The translations under genes were made by a program, and so were the position numbers. Shown here piece after piece: positions 1 through 64,000 of a stretch of DNA of 64,000 nt (positions are counted from its first letter, which is position 1; each line of letters begins with the position of its first letter). This DNA comes from Nemertoderma westbladi (taxonomy: Eukaryota > Animalia > Xenacoelomorpha), in contig JAUCBJ010001408.1 of the NCBI GenBank assembly GCA_032718475.1, positions 22,022-86,021 of the forward strand, given 5' to 3'. The notes below the pieces were generated by a model. The model saw only the letters and a program-made list of their open reading frames with translations, ran no database searches and had not been told where the DNA came from.

Positions 1-930
1 GAAGGACAAGGGTTCATCAGCTGGAGAGAAGGACAATGGTTCATCAGCTGGAGAGAGGAACAAGGGTTCATCAGCTGGAGAGAGGAACAAGGGTTCATCA
101 GCTGGAGAGAAGGACAAGGGTTCATCACCCGGAGAGAAGGACAAGGGTTCATCACCCGGAGAGAAGGACAAGGGTTCATCAGCTGGAGAGAAGGACAAGG
201 GTTCATCACCCGGAGAAAAGGACAAGGGTTCATCAGCTGGAGAGAAGGACAAGGGTTCATCACCCGGAGAAAAGGACAAGGGTTCATCAGCTGGAGAGAA
301 GGACAAGGGTTCATTCATCAGCTGAAAATAATGACAAGGATTCATCAGCTGAAGAGAAGGACAAGGGTTCATCAGCTGAAGAGAAGGACAAGGGTCCATC
401 AGTTGAAGAGAAGGACATGGGTTCATCAGCTGAAGAGAATGACAAGGGTTAATCAGCTGGAGAGAAGGACAAGGGTTCATCAGCTGAAGAGAAGGACAAG
501 GGTTCATCAGCTGAAAAGAATGACAAGGATTCATCAGCTGAAGAGAAGGACAAGGGTTCATCAGCTGAAGAGAAGGACAAGGGTCCATCAGTTGAAGAGA
601 AGGACAGGGGTTCATCAGCTGGAGGGAAGGACAAGGGTTCATCACCTGGAGAGAGGGACAAATGTTCATCAGCTGGAGAAAGGGACAAGTGTTCATCAGC
701 CGGAGAGAAGGACAAGGGTTTATCACCCGGAGAGAAGGACAAGGGTTCATCAGCTGAAGAGAAGGACAAGGGTTCATCAGCTGGAGAGAGGGACAGGGGT
801 TCATCAGCTGGAGAGAAGGACAAGGGTTCATCAGCTGGAGAGAAGGACAGGGGTTCATCAGCTGGAGAGAAGGACAAGGATTCATCAGCTGAAGAGAAGG
901 ACAAGGGTTCATGACCCGGAGAGAAGGACA
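1..930. repeat. 27-bp minisatellite (GAAGGACAAGGGTTCATCAGCTGGAGA)n, ~34 copies, runs off the window start
   Basis: Tandem period of 27 is directly visible. The ORFs at 36-452, 331-957 and 449-952 are 9-aa repeat translations of it. Confidence 0.95.
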
Positions 931-1602
931 AGATATTCAGATCTTCAAACAAATTGAAATCAACAAGATGACAATTAAAAAAAAACGATACCTGCGATTC
1001 TTACTAAATTAAAACAAATTTCTTAGCAGTTATTTATTTATTTGGTAGGAATAATAATGTAGATGGGGGGGGGGGGGGTTGGTGAGCTGTTTTCTCACGC
1101 CATTGCAATAGTATACCAACATTAATGTTAATTATTTGTAGTTAACATTAACACCAGCCATTACCTGTCTGTATGGTATTTATGTGAGTGAGTGAATGAT
1201 AGCATTGCTAAACACTAGGGATGCAACAGAGCTAAAATTTCATCCGGAGCCGGAGCCCGGAGGTTTATCCAGGTTACAATATGAGGTCCGGCCGGAGTCG
1301 GAGCCGGAGTTTGGGGATTGATAATTCCAATTTAATTTTATAGTAGAAGCACACAGTTATGAGTTCTGAGACGGGGGGGGGGGGGGGGGGGTTGACGCAA
1401 ATTCTTTCTCGGCGAATTAATAATTCGCCTCAATGTTAAATTATCAATTAAGGGAAATGAGCCGTTTACAGTGGCATGTTATTCTATAACCAAAACAATA
1501 AACTAAATTTAATAGAACAGTTTGATTACAGTTTTATTTTTTAGGAGTAATCAGCTGTTATTTGTGTCGATTTCCCGAAATATTGTTATTGCATAAATAA
1601 AT

Positions 1603-2425
1603 CGATGGTGTTTATCATAACGACTCAAATGTCATTTTTGTCAAAATAGAGTTTTGGTGTTTTTTGGCATATTTAGACTTCTACGAATCTTCTATTAAAG
1701 TATTAGAGCCTAGAGTTGTTGCGTGTGCTTGAGTTACAGCGCATTTCAGAAAATTGCATAACCACTCAAATGCCAATTTTACATTAAGTCAAGGGAAACG
1801 GCTTTTTTTTCATAACCACTTAAACCCATAGCCCATCATTACAGATAAGGAGATGGTGATTGAAACTCGTCCCTTACAGACTCAATATACTATCAATGGG
1901 CGGGAAATTCGAATTGTAACTACTATAAGTACTTCTTTACATGACTGTTTTTTCAGATTTCAGATTAAATAAATATTTTACATTTTTAATTGACATTTAA
2001 TTGAATACCGGTAATTGTGTTTGTTCAAACAATGCACTGTATTGGTCATGAAGTCCAGGTTTTATGGAGCCGAAAGTGATGGATAGGAGGAAAGATAGTT
2101 AGCAGTTCATGAAAAGACTGTCTCGGACAGATTTCACTGATTGTTTTGTTCGTATGCCTAACATATTAATAGATATGTCGTTATGAAAAATCACAATTAA
2201 GTGAAAAAATTTTGCATAACCACTCAAATCCTAAAAAAACATCGATAAATTGGTTAAATGTCACTAAAAATCCTAATTGTGGTGTTTTACCGCATGAAAG
2301 ATTTATTATCTACCTTATGAAACGAAAAATTATCTCTTAGGTACCATAGGGGAATTAGAATGTAGAAAAATGCTCCCTGAAAATTAGGTTTTTGAGTGTT
2401 GAGTGGTTATGATAAAACACCATCG
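1603..2425. mobile_element. Non-autonomous TIR element with 4-bp AAAT TSD (Sola1-like), nested in the hAT-like MITE
   Basis: ~26-bp TIRs CGATGGTGTTTATCATAACGACTCAA / TTGAGTGGTTATGATAAAACACCATCG. AAAT at 1599-1602 and 2426-2429. Internal CATAACCACTCAAA repeats. Superfamily inferred only from the AWWT target. Confidence 0.7.
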
Positions 2426-2804
2426 AAATATAACATACTAAAAATTATAAATGAAAACTACTGGATACTGTTATAAAAGCAAAGAGCAATTCTTGAATTA
2501 TTTTATAAATAGTATGTTGTGAATAAAATAGTTGTAGAATTATAAGTATTTAAACCGATTATTTTACACAAATTCAACAAACTATCTATATAATTTTAAT
2601 GTTGTTGTTCAAATATTTAAACAATTTCACAAGGGAGGTGGTGTCAGAAAACTTAAGAAAAACAAGCTGTACCTGCAACCAATCAGTTTCAAACCACATT
2701 TGATTAAGTTAACTAACTATGATATTCGCATTATTCATAAATCAAAGAAACTTATTTATTACATGTGAAAAAAGTTATACTTTTTACCATGTAATACGTG
2801 GAAA

Positions 2805-2932
2805 TACTGGACATAACATATTAAAATGTATGGCGTAGGGACTTACTGAGAAATAATGTCGCACTGCGATGGAAAATATGTCGCCCTGGCGATTTGGTAG
2901 TGCGAAATTAATTTCACACAAATAAATAAAAA
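2805..2932 (+). repeat. Dispersed repeat equal to the uninterrupted (empty-site) version of the sequence split by BEL-A
   Basis: Reads ...GAGAAAT-AATGT-CGCACTGCGAT... The left half matches 8679-8739 and the right half matches 28608-28690, with AATGT present once (2855-2859). Confidence 0.85.
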
Positions 2933-4456
2933 ACCTTAAATTATTTTATTCGAATTTCAACAACTGTTATGCTCCGGATTATCCGAATTAATATGCCCGG
3001 AGCCGGAACCAGTATTAATGGGCCGGAGCTCCGGAGCCGGAGCTGTGTTGCATCCCTAATTAACACAATACTATCCATAGACTACTATTTTATTGAACGT
3101 TAATATTCTATAATATTCTTTATTATTCTATAAAGTTATTCTACAGATACTAATTTCTGTGTTATTGTGTATATTGTTTAGGTATTTAGTATTTAGATTA
3201 AAATGCCCCATTATATTATGTAACATCAGCTGTTTTAAACGTGTTTGATAATTTATATATTTTATTCAATTATTACAAATAAATGGTTAGATATTCCGGT
3301 AGTCTCTTTGGTTGTAGGAGGAATGTTACACCGACCAAACTTATTGCAGTACATATTCATTCGCTGGCTCTATTTTTATATATTCGTATGTTTGTTATGA
3401 AATAATTGTACGTATGTTAAAACAATGAAAAATACATTCAATATATACCATGTTTATTTTATTGATGTACTTTTTATCCTTAAGTGAATTAAGTTAATGT
3501 TAAAAATCGTAAACATGAAAAAAGATTAATGTAAAGTTTTGTGTTACAAACATTAACTGTCACTGTTAACTTTTAGTAAGTTCGATTTTTGCTCTCCTAA
3601 CCCACTAAGTTAGATTAATGTTCTAACTGATATTGTTACACCAATTTGTGACAGAAACTCTTGTTTGTCACAAAATATTAAATGTTTTAAGTAATTAATT
3701 AATTTTGTCTCTAAGTTAAGGAAATTAATTTATATTCGCGAAAATATATTATGACAATAATATTTAATGATTCGTTTTAAACTAATGCTGAAATCTTTGT
3801 TGATACATTTACCTATGAATGTTATGACTTTTGGGTCGAGCCACTACATCTGTTAGCTTTGGCATACACCTTAGTATTGTCCGTCCTTCCATTTCTACTT
3901 CCGTTGTTTGAACGTTGTAACCTTGCGCTTCCAAGGTTAAGCTGTTCTCCATAGAAACCGATTTTATTTGTGGTTATAGCAATAATAAATAATAATTATT
4001 ATTATTTTATTTAATTCAGCCAGGAAGGTAGTATTATCTAAAATGAAATAAAAGTGTAATTATAGGTAAGGAAAAATAATTAATTAAAGTAAATTACACT
4101 TAGTATATCAGTAATACAGATTTTATTTAGAATAGATTTATTTGTAGTATATAGCGGTTTTTTGGATGCTGATCACGATTATAGAACTCAAATATAATAT
4201 TCGAGAAAATTTCTGGTCATTTTGAATGTGGCCCCTGGGGTACGAAATATAAAAGTAGAGCAAATATGATAATAAAAAGATTTACTAATTTAACCTGATT
4301 TTATGTCCTTATTGGTTTTTCCGTGTAGTTGACAAAATTTGATATAATTCACGTATCGTAGGACGTAGAGTAATATTAATTTCAATACGTGTCATTAAAA
4401 TACGTGTCACTAAAATACGTGTCAATACGTGTCGCTATTGGGAAGCGTGTGCTTTA

Positions 4457-4488
<32 letters not shown>

Positions 4489-4638
4489 ACCACCCCCCGG
4501 GGGGGTGGGGGGGGGGGGAGGGGAGGGAGGGGCGTTAAATTAGCTCCAACGTCTCAAAACAAAAATTTATAATATGGTTGTTTACCCTATTTCCTATATC
4601 CTATTTTGTTATTAATAATGATTTTTAGCTGATACTTA

Positions 4639-5647
4639 CAGTCCCAATCCCAATAAACATTAACTTGGTCATTTTGGCGGCCAAAATTACCAAAATGGCC
4701 AAGTAAAAACTGCGGTATTCATGAAAGGAACTCCTGAGGCACGTTGGCTTGTCAATCACAGCCAGTGAATAGAGGCTGAGTGTAAGTAAAGCCCAGCATG
4801 TTCGCACTGAGGTAGAGTTCTGATGTAGAGTTCTCTCTACCTTCAGGTAGAAAGAAAGGCTCCAGTGTAGTAATGGCTGGGCTCGCCACTACTGTAGTAA
4901 ACATGCCTGTAAGAGTGCAGTGTGAGGTGCTCGCCCTAATTTATTATTTTCAACATATTTTTTACTAATCTAATAATTAACACACACGGCTGTCACTAAG
5001 GTTACAAACAGTGAGCTAGCACTTGCAGCATAATAATTAATTAATTATTTACTTTTATTCTATTCGATTGGTAATAAAAATAACAAGTTCATATCTTTAA
5101 TTCGTAAAAATTCTTTAAAATATGAGAAAAGTACTTTACACAGATTTTTCTTTATTTAGCTGTTTAGTACGCTATAATATAAATGCTCTCATAAATACAG
5201 TTAGGGAGGGGGGGGGGGGTTCGCACAGCTGTTCCTAAGCCAAACAATGAAACTCGCATAAGATACCTGTTGTACGCTTATAGTTACATGGAGTGTGAAT
5301 ATCTCATTAGGGTTACATGGTTCTGCCTTGGCACGCCTTAACAAATTCATCTAATGCTGTTACATTCTAAGCCCTTTTTAATGCCTTTATAGTTTAGGTG
5401 GTCTCTATTAAGTTCTACCACCAGGTAGAACTATCTGTCAATAATAAAAATGAAAGCGAGCCGACATTTAGTCAGAGCAACCAAATGGATGTCCAAGGAG
5501 ACGGGCTGTCTGGACTTGACTGAGTCGAGTTAAATCGCTTCGCCAAAACGACCAAGTAGCCCATAGGAATACACTACATTTTTTTGGTGATTTTGGTCAT
5601 TTTGGCCGCCAAAACGACCAAGTTAATGTTTATTGGGATTGGGACTG
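4639..5647. mobile_element. Tc1/mariner-type MITE
   Basis: ~60-bp TIRs starting CAGTCCCAATCCCAATAAACATTAACTTGGTC and ending ...GGGATTGGGACTG. TA on both sides (4637-4638, 5648-5649). Confidence 0.85.
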
Positions 5648-5737
5648 TACACTAAATGCAACTCCAATCAAATAATGTACCGCAATGGAGTAGCGAATGG
5701 CAACATCTATTACCTTGAGAGAATTATTGCTTGGCAA

Positions 5738-6010
5738 CTACTACTACTACTACTAGGATCGGCATGCTGCATTGCAGCTGCATTTTTAAGAATGCTGTGC
5801 CGGCTTGTCAACAAAATTGCACCGCCACAACTCCCTATCACCCATGACATTTGCTAGATCATCCGCATCTTTAAGGCCAGTGTCCTTTAAGATGCGTCTC
5901 AAGAAAGTCATGGGCTGTCCACCATGCTTATTCACTCCATGAGGCTGCCAAAGTACAAGATTATGCACTGGCTGGTCCTCACGGCGAAAGCAATGTCCTG
6001 CAACACGGAG
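5738..6010 (-). mobile_element. 5'-truncated RTE-clade LINE (3' end of RT ORF plus (TAG)n tail)
   Basis: Translation LRVAGHCFRREDQPVHNLVLWQPHG..GGQPMTF..LKDTG..MGDRELWR resembles RTE C-termini. (TAG)6 tail at 5738-5755. Confidence 0.75.
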
Positions 6011-6235
6011 GGGTAATCAATACACCGTTAATGCCAATCTAATTAACGGCTGACTTTTATCGGGTTGGTTGTATTAATATTAGCATGTTTGTGGATTTGT
6101 TTATTTTTTGTAATTATTTTCAAATTTTATCAAAATTATCGTTTTAACCGGTATTTTTATGTTGTATATTTTTATTTATAAAGTACGGCTCTACCTCGAG
6201 TGGGAATATTGAGTTACTTTATATAAATTTGCTAG

Positions 6236-7277
6236 TGTTAGACGTAGAATGAAATAAAATGTTTCTTAATTATTAATTCGACGAACTATATTCTCTGAGT
6301 ATACCGAAAGCTAGCCATCCTTGGTCACCATGGTTACCAATAGACCACACGTGGTATTACCATAGAAACGAGGCGCCACCATTGGCAATCCGAGAGAACA
6401 CGACTGCAGGGGAAATGATGACAGATATCTACCGACACTCTGGCAACAATAATGTTCTAGAACTTTCGCAAAGACGCGACGCTTCTACCTACAGAATACC
6501 GCCGGATTTCCTAAACAAATCGAGAATATAAACCTGGAAACCCTTTTTCTTTCCACGACAACCGACACCAGACACGCGACTACGGGTTTTATTTCGAAAG
6601 ATAAGTTTGGGAAGTTTAAATCCTATGGAGATTAGCGGCAGCATCTGTCTGCGAACCACATCGAGTGGGTGAGTGACACAGCTGGGCGAGGTACCCAGCC
6701 CTACACGTCGGTTTACCGGAGGAGTTTCAACCGAGTCTCGTCTGTAACCCCGGATACTACCGCGGGGATATCGCTTGATATCCCTCCTGTATTCCGGGCC
6801 GCCACCTCGGAATCATTCCGACCCCACTCCCGCTTCCCCCGTGTCTACCCGAACCCCGTAGTCAGGGCGACTGATCGCTCGGAATATATCCGGGTTGGTA
6901 TGACAGCCCCTGATTCCGGTTCATTTAGGACTCCTCTTCGCTCCCTCGCTTTGGCACAGGAACCGTTCCAGAAACCCAATAACTGGCGATATTCAAACAG
7001 AGGCGTTAAAATATAATAGGATTTATTTGTATATTATTAGGTAATAAAGAATTTTAATTAACAATTAATTTGTTTAATTATATCAGCTGATTTTGAAAAG
7101 TCCAAATTTTGCTCTCGGAACTCCTCCGACGTTCTCAAAATGTTTCTATAAAATATATTAGGTAATATTAGGCAGACAACTGATACGGATGTCGAAATAT
7201 TTAAGGCAACACTTATGAGTTAAGGTTCACCTTAGCTAAGGTTGATTTATATGCAACCGGCCCCTCCTGGTCTAACA
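6236..7277. mobile_element. Probable solo LTR (~1.04 kb)
   Basis: TGTTAGAC...GTCTAACA 8-bp inverted termini (TG...CA). 5-bp flanks GCTAG / GCAAG match 4/5. No coding content. Confidence 0.55.
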
Positions 7278-7676
7278 GCAAGTTAAGTAAATAAAGTTAA
7301 GTTATTGCAACTATAATTTATTAATATATTGTAAATATTAACCAAACATAAACCAATAACCCATAACCATCACACATATAAACTGGTAACATATAGTAGA
7401 ATAGCCAAGATTCAGTCTCTTCTAAAACTTATTGGGAATTCAAACTGCAAAATAAATAATAAAAACGTTAAAGTAAATAATTTTATAGTAACAAACGATA
7501 TTTATTCCGGAACTCATTATTATTAATTATTATTATTAACTTTTCAGGCAAATATATTATTATATTTTATTTATATTTATTTTATAATTAAATATATAAG
7601 TTAGTTTCCAACGCAACTCTATTGAAATTATTTAGTAATTTTATATAAAACTTACAGTTTTACTAAATCCAAATCT

Positions 7677-8366
7677 TCATTTCAACTCGAGAAGCCGGAT
7701 TGTAGATAGTAAAACTATCCCAATAAGGTCCTTTCTTCCACCCCCCATATACCAAATTCTTTCCAAAATATACCAAATTTCTTCCACCCCCCTATAATGA
7801 TACGCACCATATTCTCCGTTCAAGTTACTCCACCCGCACCAGTCGTACCACCACGCCCCAGTACGATATACGGCGCAGTTGGAGTCCCACCTGTCATTAT
7901 CGCGGTCTTTGGTAGAGAATGGGAGACCGTTGTGCCACTCCAATGAGTCACCAGCAGTACCATGGTAACCGGATACATGTATGGTGTAATTAGTTGTAGC
8001 TGATCCGATAGAGAAGTTGTTGTATTCCGCGTATCGGTGTTCGTTGTTGTAATCCACCCACCCCCTTCCAGTGAACCACAAATCGACCCTCAACTTCACC
8101 CCGCCTTCACTCAGCTTGTGGATCATCTCCAACCCCATCCAAAAATTGGTATTCGGGTCGCCAAATCCTTCAACATATTCATCCCAGTTCCGATAGAAGT
8201 CAACAGATCCATCAACTCGTTGTTGAATCTTCAACCCATCTTTCTGCTTTATTAGCCGAGGAGCCATTTGCTGATACAGTGTAATGGATAATTTCCCTAT
8301 CTCTGTATCATGTAACATGGAAACGAACTCTTCCAACTTTGTAACCTGTTCTTCCAACTCTTTATT
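7677..8366 (-). CDS. Terminal exon (5) of a secreted fibrinogen-related-domain (FReD; ficolin/angiopoietin/tachylectin-like) gene
   Basis: Motifs IQQRVDGSVDFYRNWDEYVEGFG, FWMGLEMIH, YAEYNNFSIG, GYHGTAGDSL, FSTKDRDND, NCA..GAWWY..C..SNLNG. Phase-0 acceptor TTTCCTAACAG at 8367. Stop at 7677. Confidence 0.93.
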   Translation of the reverse strand, partial: NKELEEQVTKLEEFVSMLHDTEIGKLSITLYQQMAPRLIKQKDGLKIQQRVDGSVDFYRNWDEYVEGFGDPNTNFWMGLEMIHKLSEGGVKLRVDLWFTGRGWVDYNNEHRYAEYNNFSIGSATTNYTIHVSGYHGTAGDSLEWHNGLPFSTKDRDNDRWDSNCAVYRTGAWWYDWCGWSNLNGEYGAYHYRGVEEIWYILERIWYMGGGRKDLIGIVLLSTIRLLELK

Positions 8367-8739
8367 CTGTTAGGAAATATTATTAATTGAAATTGTTTAT
8401 TAAATTCTGTAAATCCTCTGCCCACATCTGATCAGTGGTTGGGTTGGAGTTCTCTAGGGAAATCATTAAACGCCGGCATTTCGACCCAACATTTAGAGCA
8501 ATTAAATACTAACTATATTACGTCGTTGCTAATAAAATAGCACATTATAGCGTTACGGCACGAGTGATTTTGTGTAGTGAAATAATAAAACGAGGGCCGT
8601 AAAAGATTTAATGTGGTGGAATTATTTGTAGTTTTGCACTTAAACTTTCTAGAACAACCTAATAATGACGCGGTGACATACTGGATATACTGAAATACAT
8701 AGTAAATGTATGGCGTAGGGACATACTGAGAAATAATGT

Positions 8740-10967
8740 TATTCGAAGAGACGGTAACAATACCTGCAATATCCTACTGTAAAGTTTGTAAATCAAATCA
8801 TAAATCCGACCTTCTCACCAAAACAGTAAACTCTAAGTAAACGAATATATTGCAGTATCGATCTCTTATAACCGGTGAGGCAGAAAACAGTCTACGAGCA
8901 GACAAACTTCGATGAAACAAAATCCCGCACAGCGAATCCTAAAATCAGGCTGACTCACTGACGGACTAAGGGGCTCGTATACTTTGCCGCGGTGTGATTT
9001 ATATGGTTTGGGCAAAAGGGACGCTAGCTAGGTACAGAGGCAGATATTTGGAGATGTCTAACTAGCGAGCAAAGTGCAGTAAGGACGAAAGTTAATTTTA
9101 TATATTTTGAGGTGTAAATAATTTCTAACGCGCGCGTGTCAATTCTGAACGGTCAAAGCAGTTTTGCTCCTTCACATATATAATTACTGGGTACGGTGTG
9201 CATTTTACGAATATTCTAATTTTATAACTTGTAGGTCCAATACTCACGAATGATAAGGTTCCTTCCCCTCTTGCGTATTTCCAGGACTCAAATTCAGGCA
9301 TAAGGTTAGTACTACGCCCAGAATTCGGCAATTTTAGGTACCAGGTCCCTGATACTAAGAAGAGATGTGTTAGTTTACTACTGTAGGCGTACGGGTACTA
9401 ATAGCTATCCTGGCTCCTATCTAGAATTTTAGTCACCCAGGTAGTCCGGGTAACTTCCTATTAGGGCGTTGGCGGGGACACGGTAGATGTTAGTATATCC
9501 CTAATAGCCTCAATTTATTTGCGCCTAGTACGTAAACTGCCCTACCGCCTGAACGGTACAATCCCAATTCAGGTGAAAACACAGCAACCCCCCTAGCCTA
9601 CAAGTTCTAATACAATGGACACTGTCGTACGGCAAATAGTCACAGACGCACCTGTACTTAGCAAGAGTTAAGCGTACAGTTTGCTGCACCCTAACCAATG
9701 TGTATGCCTTGTACCGGTGTGCCTACGTCCTATCTGCGTACTAGTATTTGCCTGCGCTCTCCCTCCCCCCCGTAGGAATATGAAGGTCTACTGCGGTTTT
9801 TCCTGAATCAAGACAGTACAGTCCCTATGATGTAATTTTAGGCTTGCAGCGTGTCACTACGTCTACCTTTTGATCTTTTGGTCTTACACTTAGGTAGCAA
9901 GGATCGAACGCTGTCTAACCTTTCAGGCGATGGGCGAATAACTCTAGATGGTATTGCGGGTTGTCTCTCGTCTACATTCCCGTGATGTTCCCGTTCATTG
10001 CTGCGGCCCGATCTCTAGCCGGCCATCCTGTCCCTTAAGTTTGTTCACCGTAGTGAATCCATGATAAAACAGATAGAAAAGGGCTGAGTTTGACAAATAT
10101 TTCTAACTTTTATTACAAATCAAACAGATAAGATAATAAAGTCTCATTAGTACAGATTGAAGAAGTAGTAGGTTGATAAGAAGTGAACTAATGAACGAAA
10201 TCGCACCTTTATATACCGAATTTGTGCCGCAATCAATCGAGAAAATTCTCGATTGTTCTACAGGTTCTAACGGGGTTTTAAAGATAGCTATTGGTCCAGC
10301 TAATATATAACTTGCACGACATTGGTTACAATCAAATAACTACAGTCTCATTGGTACAGATAAATGCAATTAATTTGTAGCGGTTAATTTAAACGAGTTG
10401 AAATTCTGTACAAAAAATAATTCGCACTTACTAGGATTCGAACTTTCTTTCAATAGATAATTAAGTCTTATTCTAATAATAATAATAAAATACATGACAT
10501 AATACAATTAACGAACAAAGCAACACAAAAACAGCACTGACAATGGGAAACAACAAAGAGTTAAAATTCGTCTGCCAGCCCAACACCGCGCAGACCCGCC
10601 CCGTCACCAAATCCGAGAGCCCGCCAAGACCGACGTCCCCCTCGGAGGCAGAGGGAGTTGGACCGGAGGAGCGCGAACTGCAGCCGCCGGCGAACACCCC
10701 CCAGAACGCACGCGAGGCCCCTCTCTCTCATACCATCCCGCCTCGACACAAGTGTCTCGGCGAGATGGCGGATTAGGATTCGAACTCAATACCTACTACA
10801 CATATAATTTCCAACGCTCTACCGACTGAGCTACTGAACCACTTGACCGATAGATGTACAAATGATAGAACCAATACGAATGAGAACTCAAAGCAATCTT
10901 TACAAAGTTAATTCGAATAAAATAGAAATTTTGAAAATCCACGGCATTTAGGGAATATAATTCTATA
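8740..10967 (-). repeat. BEL-A 3' LTR (2228 bp, includes 342 bp absent from the 5' LTR)
   Basis: Direct repeat of 26723-28607. About 8 substitutions and one 1-bp indel seen by eye, plus the 342-bp block between 13-bp repeats at 10432-10444 and 10774-10786. Confidence 0.97.
10774..10840 (-). promoter_or_regulatory. tRNA-derived Pol III promoter (A and B box) in LTR U3; second copy at 28414-28480
   Basis: Minus strand GGTTCAGTAGCTCAGTCGGTAGAGC...GAGTTCGAATCC has an intact D-arm (GCTC/GAGC) and T-loop but no acceptor-stem 3' strand or anticodon stem, so it is not a tRNA gene. Confidence 0.7.
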
Positions 10968-10975
10968 CCGCTCCA
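10968..10975 (-). promoter_or_regulatory. Short polypurine tract (TGGAGCGG) abutting the 3' LTR
   Basis: The same GGAGCGG lies at the equivalent position in BEL-B (39756-39762). Confidence 0.65.
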
Positions 10976-11666
10976 TGAAAACAGGATATTATCGTGCATA
11001 AAATATACGGTTTTCACCAATAATCAATCAAACTATAGAATACTTAGGGCGTACTTACATATTTACAAATTAAATTTCAAATAATACTTCCTTTCTACGT
11101 AATGATTCGATACAAAATAATTACAAATTCAAACTTTACGTATTTAAGGCTTTACTAAGTAAGTACAATATAAATCTAAATTAAATTCACCAATATAAAT
11201 CTATTGCATCTCAAATATTGCATAAATTCAAACAATTACAAATACAAATAAATGAAAACAATAAGAAAGGCTCGCGAGTCTTCCATCTACTATTGCATCT
11301 CAAATATTGCATAAATTCAAGTAATTACAAATACTTTCGTACCTAAATGTAGATTGCATAAGTTTGGAATAATTACAAATATGAGTCTTTCTAAGCACAA
11401 AACTTTCTGACTATAAAACTTTCTAAATACAAAATATAACACTTTACAAATGAAACTATAAGAAAGGCCCACGAGTCTTCCATCTACTCTTACTTTCTAT
11501 TTCACTGTAAATACAAATACTGCTTATAAAATATAAATTGCATAATATTCGGAACAATATAAATTGCATAAGTTCGGAATAATCACAAATATAAAATATA
11601 AATTCAAATAAATCACAAAATCATAAGAAAGGCTCACGAGTCCTCCGTCCACCCTTGCCCTCCCTT

Positions 11667-14600
11667 TTATCGCTTAGTAGATCGAGCCCTGCCGCGTCCT
11701 CGAAAACTGCGCACAGGTGACTTTGCTCGCGATATGGGACTTGTGGGGCGAGTCACTGGTTTACTTGGGACGTTGAGAGACGGTGCGACTATTTCCTCAC
11801 AAATTCGTCTATTTGGCATCCCAAAACCTCGACCGATTCCTCGTGACCGATCAGTTGTCGCTACAGTTGGTAGAACGTCTGGGAACGCGCGAGAAGCGGA
11901 CGACGCAGACCCAAGAGTAGCTTGCGCCCCCTGTTGATCAGCTGGTGTATGTCCCGATCCTCCTACTGGTTCTCTTGGAAGTGATACCGTATCCCGAGTA
12001 ACTTGAATAGTCGGCTCAACTCCCTTGCGTTCTTCTACATTAATAATTTTCTTTAATTGTTGGCCCACTTTCTGGACCCGTATGATCCTACCCTGTCCGT
12101 CCTCCCGAGGGTGACATGCAGACGGCGCAACCGGAGTGGCTGGTATATTCGTCGCCTCTAGGACCTCCTCTTCCTCGAATACGCTCGCTCGTATACGTTT
12201 GTGGTAAAACGCGGCTCGGTACGCCCATGCGACGGTTAACCAAGCTCCTTTATTCCGCTTTTCGGTTCGGAAACGATCAAATTCACCATACGTGATACGA
12301 TTTACGACTTTCTGAAAATTCCACGTGTTTTTGTTATCTGGGTGAATCTGTAACAGATACTCGCGCACCACTCGGAATCCGCTGTCGTGGGGCAAAATAT
12401 CGACAACCTCGATAAGTTCGTCATACTGGGGCATAGCGGAGATGTATCCTTTCGACATCATCGTCTGGGGATTTACCGCCCAAAATCCGAGATGCGCTCT
12501 CATCGGAAACCGTCTTCTTTGTGCCGATACATGTTCGTCGGCTAAATCTTCCCACTCATCAAATAACTTCCTCACGAGTTTTACAGATTCGTGTTCATAA
12601 GGTATGTCTCTTAGTTGGCATTCAGATGCTCGATGTCCCTTTATATTGCAATAAGTACATTGAGCCATAAATCTCCAGCAAGTATAAAAGGTATGAGACC
12701 CTTGATCCCCACACCATCCACAGATTAGCTGAGTCGTAGTAATGTGCTTTCCACTGCACTTTGTCATATGATGTCCAGCGACGCCACATTTACTACACAT
12801 CGTATTAGCAGGGTACCACACTCGTTCGTATATAAGATCTCCAATCGGTCGAGCGCTTCCTCCCATACTATAATCGTAATCATCTGGGTCTATGGGTTGG
12901 TAGGTTTCTGAAGGTTGTATACAAACTATAGCATCTGTTGCTTCAAGTTGTCGAATCTCCGTCTGAGATTTCTTTGGGAGGTTCCTTTCTATCTCAAGAA
13001 GTTCCTCTAAAGGATCGTCGGCGATCGTAGTAGTTACTTCGAATTCATCACCAAGGTGACCGATAGGCGCGCGCGTCTGCCGTGATTCATCCGTAATTTC
13101 CACGATACGTTCTCCTTCATAGGGTAACAATGTAAACATAGATGGTCTTTCGATAAGAGATCCCGCACAGCAAAGATACACGTCTCGAAATATACTAAAT
13201 CCTGCTCGAGTAAAGGCATTACACTGAGCGTCGGAGTTGTAGAAGGGTTCAAGGAATCGTCTAAAAACGTCGGTACGAATTCTCCCTTCCATGTAGAACG
13301 TATGATCTTCTCCGAGACAAAGTGGATGTCTTTTGAGAGTCCGAGACACAATGTCGGCGATTAAGCAAACATTCACTGACGACTCTATTGCTAAATAATA
13401 TTGTAAGACCGCTCTTGGAGGTGACGTAATAGCCCAATACACGCATCCTCTCCATTTAAGCTGTGATTCAAACTCACTCATATCTGGAGTATCACCTTCT
13501 CCATAAGTTTCAATATACTTGTTTCTCTTATTTTCCTTATAATCCCAATTGAATAACAGGTAGGAAATGTATCCAGTTCCAGTCTTCTGAGTATTATACT
13601 CACGAAAATATCCCTGTTCTATAGACCACAGAATAAGAGGTCGAGTGTCGACGTATGGTGTCGGTAGTCGGTCATCGCTGTCCGTCATGCCGGCGAAGTC
13701 GCTAATTAAATCCTCCCTTACTCCTGATCCAACCTTTACAACAGTTTTATCTAAAATCATGTTTCTTACCATCTTCGGTAACATTCTAGCGTCGATATTA
13801 CAAGCTTGGTCCATCTTCTTTACTATGTCGGTGATAAGATGGTGTCGCTTTGTATTCGCTGGAGGTATCGGCATTCGTTTGTCGCTCCTCTGTCTACTGA
13901 AAACGTGCAGGACTCCGTCCGCCGCTCTAATTTGTATAGTCTTAGAAGTCAAACTCTGCTGATGACTGCCTCCCTCGTTATCGTAAAACATGTAACCGTT
14001 TTCCTGAAACGATCTAAACGTCCTAGTCCATTCATCCAACAATTCTTCCGAAGGTTGCCAAATCTTCTCTATATCCTTATCATCTTCGAAACGAATAACC
14101 TTACCTCGCCAATCTGCGGCAATATCTGTATCCGACTCGAAGGTTCCGGTTCCAATCCATAAACGAATCGTCTTGGTTAGATATCCTTTCAGATTACTCG
14201 GAGCTATATCGGCACCAGCTCTATCCAGTTCCTTGAAATCTTGAATATGAGGTGGAACGTTGTACACGACCTTTTGAGTAATATGTCTACGTAAATCATA
14301 TATCTTACTCATATCGCTGAAAACAACTGCAGGAAGAAACTCCAAGTTTGAAATGATTTCTGGATGATCCACGATGGGTATTTCGTACGTCGTATCCTGT
14401 CGGACTGGTATACTAATAGGAAAATTGAGTGTCGTACTCAATGGTTTCGTAGTTGAAGTACTATACGGTTGCATTTCTCTTGTCCTTTCCGGGGATGCAA
14501 TCTGTAGTCTCTGAATAACGTTTTGAGCAAAGTTTATGCTCTCGAAAACTTCCGGTGTCATCTCCTTAGCTGGAGTTTGATCGTGTGACGTCCAATGGCA

Positions 14601-15392
14601 AGGTAGGCTCGCGAGTCTTCCACCCCATTCTTCCATCTCACCTTTCTCGAAAGCCTTGTAGGCTCTGTATAGGCTAAGAGCTTCTTTCTTTTCGCGGGTT
14701 GACTGATTTGCCTCGTCCAGCGTAAGTTCAAATACATCGGGTTCAACAACCTTAGGTGGGTAAATGACAGTTTCTCCCGCCTTTGGTCCGGTCATAGCAA
14801 ATGAATGATATGGATTCGATAAAGGATACCCTCCTTCCTGGTAGCGTAGTTGTTGATGGTTCGAACACCTCACCAATATCGGTTCGGGATTTTCCTTATT
14901 CAAACGCATTGGAATCGCATTTCGTTGTTCGCGCATACAAGAACCGCATTGATAATAAAGTTTATAAACTGAAAATGCTTCCTTGGTTTCTCTATCGTCC
15001 CTTCGAGTTCGTCTGTAAAGATGCATTCCATCAAATTCATCTCTTACCGCGGGCATAGGTTCGTGCGCCTTTAGGTATTGCATGGTATGATACAAACGAC
15101 TAATTTCAGTATTGGGGTCTTCGCTAATGTCTCCCGTATCACACAAAGCGTCGTACGGGTACAGTTCATTGAAGGTTTGACACAAACTTTCGATTCTTTC
15201 GTTTAATGCGTTTTGTCTTCTCTTTAATACGTTCGAGTCATATTTAGTTCTCGCGAGTTTCGCTGTACTTTCCGATAATTCTTTTATACCAAATATAGTG
15301 TAGTCCTTGGCTCCAAATCTTTCGAATGGCGCTGCTGCCTCCTCTTGAATATCATATCCCCATCTCGGCTCTCCTTGTGTCCCTTTCTCCAT
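11667..15392 (-). CDS. BEL-A accessory ORF2 (1241 aa): DEDDy-type 3'-5' exonuclease domain plus three CCHC zinc knuckles
   Basis: ExoI FYDNEG..KTIQIR (~13930-14000). ExoII LPKMVRNMILDKTVVKVGSGVRED (~13705-13780). YVDTRPL. ExoIII W..SP...LQYYLAIE (~13380-13440). Knuckles CSKCGVAGHHMTKC, CGWCGDQGSHTFYTC, CTYCNIKGHRASEC (~12620-12800). No signal peptide or TM segment seen. Confidence 0.8.
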   Translation of the reverse strand: MEKGTQGEPRWGYDIQEEAAAPFERFGAKDYTIFGIKELSESTAKLARTKYDSNVLKRRQNALNERIESLCQTFNELYPYDALCDTGDISEDPNTEISRLYHTMQYLKAHEPMPAVRDEFDGMHLYRRTRRDDRETKEAFSVYKLYYQCGSCMREQRNAIPMRLNKENPEPILVRCSNHQQLRYQEGGYPLSNPYHSFAMTGPKAGETVIYPPKVVEPDVFELTLDEANQSTREKKEALSLYRAYKAFEKGEMEEWGGRLASLPCHWTSHDQTPAKEMTPEVFESINFAQNVIQRLQIASPERTREMQPYSTSTTKPLSTTLNFPISIPVRQDTTYEIPIVDHPEIISNLEFLPAVVFSDMSKIYDLRRHITQKVVYNVPPHIQDFKELDRAGADIAPSNLKGYLTKTIRLWIGTGTFESDTDIAADWRGKVIRFEDDKDIEKIWQPSEELLDEWTRTFRSFQENGYMFYDNEGGSHQQSLTSKTIQIRAADGVLHVFSRQRSDKRMPIPPANTKRHHLITDIVKKMDQACNIDARMLPKMVRNMILDKTVVKVGSGVREDLISDFAGMTDSDDRLPTPYVDTRPLILWSIEQGYFREYNTQKTGTGYISYLLFNWDYKENKRNKYIETYGEGDTPDMSEFESQLKWRGCVYWAITSPPRAVLQYYLAIESSVNVCLIADIVSRTLKRHPLCLGEDHTFYMEGRIRTDVFRRFLEPFYNSDAQCNAFTRAGFSIFRDVYLCCAGSLIERPSMFTLLPYEGERIVEITDESRQTRAPIGHLGDEFEVTTTIADDPLEELLEIERNLPKKSQTEIRQLEATDAIVCIQPSETYQPIDPDDYDYSMGGSARPIGDLIYERVWYPANTMCSKCGVAGHHMTKCSGKHITTTQLICGWCGDQGSHTFYTCWRFMAQCTYCNIKGHRASECQLRDIPYEHESVKLVRKLFDEWEDLADEHVSAQRRRFPMRAHLGFWAVNPQTMMSKGYISAMPQYDELIEVVDILPHDSGFRVVREYLLQIHPDNKNTWNFQKVVNRITYGEFDRFRTEKRNKGAWLTVAWAYRAAFYHKRIRASVFEEEEVLEATNIPATPVAPSACHPREDGQGRIIRVQKVGQQLKKIINVEERKGVEPTIQVTRDTVSLPREPVGGSGHTPADQQGAQATLGSASSASRAFPDVLPTVATTDRSRGIGRGFGMPNRRICEEIVAPSLNVPSKPVTRPTSPISRAKSPVRSFRGRGRARSTKR

Positions 15393-16050
15393 AATTAGGG
15401 TGTAGTTACATAATCATTACTACTAGAGGGAATACAACAGAGTTTGTAGTTAGTTGTGAGGAGACGTGAGAGTTTCGTCTGCCCTTTGGGCTTCAACAAC
15501 GCTCTAACCTCCTATCCATAGCCTAAGATCTAGGGTTTCTTTAATGACACGCTGCTTCTTATCTAAAATTTTTTGCCGAAGTAAAAACGAATTTGGGCTA
15601 AACTGGCCGTGAGACTAAAATACTCACCTTTTGATCCCAAACTATTATCAGAAAATAAGCAGTCAAGAATTAGTAATAAATATAGGGGAGTCTATTTTGA
15701 CGTAACTTATTGAAACAAGACCGTGTAAAATTTAATTAAAATTTTAAGAAAGGCTCGCAAGTCTTCCTCTCTTGTTTCTCTAATTTTAAGTTCCACCCGA
15801 CTGTACCCTGAAATCTATTCACTGGAGAAAATTTTAAAAATTTTCAAATCCAAATGGATTGTCTAAAATTTCGAAAATGTCTCAATATTGTGAGTTCCAA
15901 GTAGAATTCCATTTCTTATACCTACAAATCCCGCTCCTATGTGACACATAAGGGTACTACCCTCAATGTTCACATATAAAGACAATGGAATTCTACCGCT
16001 GTCCTTACTACGGTGTACAGGTACGTGGAAATCTATTTGTAAACTCCTAA

Positions 16051-18342
16051 TTATTTACTAGTATTAGGTGGAGATTTGTAGTCTCCAGACTCGTTACGAG
16101 TCTCTTCAAGAAGTACGAGACGTTGAGTCGGTCTGTCTACTGTACGACCGTCAATTGTCCGTACCGTCACAGTTCTTGTCACTCCATCCATAGATGGATG
16201 TGTGGCTAAAATTACACCTGTTATCCAGAAGCGTCTTTTTAGATTCACTTCCGCTAACAGCACGTGATCTCCCGGCTTTAATGCCCGGGTGTTATTGTAC
16301 CAAGTTGTTCTGGCAGAAATAGAGGGCAAATAATGGTTTTGCCATACTTCCCAGAATTTGTTAGCCAGTAGTTGCGTGATTTTCCACGCTTTTCTACCGT
16401 AGCTGTCGCTTTCTGTTGGAATAGAAATTGGCGTCAAAGTGGTCGGTGCCTGCATTAACAGGTGTGCCGGTGTCAAAGCAAACTGAGATTGTTTGTCATC
16501 GGGTACTAATACTATTGGTCTAGTATTTAGTATTGCCTCGATTTCAACAAACAATGTTGTCAGTTGGTCGTCTGTCAGTATGTGGTTTACTGGAATGACC
16601 TTTGCCATGGCTGTCTTTATAGATCTAATCAATCTCTCCCAGACTCCACCTCTCCAAGGACTATCTGGAGGATTAAACTTCCAAACAATCTTGTGAGGTT
16701 GTAGTTCGTTCGAGATTTGATCATGATCTAATTTCTTAAAGGCTCTAGCAATCTCATTCCGAGCACCAACAAAGTTTGTCCCTTGGTCTGAGTACAAGCA
16801 TTTTACTAGTCCGCATCTAGCGATAAATCGCCGCAGTGCTAGTATAAACGCGTTGGTGGAAAGATCCATCACACGTTCAATGTGAACTGCCCTACTGGAC
16901 ATACATGTGAAAATCAGTCCCCAGCGTTTTACTAGTATACGTCCACGTTTCGTATGTATGGGACCAAAGCAATCAATACCAGTCTCTGTAAAAGGTGGTC
17001 TGAATGCTTGAAGTCGTGCTTGTGGTAGTTCACTCAATTCCTGGGTACCTATTCTAGAATGTACCTTTTTACAAATAATACACGTACGTGTCACTGAACT
17101 TAATGCTTTACTGGGTCTAATTAATACAAATCTTATACGTAAGTAGGAAAGACAGTGGTGTCTTCCAGCGTGTTTCAGATGTAAATGTGCGTCCAGTATC
17201 ATTGCACGTTGTAGTTCGTGATGTTGCGGTATTATTATTGGGTACCTAAAGTTCGTGTTAAAGTCAATGTTTTGAAGCCGAGATTTATGACAAATTAAGC
17301 CATTATAAATAATCGGACTCCAACTCAGTATTGGTGACGACTTGATTGGTTGACCTTGATTTATGGATGTGAATTCGCGCGCGAAATATCGCAGTTGGTA
17401 ATGGCGAATTAATTTAATCTCACACCTGTCAATCTCAGCCAATGTAAGTCGACGTGTAAAGTCACGTTTGCCTTTAACGTATTGTACGAAACGTACAATC
17501 CACGCTAACTTTCGGCAAGCGTTTGACCAAGAGTCTGTTAAGTTTACAATCCGGTCGACGTGAGTATTGGTGACGTCATCAGGTAAGTCAATGGAGATTT
17601 TGGAAGGTTTTGAATTACTAGAAGGGCCCACGGGTCCGCCGGTAAGTATTCCCTTGTTGACTGTTGATCCGTCCGGGTCTACAAGTAATTTGTCCTTCTT
17701 CGTCTTCTTACCTTGATTGTCAGTACTTTGTAAGTCGATCGTTAATGGTGGTTTGAACTCTATGGGATCAGTGGGTTTCGGTAAACTTATTTTTCTGCCG
17801 ATATTAATCCCAGGTTTCACCATAGGTTGCAAGTTCGGTATGTCTCTTGAGCGCAAAGTAACACCTGTATTTACATTAGCGTAGGTACTACCCACATCTG
17901 TAATACATGAGGTTTCACCGTGCTTATGGTTGCTCAAGTGTGTCAAAATTGGTAGTTTGTCAATACAAGGCCGCTCCAATAGGGAAACTGCGGCTTTACT
18001 GTTAGTCGATACATTACTAATGTCCGGTAGAACATTTTGTGATGTTTCTGACAAAATGTCTAGTCGACTGTCTAGTAATGTGTCTGGCGATACGTCTGGT
18101 AACGTATCTGGTTGTTTGTCAATAGAAGGCCGCTCCAATAGGGAAACTGCGGCTTTACTGTTAGTCGGTGTGTTACTAGCGTCTGGTAGAATGTCTGGTT
18201 GACCGTCTAGTAACGTGTCTGGTTGACCATCTGGCGATATGTCTGGTGTAGAAAGGCTCGCAAGTCTTCCTCTCTTGACCTTTGAAGTTATCGCTTGTGT
18301 CCTTCTGGGCTCCTCCCCGAGGCGCACCCACGAGGCGGACAC
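16051..18342 (-). CDS. pol: BEL-A integrase-containing ORF (low-complexity linker plus HHCC and DDE integrase)
   Basis: HLHLKHAG...CIICKK, GIDCFGP, SDQGTNFVGA, GGVWERLIRSIK, LNTRP, LTPAHLL. The true start is unknown. Confidence 0.92.
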   Translation of the reverse strand: MSASWVRLGEEPRRTQAITSKVKRGRLASLSTPDISPDGQPDTLLDGQPDILPDASNTPTNSKAAVSLLERPSIDKQPDTLPDVSPDTLLDSRLDILSETSQNVLPDISNVSTNSKAAVSLLERPCIDKLPILTHLSNHKHGETSCITDVGSTYANVNTGVTLRSRDIPNLQPMVKPGINIGRKISLPKPTDPIEFKPPLTIDLQSTDNQGKKTKKDKLLVDPDGSTVNKGILTGGPVGPSSNSKPSKISIDLPDDVTNTHVDRIVNLTDSWSNACRKLAWIVRFVQYVKGKRDFTRRLTLAEIDRCEIKLIRHYQLRYFAREFTSINQGQPIKSSPILSWSPIIYNGLICHKSRLQNIDFNTNFRYPIIIPQHHELQRAMILDAHLHLKHAGRHHCLSYLRIRFVLIRPSKALSSVTRTCIICKKVHSRIGTQELSELPQARLQAFRPPFTETGIDCFGPIHTKRGRILVKRWGLIFTCMSSRAVHIERVMDLSTNAFILALRRFIARCGLVKCLYSDQGTNFVGARNEIARAFKKLDHDQISNELQPHKIVWKFNPPDSPWRGGVWERLIRSIKTAMAKVIPVNHILTDDQLTTLFVEIEAILNTRPIVLVPDDKQSQFALTPAHLLMQAPTTLTPISIPTESDSYGRKAWKITQLLANKFWEVWQNHYLPSISARTTWYNNTRALKPGDHVLLAEVNLKRRFWITGVILATHPSMDGVTRTVTVRTIDGRTVDRPTQRLVLLEETRNESGDYKSPPNTSK

Positions 18343-19498
18343 CTTTCCACCACCCCTGGGGCCAGTCCAACAGATGTTATCATCAGACCGGGCCGGAGGG
18401 TGGCCTGATGCTTCCCGGGTTCTGTTTTCGGTCCCCCGATCACACCAGCACAGCTCGTCGAACGTGTAGCCAGATGGGCGGCTACTGTCAACTTACTGTG
18501 GCCTGACTGTACATTGAGCCAACTCAAAGTATAACAAAGAGTCAACCGGCAGGTGGACCAGTCGATAGCGATCGAGCACCAAGGTCGCCCTTGGGCCTAA
18601 CCGACGGTCTTGTCCCAAGCGGGCTTGCGCTACCCAACATGGAATATTGACACGTTTTCACCTGCCTCGCCGGCAATATTGAGGGGACACCGTTCCTCAA
18701 CAATATTGACTAGCTCGAAAGCTAGGAACAAGTAACCACTTACCCGTCCTGTACACGTGTACTCAACAGATGTTCACGAAATCAAGTACACTACGGTAAA
18801 CACAAAATCTGACACATACCATGCACACACAGAGGACATAATCGGGTAAAGACAAAATCGGGGTCAAAATCGGGAAAGACAAATCAGAGGGGACAAAATT
18901 GTATCGACCAAGCACCAAGTCGAGAGTACCTTATTTTGCCGTCAGGGCAAAATAACTTTGTGTGCACAAAGTATGCTGGGGCGCAGTAAAGTATGGTCCT
19001 ACTAATACCAGCGGCGTCTTGTCCAACTGGCAAGGGTTCCCATACCCACTCGCAGTGGCCACACATACAATCACGTGTACTCACGTACCCACAGCAACAG
19101 AAAACTCAAGACCCGACGGTTTATTCCAATGCCACCAAAGACCAAGTCAGCTGAACATGGAGACAATAACATATAGTATCAAAAAAACGGAACAGCTGAC
19201 GGTCAATGGAACCATCCAAGCCCCAAGCAAACTGCCACTGATCGCCCACATACAAAACATAGTCCACGCCACATGAGCCACAAATCACGCCATGCCACCA
19301 CCCCTACTGTGTACAGGACTGGCAGTACGGCAACAGGCCGACTAGACGGTACCACGGCACCATGGCAATTCATGGTTCGTTAGACACGAGGGCCATCAGT
19401 ATCTCCCTTGCACTTAGGCGAAGAGATTTAACGTGCCCCCAGACCCTCACGAGTCCGCCGCCGCCTGTTAAAGACACCCCTATAGAGACCTCACCTCT

Positions 19499-20398
19499 TT
19501 AGGTATCTTTCCATTTCGCCTTCGGTTTTTTCTTGAGTTTTGCCACCGTCGTCCTTTTCTTCGCCTTCCCCTTTTTTGGTTTCTTGATTTCAGCGTCCTT
19601 AGGGATGGTGTTAGACTTGTTGTCGTATAACGGCGGCCAATGTAGTGTTGAACCTTGTAAGAATTGTGGTCCGTGTTGCCAAAATTCTTTGTTCTCCGGT
19701 TTACAGAATTCCTCAGGCATCATTCCTCGCGACGCAATATCAGCTGGGTTTTGTGGTCCGGGACAATGTCGCCAATCCTCTTTTATTGAACGGTCTAGAA
19801 TTTCCGCGCGACGGTTAGCTACGAATGTCTTGAATTCTAGTGTGTCGTTGTTTATGTAAAATAAAACCAACGTCGCGTCAGTCCAATAAAATATCTGTAA
19901 ACTTGACTGTAGTTCCGTCTGTATGAGGTTCACAATGGTGGTTGACAGTGTTGCGGCTTGTAGCTCAGCTCGTGGTGTCGTCATATACTTAGTAGGCATG
20001 GTCTTAGCCTTAGAAGTAATGAGCGAAACATCGAACTCGTCTGAGTCTACTTGTCTGCGCAAGTACGCTGCCACACCAAAACCGTTGTCACTGGCGTCAG
20101 AAAAACAGTGCAATTCCAAGTTGTCAGGAAATGTACTTTGTAATGGAAAGTAAACCCTGGGTATGAAATAATCCTCTAACGAAGATAATTCCGCCTCCCA
20201 GGTCTTCCATAAGTCCACTTGGTCTGATGAGATCGGCTCGTCCCATGTTAGTCCATCCTTCCATATACTGCGCATATAAATGCGGGCTTGCAGTATCACT
20301 GGACTGATGAATCCTAACGGATCGAACAATCGGCTCAATTTTGACAAGCATGATCTCTTTGTCAGTATGTTCTCTTGACTGTCCAGTCTCACTTTCAC
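19499..20398 (-). CDS. pol: BEL-A RT-connection/RNase H segment, in frame with gag-pol after a TGA
   Basis: TKRSCLSKLSRLFDPLG, LHCFSDAS, PRAELQAA, YWTDATLVL, FVANR, WRHCPGPQNPADIASRG, WQHGPQFL. Confidence 0.92.
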   Translation of the reverse strand: MKVRLDSQENILTKRSCLSKLSRLFDPLGFISPVILQARIYMRSIWKDGLTWDEPISSDQVDLWKTWEAELSSLEDYFIPRVYFPLQSTFPDNLELHCFSDASDNGFGVAAYLRRQVDSDEFDVSLITSKAKTMPTKYMTTPRAELQAATLSTTIVNLIQTELQSSLQIFYWTDATLVLFYINNDTLEFKTFVANRRAEILDRSIKEDWRHCPGPQNPADIASRGMMPEEFCKPENKEFWQHGPQFLQGSTLHWPPLYDNKSNTIPKDAEIKKPKKGKAKKRTTVAKLKKKPKAKWKDT

Positions 20399-23300
20399 TC
20401 AAAAGTTGTCTGTGTTTGGGTCCCAAAAGAGCCCCAACACCTTAGTCGTCGGTAGTGGTTCGAACTCTAGGTCTATGTCACCACCTCCACGCTCAGTAGT
20501 CCCGAATGAGTCTACTAATTCGGCACTGTTTGAGGCGAATTTGGTGAGGTTAAAACCTCCGCCCGCTAAGCAGTCCCGTAATTGATGTGCTACTGTGTCG
20601 CAACTCTGTAAACCGTCGTCTACATAAAAGTCACGTTCTACGATTTTAATTATCTCTGGGTCATATAGATGTTTCTGATCCCTAGCGGCCTGCTTTAGGG
20701 CGTACATCGTGCAATTTGGGCTGTCTCTGGCACCGAAAACGCGAACTTGCATTTGGTAAGTCGCTGGTGGTAGACTTAAGTCTCCTTCCGGGTACCAGAG
20801 GAACCGCAAACTGTCTCTGTCTCGCTCTAACGCTCTCACTTGGTGAAACATCGCTTCAACGTCACAAGTAAAAGCTACTTGACGCTGACGGAAGCGCATA
20901 ATCACCCCCATAAGATAATTATTCATGTTTGGTCCATCCATCAACTTACTATTGAGGGACATTCCCTCAAACAGAGCCGCACAGTCATTGACTACGCGTA
21001 CTTTATCTGGTTTGTCGGGGTGTCTCACATAGTGATGTGGCAAGTAATAGGTTTGGTCAGTCACTATCTCCGGGTTAGTCATTCGGATAGCATATCCCTT
21101 AGTCAAATACGTCTCCATCTGAGTGTTGTACTGCAGATGGGCTTTCTCGTCCTTTAATAGACGTTGCCGTATTGAGTGTAGACGTCTCAAAGCCAGTGGA
21201 TAGTTGTTTATAAGTTTAGGACTTTGGCTACGCCATAACATCCCTACCTCATAATGTCCGTCTTTCGTCTGGCGGATAGTATCTTCCATGATCTTCAGAG
21301 ATTGTTTCTCCTGTTCCGACATACAAGGTTCGTAGCTACCAGGTTCAGCTGTATCTTGTTCTAACCACCTGATAGTCTTCTCCGTTAATTCTTTGTCCAG
21401 TGCAGCTTGTTCCACTTGATGAATTTTCAACGCGTCATCATCGATATCGACGGGCACTGTTGAGGTTATTGGGGTAGGTAGACTCGCAAGCCTATCATCT
21501 GTCGTCGATGGAATCTCTAGCTGACTCGTCTTCTCCCCAAGTTTTAAACTCACCTGGTGGGTTAGCTGCTCCTTGTGACTTATCATACTAGTTACATGTC
21601 TGTCATGTTTTGTCGACTGTAGCGTAGTATGGTTCACGTCGTGTGAAAAGGAATGAATTGAATTTGTAGTTAATAAACTACATGTACTCTGTACATCGAC
21701 TTCCTCGTCACTTACGTCTAGTGTGCGCACAGGCGCTCGAGTATACCACCCTATCGGCGTTCTGCAGGCGTATGCGTTTCCCGCTACAACTGCCGATGGT
21801 CTGGTTTCCCACACCTGATGTAGGTTGAATTGGTCTGTCCCGATCAGCATTGCTACCGATCTATAATTGACAGGACATTCGGGTACACCAAGGTGTCTGA
21901 AATACTTACGGTCCTCTAGAGATTGTTCCGGCACTGGACCTAGTAGGTTACTAAAGTCCTTCGTAGCCGCAAAGGTTAGATCTTTAAAGGGCAACAAAGA
22001 CCTCTCCCTCTCGCTGTGTTGCGATTTCGGAAGAAGAGAGTCTAAGTCTAACTTAACTCGTGTCACTGGTATTGCACGCTGTCCGTGCATACTACTTACT
22101 GTATAACTGACCTGCTTACCTTGTCTGAGATCCGTCACGACGTCAGCTATCTTTTCATCCACGTAACTGTGAGATGAGGCTGAATCTAGAATCGCGTAGA
22201 TCCTCTTACTCCCCTTTGTGCCAGTGATCTTAATCGGGATTACACTGAATCCCTTCAGTTGGTCAGTGGTCAGAAGCGCGATCGACGGTTGTTCGTCTCC
22301 ATTGGAATATTCGTCGTCGTCTTCTGATTCTTCGTCCGACGATCCGGATTGTTCTGAGAAGCAATCCTCAATATGGGTCACGAAGGTTGGAGTCGTTTTC
22401 GATTCTCGTTTCCTGTAGGCCGCATCACATCTTGCTGCTGCTTCCGGGTGTTCCCTGGCGAAGCGTTTCGTCGGCGTGTGGCTGTCTGTGTGGAGCAGAC
22501 CGTCGTGGTTGCGTCCACAGGATGGACAAGTGTCGGTATTTGGGCAATCTTTACGGACGTGTCCGTGTCGCGTACACCGCCAACAAGAGTCCAGTGGCCG
22601 TATCTGCAGCTGTCGTTCTTCCGAGTTCAACTCGCGAAATTGTCGACAACCTCGTAACTTGTGACCGATATACCGCTTGCCTAGATGCTCGCAGTATTGG
22701 CAGCCGCTGAAGTCGGTACTGAGTTGTTGTCTCGTCTGTTTTGTCCCAATGGGCGCAGATACCCTACTACCGTCGGAGAATTGTCGGGTTTCAGTCGATG
22801 TGGTGTAAGTGGCCGTCTTAGTGGATGTTGTCTGGGGTTTTTGTCGGTTGGAGGATGGCAATGTGATTCCTTCTGCCACGATGTGCTGGTCGGTGTAGTT
22901 AGATCTAGTTTCTACTACTGCCTCCCTGTATATTAAAAGGTACACATCTTCTAATTTTAAGAATCCTCCCCGCTCTTCTCGCTGGTATTCGACCTTTCTC
23001 CACTCCCGACAAAGTCGATGGTGGAGTCGTCCTATGATCTTTAATAGGACTGTAGGGGTATTCCCGTAATCAAGTTGTCCAATGGATCGTAAAGTAGTGA
23101 TAGCGTTCTTGATTTCGTCGGCCAGTTTTAATAAGTCGACGGGTTTAGTGATAGCCCCTCCCTTACAGAGTTCCTCTATTACTGACCTGGCCATACTAAC
23201 TGTACCTCCGTATATCGAAGTTAAACGATCGTACGCTAGTTCGAAAGCGTCTGGTACACCAACGAAGGTCTCTGCCAAACGTTTAGGTTCTCCTGACAAC

Positions 23301-25912
23301 GTTTGGAGCAGGTAATTGAACTTCTCCCGTGATGTAAAGGCGCACACGGCGATCTGGGATTCGATATAGTCTACGAAGGTATGCCAGTGTTTTGAGCTAC
23401 CGGAAAACTTCGGTGGTTGTTGTACCGGCAATCCCTGTCTGGCTGCGAATTTTGCTATCTCCTCAGCAACGTTCAGAGTTTCGCGTCCTTGGTTGGTACA
23501 CTGGTTGATGTTCTCCCTTCTTGGCGCTTTTCCCTGATACGATGTGGGGTTTGAAGGTACCGGTCTTTGTGGTGCCTTCGGGTGTCTATTGTGTTCGAAT
23601 TCGGTGTTCCTCGAACTATCGGTTTGAACTTCCTCCAGACGCTCCTCGATCTGAGCCAACTTGTTGACAACTGGTCGCAGAATGTCGGCGAACTGTTGTG
23701 TACTAATTGCGTCCGTTGGTTGTAACGCCTTCTGTGTTGGTGTATTCTGTGGAGGATTGTCTGCAAAGGAGTTGTCTGAATGCTCGCGTTTATATTCATC
23801 GGCCGCCCCTGTTCTAAATACCTCGCGTTTCGGGTAATCCGATTCGCTCGAAGTACTATTATCATCTGGATATGGTGGTCGACGTGCTCGCGTCCGTTGC
23901 GTCGTACTAATTCTAACGGTTCGTTTCGGAACATCGTCTCGCTTTCGTTGTTCGGTAGGCTCACAAGTCTTCCTCGAAGTCGTAGATTGCGATGTAAACT
24001 GGTTGAGCGGTCGCGTATCCACTGTTCTCCGTTGTTCGGTAGGCTCACAAGTCTTCCTCGAAGTCGTAGATTGCGATGTAAACTGAACCGGTGGTCGGAT
24101 GACCGCGTTTGAATCCAAAGGCCTTGTAGGTCGAAACGTCATTGGGTAAGCGTAGTGTGTAACGGGTTTAGGTGTCAAAGGTGGACTCACCTGTTTAGTC
24201 GTCAGTAGTGCAGGTCCAGTCAACAAACTACTACGATCTGTAATCGGCGGGTTACTTACCTTGACTTTCGGAATAGGCGACGACGTTGCTCTTGGCGGTG
24301 TAAACTTGTCCGGAATAACAAACCTGTGTTCCGTCGCACCATGGATAGGAGAAATATCACTACTACCCGCAATCGAAACAGGTTCCTTAGTCGTAACCGG
24401 TGCAAACATATGCGTTACCTGTGGGAATCGTTGACACACGTCTTTTACTAATTGTCGTTCCCGTCCGGGTGCTCCTACACTTCCTTCTTTCTTCCGTTCC
24501 TGAATTTGGCGATGTCTTACCTCTAACTGGTCCAAATCATGTCCGTCACGAGATCTCATCGATCGATCGCGGGCCTTTTGATCCAAATCTTCCTCGGCGT
24601 TCGCTAATTCTCTCGCCTTCTTCTCGAGTTCGAAATGAAGTTTAGCTGTCTTCTCTCGTTGTTCCGTTTGTTGTCGTTGCGCCTCAAACTCCGCTTGTCG
24701 TATAGCGGATTGAGCTTTTATTTGCCGTGTTTTCATTTCGGCCCGCGCTTCCGAAACTAACCTTTCTCGTTCTAATTCTGCCGCTGCCGTTTGTCGCTCT
24801 AGTTCGGCCGCTGCGTTTTGTCGCTCCAACTCAGCCGCTGCGTTTCGTCGCTCTAACTCGGCCGCTGCCGCTTGTCGTTCCAACTCAGCCGCTGCCGCTG
24901 CCGCTTGTCTGGCAATGTCTACTTCTAACCTTTCTACTTCAGCTGCTTCTAATTCAGCTTGTTCCTGTAGATGAGAGATTCTTGCTATATTCGCAACGCG
25001 TAGCTTCTCTTCCTCTACTGCTGCCTGCATCACTAGAAGTTGAGCTTGTTCTTCCATTTCTTGTCGTTGTCGGTGGAATTCTTGCTGTTGTCGAGCAACT
25101 TCTGACGTGACTATACTTCCCTCGCAGATTTCGCTACGAATACTTACCAACGATTGGTCCAGTATTCCCGGTGCCGATTCAATTCGTACGGGTGAAATTT
25201 CCCTCGTATATTCCGGCACGGTTTCCCAATCTCCGACGTCTTCGCCGCACATACGTAAGTGGTCCGTCAGGTGTTTCAATTGTCCATCAAGTCGGTACAG
25301 TTCCTGTTCTTCCTCGGGCTGTAATAATTCGTCCGAAACTGATTCACCTAACAACTGGTCCGCTTGTTCCTGTTGTATCTGTCTAATCGTCGACTTAAAC
25401 TGAATCAGTTTCTCTCTAGCGATCATCAGTTTCTCGAGGATTCTAAGTTGAGTATCCATGTCCTGTCTCTGTCTAGCTAGATCTTGTAGACCAATTAGGT
25501 TATCTACGGACTTGTGTACTCTACTTTGTACTCTAACCTGGAGGGTGTAGAACTCGAATCGAGACATCGGAGTGGTCAACTCGTCTAATATGCGTTGGCC
25601 TTCCCCAATACTCCTGGTTATATGCGCCATGTAACCACCGACGCTTCTAATCACACTTTCTGTGCTTCCTGCTGAACTTACCATTTCCGTTTCCCTGTAT
25701 CTAGGTTGCGGAACAGTTAGAAAGTCCTCGGTCCTGCCGTCGCCTCGTACTATGGCATCCGGTACTCCCGTTGGATGTACTGGTGACGCACACGGTGTAG
25801 GTTCGGTAGGCTCGCGAGTCTTCCCCTGTTGTTCTTCCGCTGCTGACTTATCTCCATCACATAAGTCATAGTCGGTTTGTGTATTCTTCGTATAGTCTTG
25901 TTTGTCACTCAT
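20399..25912 (-). CDS. gag-pol: BEL-A Gag-protease-RT polyprotein (1837 aa, ends at an in-frame TGA)
   Basis: Coiled-coil N-terminus. Gag PKFSG..W..F, EKFNYL. Three Cys/His motifs ending CPSCGRNHDGLLH. Protease ILDSASSHSY. RT YYLPHH, DVEAMFHQV, FYVDD. Confidence 0.95.
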   Translation of the reverse strand: MSDKQDYTKNTQTDYDLCDGDKSAAEEQQGKTREPTEPTPCASPVHPTGVPDAIVRGDGRTEDFLTVPQPRYRETEMVSSAGSTESVIRSVGGYMAHITRSIGEGQRILDELTTPMSRFEFYTLQVRVQSRVHKSVDNLIGLQDLARQRQDMDTQLRILEKLMIAREKLIQFKSTIRQIQQEQADQLLGESVSDELLQPEEEQELYRLDGQLKHLTDHLRMCGEDVGDWETVPEYTREISPVRIESAPGILDQSLVSIRSEICEGSIVTSEVARQQQEFHRQRQEMEEQAQLLVMQAAVEEEKLRVANIARISHLQEQAELEAAEVERLEVDIARQAAAAAAELERQAAAAELERRNAAAELERQNAAAELERQTAAAELERERLVSEARAEMKTRQIKAQSAIRQAEFEAQRQQTEQREKTAKLHFELEKKARELANAEEDLDQKARDRSMRSRDGHDLDQLEVRHRQIQERKKEGSVGAPGRERQLVKDVCQRFPQVTHMFAPVTTKEPVSIAGSSDISPIHGATEHRFVIPDKFTPPRATSSPIPKVKVSNPPITDRSSLLTGPALLTTKQVSPPLTPKPVTHYAYPMTFRPTRPLDSNAVIRPPVQFTSQSTTSRKTCEPTEQRRTVDTRPLNQFTSQSTTSRKTCEPTEQRKRDDVPKRTVRISTTQRTRARRPPYPDDNSTSSESDYPKREVFRTGAADEYKREHSDNSFADNPPQNTPTQKALQPTDAISTQQFADILRPVVNKLAQIEERLEEVQTDSSRNTEFEHNRHPKAPQRPVPSNPTSYQGKAPRRENINQCTNQGRETLNVAEEIAKFAARQGLPVQQPPKFSGSSKHWHTFVDYIESQIAVCAFTSREKFNYLLQTLSGEPKRLAETFVGVPDAFELAYDRLTSIYGGTVSMARSVIEELCKGGAITKPVDLLKLADEIKNAITTLRSIGQLDYGNTPTVLLKIIGRLHHRLCREWRKVEYQREERGGFLKLEDVYLLIYREAVVETRSNYTDQHIVAEGITLPSSNRQKPQTTSTKTATYTTSTETRQFSDGSRVSAPIGTKQTRQQLSTDFSGCQYCEHLGKRYIGHKLRGCRQFRELNSEERQLQIRPLDSCWRCTRHGHVRKDCPNTDTCPSCGRNHDGLLHTDSHTPTKRFAREHPEAAARCDAAYRKRESKTTPTFVTHIEDCFSEQSGSSDEESEDDDEYSNGDEQPSIALLTTDQLKGFSVIPIKITGTKGSKRIYAILDSASSHSYVDEKIADVVTDLRQGKQVSYTVSSMHGQRAIPVTRVKLDLDSLLPKSQHSERERSLLPFKDLTFAATKDFSNLLGPVPEQSLEDRKYFRHLGVPECPVNYRSVAMLIGTDQFNLHQVWETRPSAVVAGNAYACRTPIGWYTRAPVRTLDVSDEEVDVQSTCSLLTTNSIHSFSHDVNHTTLQSTKHDRHVTSMISHKEQLTHQVSLKLGEKTSQLEIPSTTDDRLASLPTPITSTVPVDIDDDALKIHQVEQAALDKELTEKTIRWLEQDTAEPGSYEPCMSEQEKQSLKIMEDTIRQTKDGHYEVGMLWRSQSPKLINNYPLALRRLHSIRQRLLKDEKAHLQYNTQMETYLTKGYAIRMTNPEIVTDQTYYLPHHYVRHPDKPDKVRVVNDCAALFEGMSLNSKLMDGPNMNNYLMGVIMRFRQRQVAFTCDVEAMFHQVRALERDRDSLRFLWYPEGDLSLPPATYQMQVRVFGARDSPNCTMYALKQAARDQKHLYDPEIIKIVERDFYVDDGLQSCDTVAHQLRDCLAGGGFNLTKFASNSAELVDSFGTTERGGGDIDLEFEPLPTTKVLGLFWDPNTDNF

Positions 25913-26711
25913 TTCGGTAGTTGTAAGTCAAGTAAAGTGAGTGTCAAAGTATCGAGTTTACCGTATTTATATCTAAACGGTACTAATTACAGTCTTATAA
26001 AATTAGCCTACCGGCCGATTTTATAGCAGATGGATAAAATTAGCCTAAACGGCCAATTTTACAGCAAATAAATGTCACGGAATAAGTATATAATAAAATT
26101 AGCCTAGTGGCCAATTTTATAACAAATAAATCGGATAACGATATGCGTTATCAAAAAGGTAAATTAAATACAATAATACGGACTAATTCAGCAATGAACA
26201 AAGAAATCATACGGAATGCATAAATACTTGAGACAGTGGAACCCACAATAATTTTAACTAATACGGTAATGCCTAACTTATTTATGCAACTTTTCGAACT
26301 CACCCACTCCAATAATTCTCCAGAAAAACAGATTCCCAGATACAAACCGGACGTGAACCTTTCCGTTTTCAGCGTTGCGGACGAAGCGCGATTTTCCCAA
26401 CCAAAGTAGTTGGGTTATCTATCTCCCAAACTTGCTAAACACGGTCTTGCTCCCGTTACAGTCTAGAAATGAGTCCTGAATCCTGAAAAACAAAAGAGTT
26501 AGGTTTTACTTTACGAAAAATTTTGTACCGGTACAATATGGTATTTAAACCCTTTTAAACACCGGTATTCAATTCCAAAATATTTTACGCGCGGTTCAAA
26601 TCAAATTTTATTTCAAAAAATTAGCACTTAGCTAATCAAATACGAACTTTTACCTCAAAATACAAAATTTTCAAAATAACTTTAGTCCTACCGAACCGTA
26701 GTTCAGTAAAA

Positions 26712-26722
26712 CATATTCCTAC
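26712..26722 (-). promoter_or_regulatory. Non-tRNA primer-binding site of BEL-A (GTAGGAATATG), complementary to LTR-internal 27754-27764
   Basis: No TGG-initiated PBS. The 11 nt abutting the LTR are the exact reverse complement of 27754-27764 and 9772-9782. Confidence 0.75.
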
Positions 26723-28607
26723 TATTCGAAGAGACGGTAACAATACCTGCAATATCCTACTGTAAAGTTTGTAAATCAATTCATAAATCCGACCTTCTCA
26801 CCAAAACAGTAAACTCTAAGTAAACGAATATATTGCAGTATCGATCTCTTATAACCGGTGAGGCAGAAAACAGTCTACGAGCAGACAAACTTCGATGAAA
26901 CAAAATCCCGCACAGCAAATCCTAAAATCAGGCTGACTCACTGACGGACTAAGGGGCTCGTATACTTTGCCGCGGTGTGATTTATATGGTTTGGGCAAAA
27001 GGGACGCTAGCTAGGTACAGAGGCAGATATTTGGAGATGTCTAACTAGCGAGCAAAGTGCAGTAAGGACGAAAGTTAATTTTATATATTTTGAGGTGTAA
27101 ATAATTTCTAACGCGCGCGTGTCAATTCTGAACGGTCAAAGCAGTTTTGCTCCTTCACATATATAATTACTGGGTACGGTGTGCATTTTACGAATATTCT
27201 AATTTTATAACTTGTAGGTCCAATACTCACGAATGATAAGGTTCCTTCCCCTCTTGCGTATTTCCAGGACTCAAATTCAGGCATAAGGTTAGTACTACGC
27301 CCAGAATTCGGCAATTTTAGGTACCAGGTCCCTGATACTAAGAAGAGATGTGTTAGTTTACTACTGTAGGCGTACGGGTACTAATAGCTATCCTGGCTCC
27401 TATCAAGAATTTTAGTCACCCAGGTAGTCCGGGTAACTTCCTATTAGGGCGTTGGCGGGGACACGGTAGATGTTAGTATATCCCTGATAGCCTCAATTTA
27501 TTTGCGCCTAGTACGTAAACTGCCCTACCGCCTGAACGGTACAATCCCAATTCAGGTGAAAACACAGCAACCCCCCTAGCCTACAAGTTCTAATACAATG
27601 GACACTGTCGTACGGCAAATAGTCACAGACGCACCTGTACTTAGCAAGAGTTAAGCGTACAGTTTGCTGCACCCTAACCAATGTGTATGCCTTGTACCGG
27701 TGTGCCTACATCCTATCTGCGTACTAGTATCTGCCTGCGCTCTCCCTCCCCCCGTAGGAATATGAAGGTCTACTGCGGTTTTTCCTGAATCAAGACAGTA
27801 CAGTCCCTATGATGTAATTTTAGGCTTGCAGCGTGTCACTACGTCTACCTTTTGATCTTTTGGTCTTACACTTAGGTAGCAAGGATCGAACGCTGTCTAA
27901 CCTTTCAGGCGATGGGCGAATAACTCTAGATGGTATTTCGGGTTGTCTCTCGTCTACATTCCCGTGATGTTCCCGTTCATTGCTGCGGCCCGATCTCTAG
28001 CCGGCCATCCTGTCCCTTAAGTTTGTTCACCGTAGTGAATCCATGATAAAACAGATAGAAAAGGGCTGAGTTTGACAAATATTTCTTACTTTTATTACAA
28101 ATCAAACAGATAAGATAATAAAGTCTCATTAGTACAGATTGAAGAAGTAGTAGGTTGATAAGAAGTGAACTAATGAACGAAATCGCACCTTTATATACCG
28201 AATTTGTGCCGCAATCAATCGAGAAAATTCTCGATTGTTCTACAGGTTCTAACGGGGTTTTAAAGATAGCTATTGGTCCAGCTAATATATAACTTGCACG
28301 ACATTGGTTACAATCAAATAACTACAGTCTCATTGGTACAGATAAATGCAATTAATTTGTAGCGGTTAATTTAAACGAGTTGAAATTCTGTACAAAAAAT
28401 AATTCGCACTTACTAGGATTCGAACTCAATACCTACTACACATATAATTTCCAACGCTCTACCGACTGAGCTACTGAACCACTTGACCGATAGATGTACA
28501 AATGATAGAACCAATACGAATGAGAACTCAAAGCAATCTTTACAAAGTTAATTCGAATAAAATAGAAATTTTGAAAATCCACGGCATTTAGGGAATATAA
28601 TTCTATA
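26723..28607 (-). repeat. BEL-A 5' LTR (1885 bp), termini TATAGAA...CGAATA
   Basis: Direct repeat of 8740-10967. Candidate TATATAAA near 28190 and AATAAA near 28093 on the minus strand. Confidence 0.97.
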
Positions 28608-28830
28608 AATGTCGCACTGCGATATAAAGTTAGGAAATATGTCGCCCTGGCGATTTGGTAGTGCGAAATTAATTCCACACAAATAAATAAAAACATAATA
28701 ATAAAACAGAAGGACTTCAACACGGCAAATAATTATGTTACAAATAATTACTGGTTAAGAAACTAACATCGTTCTTTAGCTCATTATTTACATCGACTTG
28801 GTTAGTTAGGTTTGTATTTAAATATTTTAC

Positions 28831-28893
28831 TTGGTCACTCAACCGTGTAATATTTCCCCCCAACTCTGTATTCTGTTCTTCCAACTCTGTAAC
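28831..28893 (-). CDS. FReD gene exon 4 (63 nt, VTELEEQNTELGGNITRLSDQ, coiled coil)
   Basis: TTTCCTAACAG acceptor, GTAAAA donor, phase 0/0. Homologous to exon 3 and to the start of exon 5. Confidence 0.75.
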
Positions 28894-29069
28894 CTGTTAG
28901 GAAATATTTTTATAAATTTTTATTAATTCAACTCGCTTACAATATCTATGAAATCGTATGAAGTTAAATTTAACAAATAATTATGTTACAAATAATTACT
29001 GGTTAAGAAACTAACATCGTTATTTAGCTCATCGAGTTGGTTAATTAGGTTTGTAAGTATATCTTTTAC

Positions 29070-29132
29070 TTGGTCACTCAACCCATTGATATTTTCTTTC
29101 AACTCTGTATTCTGTTCTTCCAGCTCTGTAAC
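29070..29132 (-). CDS. FReD gene exon 3 (63 nt, VTELEEQNTELKENINGLSDQ, coiled coil)
   Basis: TTTCCTAACAG acceptor, GTAAAA donor, phase 0/0. Confidence 0.78.
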
Positions 29133-29199
29133 CTGTTAGGAAAAATTATTATAACTTTTAAGAAATTGTCGCGCTCTCGTCACCGTAGTAATTATAATG

Positions 29200-29380
29200 G
29201 AGTTGAGATAATGTCTGGGAGACCTCAGGTGACCAAACAAGGAAGGGTAACAACAGTTACGAGCTTTCACCCAACAGGGCTTCTCAAGCCATTCATCAAG
29301 CCCTGTCGGGTGAAAGCTCGTAACTGTTGTTACCCTTTCTTTTTTGGTCACCAGAGGTCTCCCAGACATTATCTCAACTC
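29200..29380. mobile_element. Fold-back MITE (GAG...CTC termini, Sola-like)
   Basis: ~83-bp inverted arms around a ~15-bp spacer. 4-bp flanks AATG / AATT. Confidence 0.75.
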
Positions 29381-29491
29381 AATTATTTTATAACTTTTAT
29401 GAATTTATCTCAACTTGTACCACTTACAATATCTATGAAATCGCATGAAATTACATTTAAAATAATAATTTAAAATAACTAACAAACTTAC

Positions 29492-29521
29492 ATTAATGGC
29501 TCCACATTGTCCATCATTTGC
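29492..29521 (-). CDS. FReD gene exon 2 (30 nt, ANDGQCGAIN)
   Basis: TTATTACAG acceptor, GTAAGT donor, phase 0/0, open frame. Confidence 0.65.
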
Positions 29522-29619
29522 CTGTAATAATAAATAAATTATAAATAGCTCTGCCGTACAATGTAAAAAGACCATTAGTCGCATTTTTTTCAAAATTTAT
29601 TTTTCTGGTTAAGGTTGGT

Positions 29620-30602
29620 TGGAGCAGGTTAAGGCCGGATTTTCTAACCAAAACAATAAACAGTCACTTTACCAAATGAAGGAAAGGAGCAGGTTACAGA
29701 GGTTAGCCTTTCTAACCAAAACAATAAACGGTCACTTTACCAAATTAGGGAAAGGAGCAGGTTACAGAGGCGGGATTTTCTAATCAAAACAATAAACAAT
29801 CTCTTAACTAATTGAAGGAAAGGAGCAGGTTACAGAGGCGGGATTTTCTAACCAAAACAATAAACGATCACTTAACTAATTGAGGGAAAGGAGCAGGTTA
29901 CAGAGGCGGGATTTTCTAACCAAAACAATAAACGATAACATTACCAATTGAGAGAAAGGAGCATGTTACAGAGGCGGGATTTCCTAACCAAAACAATAAA
30001 CGATCTCTTAACTAATTGAGGGAAAGGAGCAGGTTACAGAGGCGGGATTTTCTAACCAAAACAATAAACGATCACTTAACTAATCGAGGGAAAGGAGCAG
30101 GTTACAGAGGCGGGAATTTCTAACCAAAACAATAAACGATCACTTAACTAATTGAGGGAAAGGAGCATGTTACAGAGGCGGGATTTTCTAATCAAAACAA
30201 TAAACAATCTCTTAACTAATTGAAGGAAAGGAGCAGGTTACAGAGGCGGGATTTTCTAACCAAAACAATAAACGATCACTTAACTAATTGAGGGAAAGGA
30301 GCAGGTTACAGAGGCGGGATTTTCTAACCAAAACAATAAACGATAACATTACCAATTGAGAGAAAGGAGAAGGTTACAGAGGCGGGATTTCCTAACCAAA
30401 ACAATAAACGATCTCTTAACTAATTGAGGGAAAGGAGCAGGTTACAGAGGCGGGATTTTCTAACCAAAACAATAAACGATCACTTAACTAATCGAGGGAA
30501 AGGAGCAGGTTACAGAGGCGGGAATTTCTAACCAAAACAATAAACGATCACTTAACTAATTGAGGGAAAGGAGCATGTTACAGAGGCGGGATTTTCTAAC
30601 CA
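29620..30602. repeat. 68-bp tandem repeat, ~14 copies
   Basis: Unit AAGGAGCAGGTTACAGAGGCGGGATTTTCTAACCAAAACAATAAACGATCACTTAACTAATTGAGGGA. Period 68 (29821 vs 29889). Confidence 0.95.
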
Positions 30603-31757
30603 ACGGTAACGGTATCAAATGGAAACGGTAACGGGGTATAACATGTATAAGTAGTTTTTTCGAGTACGTATGAGTTTATGAACTGATCTTTGCTGTTGGA
30701 AGTAGTGGTGCCGCTATCAGTAACACTACACAGACAGTAGTCATGATCTATTATAAAACTGATAAATTATGTATGTGAAACTGAAAGGTATATCCACATT
30801 TTCCACAATCCAGTTTGGCCTATCAATTATTTAAAATTTATTAGCACAACCGGTCAGCCGGTAGGCCTACCAATACCGTATTCTAATGGTAAGGCTACAC
30901 AGTAGGCCTACAGCAGTACCGGTGCCGGTACCGGTACTAAAATACCTAAAATACCTGCTTAATACCTACATCTGTACAAACAATACAGCAATAATACTGC
31001 AAAATAGTGCTCTATATACTAATACCGATACTGATAGCAACCTGGGAGAACAGCAGTAGAGAAACCGGTAGCATGGAACCTAACGGTAAATTTCTGGAGG
31101 ACATAAAAAGTAAAAAAAAAGGACATCATAAGTGATTTAAACGGATAAAAAAAATTATTGCGATAGAAAATGTTGAAAAATCCACCACATATTACAATAC
31201 TGTATTACAAGAAAACTGATATGAGTTGGGGTACAATTGGTGTGGGGACAACGGGACAACAAACGTGGACATGGGAATAAGACGTGGCCAGGGAAACAGA
31301 CGTGGACACGGATATCTAACGCGACATGGGGAGACCAAATGGTGGTGACGGGGATAACCTATACGGACAACTAGACAACTAAAAAGGACAACTGGACAAC
31401 CAATATGGATATCCGGACACATCAGACTGGGGGAGGCCATAATAATAGCAAACCAGTCTGCAATACTGGGACAAAAACCAAAATAAATGTGAACTGAATA
31501 ACTAACAGACAGTTTGTGAGACAGTCAAACAGCTGTTGGTTACAGTCATGTATGCGTTGTCACTCTCTCTAGGATGCTAACCATTTAAATAAAATTTCTG
31601 TTTGTGGAATAATTCTGTGAGAAAACATTTTTTTTTGTTTTGATGAATAAATCTAACATCCTTAATAAAGGGTTTCTTTTTTCAAGTGAGCAAATCATTA
31701 AATGAATAATTCAGATAACAACGCTAAATGAATACTTTATGCATTAAATAAACTTAC

Positions 31758-31814
31758 CTGGAGTAGGAAAAGAGCTGACAGCAGAGAAAATAGTTTAAGA
31801 CTTACGGGTAACAT
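31758..31814 (-). CDS. FReD gene exon 1 (signal peptide MLPVSLKLFSLLSALFLLQ)
   Basis: AAAAATG start, hydrophobic leader, CAG/GTAAGT donor in phase 0. Joining exons 1-5 gives an open ~300-aa protein. Confidence 0.75.
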
Positions 31815-31899
31815 TTTTACAGTATTTTGTAAATAACTTTGTAACTAAAGTTATGATAATTTTCTGAGAGAGAATGGTTTTAATGCCTAAAACTCCTCC

Positions 31900-31907
31900 T
31901 ATTTATA
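31900..31907 (-). promoter_or_regulatory. TATA box (TATAAATA) of the FReD gene
   Basis: Lies ~90 nt upstream of the ATG, with a pyrimidine-rich CTCTCTCAG initiator-like site ~35 nt downstream. Confidence 0.55.
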
Positions 31908-32074
31908 CACTTTTGACAAAGGCAATTACTTATGCAATGAATAACGTCTCATAAAGGCAATCAAAGGCGGCAAGTATTAAGACCTTTATAGAATAATTAT
32001 TAGTACCTTAGTATAGATACCACTGTGTGTTAGTTATCACTTTAAATTACATTCTTATGATTAACTGTCACAGA

Positions 32075-32620
32075 AAGACTGCTGCCGACTGGCTACCATT
32101 TACAGACAGACTGTGGGCGTCTGGATATACCAGTTAAAGGCAGACTGCTGGGGCCTGGCTACCACTTACAGGCAGACTGCTGGCGCCTGGCTACCAGTTA
32201 CAGACAGAATCCTGGCACCTGGCTACCATGTTACAGGCAGACTGCTGGCGCCTGGCTACCAGATACAGACAAACTGCTGGCGCCTGGCTATCAGTTACAG
32301 ACAGACTGCCGGCGTCTGGATATCAGTTACAGGCAGACTGCTAGCGCCTGGCTACCAGATCCAGACAGACTGCTGGCGCCTGGCTACCAGTTACAGACAG
32401 ACTGCGGGCATCTGAATACCAGATAAGGCAGACTGCTAGCGCCTGCCTACCATAAGATACAGACAGACTGCTGGTGCCTGGCTACCAGTTACAGACAGAA
32501 TGCGGGCGTCTGGATACCAGTTACAGGCAGACCTCTAGCGCCTGGCTACCAGATACAGGCAACTGCTAACGCCTGGCGACCAGTTACAGACAGACTGCGG
32601 GTGCCTGGCGACCACTTACA
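32075..32620. repeat. 32-bp minisatellite (ACAGACAGACTGCTGGCGCCTGGCTACCAGTT)n, ~17 copies
   Basis: Visible tandem period of 32. Confidence 0.92.
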
Positions 32621-32724
32621 TACTGTACAGGTACGTCGCAGCGCAGTGGTTACATCGCGTTTCGGCAACTATCACGTTCGGCAAGAGTAGTAATTCGGCA
32701 ATAAAGTTACGTTTCGGTAAAACA

Positions 32725-32805
32725 GAGCACATTACACCAGTGTTGCGTGATCTTCATTGGCTGCCTATTCTGCGCCGTATTGATAATAAATTTGCACTTT
32801 TGAAA
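32725..32805 (+). mobile_element. Small L2/CR1-group LINE fragment (RT C-terminus)
   Basis: Translates EHITPVLRDLHWLPILRRIDNKFALL, the HITPVL..LHWLP..RI.FK signature. Confidence 0.7.
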
Positions 32806-35800
32806 TATACAGTAAAGTGCGCCTTATACAGTAATATGGGTCCTGCGTGCACCTGTAGAACAATAGAATCGAAAAAAAGTAAAAAGCCCACCACCCTAAT
32901 TATTTCAGGATTCCAATATTGGTTTGAATAATTGGTTTAGGTTGGGAATAACAGTTTGGACCCATTTGATCACATCCGATGCATGCAGGAAGTTCTTTCT
33001 TTGAGTCATTGATCTTTCTTCAATGTGTTATATTGTTATATATCTCATTATGGTGCATCGCGACGGCTCAAAATTTAACCCTCTTGGGATCCGTGAAGAT
33101 ATAGACGAAATTTAAATAATTTTTTTTTGCCTTACTTTTTTACCATTTAGCAACTTTTGTGCACCTGTAGAACAATAGAATCGGAAAAAAAGTAAAAAGC
33201 CCACCACCCTAATTATTTCAGGATTCCAATAATGGTTTGAATAATTGGTTTAGGTTGGGAATAACAGTTGTTCTCTGACATTTCATATTTCGTTAAGGAC
33301 CATTTTGGTTGCCGTATTTTTGGCCGCTTTTTTTGCTACGTTTTCCCCGCGTTTTTGCCACGTTTTTTCCATTGCTTGACTTTAACACAATTCATAAAAT
33401 AGTGTATTCTAGAATACAGAGGTAGTACGTTGAAACAACAGGACAAGGAAACAACAGGTCTAACATTATAATTTTAAATAATTGTTAATTCCTGTATTCT
33501 ATATATTCTCATATATTCAATATTATATATTATCATATATTCTATATTATTCATATATTCTCATATATTATATTCCTTATAGATTCTCATATATTCTTTA
33601 TATATTCTCATATATTCTTATATTTTTTAAATAGATTATGTTGTCGTACTGATAATGTTTTTGGCAGTTTGGAAAACAATATATTTTTTTGAGTGTATAA
33701 ACCGGGGTTTAAGGAAACATCCAACCCACACTTTATAAGGTAAAACTTCCCTTCTTTGTCGCAGACGCCTGTTGGATTTACAGGCGAAAGGAAAAGAGCT
33801 GAGAGCAGAGAGCTTATGCATTCAATAAAGTATCATAAAGGCAATCAAAGGCGGCAAGTATTAAGACCTTTATAGAACAATTATTAGTAACTAACCTTAG
33901 TATAGATACCATTGTATGTTAATTATTACTTTAAATTACATTCTCATGATTAAATGTCACATAAAGACTGCTGCCGCCTGGCTTCCAGTTACATACACGT
34001 TCGTGGGGCCTTCGCGCAGCACGAGGCCCAGTTATGAGATACAAATTAAAATTGAGCGACTGTATCACAAAATCAGGTTTTGAGAAATTTACCCACACCA
34101 CCAATCAATCAAAGAAAGGGGACAGTACGTGTTCACCCCTTTTAATCTCCCCCCCCCCCCACCCCCCACCCTTCCCAACCACCAATACATAACCGCGACA
34201 TCTACCACCCACGGAAGGGTAGCACGAACTTATTTCCAATCGCACGTTCAATATGCAAAGCCAGGTGGTTTATAGGAATATAATAAAAGCAGTACTCGTT
34301 TTCATTATAAGCCTCGTTGCGTTCGTCCTGTTTTGTATTTAAATATATTTCTTAAACGCAGGCTAGGACGATCTTTATAATAATAACTAGAAAGCCCGTG
34401 GCCTTCGGCCACGGCTTTCTAGTTCACAAGCTTCTATACAATCAATCAATCAATGGACAATATCAAACATAAATAAATAAATTAATTAACTTAACAAAAC
34501 TTTACATAAGACTAAGAGACTGATCCCGTTTTAGTTGCAGCTACATACAATAATAAACATAGGCTTTATGTTGTAGTAGATACTGTACCTTCCAAGTAAC
34601 ACCTCCAATGGATTACAAATAATAAAATGGGAAAAGGTTTTAACTGTGTGTGATATTTTCCCCTTAGTGGAAAACTGCATAACTGCAGAGTAGAGGTTAG
34701 CGTCCTCGCAAACATAACCTATAGTGCAGTAGGTCACTGCAGCAACTCTATCGTATTAAAATGGAAGGTTTTAATTTCAGACATTTCGCCCCCTAGTGGC
34801 AGACTGCATAATTCTGCACTGGTTAGCGTTCTCCTCAAACACGAAGACTATGGTGTAGTAGTCCTCTGCCAAGTGCTAAGTATCAGCAAAAAAGCATTCA
34901 TAAACAACAAAATTGTAGGTTTCCTCTTTTAGACATTTCATCCCCTAATAGCGGTTGACTGGGGAACTGTAGACGATTCTGTGACTCCGTAAAGATACAG
35001 CCTATGGTGTAGTAGATAGCTACCAAAGCATTAAAAACAACCAAATGAGATCAGGTTTTCACTATCGGACAATTCGCCCTCTAGCGGCGGACGGTGGAAC
35101 TTCAGACGGCTCTGAGTATTACTTTGCAACGAGTATGGGCGAGACCTTTCTAACAAGCTATATAATAACATAATAGCTATATAACTAACAAAACAATAAA
35201 CTAACACAATAGAACAGGTTCCAGTTTTATTTTTGAGAGTAATCAGCTGTTATTTGCGTCGAATTTCCCCTGGAGAGGGATGAATTTTTATTGCCCCTAT
35301 CTGAGCCGATGATAAACATACATCCAGACCAGACAGATAATAATTGATATTTATATTTATTAGTTTTTAAATGCATGTATAATATTAGATAAAATAATAA
35401 TACAGTAAGCAGGCCTACAGAAATAATCACTTTTAATATTCAGAACAGTAAAATAATAAAAAAAATATAATGTTATAAACCTCTCTTTCCACACAGCCAT
35501 TATTGATTGAGAAAGCAGAATTAGTCTTGGACAGTTCGCAACAAACAACCTACCCCAATCAACACTCCAGCCTGGCTTGCTACTTACCTGTGCCCAGCTA
35601 GCTGCGAGTTCAATAATTACCTTAACGTTGCTATGATACAGAAAAAAATCCTTCCCTATTCACTACAGCACTAAGAATAGGCCAATTCGATCGTGCTTGG
35701 CGAATATGACATATTTATACACTGTTTGATTTTTAATCAATAAATAATCATACATATTTATATTAAACACTCGAATAAACTAAATACTTTGTGAGAATGG

Positions 35801-38800
35801 GACACGGCGAATCTACTCATGTTAATTTTATACCAGATGGGATAAATGTTAGCCCTCTAAATAATTAATTACCGATAGAAGAACCGAAATAATTCGATAA
35901 ATTTCGCCCGAACGAACACAAAATTCGCATTCACGCAAGCAAACGCGTAAAATAAGACTCGAGATAGCGACAGTGCACGTGCTCGTGACGAGAGCTTTCG
36001 TTCGATGTATCGCGAGCTCAGATTGGTGCTTGTGTGTAGAAACGTATAGCTTGGACAGACAAACAAACAAACAGACAGACAGACAGACAGACACATGATA
36101 TTTATATATATAGACTAGAAAGCCTGTGGCCCTTCGGGCCACAGCTTTCTAGTGCACGTGCAGATGATATATGAATATGTGTGGGAGATTGGAGAACTGC
36201 ATACGGAACAGACACCATCATTAAATAAAACACCACCCCCATAAGAGATAACTGTCAAGTTTCAACTTTAGTCAGATTGTAAATAACAACATTGGTGTAG
36301 ATGTTCACATTCAGACTTCTACAGTAGCGGTAGACTGAAGAACTGTAGACGACTCTGGGACTCAGTAAAGATACAGAATATGCTGTAGTAGATTCCTGCC
36401 AAGTTTCAGCTCAAAGGGATTAAAAACAACCAATTGGGATGAGGTGTTCACTATCAGACAATTCGCCCTCTAGCGGCAGATAGGGGAACTGTATACAACT
36501 CTGCGACTCAGTAAAGGTAGAGCCTATGCTGTAGTAGATGCCTACCAATTTTCAGTCTAAACCGTTTGTAAATAACAAAGTTGGAGAAGATGTTAACTTT
36601 CAGACATTTCACCCTCTAGCGGTAGACTGGGGAAGTGTATAGGACTCTGCAACTCCGTAAAGATAGAGCCTAGGACGTAGTAGATACCTGCCAAGTTTCA
36701 GCTCAAAAGGATTAAAAAGAACCAAATGGGATGAGGTTTTCACTATCAGACAATTCGCCCTCTTGCGGCTGACTGTGGAACTGTAGACGACTCTACTACA
36801 CCGCAAAGATATAGCCTATGCTATAGTAGATGCCTACCAAGTTTCAGTCTAAAAGGATTGTAAATAACAAAGTTGGAGAAGATGTTAACTTGCAGACATT
36901 TCGCCCTCTAGCGGTAGACTGGGAAATTGTAGACGATTCTGCGACTCAGTAAAGATACAGCCTATGCTGTAGTAGATGCCTACCAAGTTTCAGTCAAAAC
37001 GGATTGTAAATAATAAAGTTGGAGAAGATGTTAACTCTCAGACATTTAGCCCTCTAGCGGTAGACTGGGGAACTGTAGACAAATCAGTGACTCTGGAAAT
37101 ATACAGCCTATGCTGCAGTATATAGCTACCAAGTTTCAGCTCAAAAGCATTAAAATAACAAAGTTGGAGAAGATGTTAACTTGCAGACATTTCGCCCTCT
37201 AGCGGTAGACTGGGAAATTGTAGACGACTCTGCGACTCAGTAAAGATTCAGCCTATGCTGTAGTAGATGCCTACCAAGTTTCAGTCAAAACGGATTGTAA
37301 ATAATAAAGTTGGAGAAGATGTTAACTCTCAGACATTTAGCCCTCTAACGGTAGACTGGGGAACTGTAGACAACCCAGTGACTCCGGAAATATACAGCCT
37401 ATGCTGCAGTATATAGCTACCACGTTTCAGCTCAAAAGCATTAAAAACAACCCTATAAGATCAGGTTTTCACTATCGGATAATTCGCCCTCTAGCGGCAG
37501 ACGGTGGAACTTCAGACGGCTCTGAGTATTATGTTGCAACGAGTTAGGGCGAGACCTATCTAACGAGCTATAGTAAGCGAGATTTCATCGAGATTAGATG
37601 TATAATATTAGATAAAATAATAATACAGTAAGTATAGGCCTACAGAAATAATTATTTTACTTTTAATATTCATAACAGTAAAACAAAAATGTTATAAACC
37701 TCTCCTTCCATGCAGCCATTGATTGAGAAAGCAGAATTACTCTGAGCAATTCGCAACAGACAACCCAAACCCACCCCAATCAACACTCCAGCCTGCTTGC
37801 TCCTTATCTGTGCCCAGCCAGCTAGCTGCGAGTTCAATAATTACCTTAACGTTGCTATGATACAGAAAACAATCCTTCCCTATTCAATAACTATAGGCCA
37901 ATTCGATCCTGCTTGGCAAATATGACATATTTATACACTATTTGATTTTTAATCAATAAATAATCATACATATTTATATTAAACACTCGAATAAAATAAA
38001 AACTTTGTGAGAATGGGACACGGCGAATCTACCCATGTTAATTTTATACCAGATGGGATAAATGTTAGCCCTCTAAATCATTAATTACCGATAGAAGAAC
38101 CGAAATAATTCGATAAATTTCGCCCGAAAATCACGAAAATCGCCCTCTAGCGGCAGACGGGCGAACTTCAGACGGCTCTGAGTATTACGTTGCAACGAGT
38201 TAGGACGAGACCTTTCTAACGAGATATAGCAAGCGAGATTTCATCGAGATGGGTTCGATTGTATAGCCGATGACAAACACACAGACAGACAGACAATCGA
38301 TATTTATATACTAGACTAGAAAGCCTGTGGCCCTTCGGGCCACAGCTTTCTAGTGCACGTGCAGATGATATATGAATATGTGTGGGAGATTGGAGAACTG
38401 CATACGGAACAGACACCATCATTAAATAAAACACCACCCCCATAAGAGATAACTGTCAAGTTTCAACTTTAGGCAGATTGTAAATAACAAAATTTCCAGA
38501 AAATGATCACTTTCAGATCCACCCTCTACCTGCGGACTGGTGAAATGCAGACGGCGCTGCAGTTTGGTAAAGATGGGGTTTATGGTGAAGTAAAATGCCT
38601 GCCTTTCAAGTTTCAGCTTAAACAGATTGTAAATAACAAAATGGGTGTAGATGTTTACATTCAGACATTTCACCCTCTAGCGGTAGACTGAAGAACTGTA
38701 GACGACTCTGGGGCTCCGTAAAGATACAGAATATGCTGTAGTAGATTCCTGCCAAGTTCCAGCTCAATAGGATTAAAAAGAACCAAATGGGATGAGGTGT

Positions 38801-39072
38801 TCACTATCAGATATTTCGCCCTCTAGCGGCAGATGGGGGGACTGTATACAACTCTGCGACTCCGTAAAGGTACAGCCTATGCTGTAGTAGATGCCTACCA
38901 AGTTTCAGTCTAAACCGTTTGTAAATAACAAAGTTGTAGAAGATGTTAACTTTCAGACATTTCACCCTCTAGTGGTAGACTGGGGAAGTGAATAGGATTC
39001 TGCAACCCCGTAAAGATACAGCCTATGATGTAGTAGATACCAACCAAGTTTCAGCTCAAAATGATTAAAAAG

Positions 39073-39755
39073 AACATAAGTCACAATCGTTTATCTGTAA
39101 CCTTTCTCTCTTACCTTCGGTATATCAAGAATATTGGGTTTCGGGGTTGTTTCTCGTTATTCCAAATATAATAATTCATCCACAAATATAATGAATAACC
39201 GACAGCAAATAGCAGTATAAAACAACAACTGAACACTGATTGTTATGAGTTTGCAATGTTTCAGCAGTCAGTAGTATGCCGTGTGTTTGGTATGGTTAGG
39301 TGCGTTTTGCCAGTTAAAAGATATATGTCCTTATAATTAAACCTACTAGTGTTGAGCTAAAAAGCAGAAAAGCACAAAACACTATAAAGCCGTTCTTTCG
39401 TGGCTTTGAAAAACTCGTGACTACGAGAATACCAACTACACTTATTCCACGAAGCTCCCGTTCAACACAGAGGATGAGCAGTGAGATAGGAAAATTTCAG
39501 TTCAGTAGCTCAGGATTGGTTAAAATCCAGGATAACTCAAATTCTATTGGGAGATACAAAACAGGGCTATGACGCAACCCTCTTAGGCTAGTTGGACGAT
39601 TAAACAGAGCCCAGATACCTGCATACCGCAAATCAGCCAATAAGCTGGTAGCTTACACTATTTTAACTATAGATCCCCTTTTGAGTATTTCTAGCGACAG
39701 GGGGGGAACTGGTTGGCAAGGCAAACGAATCAGTTATCCCACAAAAGCTTTTACA
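39073..39755 (-). repeat. BEL-B 3' LTR (truncated, U5 end missing)
   Basis: Starts TGTAAAAG after the PPT GGGAGCGG and ends abruptly in host repeat at AAC microhomology. Confidence 0.9.
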
Positions 39756-42700
39756 CCGCTCCCAGAAAATGGGATTTAAGTCTATAAAATATACAAAATC
39801 ACAGTTTCTAAAATATAAAAATACTCTAAACAGTTAGTCTTTCTTGCGTGGACGGCGTTTACGCAGTTTCTTGAGGCTAGCGAGAGTCCTTTTCTCTTTG
39901 GGGCGAGCCACTTTATGAGGAGGGCTGTAGCTCCTAGGCGAAGGGTGCAATATGATTGCATTAGAAGGTTTGGGTTTACGGTCGGTGTCTCGTCCATTTC
40001 GATATGCTTCTCCTCGAGCTGATTTTCCTCCGCTTGTCATGGGATACGTTCGTACAAAACTCTCGCAAAGAATAGGGTTTTCTAAGCTTGATATCTTCTT
40101 AGAGATTCGAGATTTCTCAATCGAACTGAGATAAGGCCAATTCGTTTATCGATTGGACTTACTGTTATAACTTACGTTTATCTGAACAAACGCAGATTTC
40201 TTTTTTGATCTTTATAGAATAGCGTTTAACTTGTTTCGTACAACGCTCTCCTTCACCTTGATGAAGGGTTGTATCGCGTTAAACGGGACGACCATACGGT
40301 TGGATAGTGATATTAGGTGTCCGCGTCATAATCCGGCTAGGTAAGATGGGCGGCTAGGTAGAAATCACTGTCGGAGTGTTACCGATTAATTGTTAGGGTA
40401 GCACTAGATCTTTGAACAGTGAATACAGTCCGCGAGGATCCGCGACACCACCAGGATCGCAGGTCTGAGGTCCAACTGAGGAATGAGGAGGTTTGACCGA
40501 GTATTCCGGGACTTTGATCGTAGGTTTACTCCAGGATCGTTAGAGCCGAGTGAGCATAGGTGATACGTCAAACAAGTTTCGCTCGAAACTCGAGTAAATA
40601 TAACGAACACAACTGTGTTTAACACAACGTTTCTGTGGATGTTTATGTCTTTCCGTTTATTGGCTGGGTCTAGGGCATTTACCGTAATAATACCAAAGAC
40701 GCACGTCTGGTAGGGGAAACGCGGGTGATATTTATTTGTTGTTACAATGCTTCTGTCAAGAATTCCAAATATACGTTGGAGTTACCGCGTTTATTTGTTT
40801 CTTTAGTGTCTTTTCTTTCGAGTCGATTTCGAATAGAAATTTCGCATTCGAATTTCAGTTTATGGTTCCGACTCCGCTGGGCAGGATATATAGTCGACAT
40901 AGTCCGTATTATGTAAATCGATAGGATGACCAATAGTTAAGAAGACCATATACGTACCATTACGCTGCGTATATCGAGCGGCGAATTTTCTATAGTCCAA
41001 CTCGCGCGCGAGCTGCTCTTGGGACATTGGCGGTTCGATATAACGACCATCGTCCTCCGTAGCAGTTGGACTAACGTCGCCGCGTATTAAGCTATCAACA
41101 AACGCTTGTAAAAGTAGAGTATATCACTCCCCGATACCAAGACCATCTTCTATCAACTCCGTCATATCTGCTATATATGAGTTTATCCATATTATAATGA
41201 GTTTATATTTAGGCGAGCGGGCGTCGCTGCCTACTCCAATCAACCCCCGGACAGTACGAGATCCTCAGCGCCGATGTGTCGTCGCCGCTGTACTTTCGCC
41301 AACGACGTAGCCGCACAACGACAACGACAACCGGCACAAGTCACTCGACTGTCCATCCCAAAGGCTTAGATATACCTCAGGTTCTTACTGGAGAGTTAGG
41401 GTTACTTTCACAATTGCGACTCGCTACTGTAAACACACCTTAGTAGTAACATTCGCCTATAAACTCACAAATACCACACACACAACTTGTCACAAATTAC
41501 ACACACTCGGGTCACTTGTCCGTTAGTCAATGCCTTCCAGAATGTCACTGTATTATTATGTATCCTTGGATACTAGCAGTGCGCTATTTATTCCCTATGC
41601 TATTCAATGGGACAAGCTTTCTATTGTTCCTTTAACTCAATTCTAATTCTAGCGTGGTTGTTGCTATGGTGACATTATGTAAAGCTAGCGGTAGAATTAG
41701 GTTAATTCCAATGCATACAGATCTGGGATGTTATTTAATAGTAATTCTTTAATAGTCAATGTCCTGTTTATACATGACTTTATGAATTTTATCGGCTATT
41801 GACTATGTTGGGGAGACTTTCGTACACGCATACGCATAATAATATAAATCTCCGCTCCCTTGATCTATTAATTAATGGAATTTTGGGAATGTTATAAATT
41901 GCGTAAAAAGGCAATTTATTAAATTCATTAAAAAACATGAATTTAAATTTATTCCCTGAAATTTTATTATTTGATAATTAGATAGACATATTTTGATTCT
42001 AGAACATGTCTAGGGACACAAGATCCTTAATTCTAAGAAATTTGTCTCTTTAAGAATATCGGTAAATGCTACGATATCTTAATTGACTAGAATTGTTGAA
42101 GGATCTGAATTTTACAGATTTTGACTTATTTGATTTGCAAATATTAAATAATTAATATTTGAGATGGGCACCGATTTATTCCAGAACTTGTCTGGGGACG
42201 TTAACCACTGATTCTATAATTTGTCTTTCAAGTATATCGGTGGGTGCCACGATATCTTAATCGACTAGAATTACAGATGGTCAAAGGGTTTAACAGATTT
42301 ATTTTGCGTTATACGCTAATGTTAAAGGGACATCACGCTACTATATGTATTATTTAATATACGGTATGAGAGCAATATCGCACGAAGCAATGTCAGTGTG
42401 AAGAGGCAAGTCGTTTCCAAGGTCTACCCAGAGCTTGGTTTAGCCGAGACACGAGGATCTGAACTTTGCATTCCTAATACTCTGCCTACCAATAATACTT
42501 GAATATAGTAGTGGCTTTATTGTACTTTAATAAGTAAGGACATTTCATCTTACTGTAGTTACGTATTTATAATATAATACGGACAGTAAGGAAAGAGAAA
42601 AATTAATTATTTCTTCGCCGTCGCACTAAATATAATATAAGTAATTACGTACGTAATAAACACGAATATATTGCACTATTCTACTAAATAATAGCTAAAT

Positions 42701-42818
42701 AATATTCTACTAAATTAAATAAAACGATTATAATATAATTACATAGTAATACATACATAAATATAAAAATAATAAAATAATATAAAATAATAGAGTCACA
42801 CGCCCACTCCGAACGATA

Positions 42819-45800
42819 TTAAGTTGGGGAGTCCCTAGATGTCGGTTGGATTAGGGAAGTGGTCGTGGGAAGAGTTTCTTGTCTTCCATAGTTTCCGCAG
42901 AGCTCTCTGTCTCTTTCCAGTAAACATAAACGACCCACTGGGCGATTGAGCTGTTGAGTCTCAAAGACTATCCCTGGTTTCTTAAAGTTCCGCCGCATGA
43001 CGACGAGCTCTACTGATCTCACCAAACCATCGCTCGAGATATAAGTCTCGATGATACGTCCTGTTTGCCATCGCTTACGTGGGAGATCGGGGTCCACAAT
43101 AAGCACCATGTCTCCAGCGCTGACGTTTTGTTGCTGCGCAAACCACTTAGTTCGAAGTTGTAGAGTGGGCAGGTAATGTTTCTCGAAATGGTCAGCGAAA
43201 CGACGGGATAGCAACTGCATAAGTTGCCAGGTTCGACGACAGTACTCGTCTCCGTCTGTGATCTCCGATCGTGGGAGCATGGCTACGGGCTTCTTCAGTA
43301 GAAAGTGCGCGGGTGTTAGCGCTTCCAGGGAATCCGGATTCGAAGAGACTGGCATAAGCGGTCTTTCGTTGAGATAGGCGGCGATTTCCTCCATTAACGT
43401 CCGCAATAATTCGTCGGTGAGATAAGCGCAACAAGGCACAATAAAGTGGAACGCAGTCTTCACGCTCCTAATCAATCTCTCCCAACTTCCTCCCCACCAA
43501 GGGGCGTCGGCGGCGTTGAAGGTCCAGCTAGACGCTGTTATCCTTAGCTGATCGTCCACCTGTCTTATGTTCCAGTCCTTTACGTAAGCTTGAATTTCGT
43601 TATTGGCGCCAATAAAGTTCGTTCCCTTATCCGATCTCATCGTGTTACTGGTTCCGAAGCGAGCGATCTGTCGTCGTAAACTCAACACGAAGCTGTTGGT
43701 GGATAGATCGTTTACCATATCGAGATGGATAGCTCTACAAGTCATACAAACGAAGATGACACACCATCTCTTGACTATAGTCCGGGCACGATATACTTCA
43801 ATAGGACCAAATAAATCCACACCGGTATTAGTAAAGGGTGGTTCATAGAAGCTTACTCTTTCCCTAGGTAATTCTGCCTCTCGCTGTGTTAAAGGCCTAC
43901 TGAATGCTTTCCTACAGGGTATGCAGTTCCTAAGAACTTGGTTCAGATCCCTACGAGGTTTATAAAAATAGTAGCGAGTTCGAATTTCGCTCAGAACTCG
44001 TTCTCTACCAGCATGATACAGTTTGCTATGAACATCTACAATTATCTTGATTTGTATGTCAAGATTTCTAATAAGTATGGGAAACTTAGTGTCAAAGGAT
44101 AATGGGGCGTTTGTTAGTCGACCACCAACACGTATTAACCCATCTATCATGGTACTAGAGAAGCGATCCCTTAAGCGCATCTGTGGATTTCTTAACAACA
44201 GGAAATACTTATCGGAATCCTCATAACATTGTAGGAGTCTCAGCATCTGTTTGTTGGTTTCATCATGCTCATGGTAACTGATCTTCTCTTTTAGAAACCG
44301 GTCGGATATCTTGTATTTAGGAAGATCTTTAACAACATGGACTCGTGCAGATGTTGATGGAGCCTCATCACTATTGACCTTTGTCCCGGAGTAACGATGA
44401 TGAAAACATCGTTTCAAATAAGTAACAGCTTTACAGAGCCGATTCCAGGAGCTGTAGTGACGTATCGCTCTCTGCAAGAGAGGTGAGAGTCCTTGCGTGA
44501 TATCTGGTATTCCAGATTTCCAATCCTTGTCACGGATTTCCAAGACTTCTTTGGTCGTGGCGGTGGGTTTCTGATCCAAAGCATCCTCTCCGGAAGTAAA
44601 TAATACAGATAGATCAACCGCAGATTTAAACAACTTCGATTTACTCGCTCGAGTTTTGGGTTTAACTTTCTCCGCTCCCTTGGCCTGTCTGATCTCTGCT
44701 GTTGTGAGGTGGGGAGGCCATTCTTCTTCTTCTTGGTAGAGAAAGTTGGGTCCTCCTAACCATTCGGGAGTATTTACCAACTCCTTTGGAGTCGCTCCTC
44801 GGGAAGCGATGTCTGCTGGATTAATCGTTCCGGGGCAATGTCTCCATTGGTCCATCGTCGTGCGACTAAGTATGATGGCTACTCTGTTGGTAACGAAGAC
44901 GCTGAACTGACAGACTTCATTGGTTATATACTCTAACACGAGTAAAGCGTCGGTCCAATAGACAGTTTTCTCTAATGGATAGTCAATCTGTTCTGTTACA
45001 TTCCGGCCGATGGCTGTAGCGTATAGAGCCGCCTTTAACTCCGCTCGAGGAACTTTCAACTTGTTGTTGATTAATGCCTTAGAAGTAACCAAGGCGACTT
45101 TGATTCCATCCGGAGTTTCCACTCTTAGGTAGGCTACTATACCTATTCCCATATCGCTGGCGTCTCCAAACACATGGAGTTGATAGGAATACGTAGGGAG
45201 AACATGACCAAAATATGAACGGGAAATTATAAAATCTTCGATCGCCGGTAGAGAATCTTCCCATTTCATCCACTTCTTTAATAATTCTCCCTTAAGTGGA
45301 TCGTCCCATGAGTGGTTTTCAAGCCACATTTGTTGTACCAAACTACGAGCAATCAATATAACTGGGCTAATAAATCCCAATGGATCGAAATAAGTGCTCA
45401 GTATACTTAAGCAAATCCGTTTGGTTCGCACTGGATTATCTCGCTGTTTTAGTTGGAAAAACAGGATATCTCTCTCTGTGTCCCATTTCAAGCCGAGTGT
45501 CTTGGTTTCTGGCAGATCATCTTTGATCAAATCGAGGTCTTTCGCTCCTCGATCCTCCGCAGGAATCGACTCCAGAAACTCACGGGAGTTGCTGGTGAAT
45601 TTCGTTAATCGAAACCCACCTCTTTTTAAGCACTCTACCGTTCCTTTAGCGACCTCAATGGCTTCCTCAACTGATGGAAGGGACTTCAGATTGTCGTCCA
45701 TGTATATGTCTCGCTTGATGTTGTCGATCACTTCCTTAGAGAAGGCCTCTCGGTTGTCCTCTGCAGTGGTACGCACTACTGAACAGGCGTTGGAAGGGCT

Positions 45801-48800
45801 TGAGATTATTCCAAATGCCTGGATGGTCATCCAGTACTCCACCGGTTTCTGGTTGAGGTCTCCTTCGGGCCACCATAGAAATCGTAGGCTATCTCGATCC
45901 CTATCCAACACTTTGACTTGCAAGAACATGCCTTCTATATCGGAGGCGAAAGCAATCGAATATTGTCTCAATCTTAAAAGAATTCCCAACAAAGATTGAA
46001 GTAAGTTGGGTCCGGGTAACAATTCAGAGTTAAGGGATTGACCCATGTAAAGAGCGGAGCCATCAAACACTACTCTCACTTCATTGGGTTTACCGGGTTT
46101 AGGAACGTAATGGTGAGTTAAATAATACGTTCTTTCAGTCACAGGTGTTTCTTCCGGTACCCTCTCCGCGTATCCCTTATTAATAAACTTTTCCAGCTGT
46201 GTTTGATACATTGCTTTCGCTGAAGAATTAGCCGTAAGGCGTCGATGGATTTGCGCGATTCTTTTTTCCGCCAAAGGTCTGTTATTGATGAACTTCGGTT
46301 CTTTCTTGCGAAAAGGTAAACCGACTTCATACCTACCTTGATCTTTGATGAAACGTGTAGTTGTCTCTTGGATCTGCTTGGCCCTTTCCTCTTCCACTGA
46401 TAAGGCCTTATCATAGGAATTGGGCTCTACTGTCTCTTGCGTAAAGAATCGTACAGCATGTTCATCTCGAGTCTTGGCATTACAACGCTCAATGGCGCCA
46501 TTTAACTCGTCGTTATACGCTTCTCGTTCAGATGGATCAAGAAGTTGACATAAGTTAACTTGGTTTTGCCAAGCATTGTTTTCCTTAAGGAGATCGATAG
46601 TATTCTCCTCGTCAAAAAGCTGGTGAATGTCGTCATTATCTGAGGAGTATGGAGTTCCCTCAGTTAAATCGTCTCCTTCACTAGTATCATCTTCCCATTC
46701 ACTCACCTGGCAAACTCGCTCTTGCGGTAGTCTTTCTCTGAGTGTTCTACGGGAAGGTCCAGTAAAGTACCAACCTACTCTAGTTCTTACCGCATAGGTC
46801 TGTAGTGGCTGCGGTTGAGCAGGTCGTTTCTCTAATGTCTCCAGCGCCTCATGCGCGTTTTGGCCGATGAGTATTTGCACTCCAGGATAATCAGTCTGGA
46901 ATCGAGGTATGTTAAGATGTTGGATGCTCTCATCCTCGTCCCAATTATAAAGGTCTGCTTGGGTAGTAGCGAAGTTCTTTATAGCTACCATTTTCACTGA
47001 CCCGATGCTATGTTCTCCTAGTTCGTCCTGTGGGGTAGACAACGCTCCTACATAATAATCCGCTGTTATTGTGGATTTCCAGACTTGCATAATGCCTGAC
47101 ATGTTGAGCGTAGTTCGGAACTTGGGTTGTCCAGCAAATATGTCTTTGGCTAGCTCTTGGTCGATGAATGTTCCTGTACTACCGGAGTCAAGGAGGGCAT
47201 TCACTACGTAACTCCGTTTAGGTCCGTGAATCCTTACCTGGACCACAGGAAATTCTCTAATCCCTACATTGGAAGATGACTCTTTCCAAGCTGGTGGTCG
47301 TTCAGAAGTAGTTAGAGTGAGGTCGCTGTCTGTATCTTTTTCATATGTGAGTGCTCGATACACTGCGGTATTTATCAGGTAACAGGATTCGTTTTCGTCG
47401 GAGAACTCATCCGTATAGAATCCTTCCATCTCAGATTGATCAGTGTCGTTCACATCACTGAATTGGACATGCAGTTCGGAATCACTTACCTGATTCGGAC
47501 TATTTCGCTCGAATTCAGCGTGCAATAAGATATGATGTTTCGCACCACACTTCGCACACCTTATGTCAGAGAAACAGGTACGCCGTTGGTGTCCTTGCCT
47601 GAGGCAATTATAACATAACCGCTTATCCCACATGACTTCACGTCTCTCAGTTAATGATTTCTTCAGGAATTCATCACACATATTCAAACGGTGGGTCCCG
47701 TCACACAGCGCACATTTCAGTTTGATGTTACTCACCTTATTCTGAGTCACATTGTGTACACTTGCCTTTTCTTCGGGCTTTCTCACCTGAATTCTCTTGG
47801 GAGACGTAGGAGGAGTTTTTCTTACCTGTTCTCTCCTGTCATTTGTTCGAGCCCTGAATTTACTCACCTGATCTTTAGGCATTTTATTCACGTAATAAGA
47901 TCTATCGGTGTCCTTCCCGCTATCTTCTCCTTGAGAAATCTGGCTTTCGCCGTCGTCTGTGTAACACACTGGGGTTATCTTTCTCCTAGAGACGGGTTTT
48001 TCACCTACCTTGTTTTCCGGTGTCTTCTCTCTGGATTGCTTGAGGAGTTGCAATTTCACTTCTCCATCCAGGAATGACATGAGATCTGCCATGGTAGGGT
48101 CTCGTCGTTGTTGTTCCATCATATATAGTACTTTCTTATCCCAGCGTGTGCCTACCCCACCTTTCGGTAAAGTAGCAGCCACAGCTCCAATGACCATAGA
48201 ACTTTGGTATTCATGAGACTTACCTAACCAATCTAATTGTCTACAGATCTCTTGAATCTCATTGGAAAACTCTATTATCCCACTGCTGATGAACTTTCTG
48301 GGCGCTACTAATTTCGCATATAAATACTTAGCGATGTTATTCCTATTACCATACCTGATGTTTAGTGTATCCCAAACTTGTCTCAATCCGTCTGGATGTC
48401 CAATAAACTTTAATGCCATTAACTTGGGAGATCCTTCCAAGCACTCTATGAGGAACCTAAGTTTCTCTCCATTAGACAGTACAGAGTTCTGTATGTTATC
48501 TTTGTAATATTCATTAAAAGGTAACCATTTCATCTCATCTCCATTGAACTTGACGATCTCTCCAACCTTTACCGCTTGCCGGGCTTCGGTTCTAGCCATT
48601 TGACGCGTAAAACTTTCTTGGGCCATCGTGTTATTTAATATCGAGTTATCGGTATATAAATTTCTCGGATTATGATCCGGTCTATAGGGAATATCATTAT
48701 CAACAGGTCTATAATTACCCTTAATAGGGTTCACTATAGGAGTTTCTACTTCGCTAGCAGTATAGATGCGTGTAGGCTCCACACGTTGCGCATGAGATAC

Positions 48801-50906
48801 TTCAGACCTAACGGGTTGACACATTGTTACAGAGGGTGGTGGTATACCCTTTTGGGTATTTACTAATTTATTGCGCTCTAGCGCGATACTTTGCTGCACT
48901 TCTTGCAACTCTAGTCTACTTTCCCTTACCGTGCCCTTAAACTGCTGGACAGTCTCCTGCATCTGCCCGAGCAAAATATCCATCCCCCGTCGTCTCTCGT
49001 CCACCCATTCGACCGCCGAAGCGGGAGTCGCCAACGATGTAGCAGGCGGACGAGGGACAACGGGCGACAAATTATGAATATTTCGCTCGGGGTCCAGGAC
49101 CTGAACTGTCTCCTGGGCAGTTCTACGGGGCACAGGTAGCTTAGTGCTGTGCAGAGGGAATTTAGAGGTAACTTCAGGGAGCACAGGTGTGTCTATCACC
49201 GAAGGGGTGATTTCAAGAACAGGCCTAATTATTTCAGGCTCATCTACTATAGTAGGGAGTCTTTCTATTTTAATTATTTGGTCTGTGGGTTCTGTACTAC
49301 CTAAATTGGTGCTATTTAGTTGCCTTCTAACAGCTGGAGGCAAATCAGGCAATTTTTGACGGTGGAACGTTCTTTTACGTCTGCTTAGACGAGATCTATT
49401 TCCTTTGCCTTCAGTATCGGTGGTATTGCCTTCCTCAGATGATGTATATCCCTGTCTTTTGGGAGTAGATCGATTCATCATCTGCATATTACTAGCTGTT
49501 AACTGTTTGTTTATGCAGTCTTGATTCTCTTGAATGTTTTCCAATTCTAATTGGTTGGTTTCTTCAGCCGCTCTCCGTTCTGCTTCTACCACTGCCTCCG
49601 CCACCTTTCTTTCCGCTTCGGCTGCTGCCTTTGCCTCTGCCGCTGCCTCTGCCGCTGCCGCTTTTGCCTCTGCCGCTGCCGTTTTTCTTTCAGCCTCTGC
49701 AGATGCCACTGCTGCTGCTACTGCCGCTGCCTTTCTGTCTTCTATACGTTTTTTCTTTACTTGTTCTTCTCTTTCTCTAGCGATGCGGAGTTGTTCATCG
49801 AATTTAGCTTGGTTCGCCGCTAACCTATCTACATCAATTGCATCCAACACAAGTTTGGCTCCTTCGCTATTAGGGCTAAGTCCCTCTAACCTTCTCCTCA
49901 ACTCTGCGTCTCCTACAAAGCGCTGATAGTCTGACAGATAGATGTCAATTGCATCCTTCTTATGTGGTTTCTCTGCCGTCGCTTCACTTTCCACTTGGGA
50001 AAAAGTAGCGTCGGTTGATTCTCCATGGGTTGAGCGCTCCTCCAACTGAGCTTTCCACTGAGCTGCTCCTTGAACCTGGCGTCTCACTCGTTGAAACCAA
50101 GTCTTCACGGCAACTTGCAACGACGTGTCTTGTCTTCTTTTAGAAGCCTCCTCAAAGGCGGATAAGATTAGCCTAATTCGCAGAACTCTTTCTCTAACTT
50201 GATAAAGCAGCGATCCCTGCTCTTGAGGTCCTTGAGGTTGTTGAAACAGTTGTTTTTCTACTCGCTCCATAGAGCTGAAGAATCCTTGTGCGTATCCGGC
50301 TGCGGACCTCTTCCATACAGCTGGATCGATGGTTTCCTTGGCTACTCCCATCCGGTGTATGTCTTCCCAGGCAGCTTCTGATAAATCAAACGGGAGTCCG
50401 GGTCCGGGGAAGTTCCATTGTGACTCGACAATAGACTTCAGTTCTTCACTCGTGTATCCCGCATAACTATCTCTAGTTGGTCGTTGACTTCTCGCCCAAT
50501 CGATCTGGTGTTCTTCCACCGCGATCAATAACCTAGTGAGTACGGCTGCAGGAAGGATGAGAAGGGGATCCGTATAAACCGCATCCGTCATCTCTGCTCC
50601 GCGCTCGGGTGTCAGCTCTACAGTATCCTCACTACTGGAGCTGCTGGGCCGCTGAGTAATAAGTTCTTGACTCGCGGGTTGTTGCTGTTCCGCTGCTTCT
50701 TGATCCCGCTTGACCTGAGCTCGGGTGCCTATGATAGACCTACGATGTTGGACTAGCCTAGGTTCTGTTATTACTACTGGAGGGATGGCCTTCCTCACAG
50801 TGGGAGGTGAACTGAACTTACGACTAGAGGGTTCTACACCTCTATCTGAGTCGCAGATAGTTACATCTAATAGACTGTCTGACAGGTTCTGCTTAGTATC
50901 AGACAT
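42819..50906 (-). CDS. gag-pol: BEL-B intact Gag-Pol polyprotein (2695 aa)
   Basis: KFNGD..W, EKLRFL. CALCDGTHRLNMC / CYNCLRQGHQRRTC / CAKCGAKHHILLH. LLDSGST. YMDD. HVFGDASD. HSKLYHAG..CIPC, DLFGP, SDKGTNF, GGSWERL. Confidence 0.97.
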   Translation of the reverse strand: MSDTKQNLSDSLLDVTICDSDRGVEPSSRKFSSPPTVRKAIPPVVITEPRLVQHRRSIIGTRAQVKRDQEAAEQQQPASQELITQRPSSSSSEDTVELTPERGAEMTDAVYTDPLLILPAAVLTRLLIAVEEHQIDWARSQRPTRDSYAGYTSEELKSIVESQWNFPGPGLPFDLSEAAWEDIHRMGVAKETIDPAVWKRSAAGYAQGFFSSMERVEKQLFQQPQGPQEQGSLLYQVRERVLRIRLILSAFEEASKRRQDTSLQVAVKTWFQRVRRQVQGAAQWKAQLEERSTHGESTDATFSQVESEATAEKPHKKDAIDIYLSDYQRFVGDAELRRRLEGLSPNSEGAKLVLDAIDVDRLAANQAKFDEQLRIAREREEQVKKKRIEDRKAAAVAAAVASAEAERKTAAAEAKAAAAEAAAEAKAAAEAERKVAEAVVEAERRAAEETNQLELENIQENQDCINKQLTASNMQMMNRSTPKRQGYTSSEEGNTTDTEGKGNRSRLSRRKRTFHRQKLPDLPPAVRRQLNSTNLGSTEPTDQIIKIERLPTIVDEPEIIRPVLEITPSVIDTPVLPEVTSKFPLHSTKLPVPRRTAQETVQVLDPERNIHNLSPVVPRPPATSLATPASAVEWVDERRRGMDILLGQMQETVQQFKGTVRESRLELQEVQQSIALERNKLVNTQKGIPPPSVTMCQPVRSEVSHAQRVEPTRIYTASEVETPIVNPIKGNYRPVDNDIPYRPDHNPRNLYTDNSILNNTMAQESFTRQMARTEARQAVKVGEIVKFNGDEMKWLPFNEYYKDNIQNSVLSNGEKLRFLIECLEGSPKLMALKFIGHPDGLRQVWDTLNIRYGNRNNIAKYLYAKLVAPRKFISSGIIEFSNEIQEICRQLDWLGKSHEYQSSMVIGAVAATLPKGGVGTRWDKKVLYMMEQQRRDPTMADLMSFLDGEVKLQLLKQSREKTPENKVGEKPVSRRKITPVCYTDDGESQISQGEDSGKDTDRSYYVNKMPKDQVSKFRARTNDRREQVRKTPPTSPKRIQVRKPEEKASVHNVTQNKVSNIKLKCALCDGTHRLNMCDEFLKKSLTERREVMWDKRLCYNCLRQGHQRRTCFSDIRCAKCGAKHHILLHAEFERNSPNQVSDSELHVQFSDVNDTDQSEMEGFYTDEFSDENESCYLINTAVYRALTYEKDTDSDLTLTTSERPPAWKESSSNVGIREFPVVQVRIHGPKRSYVVNALLDSGSTGTFIDQELAKDIFAGQPKFRTTLNMSGIMQVWKSTITADYYVGALSTPQDELGEHSIGSVKMVAIKNFATTQADLYNWDEDESIQHLNIPRFQTDYPGVQILIGQNAHEALETLEKRPAQPQPLQTYAVRTRVGWYFTGPSRRTLRERLPQERVCQVSEWEDDTSEGDDLTEGTPYSSDNDDIHQLFDEENTIDLLKENNAWQNQVNLCQLLDPSEREAYNDELNGAIERCNAKTRDEHAVRFFTQETVEPNSYDKALSVEEERAKQIQETTTRFIKDQGRYEVGLPFRKKEPKFINNRPLAEKRIAQIHRRLTANSSAKAMYQTQLEKFINKGYAERVPEETPVTERTYYLTHHYVPKPGKPNEVRVVFDGSALYMGQSLNSELLPGPNLLQSLLGILLRLRQYSIAFASDIEGMFLQVKVLDRDRDSLRFLWWPEGDLNQKPVEYWMTIQAFGIISSPSNACSVVRTTAEDNREAFSKEVIDNIKRDIYMDDNLKSLPSVEEAIEVAKGTVECLKRGGFRLTKFTSNSREFLESIPAEDRGAKDLDLIKDDLPETKTLGLKWDTERDILFFQLKQRDNPVRTKRICLSILSTYFDPLGFISPVILIARSLVQQMWLENHSWDDPLKGELLKKWMKWEDSLPAIEDFIISRSYFGHVLPTYSYQLHVFGDASDMGIGIVAYLRVETPDGIKVALVTSKALINNKLKVPRAELKAALYATAIGRNVTEQIDYPLEKTVYWTDALLVLEYITNEVCQFSVFVTNRVAIILSRTTMDQWRHCPGTINPADIASRGATPKELVNTPEWLGGPNFLYQEEEEWPPHLTTAEIRQAKGAEKVKPKTRASKSKLFKSAVDLSVLFTSGEDALDQKPTATTKEVLEIRDKDWKSGIPDITQGLSPLLQRAIRHYSSWNRLCKAVTYLKRCFHHRYSGTKVNSDEAPSTSARVHVVKDLPKYKISDRFLKEKISYHEHDETNKQMLRLLQCYEDSDKYFLLLRNPQMRLRDRFSSTMIDGLIRVGGRLTNAPLSFDTKFPILIRNLDIQIKIIVDVHSKLYHAGRERVLSEIRTRYYFYKPRRDLNQVLRNCIPCRKAFSRPLTQREAELPRERVSFYEPPFTNTGVDLFGPIEVYRARTIVKRWCVIFVCMTCRAIHLDMVNDLSTNSFVLSLRRQIARFGTSNTMRSDKGTNFIGANNEIQAYVKDWNIRQVDDQLRITASSWTFNAADAPWWGGSWERLIRSVKTAFHFIVPCCAYLTDELLRTLMEEIAAYLNERPLMPVSSNPDSLEALTPAHFLLKKPVAMLPRSEITDGDEYCRRTWQLMQLLSRRFADHFEKHYLPTLQLRTKWFAQQQNVSAGDMVLIVDPDLPRKRWQTGRIIETYISSDGLVRSVELVVMRRNFKKPGIVFETQQLNRPVGRLCLLERDRELCGNYGRQETLPTTTSLIQPTSRDSPT

Positions 50907-52249
50907 ATTTGTATGTACAGTTGAATGCCTACTGCTATATTACAGTCTAAGCAAGTCTAGTAATTCAGTATTAACTACTAGCCTAGTAATTAATTACCGA
51001 TATTGCTACTCAATGTAGAGTGATATATATATAATATATTAGAATACCGGTATGCTTATATTATATATAAGTATTATTACAGACTAGGTTTATCTCAGAA
51101 TACCGGTATAATTTTAGCACAAATATATAAATATATAATAGGCCTATTGGGAATACCGGTATACAGCTTACAGTTTGTAGTATATATAATTCTGGACTAG
51201 AATTAATTACAAGTACCGGTATAATTTCAGCCTAAATTTACAGAAATAAAGATAATAGGCCTAGCGTAAATACCGGTATATCAATTATTTTTAAATAATT
51301 GAATTTCTGTACTTTAAGGTTACTTGGTTACTTTACTTACTTTATTACCGTTATTTGAGCAGTAGTCCAACTGATATTGAGACCTAATGGTTGTATGGTA
51401 GGCCTACTATTTATAAATTGTTAGATTTGATTTATAATATTTATATACCCGTTTTAATGGGTTTTGTCAATGTTGAAATAAATGTTATTATTTCTGGGGG
51501 GTAATCACTGCACAAAGCGGTGTGCTTTCAGTGAAGTGTTACTTATAGGACACTAAAACAAATAATTCTAATTTACCTAAGTTACTTAATACTACAAATT
51601 ACGTACAATTCGGGTTGAGATTACAATCTCTAAATAAACACAAAAATTTACAAAAAAACACAAAATACGAATTTTTTAGGGTAATTTTACAAGAAGTCTA
51701 CAAACCAGCCTAACAAAGGGTTAGAGTCTGGTTATTACAACGAACAGGGTACTACGGTATTTGAAAATAATAAGTAGTAGTAAATACACTGCGTTGTCTA
51801 GATAGGAAAATACCACCGCCTAACGACCTATGGCCGTATCGCTATAGGTTCTACGTTATGTATCATGGAGTGTTCCTACCTAGAAGTTAATAGAGCTAAT
51901 CGAAGGTGCCTATCAACCACTTTACAACACAAATATAATGCCTACAATAATTACTTTCGGAAAGCACTGTACACTAAACCCTAAATTAGGTACGAGTACT
52001 TGTATAACAGATAATCAGTAGTTAAATATACTTGAACAGTTAAAGGAACCACGGCATCTGCTGGAGTGACCGATGCACAAAATCACCAGTCTTTACCTAC
52101 GCCGAGCAGCCCGTGTAGTACCGGGGTTAATTTAACTATAGCGGTATGTATAACAAACACAATTACTGTAGGAACAAACTTGGGGAATGAATGTTGCTGA
52201 TAATCGCATAAACTCTGAATAATAAATATTACGCTACGCGTACAAACTA

Positions 52250-52790
52250 CTCAAACAAAATACAGACCGAACACTGACAGGCTACTATCAAGCCTAAACA
52301 AACTACGGTATATGCAGACTCCGAAATGATTAGGGAGTATGCGCTCTAACCCAGTAGTGCGACTTATTCTTTAGTTGGGGGTTTACCTTACAGCGTTCGC
52401 TGCCCCTACTTCCTAACCGTACTTAATCGGACAGGTGATCTACACACACTGCAATCCGTTCAGACCCAATAACAGCCAGACAACTATCCAGCCTACAAAT
52501 TTTCTAAATAAAATTATACGCTACCCGTACAGACTTACACAAACAAAGTACAGACTAAACAATGGCAGACTACTCTCAAGCCTAAATAAACCACAGGACA
52601 TGCAGACTCCGAAATGATTAGGGAGTATGCGTTCTAACCCAGTAGTACGACTTATTCTTTAATTGGGGGTTTACCTTACAGCGTTCGCTGCCCCTACTTC
52701 CTAACCGTACTTAATCGGACAGGTGCTCTACACACACTGCAATCCGTTCAGACTTAACAGCAATCAGACAACAGCTCAGCCTACAAATTG
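52250..52790. repeat. Tandem duplication (period 288 bp) in the BEL-B leader
   Basis: GCAGACTCCGAAATGATTAGGG... occurs at 52314 and 52602. Confidence 0.9.
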
Positions 52791-53072
52791 TCTGTACAAT
52801 CTGATCAGGTTTACACGCCTTCTGTTCAATACTGGCCTACAAACAAATAAAACTTGACAGAGATAAGTAAAAATCTCAATAAAAAACCAGGGCTGCAGTC
52901 CCTGATTAATTATTAAGGCCTACCGGTATACAACTATCAAAATCGAATAATACTGCTGTACTTATACGGAAGTACCGGTTCTTGCAGTTGGGCCTACTGA
53001 CCTACAGATGTACCGTTCAGGTTTACCGGTTGACCGGTACTTTCAACTTTATTGCTTACTGCAATAAAGAAG

Positions 53073-53085
53073 ATATATCCTTTAA
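53073..53085 (-). promoter_or_regulatory. Non-tRNA primer-binding site of BEL-B (TTAAAGGATATAT), complementary to LTR-internal 53850-53862
   Basis: Exact 13-nt inverted match, abutting a TGTTCG that resembles the BEL-A U5 end TATTCG. Confidence 0.7.
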
Positions 53086-54291
53086 TGTTCGCGCTTTCAG
53101 ACCTTTGACAGTTTAACCCGCCAAATTATGATGTCTTCTAGATATTAAATCGCTTTTCTGCCTATGACAAGTATTTGATTCACTACACTAGTCGAAACCA
53201 ATCCGTGCGCGATCATTCACCCGCTGGTTATACCCGGGAGATTGGGTTCGACGGTTTAATCTTATTGCTATGTAAGCCTAATGTATTATTCGACTGACAG
53301 TATTATATAATCTCTGACAATATTATTCACCTTCGGGAAATATTAACAGTTCCTTTAGGACGTGGCGCTCTATCTATATAAACAGAGTTATGACTTAAAC
53401 TACTCACAACGATATGGTTTAATTATAATTAACATATATGGCGCATTCTTTAGGAAATGCTTCTTTAACAGACTCACGCATACACAATGCTGCACAATAC
53501 TGCACACTAATCTGCCGATCTTCACTGATTTTAGTCACATATAAAAGGAACACAGGCTGACTCATGTAGGGTCTATCAAATAACATTAGATTCACTTCAA
53601 ACCACTTTAACATAAGTCACAATCGTTTATCTGTAACCTTTCTCTCTTACCTTCGGTATATCAAGAATATTGGGTTTCGGGGTTGTTTCTCGTTATTCCA
53701 AATATAATAATTCATCCACAAATATAATGAATAACCGACAGCAAATAGCAGTATAAAACAACAACTGAACACTGATTGTTATGAGTTTGCAATGTTTCAG
53801 CAGTCAGTAGTATGCCGTGCGTTTGGTATGGTTAGGTGCGTTTTGCCAGTTAAAGGATATATGTCCTTATAATTAAACCTACTAGTGTTGAGCTAAAAAG
53901 CAGAAAAGCACAAAACACTATAAAGCCGTTCTTTCGTGGCTTTGAAAAACTCGTGACTACGAGAATACCAACTACACTTATTCCACGAAGCTCCCGTTCA
54001 ACACAGAGGATGAGCAGTGAGATAGGAAAATTTCAGTTCAGTAGCTCAGGATTGGTTAAAATCCAGGATAACTCAAATTCTATTGGGAGATACAAAACAG
54101 GGCTATGACGCAACCCTCTTAGGCTAGTTGGACGATTAAACAGAGCCCAGATACCTGCATACCGCAAATCAGCCAATAAGCTGGTAGCTTACACTATTTT
54201 AACTATAGATCCCCTTTTGAGTATTTCTAGCGACAGGGGGGGAACTGGTTGGCAAGGCAAACGAATCAGTTATCCCACAAAAGCTTTTACA
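53086..54291 (-). repeat. BEL-B 5' LTR (inferred 1206 bp, TG...CA)
   Basis: 53609-54291 is supported by the second copy. The extension to 53086 is inferred from ...GCGAACA, its similarity to the BEL-A end and the adjacent self-complementary PBS. Confidence 0.75.
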
Positions 54292-57200
54292 CAAGTTTCA
54301 GCACAAAAGCATTAAAAACAACCCAATGAGATCAGGTTTTCACTATCGGACAATTCGCCCTCTAGCGGCAGATGGGGGAACTTCAGACGGCTCTGAGTAT
54401 TACGTTGCAACGAGTTAGGGCGAGACCTATCTAACGAGCTATAGTAAGCGAGATTTCATGGAGATTAGATGTATAATATTAGATAAAATAATAATACAGT
54501 AAGTATAGGCCTACAGAAATAATTATTTTACTTTTAATATTCATAACAGTAAAACAAAAATGTTATAACCCTCTCCTTCCATGCAGCCAATGATTGAGAA
54601 AGCAGAATTACTCTTGAGCAATTCGCAATAGACAACCCAAACCCACCCCAATCAACACTCCAGCCTGCTTGCTCCTTATCTGTGCCCAGCCAGCTAGCTG
54701 CGAGTTCAATAATTACCTTAACGTTGCTATGATACAGAAAAAAATCCTTCCCTATTCAATAAGAATAGGCCAATTCGATCGTGCTTGGCGAATATGACAT
54801 ATTTATACACTATTTGCTTTTTAATCAATAAATAATCATACATATTTATATTAAACACTCGAATAAAATAAAAACTTTGTGAGAATGGGACACGGCGAAT
54901 CTACCCATGTTAATTTTATACCAGGTGGGATAAATGTTAGCCCTCTAAATCATTAATTACCGATAGAAGAACCGAAATAATTCGATAAATTTCGCCCGAA
55001 AATCACGAAAATCGCCCAGCGGCAGACGGGCGAACTTCCGACGGCTCTGAGTATTACGTTGCAACGAGTTAGGGCAAGACCTTTCTAACGAGATATAGCA
55101 AGCGAGATTTCATCGAGATGGGTTCGATTGTATAGCCGATGACAAACACACAGACAGACAATCGATATTTATATATATAGACTAGAAAGCCTGTGGCCCT
55201 TCGGGCCACAGCTTTCTAGTGCACGTGCAGATGATATATGAATATGTGTGGGAGATTGGAGAACTGCATACGGAACAGACACCATCATTAAATAAAACAC
55301 CACCCCCATAAGAGATAACTGTCAAGTTTCAACTTTAGTCAGATTGTAAATAACAAAATTTCCAGAAAATGATCACTTTCAGATCCACCCTCTACCTGCG
55401 GACTGGTGAATGCAGACGGCGCTGCAGTTTGGTAAAGATGGGGTTTATGGTGAAGTAAAATGCCTGCCTTTCAAGTTTCAGCTTAAACAGATTGTAAATA
55501 ACAAAATTGGTGTAGATGTTCACATTCAGACTTCTAGCGGTAGACTGAAGAACTGTAGACGACTCTGGGACTCCGTAAAGATACAGAATATGCTGTAGTA
55601 GATTCCTGCCAAGTTTCAGCTCAAAGGGATTAAAAAGAACCAATTGGGATGAGGTGTTCACTATCAGACAATTCGCCCTCTAGCGGCAGATAGGGGAACT
55701 GTATACAATTCTGCGACTCCGTAAAGGTAGAGCCTATGCTGTAGTAGATGCCTACCAAGTTTCAGTCTAAACCGTTTGTAAATAACAAAGTTGGAGAAGA
55801 TGTTAACTTTCAGACATTTCACCCTCTAGCGGTAGACTGGGGAAGTGTATAGGACTCTGCAACTCCGTAAAGATAGAGCCTAGGATGTAGTAGATACCTG
55901 CCAAGTTTCAGCTCAAAAGGATTAAAAAGAACCAAATGGGATGAGGTTTTCACTATCAGACAATTCGCCCTCTAGCGGATGACTGTGGAACTGTAGACGA
56001 CTCTACTACTCCGCAAAGATATAGCCTATGCTATAGTATAGGCCTAAGTTTCAGTCTAAAAGGATTGTAAATAACAAAGTTGGATGAGATGTTAACTTTC
56101 ATACATTTCGCCCTCTAGCGGCAGACGCGGGTAATGTAGACAACTCTGCGCGACTCAGTAAAGATATAGCCTATGCTGTAGTAGATGCCTACCAAGTTCA
56201 GTCTAAATGGATTATAAATAATAAAGTTGGAGAAGATGTTAACTTTCAGACATTTCGCCCTCTAGCGGTAGACTGGGGAATTGTAGACGACTCTGCGACT
56301 CAGTAAAGATACAGCCTTTGCTGTAGTAGATGCCTACCAAGTTTCAGTCTAAACGGATTGTAAATAACAAAGTTGGAAAAGATGTTAACTCTCAGACATT
56401 TAGCCCTCTAACGGTAGACTGGGGAACTGTGGACAACTCAGTGACTCCGGAATTATAAAGCCTATGCTGCTGCTGCAGTATATAGCAACCAAGTTTCAGC
56501 TCAAAAGCATTAAAAACAACCCAATGAGATCAGGTTTTCAGTATCGGACAATTCGCCCTCTAGCGGCAGACGGGAAACTTCAGACGGCTCTGAGTATTAC
56601 GTTGCAACGAGTTAGGGCGAGACCTATCTAACGAGCTATAGTAAGCGAGATTTCATCGAGATTAGATGTATAATATTAGATAAAATAATAATACAGTAAG
56701 TACAGGCGTAGAGAAATAATTATTTTACTTTTAATATTCATAACAGTAAAACAAAAATGTTATAAACCTCTCCTTCCATGCAGCCAATGATTGAGAAAGC
56801 AGAATTACTCTGAGCAATTCGCAATAGACAACCCAAACCCACCCCAATCAACACTCCAGCCTGCTTGCTCCTTATCTGTGCCCAGCCAGCTAGCTGCGAG
56901 TTCAATAATTACCTTAACGTTGCTATGATACAGAAAACAATCCTTCCCTATTCAATACCAATAGGCCAATTCGATCGTGCTTGGCGAATATGACATATTT
57001 ATACACTATTTGATTTTTAATCAATAAATAATCATACATATTTATATTAAACACTCGAATAAAATAAAAACTTTGTGAGAATGGGACACGGCGAATCTAC
57101 CCATGTTAATTTTATACCAGGTGGGATAAATGTTAGCCCTCTAAATCATTAATTACCGATAGAAGAACCGAAATAATTCGATAAATTTCGCCCTAAAATC

Positions 57201-60200
57201 ACGAAAATCGCCCTCTAGCGGCATACGGGTGAACTTCAGACGGCTCTGAGTATTACGTTGCAACGAGTTAGGGCGAGACCTTTCTAACGAGCTATAGCAA
57301 GAGAGATTTCATCGAGATGGGTTCGATTGTATAGCCGATGACAAACACACAGACAGACAGACAGACAATCGATATTTATATATATACTAGAAAGCCTGTG
57401 GCCCTTCGGGCCACAGCTTTCTAGTGCACATGCAGATGATATATGAATATGTGTGGGAGATTTGATAACTGCATACGGAACAGACACCATCATTAAATAA
57501 AACACCACCCCCATAAGAGATAACTGTCAAGTTTCAACTTTAGGCAGATTGTAAATAACAAAATTTCCAGAAAATGATCACTTTCAGATCCACCCTCTAC
57601 CTGCGGACTGGTGAAATGCAGACGGCGCTGCAGTTTGGTAAAGATGGGGTTTATGGTGAAGTAAAATGCCTGCCTTTCAAGTTTCAGCTTAAACAGATTG
57701 TAAATAACAAAATTGGTGTAGATGTTCACATTCAGACATTTCACCCTCTAGCAGTAGACTGAAGAACTGTAGACGACTCTGGGACTCCGTAAAGATACAG
57801 AATATGCTGTAGTAGATTCCTGCCAAGTTCCAGCTCAATAGGATTAAAAAGAACCAAATGGGATGAGGTGTTCACTATCAGATATTTCGCCCTCTAGCGG
57901 CAGATACGGACTGTATAGAACTCTGTGACTCCGTAAAGGTACAGCCTATGCTGCAGTAGAAGCCTACCAAGTTTCAGTCTAAACCGTTAGTAAATAACAA
58001 AGTTGAAGAAGATGTTAACTTTCAGACATTTCACCCTCTAGCGGTAGACTGGGGAAGTGAATAGGATTCTGCAACCCCGTAAAGATACAGCCTATGATGT
58101 AGTAGATACCAACCAAGTTTCAGCTCAAAATGATTAAAAAGAACCAAATGGGATGAGGTTTTCACTATCAGACAATTCGCCCTCTAGCGGCTGACTGTGG
58201 AACGCTAGATGACTCTACTACTCGGCAAAGATATAGCCTATGCTATAGTAGATGCCTACCAAGTTTCAGTCTAAAAGGATTGTAAATAACAAAGTTGGAG
58301 GAGATGTTAACTTTCATACATTTCGCCCTCTAGCGGCAGACGCGGGTAATGTAGACAACTCTGCGCGACTCAGTAAAGATATAGCCTATGCTGTAGTAGA
58401 TGCCTACCAAGTTCAGTCTAAATGGATTATAAATAACAAAGTTGGAGAAGATGTTAACTTTCAGACATTTCGCCCTCTAGCGGTAGACTGGGGAATTGTA
58501 GACGACTCTGCGACTCAGTAAAGATACAGCCTTTGCTGTAGTAGATGCCTACCAAGTTTCAATCTAAACGGATTGTAAATAACAAAGTTGGAGAAGATGT
58601 TAACTCTCAGACATTTAGCCCTCTAACGGTAGACTGGGGAACTGTGGACAACTCCGGAAATATACTGGTGGAAACTCAGAGACTCCGGAAATATACAGCC
58701 TATGCTGCAGTATATAGCTACCACGTTTCAGCTCAAAAGCATTAAAAACAACCCTATAAGATCAGGTTTTCACTATCGGATAATTCGCCCTCTAGCGGCA
58801 GACGGTGGAACTTCAGAAGGCTCTGAGTATTACGTTGCAACGAGTTAGGGCGAGACCTATCTAACGAGCTATAGTAAGCGAGATTTCATCGAGATTAGAT
58901 GTATAATATTAGATAAAATAATAATGCAGTAAGTATAGGCCTACAGAAATAATTATTTTACTTTTAATATTCATAACAATAAAACAAAAATGTTATAAAC
59001 CTCTCCTTCCATGCAGCCAATGATTGAGAAAGCAGAATTACTCTGAGCAATTCGCAACAGACAACCAAAACCCACCCCAATCAACACTCCAGCCTGCTTG
59101 CTCCTTATCAGTGCCCAGCCAGCTAGCTGCGAGTTCAATAATTACCTTAACGTTGCTATGATACAGAAAACAATCCTTCCCTATTCAATAACTATAGGCC
59201 AATTCGATCCTGCTTGGCAAATATGACATATTTATACACTATTTGATTTTTAATCAATAAATAATCATACATATTTATATTAAACACTCGAATAAAATAA
59301 AAACTTTGTGAGAATGGGACACGGCGAATCTACCCATGTTAATTTTATACCAGATGGGATAAATGTTAGCCCTCTAAATCATTAATTACCGATAGAAGAA
59401 CCGAAATAATTCGATAAATTTCGCCCGAAAATCACGAAAATCGCCCTCTAGCGGCAGACGGGCGAACTTCAGACGGCTCTGAGTATTACGTTGCAACGAG
59501 TTAGGGCGAGACCTTTCTAACGAGATATAGCAAGCGAGATTTCATCGAGATGGGTTCGATTGTATAGCCGATGACAAACACACAGACAATCGATATTTAT
59601 ATATATTAGACTAGAAAGCCTGTGGCCCTTCGGGCCACAGCTTTCTAGTGCACGTGCAGATGATATATGAATATGTGTGGGAGATTTGAGAACTGCATAC
59701 GGAACAGACACCATCATTAAATAAAACACCACCCCCATAAGAGATAACTGTCAAGTTTCAACTTTAGGCAGATTGTAAATAACAAAATTTCCAGAAAATG
59801 ATCACTTTCAGATCCACCCTCTACCTGCGGACTGGTGAAATGCAGACGGCGCTACAGTTTGGTAAAGATGGGGTTTATGGTGAAGTAAAATGCCTGCCTT
59901 TCAAGTTTCAGCTTAAACAGATTGTAAATAACAAAATTGGTGTAGATGTTCATATTCAAACATTTCACCCTCTAGCGGTAGACTGAAGAAATGTAGACGA
60001 CTCTAGGACTCCGTAAAGATACAGAATATGCTGTAGTAGATTCCTGCCAAGTTCCAGCTCAATAGGATTAAAAAGAACTAAATGGGATGAGGTGTTCACT
60101 ATCAGATATTTCGCCCTCTAGCGTCAAATGGGGGGACTGTATACAACTCTGCGAATCCGTAAAGATACAGCCTATGTTGTAGTAGATGCCTACCAAGTTT

Positions 60201-63200
60201 CAGTCTAAACCGTTAGTAAATAACAAAGTTAGAGAAGATGTTAACTTTCAGACATTTCACCCTCTAGCGGTAGACTGGAAACCAAATGGGATGAGGTTTT
60301 CACTATCAGACAATTCCTCCTCTAGCGGCTGACTGTGGAACTGTAGACGACTCTACTACTCCACAAAGATATAGCCTATGCTATAGTAGATGTCTACCAA
60401 GTTTCAGTCTAAAAGGATTGTAAATAACAAAGTTGGAGGAGATGTTAACTTTCATACATTTCGCCCTCTAGCGGCAGACGCGGGTAATGTAGACAACTCT
60501 GCGCGACTCAGTAAAGATATAGCCTATGCTGTAGTAGATGCCTACCAAGTTCAGTCTAAATGGATTATAAATAACAAAGTTGGAGAAGATGGTAACTTTC
60601 AGACATTTCACCCTCTAGCGGTAGACTGGGGAAGTATATAGGACTCTGCAACTCCGTAAAGATAGAGCCTAGCATGTAGTAGATACCTGCCAAGTTTCAG
60701 CTCAAAAGGATTAAAAAGAACCAAATGGGATGAGGTTTTCACTATCAGACAATTCGCCCTCTTGCGGCTGACTGTGGAACTGTAGACGACTCTACTACTC
60801 CGCAAAGATATAGCCTATGCTATAGTAGATGCCTACCAAGTTTCAGTCTAAAAGGTTTGTAAATAACAAAGTTGGAGAAGATGTTAACTTTCATACATTT
60901 CGCCCTCTAGCGGCAGACGCGGGTACTGTAGACAACTCTGCGCAACTCAGTAAAGATATAGCCTCTGCTGTAGTAGATTCCTACCAAGTTCAGTCTAAAT
61001 GGATTATAAATAACAAAGTTGGAGAAGATGTTAACTTGCAGACATTTCGCCCTCTAGCGGTAGACTGGGAAATTGTAGACGACTCTGCGACTCAGTAAAG
61101 ATTCAGCCTATGCTGTAGTAGATGCCTACCAAGTTTCAGTCAAAACGGATTGTAAATAATAAAGTTGGAGACATTTAGCCCTCTAACGGTAGACTGGGGA
61201 ACTGTAGACAACCCAGTGACTCCGGAAATATACAGCCTATGCTGCAGTATATAGCTACCACGTCTCATCTCAAAAGCATTAAAAACAACCCTATAAGATC
61301 AGGTTTTCACTATCGGATAATTCGCCCTCTAGCGGCAGTCGGTGGAACTTCAGACGGCTCTGAGTATTACGTTGCAACAAGTTAGGGCGAGACCTATCTA
61401 ACGAGCTATAGTAAGCGAGATTTCATCGAGATTAGATGTATAATATTAGATAAAATAATAATACAGTAAGTATAGGCCTACAGAAATAATTATTTTACTT
61501 TTAATATTCATAACAGTAAAACAAAAATGTTATAAACCTCTCCTTCCATGCAGCCAATGATTGAGAAAGCAGAATTACTCTGAGCAATTCGCAACAGACA
61601 ACCCAAACCCACCCCAATCAACACTCCAGCCTGCTTGCTCCTTATCTGTGCCCAGCCAGCTAGCTGCGAGTTCAATAATTACCTTAACGTTGCTATGATA
61701 CAGAAAACAATCCTTCCCTATTCAATAACTATAGGCCAATTCGATCCTGCTTGGCGAATATGACATATTTATACACTATTTGATTTTTAATCAATAAATA
61801 ATCATACATATTTATATTACACACTCGAATAAAATAAAAACTTTGTGAGAATGGGACACGGCGAATCTACCCATGTTAATTTTATACCAGGTGGGATAAA
61901 TGTTAGCCCCCTAAATCATTATTTACCGATAGAAGAACCGAAATAATTCGATACATTTCGCCCGAAAATCACGAAAATCGCCCTCTAGCGGCAGACGGGC
62001 GAACTTCAGACGGCTCTGAGTATTACGTTGCAACGAGTTAGGGCGAGACCTATCTAACGAGCTATAGCAAGCGAGATTTCATCAAGATGGGTTCGATTGT
62101 ATAGCCGATGACAAACACACAGACAATCGATATTTATATATATAGACTAGAAAGCCTGTGGCCCTTCGGGCCACAGCTTTCTAGTGCACATGCAGATGAT
62201 ATACGAATATGTGTGGGAGATTTGATAACTGCATACGGAACAGACACCATCATTAAATAAAACACCACCCCCATAAGAGATAACTGTCAAGTTTCAACTT
62301 TAGGCAGATTGTAAATAACAAAATTTCCAGAAAATAATCACTTTCAGATCCACCCTCTACCTGCGGACTGGTGAAATGCAGACGGCGCTGCAGTTTGGTA
62401 AAGATGGGGTTTATGGTGAAGTAAAATGCCTGCCTTTCAAGTTTCAGCTTAAACAGATTGTAAATAACAAAATTGGTGTAGATGTTCACATTCAGACATT
62501 TCACCCTCTAGCAGTAGACTGAAGAACTGTAGACGACTCTGGGACTCCGTAAAGATACAGAATGCTGTAGTAGATTCCTGCCAAGTTCCAGCTCAATAGG
62601 ATTAAAAAGAACCAAATGGGATGAGGTGTTCACTATCAGATATTTCGCCCTATAGCGGCAGATACGGACTGTATAGAACTCTGTGACTCCGTAAAGGTAC
62701 AGCCTATGCTGCAGTAGAAGCCTACCAAGTTTCAGTCTAAACCGTTAGTAAATAACAAAGTTGAAGAAGATGTTAACTTTCAGACATTTCACCCTCTAGC
62801 GGTAGACTGGGGAAGTGAATAGGATTCTGCAACCCCGTAAAGATACAGCCTATGATGTAGTAGATACCAACCAAGTTTCAGCTCAAAATGATTAAAAAGA
62901 ACCAAATGGGATGAGGTTTTCACTATCAGACAATTCGCCCTCTAGCGGCTGACTGTGGAACTGTAGATGACTCTAATACTCCGCAAGGATATAGCCTATG
63001 CTATAGTAGATGCCTACCAAGTTTCAGTCTAAAAGGATTGTAAATAACAAAGTTGGAGGAGATGTTAACTTTCATACATTTCGCCCTCTAGCGGCAGACG
63101 CGGGTAATGTAGACAACTCTGCGCGACTCAGTAAAGATATAGCCTATGCTGTAGTAGATGCCTACCAAGTTCAGTCTAAATGGATTATAAATAACAAAGT

Positions 63201-64000
63201 TGGAGAAGATGTTAACTTTCAGACATTTCGCCCTCTAGCGGTAGACTGGGGAATTGTAGACGACTCTGCGACTCAGTAAAGATACAGCCTTTGCTGTAGT
63301 AGATGCCTACCAAGTTTCAGTCTAAACGGATTGTTAATAACAAAGTTGGAGAAGATGTTAACTCTCAGACATTTAGCCCTCTAACGGTAGACTGGGGAAC
63401 TGTGGACAACTCCGGAAATATACTGGTGGAAACTCAGAGACTCCGGAAATATACAGCCTATGCTGCAGTATATAGCTACCAAGTTTCAGCACAAAAGCAT
63501 TAAAAACAACCCAATGAGATCAGGTTTTCACCATCGGACAATTCGCCCTCTAGCGGCAGACGGGGGAACTTCAGACGGCTCTGAGTATTACGTTGCAACG
63601 AGTTAGGGCGAGACCTATCTAACGAGCTATAGTAAGCGAGATTTCATGGAGATTAGATGTATAATATTAGATAAAATAATAATACAGTAAGTATAGGCCT
63701 ACAGAAATAATTATTTTACTTTTAATATTCATAACAGTAAAACAAAAATGTTATAAACCTCTCCTTCCATGCAGCCAATGATTGAGAAAGCAGAATTACT
63801 CTTGAGCAATTCGCAATAGACAACCCAAACCCACCCCAATCAACACTCCAGCCTGCTTGCTCCTTATCTGTGCCCAGCCAGCTAGCTGCGAGTTCAATAA
63901 TTACCTTAACGTTGCTATGATACAGAAAAAAATCCTTCCCTATTCAATAAGAATAGGCCAATTCGATCGTGCTTGGCGAATATGACATATTTATACACTA

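Follow-up and report, generated by a model that had tools for sequence, protein, structure and literature searches.

The locus raises the question of whether a BEL/Pao retrotransposon of about 20 kb, here called element A, joins its unusual features into one replication programme. A sequence-only reading of the window (the whole 64,000-nucleotide stretch of Nemertoderma westbladi DNA analyzed here) had proposed that element RNA anneals to a self-complementary primer-binding site (PBS) and is trimmed to a primer by the product of ORF2, a reading frame in place of env. The individual features listed in that reading were borne out by our analysis, the nuclease domain as a probable one; as a whole, element A seems not to be a new kind of integrated system.

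Element A occupies positions 8740–28607 (19.9 kb) and, like all features below unless stated otherwise, lies on the minus strand. Its 5′ LTR (26723–28607, 1885 bp) and 3′ LTR (8740–10967) are 99.6% identical: alignment of 28607–26723 with 10967–8740 gave 1884 aligned bases with eight substitutions, plus a single 1-bp indel and, in the 3′ LTR, an insertion of 342 bp. Length and LTR identity were as previously read, but ~1.55 kb of the element is nested insertion, leaving ~18.3 kb, and pol is broken. The nested DNA, to which no strand is assigned, consists of 1213 bp in pol (18291–19503), which contigs from three runs skip, and of the 342 bp (10432–10773) in the B box of the 3′-LTR cassette, which carry a 13-bp duplication. 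A short purine-rich tract, nearly identical in the sister element B, precedes the 3′ LTR (10968–10977). The target-site duplication AATGT flanks the element (8735–8739 and 28608–28612, plus strand), and an empty-site-like copy of the flanking repeat at 2794–2932 has a single AATGT; hence TAT...ATA, as proposed, are the true boundaries. BEL/Pao elements usually end in TG...CA. Two relatives of ordinary type also have right ends in ...ATA, namely L023, which has a 5-bp duplication, and L005. Both are TGT...ATA, so that, judged from these termini, the ends of element A are a variant within the family. Its LTR copies are very numerous, and element A is a young, abundant and oversized BEL/Pao retrotransposon. 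Run contigs also contained a subfamily at ~82% identity.

The coding region follows the usual order of BEL/Pao elements (Belpaoviridae) of marine invertebrates, with DUF1759 gag, Peptidase_A17, H2C2 integrase and DUF5641, and these also share the 5-bp duplication. A gag-protease-RT frame (20399–25912) with DUF1759, a zinc knuckle and YVDD breaks near 20399; the RNase H part with Peptidase_A17 (19499–20398) and the integrase part with H2C2 and DUF5641 (16051–18290) follow. PF03564, PF05380 and PF18701 scored above the cut-off in element A, while PF17921 was below it in A and above it in B. A search with the RT returned 402 matches at E ≤ 1e-30; PF05380 is present in nearly all of the 120 that were listed, and identities to these 120 were 39–47%. 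No relatives were found by RT search in viral contigs. By its domains, RT, direct LTRs and short target duplication, which all fit, element A is a BEL/Pao LTR retrotransposon. In an RT tree, A and B were sisters (support 95; RTs 47% identical), and two labelled tRNA-type elements fell with four other TGG-type loci in a separate clade of 11 rows (support 95). Within BEL/Pao, element A is probably near Sinbad/Suzu; the tree was a quick one with open deep forks and had no outgroup or reference elements of named clades. Element A differs from other BEL/Pao elements in its size (~18.3 kb versus a median of 7.4 kb), its TAT left end and ORF2. De novo maxima of 16–23 kb and LTRs of up to 2.4 kb are already on record for the superfamily (PMC3118150, supplement 9).

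How, then, is element A primed? No tRNA-type TGG follows its 5′ LTR. The adjoining PBS (26712–26722) has instead a contiguous, exact 11-nt complement within the LTR (27754–27764; LTR 844–854), a candidate self-primer whose match in the PBS starts at offset 0. This arrangement, noted before, agrees with the published in silico criterion for self-priming of at least 10 bp starting 0–5 bp after the LTR (PMC6317226). Shuffled PBS regions reached 11 nt in 20 of 5000 cases. Such figures leave some room for a host RNA (a tRNA half or another small RNA) as the primer of element A, with the LTR match as a structural switch or a chance event, since an LTR of 1.9 kb is long enough for a match of 10–11 nt to occur by chance.

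Element B also has the signal, as the sequence-only reading had claimed. Its gag-pol is one open frame (42819–50906) with no ORF2 after it and no 3′ ORF longer than 71 codons. Satellite DNA cuts off the 3′ LTR (39073–39756), so the end of the 5′ LTR had to be inferred. We placed it at 53086 (5′ LTR 53086–54291, 1206 bp, TGT...ACA). This end was preferred because it has ACA, because the match there is 13 nt at offset 0 and because the long loose ends of three X4 contigs begin at 53082–53085. Provided that the LTR ends there, the PBS (53073–53085) is complementary over 13 nt to positions 53850–53862, a segment 30 nt downstream of a strong acceptor site, and 1 of 5000 shuffles reached such a match. 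Other ends were considered and set aside: 53609, where the LTR-LTR match stops, gave a best complement of 5 nt; 51880 gave one of 9 nt, which 24 of 300 shuffles reached; and 52957 gave 11 nt. A roughly twofold depth step near 53080 was not counted, depth being high again below 52350.

Stronger evidence came from relatives. Among 54 readable loci with enough upstream DNA, 21 had a self-complementary, non-tRNA PBS; 26 gave no call and were not individually inspected. The complement was contiguous in 4 of the 54. In 17 it spanned 10–13 nt only across a GTRAG...YAG junction, that is, a GT-AG intron splits it in 17 of the 21 self-complementary relatives, and only spliced RNA would pair with the PBS. 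Over 1080 rounds of shuffled controls, a split match never occurred (0/1080) and a contiguous one occurred 15 times. Among the split matches, 12 families and seven different PBS starts are represented. When PBSs were tested against foreign LTRs, 8 of 306 pairs reached 10 nt, seven of them between elements with a shared PBS. PBS and complement covary across seven split-type and six contiguous PBS sequences, with the complement restored exactly at the exon junctions. This would be unexpected from a conserved host primer, and we regard a host RNA as an unlikely primer of element A. The covariation strongly supports a predicted tRNA-independent, self-complementary PBS. Two further loci did not enter the count, L072, whose 12-nt match is a local hairpin, and L069, which looks like a decayed split type. 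The joined form of the primer was contiguous in none of the 17 split-type relatives' own loci, and splicing of the primer intron was not seen. A split primer was also sought in A and B and was not found in either.

The promoter region of element A suggests how its contiguous primer may be used. A TATA box (LTR 411) and an Inr-like site (LTR 442) at 28166–28197 mark a likely Pol II start, and a spliced joint upstream of LTR 707 was noted alongside them; together with the donor at 707, they point to a primer internal to the RNA. An intron predicted at 27786–28089 (donor LTR 519, acceptor before 823) ends 21 nt upstream of the primer. In folding predictions, the primer-PBS duplex was favoured when the 519–822 intron was removed or the RNA started near the primer (pair probability ~0.9–1.0), and had a pair probability of 0.0 in unspliced RNA from the TATA start. 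The duplex of element B was predicted to form only if the RNA starts at the first base of the primer.

On balance, we think it likely that element A primes reverse transcription with LTR RNA of its own. A wide BEL/Pao lineage would have passed on this route, which probably does not depend on ORF2. The best reading of these sequences is a Tf1-like self-primer throughout the lineage, which would often be built by splicing and would have no intron in A and B. Pol II would start upstream in the LTR, and an LTR segment would anneal to the PBS; splicing would assemble this segment in most relatives, whereas in A and B it is contiguous and may be exposed by splicing just upstream. By analogy with Tf1, the element's RNase H might then cut 3′ of the duplex and leave a 3′-OH, and strand transfer would proceed via the stretch between the cut and a downstream poly(A) site. 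For the lineage as a whole, it is reasonably probable that a broad group of animal BEL/Pao elements self-primes, the host spliceosome building the primer at an exon junction in the LTR, with A and B as intron-free offshoots that may gate pairing by upstream splicing.

The poly(A) signals bear on whether such priming would act in cis or in trans. In seven of nine family representatives, the sole AWTAAA of the LTR is 3′ of the primer (the other two have none), where cis transfer needs it; this position is compatible with priming in trans and not required by it. Judged from the geometry of the relatives, AATAAA at LTR 1106 of element A (27497–27502), 3′ of its primer, is the signal that cis self-priming would need. 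A second AATAAA lies at LTR 512, upstream of the primer, and cis priming would fail if it is used. A separate short LTR RNA, spliced in the split-type families, might instead anneal to the PBS of unspliced genomic RNA and be cut or trimmed by RNase H or a host nuclease. With such a route, inheritance of the intron would not require that just one of the two LTR copies in a molecule be spliced; at 10 split-type loci, the 3′ LTR does keep the intron. The internal position of the primer, the AATAAA at LTR 512 and the very many LTR copies of element A also agree with it. Nevertheless, Tf1, the sole mechanism shown by experiment, acts in cis, and we consider priming in trans rather unlikely.

We then asked what ORF2 (11667–15389, 1240 aa) contributes. 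The earlier description of an exonuclease/zinc-knuckle ORF in place of env stood for the knuckles and for the absence of an env: CCHC knuckles lie at aa 865 and 911, and no transmembrane-like stretch was found, the top 19-residue hydropathy of 1.38 falling short of an env anchor. The nuclease label is probable, though weak by sequence, for a DEDD-type 3′-5′ domain at approximately aa 465–670 (13990–13380). In the Atlas, 24 of 30 matches share a PF01612 set (score 0.92, 166 shared features), and a DnaQ epsilon profile matched weakly (E 0.022, far under the cut-off). ORF2 had no Pfam match, and no homologue was found by word-indexed searches or in 1.84 billion representatives, PDB sequences, PHROGs and viral contigs. 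The candidate acidic residues D470/E472, D560 and Y665/E669 fit the DEDDy/DnaQ spacing; the last is Glu, where Asp is usual. Two single-sequence AlphaFold models had a pLDDT of 31, too low to read a fold, and the N-terminus gave no usable lead (best Atlas score 0.79).

ORF2 would be expressed from spliced RNA. Two joints on canonical splice sites connect LTR, leader and ORF2: one removes the primer and the PBS (26483–27901, from LTR 707 into the leader), and the other removes gag-pol to give a subgenomic ORF2 RNA (15423–26303). Each was found in one X4 contig, with short sides of 27 and 30 nt, and whether run X4 is DNA or RNA is a guess.

In the proposed programme, element RNA annealed to the PBS would be trimmed by the ORF2 exonuclease as far as the duplex, and the element's size and ends, the Pol III cassette and the dispersed motif would all belong together. 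The resemblance of ORF2 to 3′-5′ exonucleases fits this proposal, ORF2 could enter particles through its zinc knuckles, and a primer within the RNA calls for 3′-end processing. However, the same PBS layout occurs without ORF2 in element B and in all 14 self-complementary relatives checked, in which the gap of 121–369 bp between integrase and 3′ LTR leaves no room for it. Self-complementary PBSs widespread without ORF2 were what the reading itself had named as counting against the programme, and the relatives checked here show this pattern. Ends in ...ATA likewise exist without ORF2, and the DEDD ORF3s of bdelloid elements are described, in the portion of PMC5408684 cited here, with no mention of priming. 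We therefore find it improbable that ORF2 is an element-encoded trimming enzyme for the self-primer, and the programme as a whole very improbable. Because many ordinary-sized relatives share the PBS layout without ORF2, it is likely not the primer maker and would be an independent accessory gene of later date, placed where env would be and expressed from spliced subgenomic RNA. Its product is probably a DEDD-type RNA nuclease or an RNA-binding derivative that acts on host small-RNA defence or in RNP handling; an anti-silencing role, already suggested as an alternative, may thus apply.

The two remaining features were present as described. A tRNA-like Pol III cassette in U3 (28395–28482) has an A box, a B box and a T run, yet it is not a tRNA gene: ARAGORN called none there, and Rfam gave no real match. 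A near-palindromic 17-nt motif has nine copies on the sense strand between 11268 and 25824 (at 11268, 11465, 11630, 14605, 15751, 18254, 23957, 24041 and 25808; approximately six independent sites), against 0.06 expected by chance, and one two-mismatch copy on the opposite strand. The predicted Pol III-like RNA pairs weakly with this motif, and its 8-nt leader match is near chance by a rough hand estimate.

Self-priming has been described for Gypsy elements (Tf1/sushi) and predicted for some Copia elements; our literature search found no report of it in BEL/Pao, whose primer sites are seldom discussed. If true, a splice-junction primer would couple the initiation of reverse transcription to the RNA processing of the host, would make the element independent of tRNA supply and let it escape PBS-directed silencing by tRNA fragments, and predicts that the RNA on strong-stop cDNA is an exon-exon junction. 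The closest mechanistic parallel is the Tf1/sushi group of Ty3/gypsy. Tf1/Tf2, like element A, have no tRNA PBS, and ~11 nt adjoining their 5′ LTR are complementary to LTR RNA of the same element. The Tf1 primer consists of the 11 nt at the 5′ end of the RNA (PMC7175516), and the mechanism is treated there and in PMC10085805. Tcn1 and TAR/Houba/Osr-1 (plants) are predicted self-primers with the same layout. Element A differs from Tf1 in superfamily, its pol being BEL/Pao and not that of a Ty3/gypsy chromovirus, which places it outside the Tf1/sushi group, and in a primer that appears internal and is intron-split in most relatives. For ORF2, the parallel is in bdelloid rotifers, in which Gypsy-type elements are known to encode a DEDD exonuclease instead of env (PMC5408684). 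Juno and Vesta (DEDDy ORF3) and Terminons (PMC5408684; PMC6431247) have a DEDD-type 3′-5′ exonuclease gene at the env position in which one acidic residue differs, typically expressed from a spliced message, and ORF2 of element A probably resembles them in this. Juno and Vesta are not BEL/Pao and end in TG...CA, whereas ORF2 of element A has 1240 aa, two CCHC knuckles and no detectable homologue. With element A, a probable nuclease at the env position is seen in BEL/Pao too, extending the pattern from rotifer Gypsy elements.

Element A, the BEL/Pao retrotransposon under study, lies on the minus strand at 8740–28607. Its LTRs align over 1884 bases with 8 substitutions and one 1-bp indel, and the 3' LTR additionally carries a 342-bp insertion; they are thus near-identical, as the sequence-only reading had stated. 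Both ends are flanked by an AATGT duplication. The flanking repeat also occurs uninterrupted at 2794–2932, where AATGT is present once, which confirms TAT...ATA as the termini. Pfam domains assign the coding part to BEL/Pao, and the reverse transcriptase (RT) gave 402 matches at E ≤ 1e-30; those with names come from marine invertebrates and one schistosome. The pol gene is damaged near 20399 and contains a 1213-bp stretch (18291–19503) that is skipped by contigs of sequencing runs X1, X3 and X4. The reported size of ~20 kb holds for the span, but falls to about 18.3 kb once the two insertions are removed. All 30 bins of A, including its extra gene ORF2 (1240 aa, 15389–11667), were covered by contigs from four runs, hence ORF2 belongs to the family of A. 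A is a real, unusual element.

We noted that the B box of the tRNA-like cassette is, in one LTR only, the exact site of the 342-bp insert (10432–10773, 13-bp duplication). This insert opens with a strong hairpin and might be a short retroelement targeting tRNA-like T-loops. The 1213-bp insert lies between A and T, begins with TC and ends with TAGG, features that we take to be Helitron-like. A fibrinogen C-terminal domain frame (7677–8369, minus strand) lies 370 bp from the 3' end of A.

The first 11 bases past the 5' LTR of A, the primer-binding site (PBS), are the exact complement of positions 844–854 of its own LTR, a length reached by 20 of 5000 shuffles. For element B, a sister element on the minus strand whose 5' LTR starts at 54291, the LTR copies match over 684 bp only, owing to the fusion of the 3' one with satellite. 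With the end of the B 5' LTR placed at 53086 (ACA), the 13 bases that follow are perfectly complementary to LTR 430–442 (1 of 5000 shuffles); among the 24 loose ends listed out of 942, at least three X4 contigs have long ones at 53082–53085. Self-complementarity of the PBS thus stands for A and, given this placement, for B. No 3' ORF of more than 71 codons was found within 3063 bp in B. A quick RT tree grouped A and B as sisters (SH-aLRT 95) on long branches (47% identity).

A and B also share 14 identical bases in opposite orientations (28466–28479 and 54036–54049), spanning an A-box-like start, and two further short LTR motifs in the same orientation. B is surrounded (35000–39075 and 54292–64000) by a 2.2-kb higher-order satellite of 146-bp units, and its 3' LTR-satellite fusion shows three shared bases and no target duplication. 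Summed contig depth over 51300–53700 (X1 and X3) was roughly 10–20 times higher for the B family than for the A family, although depth does not equal copy number.

A single metagenome scan, covering 25 of 64 parts, supplied the relatives; the best 80 of 222 were taken, and are ordinary 6–7-kb BEL/Pao elements. Sufficient DNA upstream of RT was present in 54. In 17 of these, the PBS begins with GT, 0–6 nt past ACA or ATA, and a 10–13-nt complement exists only across a GTRAG...YAG LTR intron of 67–371 nt (split type). In five, a complement of 10 nt or more was contiguous; one of these, L072, was then excluded since its match is a local hairpin. Six had a TGG-type PBS at a plausible position, and 26 received no call, the LTR portion being absent from many. 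When PBS tails were shuffled, split matches arose in 0 and contiguous matches in 15 of 1080 rounds. The split types represent 12 families with seven different PBS starts. When 18 elements were tested against one another, with an acceptor filter more stringent than that of the survey and L022 therefore missed, 8 of 306 foreign pairs reached at least 10 nt; seven of these pairs joined elements sharing a PBS. LTR ends were set by both copies in L005, L013, L015, L016, L023, L030, L031, L039 and L052. The TGG-type relatives (L059, L061, L075, L076, L048 and L062) form one RT clade, separate from the self-complementary ones.

Integrase and 3' LTR were 54–369 bp apart in every one of the 16 loci measured, of which 14 are self-complementary, showing that such PBSs are widespread without ORF2. 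The sequence-only reading had coupled an ORF2 exonuclease to priming, and had itself named this finding as grounds for rejecting the coupling; the 54 relatives, the gaps and B together argue against it. ORF2 is probably an independent passenger.

We propose, from computed complementarity, covariation, intron position and poly(A) geometry, that the LTR segment complementary to the PBS acts as the primer, and that RNase H would create its 3' end, as has been shown for Tf1 (PMC7175516 and PMC10085805). The sole AWTAAA lies 3' of the primer in seven of nine representatives. In the LTR of A, a TATA lies at 411, followed by an Inr-like site at 442; a joint in one contig of X4, a run whose nature is guessed, uses a donor at 707, upstream of the primer. 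The primers of A and B are contiguous, each 21–30 nt past a predicted splice acceptor. In folding, which is unreliable for long RNAs, the A duplex reached about 0.9 without the 519–822 intron versus 0.0 from the unspliced start, and the B duplex formed only when the RNA started at the first base of the primer. No primer-intron splicing was seen at the split types' own loci. Priming in cis would require the intron to be spliced from the 5' LTR copy and retained in the 3' one; if the latter were occasionally spliced as well, types without the intron would result, as in A, B, L005, L035, L039 and L052. The main rival is priming in trans by a separate spliced LTR RNA, which needs no such asymmetry between the copies.

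Three sequence searches found no ORF2 homologue. Atlas placed residues 400–760 near 3'-5' exonucleases (24 of 30 matches belong to the PF01612 set, with a score of 0.92 and 166 shared features; the two best are unnamed), and NCBIfam gave a weak DnaQ match (E 0.022). The acidic residues fit DEDDy spacing, with Glu at the last position. A nuclease fold is probable, and the reported exonuclease survives as a putative one. A second X4 joint (again one contig from that run of guessed nature) has a canonical donor and a canonical acceptor; it removes 15423–26303 and lies 33 nt ahead of the ORF2 start, so ORF2 is likely translated from spliced RNA. An ORF2 RNA that also carried the upstream LTR joint would lack both primer and PBS.

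The dispersed 17-nt motif is borne out, with 10 matches against 0.06 expected. It is near-palindromic, lies in non-coding DNA as well as in two reading frames, and was not found in B or any of the 80 relative loci; dimerization or protein binding would be a guess at its role. The U3 cassette of A likewise has the reported Pol III boxes, though it is not a tRNA. Nothing links cassette or motif to priming, and their inclusion in one replication program is not upheld. Immediately 3' of the PBS, ten nucleotides of the leader (26696–26705) are complementary to bases after three gag copies of the motif (23950, 24034 and 25801), a possible long-range RNA contact.

In the literature searched, including term look-ups in the accessible text of PMC3118150, PMC554778, PMC3601003, PMC13524379 and PMC5443660, neither self-priming nor a splice-built primer was reported for BEL/Pao; subscription journals, Repbase, GyDB and bioRxiv supplements lay outside this scope and could contain such a report. 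At about 18.3 kb without insertions, A far exceeds the BEL/Pao median of 7.4 kb, yet lies inside the 16–23 kb range of de novo maxima (PMC3118150, supplement 9). Its putative-nuclease ORF2 in the env position parallels the DEDDy ORF of bdelloid Juno and Vesta, in which DEDD is altered to DEED (PMC5408684; also PMC6431247). The in-silico rule used to predict plant self-primers (PMC6317226) would also pick out the PBS of A. Judged from sequence, the priming trait of A is likely a variant of Tf1-type self-priming that extends across the lineage and to which splicing adds an unusual twist, the primer being apparently internal, unlike that of Tf1 (PMC7175516).

What the first reader, a model, noticed from the sequence alone, without database searches (positions are those of the whole stretch)
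11667..15392. Env-position ORF encodes a DEDDy exonuclease fused to CCHC knuckles
Seen: an uninterrupted 1241-aa ORF, co-oriented with pol, with ExoI D-x-E, a Q motif, the Kvg.g..D ExoII motif and an ExoIII Y-x3-E (Glu in place of Asp). Three zinc knuckles and an Arg/Gly-rich tail follow, and there is a possible N-terminal CxxC..CxxH. Established: this motif order typifies the RNase D/WRN-exo/EXD/Mut-7(Nibbler) family, several members of which act in small-RNA 3' trimming. Inference: an RNA-processing accessory protein (primer trimming, piRNA/siRNA antagonism or RT proofreading). It is intact while pol in this copy is broken. I recall exonuclease-like domains being noted in a few nematode LTR elements, so novelty needs checking.
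Basis: partly seen in the sequence, partly recalled or inferred. Interest (0 to 1): 0.85.

Follow-up and report, generated by a model that had tools for sequence, protein, structure and literature searches.

The report
Retrotransposon-borne RNA-trimming enzyme with zinc knuckles
A young, multi-copy BEL/Pao jumping gene carries, where a viral envelope gene would sit, an intact extra gene under purifying selection and with its own splice acceptor; the gene is predicted to encode a 3'-end-trimming nuclease joined to three zinc fingers that likely acts on the element's own RNA, and nuclease cargo of this general kind is already described in rotifer retrotransposons.

Summary
Observation confirmed. 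A 1241-codon minus-strand ORF (15392-11667) lies between integrase and the 3' LTR of a young BEL/Pao element (LTRs differ at 8 of 1885 sites). Residues ~430-700 are a divergent DEDDy exonuclease (D471, E473, D561, Y666, E670). Profile, language-model and fold searches agree, with EXD2 the best solved match; each line alone is weak. Three unnamed environmental proteins (21-33% identity) share the exonuclease + three knuckles + C-terminal module, so this is an old protein family. The ORF is multi-copy in three public runs and under purifying selection (24 of 40 displayed variants synonymous, 12.7 expected). One run holds a GT-AG junction placing the 5' leader 30 nt before its ATG. The broken pol is partly an accident of this copy. 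Best reading: an accessory 3'-5' exoribonuclease acting on element RNA; activity and substrate are untested. DEDDy ORF3s are published for rotifer Ty3/gypsy elements, so this is a new variant. Boldest lead: the element lacks a tRNA-type primer site but carries an 11-nt complement of that site in its LTR, so the nuclease might make its primer.

The parts
11667..15392 (-). ORF3, 1241 aa accessory protein (P0001)
   Evidence: purifying selection
13293..14105 (-). DEDDy-type 3'-5' exonuclease domain, aa ~430-700; D471 (13980-13982), E473 (13974-13976), D561 (13710-13712), Y666 (13395-13397), E670 (13383-13385)
12618..12797 (-). Three tandem Zn knuckles (aa 866-879, 891-905, 912-925)
   Evidence: three Cys/His clusters also in P0007-P0009
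12378..12575 (-). Unnamed module after the knuckles (aa ~940-1005), aligned in all three homologues
   Evidence: alignment A1
14856..14948 (-). Possible N-terminal Zn site CxxC...CxxH inside a ~400-aa region with no relative found
   Evidence: seen in sequence only
11670..11855 (-). Basic Arg/Gly-rich tail
15423..26303 (-). Intron 2 (GTGAGT...CTCTAG; branch-point-like CTAAC and pyrimidine tract before the acceptor). Its removal puts the 5' leader 30 nt before the ORF3 ATG
   Evidence: joint in one contig of run X4; sites checked
26483..27901 (-). Intron 1 (GTTAGA...TTTCAG), from inside the 5' LTR across the primer-site position
   Evidence: joint in one contig of run X4, shorter side 27 letters
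26723..28607 (-). 5' LTR, 1885 bp, TA...TA ends; target-site duplication ACATT at 28608-28612 and 8735-8739
8740..10967 (-). 3' LTR with a 342-bp insertion (~10445-10786); 8 mismatches in 1885 aligned sites
26712..26722 (-). 11 nt at the primer-binding-site position; does not begin TGG
27754..27764 (-). Perfect 11-nt complement of the primer-site sequence inside the LTR (also at 9772-9782)
19499..25927 (-). gag-PR-RT-RNase H region (DUF1759, Peptidase_A17), in-frame stop at 20399-20401
18291..19503 (.). 1213-bp insertion interrupting pol between RNase H and integrase
   Evidence: joint across it in X1, X2, X4
16051..18290 (-). Integrase part of pol (Integrase_H2C2, DUF5641)
11268..25824 (-). 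Dispersed 17-nt motif with palindromic core: 9 sense copies at <=2 mismatches (25824, 24057, 23973, 18270, 15767, 14621, 11646, 11481, 11284), 1 antisense, none in the other 44 kb of the window

Best explanation
ORF3 is an intact accessory gene of a BEL/Pao-type LTR retrotransposon family, under purifying selection and likely made from its own spliced mRNA, and it is predicted to encode a metal-dependent 3'-5' exoribonuclease of the RNase D/EXD type whose three zinc knuckles likely load it on the element's own RNA to trim 3' ends during replication. Shown: the open frame, its position, many variant copies, the excess of synonymous changes, one GT-AG junction into it, and motif conservation in three distant homologues. 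Predicted: the fold. Inferred: catalysis (ExoI D and E, ExoII D and ExoIII Y invariant at 21-33% identity; last ligand D or E), RNA rather than DNA as substrate (nucleocapsid/Air2-like knuckles), and element RNA as target. Candidate substrates are the genomic RNA 3' end or an element-derived primer; the dispersed 17-nt motif is a candidate binding site.
For: Fold: Atlas, 24 of 30 feature hits in clusters half-labelled PF01612, score 0.93. Foldseek top 11 rows all EXD2 (best E 3e-4), then RICE1, RNase D, Rrp6, NrnC, TbRND, Egalitarian, Nibbler. VIA-align EXD2 Z 9.0, rmsd 3.3 over 102 residues, ranks 1-28 all DEDD-exonuclease-containing chains. A family profile aligns ExoII to EXD2 (E 0.028) and, below threshold, puts Y666/E670 on the EXD2 YxxxD motif. 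Family: P0007-P0009; a profile of those three alone scores P0001 at 89.8 bits against a best 3.6 in 500 shuffles. Selection: 24 synonymous of 40 displayed variants, 12.7 expected, p 1.4e-4, omega ~0.31; none of the 4 listed indels lies in the ORF. Splicing. No membrane segment (best hydropathy window 1.38).
Against: The structure model has mean pLDDT 37 (45-58 in the exonuclease core), and its alignment with EXD2 at Z 9 covers only the part up to ExoII. Pfam and NCBIfam give only sub-threshold hits. Glu replaces the last Asp here and in P0009. Only 7 of the 40 variants fall in the exonuclease domain (4 synonymous, 3 not), so selection on that domain is not separately shown; 215 of 255 variant places were not displayed. 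Internally deleted copies lacking most of the domain exist (joints). The second BEL/Pao element in the window has an intact 2706-aa ORF and no such gene, so the gene is not needed by all BEL elements. Nothing directly identifies the substrate. The genomic context of the three homologues is unknown.
Confidence: 0.42

Rival explanations
1. Counter-defence: an active nuclease that over-trims or destroys host piRNA/siRNA (or their precursors) and so lowers silencing of the family.
For: Same fold class as Nibbler, EXD1 and Egalitarian. A separately spliced message would let it act in trans. The family shows thousands of variant contigs in two runs. Earlier AI notes report repeated exonuclease ORF3s in unrelated gypsy families (unchecked).
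Against: Nibbler, EXD1 and Egalitarian rank below EXD2 and no special similarity to them was found. No small-RNA data. Element-specific repeated motifs hint at a cis target.
Confidence: 0.25
2. Non-catalytic RNA-binding adaptor (Rev/CERV- or Egalitarian-like) that binds the repeated motif and exports, localises or protects unspliced genomic RNA.
For: Two strong introns mean unspliced RNA must escape splicing. Cer1 CERV is such a factor from a spliced mRNA (PMC10309623, abstract). Basic tail, three knuckles, nine sense copies of one motif. Glu for Asp in ExoIII.
Against: The other metal ligands and the Tyr are invariant in 4 of 4 very distant members and two keep the final Asp; pseudo-nucleases usually lose them (recalled). 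The motif folds only weakly (-2 to -8 kcal/mol, not always the same hairpin).
Confidence: 0.2
3. DNA exonuclease that proofreads RT or processes cDNA ends.
For: Pol I, WRN and EXD2 exonuclease domains appear among the fold matches; the LTR ends are unusual (TA...TA).
Against: It is not fused to Pol and has its own acceptor; knuckles favour single-stranded RNA; nearest matches include RNases.
Confidence: 0.07
4. A captured host gene copy riding neutrally.
For: Rotifer ORF3s showed no departure from neutrality (PMC5408684, Discussion). Homologue context unknown.
Against: Synonymous excess; ~81%-identical sister contigs still cover the ORF (records 5 and 12); no close host relative among 1.8 billion representatives for aa 355-981; dedicated splice acceptor.
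Confidence: 0.04

Closest known systems
DEDDy ORF3 of bdelloid rotifer LTR retrotransposons Juno and Vesta, and of Athena/Terminons (Rodriguez, Kenefick, Arkhipova 2017, PMC5408684)
   Same: DEDDy exonuclease ORF in the env position of an LTR retrotransposon; one acidic residue changed to Glu; no TM domain; activity unproven.
   Different: Those are Ty3/gypsy-like and Penelope-like carriers with DEED; this is BEL/Pao-type with D-E-D-E. The text has no 'CCHC' and mentions knuckles only for gag and pol. Here there are three knuckles, a conserved C-terminal module, 1241 aa, and measurable purifying selection. Kinship of the two nuclease sets was not tested.
EXD2 exonuclease domain (PDB 6k17/6k19), within the RNase D/WRN/Nibbler/EXD group
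   Same: Best match in three searches; the ExoII region aligns residue for residue.
   Different: 15-18% identity; no membrane anchor; knuckles instead of EXD2's other domains (recalled). Works like it; not an orthologue.
Trypanosoma brucei RNase D (TbRND; 7c42/7c45), and the Rrp6 + Air2 pairing
   Same: DEDDy domain plus CCHC knuckle in one chain (hit); knuckle adaptor serving a 3' exonuclease.
   Different: Cellular enzymes; weak similarity only (Foldseek E 8e-3). That TbRND trims guide-RNA U tails is recalled.
RNase D-like domain in nematode Cer BEL elements (Malik, Henikoff, Eickbush 2000; recalled, paper not held)
   Same: If the recollection is right, an exonuclease in a BEL element is already in print.
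   Different: Recalled as accompanying a phlebovirus-like env; here it stands alone in place of env. Not verifiable: none of five BEL, nematode or LTR-evolution papers searched for 'exonuclease' contains the word, and the ICTV profile read whole names none.
CERV of C. elegans Cer1 (PMC10309623, abstract)
   Same: Accessory protein from a spliced retrotransposon mRNA acting on element RNA.
   Different: Export factor of a Ty3/gypsy element; no nuclease described in the abstract.

Membership tests
DEDDy 3'-5' exonuclease (RNase D/WRN/EXD group) | ExoI D-x-E at the end of the first core strand | tested here: met
   D471, E473 invariant in 4 of 4; on strand E73-80 of the model
DEDDy 3'-5' exonuclease (RNase D/WRN/EXD group) | ExoII Asp | tested here: met
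   D561 invariant; aligned to EXD2 KVGVGCSED
DEDDy 3'-5' exonuclease (RNase D/WRN/EXD group) | ExoIII Y-x3-D | tested here: inconclusive
   Tyr invariant; final residue Glu in P0001 and P0009, Asp in P0007 and P0008; register to EXD2 is below threshold. Filed as a variant.
DEDDy 3'-5' exonuclease (RNase D/WRN/EXD group) | DnaQ-like fold | tested here: met
   (Z 9.0, rmsd 3.3, 102 aligned) from a low-confidence model; supported independently
DEDDy 3'-5' exonuclease (RNase D/WRN/EXD group) | Two-metal 3'-5' exonuclease activity | not testable with these tools
   needs a bench assay
EXD2 / Nibbler-Mut-7 / Rrp6 orthologues | Partner domains (TM anchor; Mut7-C; HRDC; recalled) | tested here: inconclusive
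   No such Pfam hit at E<=1 and no hydrophobic segment; divergent domains could be missed. Not filed as an orthologue.
Bdelloid Juno/Vesta DEDDy ORF3 | Ty3/gypsy-like carrier and DEED motif | tested here: not met
   Carrier has BEL/Pao domains; motif is D-E-D-E
Bdelloid Juno/Vesta DEDDy ORF3 | Clusters with the retroelement DEDDy pool in a tree | not tested
   rotifer sequences were not retrieved
Belpaoviridae (BEL/Pao) | Gag-pol with Pao-type domains in order PR-RT-RH-IN between LTRs | tested here: met
   DUF1759, Peptidase_A17, DUF5641 above cut-off; LTRs and 5-bp TSD
Belpaoviridae (BEL/Pao) | RT phylogeny | not tested
   no reference RTs retrieved
Belpaoviridae (BEL/Pao) | Typical sizes and 18-nt tRNA-Arg/Gly primer site (PMC8742986) | tested here: not met
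   LTR 1885 bp against 0.2-1.2 kb; ~18.3 kb without insertions against 4.2-10 kb; no TGG-starting site after the LTR; host tRNAs not available. Hence 'BEL/Pao-type', atypical.
env glycoprotein | Signal peptide, TM anchor, fusion-protein fold | tested here: not met
   best 19-aa hydropathy 1.38; best viral fold matches are exonucleases

The most novel reading that the evidence does not exclude
This BEL/Pao lineage has dropped host-tRNA priming and makes its own primer: the ORF3 exonuclease, guided by its knuckles, chews an LTR-containing transcript back from its 3' end until it stalls where the LTR-internal 11-mer (27754-27764) pairs with the 11 nt after the 5' LTR, leaving a paired 3'-OH for reverse transcriptase. 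That would be a new priming route and the first defined job for a retrotransposon-borne DEDDy nuclease. For: perfect complement at exactly the primer position (8 of 20,000 LTR shuffles; 12 of 15,722 internal 11-mers); an AATAAA lies ~250 nt downstream of it; contigs in 3 runs keep the first 9 nt after the LTR and then diverge; the exonuclease-less BEL element in the window shows no comparable pairing. Against: noticed after the fact; by duplex energy 45 of 300 random internal 18-mers do as well; no covariation data; RNase H could make such a primer without an exonuclease (Tf1-style, recalled).
Probability: 0.12. Interest if true: 0.85.

Novelty: new variant of a known kind. Interest (0 to 1): 0.55.

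Why it matters
Exonuclease ORF3s of LTR retrotransposons were described in 2017 with no function shown and no sign of selection. This case adds a BEL/Pao-type carrier, an EXD-like enzyme with a three-knuckle architecture kept across very distant homologues, evidence of selection and of a spliced message, and two candidate cis targets (the self-complementary primer site and a dispersed motif). It makes the open question of what retrotransposons do with their own 3' nuclease testable with purified protein and existing RNA data.

Tried and rejected
No whole genome is held, so there is no full-copy census or codon-model dN/dS. Single-sequence AlphaFold failed (pLDDT 31) and was not searched. Word-indexed homologue searches found nothing new (one search returned only the query). 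No related loci in viral, metagenome or prokaryote contigs, so homologue context is unknown. phmmer against PDB with P0001 or its domain alone gave only chance hits. Atlas gave no usable hit for aa 1-400; this shows neither absence nor novelty. P0006 (1 of the 4 hits) matches only the knuckles, is a named plant protein, and was dropped. No RNA holder is listed as such. X5 (RNA is a guess, other organism label, depth ~3) was not used as evidence of expression. Contig depths were not used as copy number or expression level. ARAGORN and Rfam found no tRNA in the element, so a self-encoded tRNA primer is unsupported. Env was rejected. A stable-hairpin reading of the 17-nt motif is weak. Ten literature searches surfaced no paper describing a DEDDy-knuckle ORF3 in a BEL/Pao element; the library lacks most subscription papers, and Repbase/GyDB entries and supplements were not seen. 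No complex prediction was run.
Full report
Observation. The ORF is real: ATG 15392 to stop 11667 on the minus strand, 1241 aa, in the orientation of gag-pol. Q487 is not invariant in relatives. Pfam recognises only one knuckle, weakly.

The carrier. Upstream ORFs carry DUF1759, Peptidase_A17 and DUF5641 above cut-off, the BEL/Pao signature. The LTRs are 28607-26723 and 10967-8740, with TA...TA ends, a 5-bp target duplication, 8 mismatches in 1885 sites and a 342-bp insertion in the 3' copy; the insertion event is therefore recent. The element is about 18.3 kb without its two insertions, against 4.2-10 kb in the ICTV profile (PMC8742986, whole text). pol has an in-frame stop at 20399-20401 and a 1213-bp insertion; contigs of X1, X2 and X4 join across the insertion. 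The stop was not among the 40 displayed variants (607 more were not shown), so its distribution is unknown. An intact ORF3 beside a broken pol thus says little about domestication.

Is it an exonuclease? phmmer of aa 355-981 over 1.8 billion representatives gave 4 hits. One matches only the knuckles and was dropped. Three unnamed ENA proteins of 558-648 aa align over the exonuclease, three knuckles and a further C-terminal module at 21-33% identity. A profile of the three alone scores P0001 at 89.8 bits, best of 500 shuffles 3.6. D471, E473, D561 and Y666 are invariant; the last ligand is Asp in two and Glu in two. Against PDB sequences the domain profile finds EXD2 (E 0.028; the only other row is EphB2 at 0.61), with a close ExoII match and a sub-threshold ExoIII match placing E670 on the EXD2 Asp. 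The Atlas places 24 of 30 hits in 3'-5' exonuclease clusters at 0.93. A four-sequence AlphaFold model is low in confidence (pLDDT 37), yet Foldseek returns EXD2 first, then RICE1, RNase D, Rrp6, NrnC, TbRND, Egalitarian and Nibbler, VIA-align gives EXD2 Z 9.0, rmsd 3.3 over 102 residues with DEDD-type chains in ranks 1-28, and the best viral matches are exonucleases at E>1e-3. Each line is weak, and the three fold searches share one model; together with the sequence evidence I put the fold at about 0.93. Activity is inferred, about 0.7.

Is it selected? Five of 9 listed runs hold the ORF or part of it. Four were laid: 3895, 1555, 178 and 13 contigs fit, including pieces about 81% identical, so the gene is multi-copy with a diverged sister family. 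Of the 40 displayed variant places (of 255), 24 are synonymous against 12.7 expected from the same substitution types (p 1.4e-4, omega ~0.31); none creates a stop or hits a catalytic codon. The 4 listed indels lie outside the ORF. Limits: 27 of the 40 lie in aa 1-430 and only 7 in the exonuclease; deletion joints show that decayed copies exist; one run may be the window's own source.

Expression route. Of 22 displayed joints (7, 15; 28 more not shown), 2 fit GT-AG. Both occur only in run X4, one contig each, with shorter sides of 30 and 27 letters. One joins a GTGAGT donor at 26304 to an acceptor with branch-point-like and pyrimidine tracts 30 nt before the ORF3 ATG. The other removes 26483-27901. 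X4 is labelled DNA by guess; it may be RNA or hold DNA copies of spliced RNA. Either way the junction indicates an env-style subgenomic message; it gives no level or tissue.

Cis features. The 11 nt after the 5' LTR are not a TGG-type primer site but have a perfect complement inside the LTR at 27754-27764: 8 of 20,000 shuffles, 12 of 15,722 internal 11-mers, 2 of 300 shuffles by energy, but 45 of 300 random internal 18-mers reach the same energy. A 17-nt motif recurs 9 times in sense and nowhere else in the window.

Mechanism. Best (0.42): a spliced-out accessory 3'-5' exoribonuclease, loaded by knuckles on element RNA, trimming 3' ends in the replication cycle. Rivals: small-RNA counter-defence (0.25), non-catalytic export or localisation adaptor (0.2), DNA proofreading (0.07), neutral cargo (0.04). 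The most novel version, primer generation by trimming, I put at 0.12.

Comparison and novelty. Rodriguez et al. 2017 (PMC5408684; abstract, parts 1-2 of 5, Discussion, passages) describe RNase D-like DEDDy ORF3s with DEED in rotifer Juno and Vesta and in Athena elements, activity unproven and no departure from neutrality. Later papers cite it (passages: PMC6338049, PMC6431247, PMC5718144); KolobokD DNA transposons carry DEDDh (PMC9587614 passages). CERV was seen as abstract only. Earlier scan notes report Rrp6-like ORF3s in gypsy elements of other genomes (unchecked), which makes the general arrangement look recurrent; look-ups by sequence and place were empty. I found no description of this exonuclease-triple-knuckle architecture in a BEL/Pao element in ten searches, in a library that lacks most subscription papers. 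Verdict: new variant of a known kind, interest 0.55.

Noticed in passing
window 39073-54292 (-): A second BEL/Pao element with an intact 2706-aa gag-pol (42819-50939) and a 684-bp, 99.7% identical repeat pair, sitting in a satellite array. Its 3-kb stretch after pol has no ORF over 125 aa and no exonuclease remnant. It shares the GGAGCGG tract before the 3' LTR with the first element.
   Followed up: partly
window 28415-28480 and 10775-10840 (-): A tRNA-like stretch with A-box- and B-box-like words (read by eye; ARAGORN and Rfam call nothing) inside the LTR. In the 3' LTR a 342-bp GC-rich, AT-tailed insertion sits at the B-box-like word with a ~13-bp duplication.
   Followed up: partly
window 11268-25824 (-): Element-specific 17-nt motif with palindromic core, 9 sense and 1 antisense copies, in coding and non-coding parts; 0 in 20 shuffles and 0 in the rest of the window. 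Possible packaging, dimerisation or protein-binding signal.
   Followed up: partly
window 26714: Contigs in runs X1, X2 and X4 match the first 9 nt after the 5' LTR and then continue with a different leader, suggesting a sister subfamily that keeps the primer-site core.
   Followed up: no
window 13108-15259: Joints skipping about 2.0-2.1 kb of ORF3 (N-terminal region and exonuclease) while keeping the knuckle half, in X1, X2 and X4; not GT-AG, so probably deleted copies.
   Followed up: partly
window 15411-15417 (-): A three-codon upstream ORF lies between the splice acceptor and the ORF3 ATG; several more ATGs lie in the putative first exon.
   Followed up: no
window 7677-8369 (-): Fibrinogen C-terminal domain ORF just outside the 3' LTR (Pfam E 1e-38); a similar short repeat at the other flank (8333 vs 28860) suggests insertion into or near a repeated host gene region.
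   Followed up: no
window 29194-29386: An 89-bp, 94% inverted repeat; Rfam matches are below gathering score and probably reflect the hairpin only.
   Followed up: no
window 1-1060, 29496-30679, 34700-39200, 54200-64000: Tandem arrays of 27, 68 and ~146 bp, the last in ~2.2-kb higher-order units.
   Followed up: no

Follow-up and report, generated by a model that had tools for sequence, protein, structure and literature searches.

Which RNA primes reverse transcription of BEL-A, an LTR retroelement of Nemertoderma westbladi? LTR retroelements are defined in part by how they are primed, and a reading made from the letters alone (the sequence-only reading) proposed that the primer-binding site (PBS) of this element pairs with a stretch of its own LTR. 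We examined this proposal in the 64,000-nt stretch of DNA that carries the element (the window) and among related elements from metagenomes.

BEL-A is a BEL/Pao element

Elements of the BEL/Pao group (Belpaoviridae) are marked by a BEL-type Gag, a Pao RNase H region, DUF5641, and the order Gag-PR-RT-RH-IN, as well as by an LTR pair, a target duplication of 4-6 bp, and a polypurine tract. The following features define BEL-A.

28608..28612, minus strand: target-site duplication ACATT, 5' copy (LTR flank comparison; empty-site contigs)
26723..28607, minus strand: 5' LTR, 1885 nt, termini TAT...ATA (self-comparison)
16051..25927, minus strand: gag-pol with DUF1759, protease, RT, Peptidase_A17/RNase H, integrase, and DUF5641 (Pfam and motifs)
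11667..15413, minus strand: extra 1248-codon ORF between the integrase and the 3' LTR (three zinc-knuckle-like motifs)
10968..10974, minus strand: polypurine tract GGAGCGG, common to BEL-A and BEL-B (internal side of the BEL-A 3' LTR)
8740..10967, minus strand: 3' LTR (self-comparison)
8735..8739, minus strand: target-site duplication ACATT, 3' copy (LTR flank comparison)

Pfam finds DUF1759, Peptidase_A17, and DUF5641 above cut-off, and likewise in BEL-B, a second element of the window. A scan with motif patterns typical of protease, RT, RNase H, and integrase finds all four in the BEL order Gag-PR-RT-RH-IN. With its LTR pair, 5-bp target duplication, and polypurine tract, BEL-A has the further features that BEL/Pao requires. 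The element is young: the 3' LTR differs from the 5' LTR by 8 substitutions, a 342-nt insertion, and one extra G, the last two in the 3' copy. Both LTR ends are fixed by the divergence of the two LTR copies and by ACATT on either flank, and the empty target site is represented by contigs that join at 28608. TG...CA termini are usual for LTR elements. Those of BEL-A are TAT...ATA instead, despite the clean 5-bp duplication, and the LTRs of two relatives described below (L015 and L064) begin TG and end TATA.

A stop at 20401-20399 interrupts the gag-pol frame, and between 19499 and 17322 some 2.2 kb of pol has no alignment to BEL-B. The extra 1248-codon ORF has one atlas match at 0.79 and three weak library matches, two of which are zinc-knuckle proteins; it has no envelope family match and almost no homologues. 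The 342-nt insertion (10445-10786, minus strand) lies inside a B-box-like motif and has a 12-nt target duplication. An ORF for a fibrinogen C-domain (7677-8369, minus strand) is located just outside the 3' LTR. Rfam produces only three weak matches over the LTR, all far under the gathering score, and in one sequencing run (X4) positions 28201-28560 are far deeper than the rest of the LTR.

The primer-binding site pairs with the LTR

26712..26722, minus strand: PBS GTAGGAATATG, no TGG, no spacer to the LTR (sequence search; LTR end)
27754..27764, minus strand: candidate self-primer CATATTCCTAC in the 5' LTR (exact complement of the PBS)
9772..9782, minus strand: the same 11-mer in the 3' LTR (sequence search)

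The sequence-only reading held that the PBS follows the 5' LTR directly, lacks TGG, and is the exact complement of an LTR 11-mer that is followed by a purine run. Each of these statements is borne out. The PBS begins at the first base past the LTR, its complement occurs only at 27764-27754 and 9782-9772, and the purine run is present. No other match to the PBS complement was found in the window when up to one mismatch was allowed. The chance of such a match had been put at about 5e-4. The match is indeed rare, but the figure is closer to 1e-3 and thus slightly weaker: the 11-mer appears in 5 of 5000 dinucleotide-shuffled BEL-A LTRs, and in 16 of 5000 when the start may slip by 0-3 nt. Across the interior of BEL-A, pairing of 11 nt or more is reached at 12 of 15,676 positions.

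A published criterion for self-primers calls for complementarity of at least 10 bp to the element's own LTR, starting 0-5 nt past the LTR (PMC6317226, in the part available). The BEL-A PBS has 11 bp at offset 0, and it lacks the TGG within a few bases of the LTR that characterizes tRNA-primed sites. The lack of TGG rules out an intact tRNA 3' end as the primer. A tRNA-like stretch with A- and B-box-like motifs is present in U3 (28404-28498, minus strand). It was rejected as a primer source: the 11-mer lies elsewhere, and ARAGORN calls the stretch only at a relaxed threshold, not at its default.

The match could also be a coincidence. The LTR is long, and 9 of 500 shuffles reach 11 nt once slipped starts and spliced joins are permitted. 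Against this, BEL-A has no TGG site to offer as an alternative, and the comparisons with BEL-B and with more distant elements, presented below, bear on the same point. Pairing does not extend significantly upstream of the 11-mer (432 of 2000 shuffles do as well), and among 40 of the 150 variants listed for BEL-A's own family there is no compensatory change. A primer built across a splice junction was considered for BEL-A itself and rejected, the best being 9 nt, which 21 of 200 shuffles match. Contigs of two runs contain the LTR end and 9 nt of the PBS and then continue into other sequence, at 26714.

Transcript signals and RNA folding

28190..28197, minus strand: TATA box TATATAAA, with a start predicted near 28170 from the motif (motif scan)
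28091..28096, minus strand: second AATAAA, upstream of the primer and one base from the predicted donor, which the model described below must skip (motif)
27785..28089, minus strand: predicted 305-nt intron (AAAA/GTAAGA ... TTGATTCAG/G), ending 20 nt before the 11-mer (motifs)
27497..27502, minus strand: AATAAA some 250 nt past the primer end, a predicted poly(A) signal that the model requires (motif)

Whether the primer would be the capped end of the transcript or an internal segment depends on where transcription begins. The best TATA box had been placed at about 28190, some 400 nt upstream of the 11-mer, and is located at 28197-28190. Computed from motif positions, the distance between the predicted start and the primer end would be about 110 nt once the intron is removed. 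Contigs of the sequencing runs over the BEL-A and BEL-B regions reveal no splice joint, transcript end, or cleavage product; of these runs, X5 is presumed to be RNA.

A transcript that instead starts at the 11-mer would have its first 10-11 nt as the primer, as in the yeast element Tf1. An initiator-like TCATATT is present at 27765 (minus strand), at the 11-mer, and splicing would be unnecessary. The BEL-A primer also equals that of Tf1 in length, at 11 nt (PMC7175516, as far as its accessible text goes). When the global fold is computed for an RNA starting at the 11-mer, 10 of the 11 pairs of the LTR-PBS helix have probabilities of 0.9-1.0, versus about 0.15 for the helix in the predicted spliced RNA. 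However, there is no TATA-like motif near 27795, and the TATATAAA box lies about 430 nt upstream. Folding thus favors a terminal primer, whereas the motifs, together with the relatives discussed below, favor an internal one. On balance, we regard a start at the 11-mer as unlikely.

Two further observations concern variation within these LTRs. At 27042-27160, T>C changes (A>G in the sense orientation) are clustered in one contig of run X4, the pattern expected if double-stranded RNA had been edited before its reverse transcription; part of this interval can pair with the leader that follows the PBS. In addition, contig depth falls over 28027-28200 of BEL-A, which includes the TATA region, and over 53762-54231 of the BEL-B LTR. 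These drops suggest that promoter segments vary among subfamilies.

A candidate site in BEL-B

52957..54291, minus strand: BEL-B 5' LTR, TGTA...TACA, with an inferred 3' end (sequence comparison)
53283..53293, minus strand: candidate primer TCGAATAATAC, directly after an acceptor-like CTGTCAG (pairing scan)
52943..52953, minus strand: candidate PBS GTATTATTCGA, after a 3-nt spacer (pairing scan)
42819..50939, minus strand: BEL-B gag-pol ORF (Pfam; RT-RNase H tree)

The 11-nt pairing of the candidate BEL-B PBS with 53293-53283 is the only site of at least 11 nt in 3.35 kb under the rule used. Some site of at least 11 nt arises in 13 of 60 shuffles. None of the 60 has one with a TACA end and a GT start, a narrower rule that was picked after seeing the site. 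Additional pairing upstream of the candidate primer is marginal (96 of 2000 shuffles). The candidate site shows the same pattern as BEL-A, and we consider the resemblance suggestive.

Neither read depth nor the loose ends of contigs locate the predicted LTR end at 52957. A 9-bp candidate at 51879 was discarded, as no ACA or ATA end precedes it, and a blind splice scan of BEL-B revealed nothing convincing. The element is embedded in satellite DNA (34800-39070 and 54292-64000) with 146-nt units and a higher-order period of about 2.2 kb, and its 3' LTR copy stops after 684 nt, without a target duplication.

Self-pairing is conserved among distant relatives

The best 80 of 408 confirmed stretches from a metagenome scan for relatives were kept. 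An LTR pair is present at 32 of these loci, with a 3' end defined by divergence in 14 and inferred in 18; the other 48 have no LTR pair and were left out of scoring. Manual adjustment moved the LTR end of L003 by one base and that of L015 back to the last shared base, and the ends of L038 and L040 were redefined. Scans of viral contigs produced no relative.

Conservation of the complementarity in related families was the check named in the sequence-only reading, and the pairing proves to be kept, with different letters, in 12 of the 14 scorable distant relatives, that is, those with a defined LTR end. In each of the 12, a non-TGG PBS that starts 0-4 nt past the LTR pairs over 10-15 nt with the element's own LTR. 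Because L038 and L040 belong to one family, this count corresponds to 11 of 13 families. Shuffled LTRs match the observed pairing length in 0-9 of 500 trials per locus. A PBS tested against the LTR of another element reaches 10 nt in 7 of 238 cases, compared with 14 of 16 for its own LTR. The PBSs of the 11 families differ from that of BEL-A at 3-7 of the first 10 bases and begin with GT in nine families and AT in two. The GT start, the length of 11 nt, and the absence of a spacer are common to BEL-A and to L022, L039, and L077, which also argues against coincidence.

The pairing is contiguous in 4 of the 12 loci (L032, L064, L073, and L077). In the other eight (L003, L006, L013, L015, L022, L038, L039, and L040), it exists only across a GT-AG junction. 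A primer that spans such a junction requires an upstream exon and therefore cannot be the cap end of the RNA, in contrast to what a Tf1-type start would predict. L077 is informative in the same respect. This contig has a 5' LTR end that bears the acceptor and an intron-free 3' LTR that carries the joined primer, and in the intron-free LTR the primer begins about 120 nt past the TATA box. The two L077 LTR versions (1-340 and 6690-7103) are 88% identical over their shared part, and the contig may be a chimera of two subfamilies. For the three relatives with a TATA-like box ahead of the primer or donor (L077, L038, and L015), the calculated distance between predicted start and primer end, allowing for splicing, is about 105-145 nt. 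In 10 of the 11 families, an A[AT]TAAA hexamer follows the primer end at a distance of 6-97 nt.

Loci with an inferred LTR end behave similarly: 12 of the 18 have a site of at least 11 nt (0-1 of 30 shuffles), two of which repeat families already counted. The remaining six have no site under rules restricted to Watson-Crick pairs. For one of these six, L047 (727-1170), an 18-pair spliced duplex of primer and PBS that includes two G-U pairs was found by eye.

Three loci (L053, L072, and L076) have a TGG PBS, and the two that were scored pair with their own LTR over 4 nt. The L076 PBS is perfectly complementary to the final 12 nt of tRNA-Met(CAU) (sequence from a supplement of PMC13524379).

The helix between LTR and PBS might be conserved for a structural or regulatory role, for example as a splicing-dependent switch, with synthesis started by a tRNA fragment or by a second transcript. 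Half-tRNA priming is known in copia elements (PMC6317226, partial text). Yet the PBS varies by family, with 12 distinct 10-mers among 13 sites, and tracks the LTR rather than a fixed host RNA. Moreover, the paired strand always terminates within 0-4 nt of the LTR end, the point at which minus-strand synthesis has to begin. We therefore judge a helix without a priming function to be quite improbable. That the BEL-A feature is a real and conserved self-pairing PBS is well supported.

Phylogenetic placement

In a tree of RT-RNase H sequences, BEL-A and BEL-B are sisters (98/89). Their closest homologues are about 40-43% identical in this region; those that are named belong chiefly to sea urchins, cnidarians, a mussel, and fish. 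A single branch (99/99; the starred branch) separates the 21 self-pairing loci of the tree from the rest. BEL-A, on a long branch, falls outside the starred clade in an open fork, as do BEL-B, the three TGG loci, and the group of L047. An AU test does not reject a tree in which BEL-A and BEL-B are constrained to group with the self-pairing loci (p 0.385), a result that demonstrates no clade.

This position, and the distance to the relatives (about 40% RT identity), count against the preferred reading given below. The long branch outside the self-pairing clade is what coincidence would allow, but the sister element BEL-B carries a candidate site of like pattern. Together with the shared start, length, and spacer noted above, this makes coincidence a very improbable explanation.

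A model for internal self-priming

No TGG site for a tRNA 3' end is present in BEL-A, and exact self-pairing is kept with changed letters in relatives; for these reasons, BEL-A likely primes with a piece of its own RNA. The sequence-only reading had raised, as an alternative to a primer at the transcript 5' end, an internally released one, and this alternative is favored by the eight relatives that pair only across a splice junction. Our preferred reading, to which we assign a probability of roughly 0.6, is that BEL-A primes reverse transcription with the 11-nt stretch of its own LTR, which would be internal in the transcript and freed by cleavage.

Transcription would begin near 28170, behind the TATA box, and the 305-nt intron would be spliced out. 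The 11-mer would then anneal to the PBS. By analogy with Tf1, the RNase H of the element would cut 3' of 27754, just past the final AC of the primer. The 3'-OH thus created at the first PBS base would serve to copy 26723-27753 into minus-strand DNA. Poly(A) addition downstream of AATAAA (27502) in the 3' LTR would give a terminal repeat of about 270 nt for strand transfer. Everything upstream of the cut, including primer and intron, would be inherited from the 3' LTR copy; thus, an LTR intron could persist or be lost cleanly.

Two requirements follow from this arrangement. A self-primer needs a 3'-OH at the base opposite the first PBS base; cleavage would accordingly be required just after 27754. 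Because the cut strips the 5' part of the RNA from the template, the 3' end of the RNA must pass the same point in the 3' LTR. The A[AT]TAAA hexamers downstream of the primer end in BEL-A and in 10 of 11 families agree with an RNA end so placed.

A broader reading, for which we consider the odds slightly better than even, is that a BEL/Pao lineage swapped tRNA primers for an internal self-primer from the leader RNA that is often built by the spliceosome, with BEL-A as a deep-branching member whose primer is ready-made. The homologues within its scope are named from cnidarians, echinoderms, molluscs, and fish.

Relation to known systems

The primer of Tf1 consists of the first 11 bases of its transcript, and RNase H cuts between bases 11 and 12 (PMC7175516, available portion). 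As in Tf1, Tf2, and Tj1 of the Tf1/sushi group, an 11-nt LTR sequence of BEL-A complements a non-tRNA PBS that adjoins the LTR (PMC7175516, PMC4600332, and PMC5341516, each in excerpt). However, the Tf1/sushi elements are Ty3/gypsy chromoviruses, whereas the Pol of BEL-A belongs to BEL/Pao, another superfamily. The Tf1 primer is the cap end, whereas that of BEL-A is probably internal, as in the relatives in which it spans a splice junction. Cleavage is demonstrated for Tf1 and would occur in BEL-A by analogy. By inference, then, BEL-A works like Tf1 but is not a member of the Tf1/sushi group.

Self-priming has also been predicted for the plant elements Tcn1 (gypsy) and TAR/Houba/Osr-1 (copia), and so beyond Ty3/gypsy (PMC6317226, in part). 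The same sequence criterion describes BEL-A. Unlike BEL-A, these plant elements belong to other superfamilies, and the available part of that paper describes no splice-built primer for them. The tRNA-primed BEL/Pao loci L053, L072, and L076 share the gag-pol architecture and are about 40% identical to BEL-B in RT-RNase H, but their PBSs start with TGG.

Our literature search turned up no paper that describes self-priming in BEL/Pao; a prior description is possible in subscription journals or Repbase Reports, which lay outside its scope. Three papers (PMC554778, PMC3118150, and PMC11117352) mention neither PBS nor tRNA, and a fourth (PMC12440569) mentions neither priming nor PBS. What is new in the present findings is the probably internal, often splice-built primer.

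PBS finders that require a tRNA match would miss sites of this kind, and programs that look for TG...CA ends would miss BEL-A. Self-priming in BEL-A would also bear on the proposal that hairpin priming came before tRNA priming (PMC3601003, from the part available). If our reading is correct, a third superfamily self-primes, and does so with a primer that is internal and often splice-built. Such a route would be distinct both from tRNA priming and from the cap-end primer of Tf1, and it would depend on endonucleolytic cleavage within a long RNA. Initiation of reverse transcription would then be coupled to splicing, which would become a control point for transposition.
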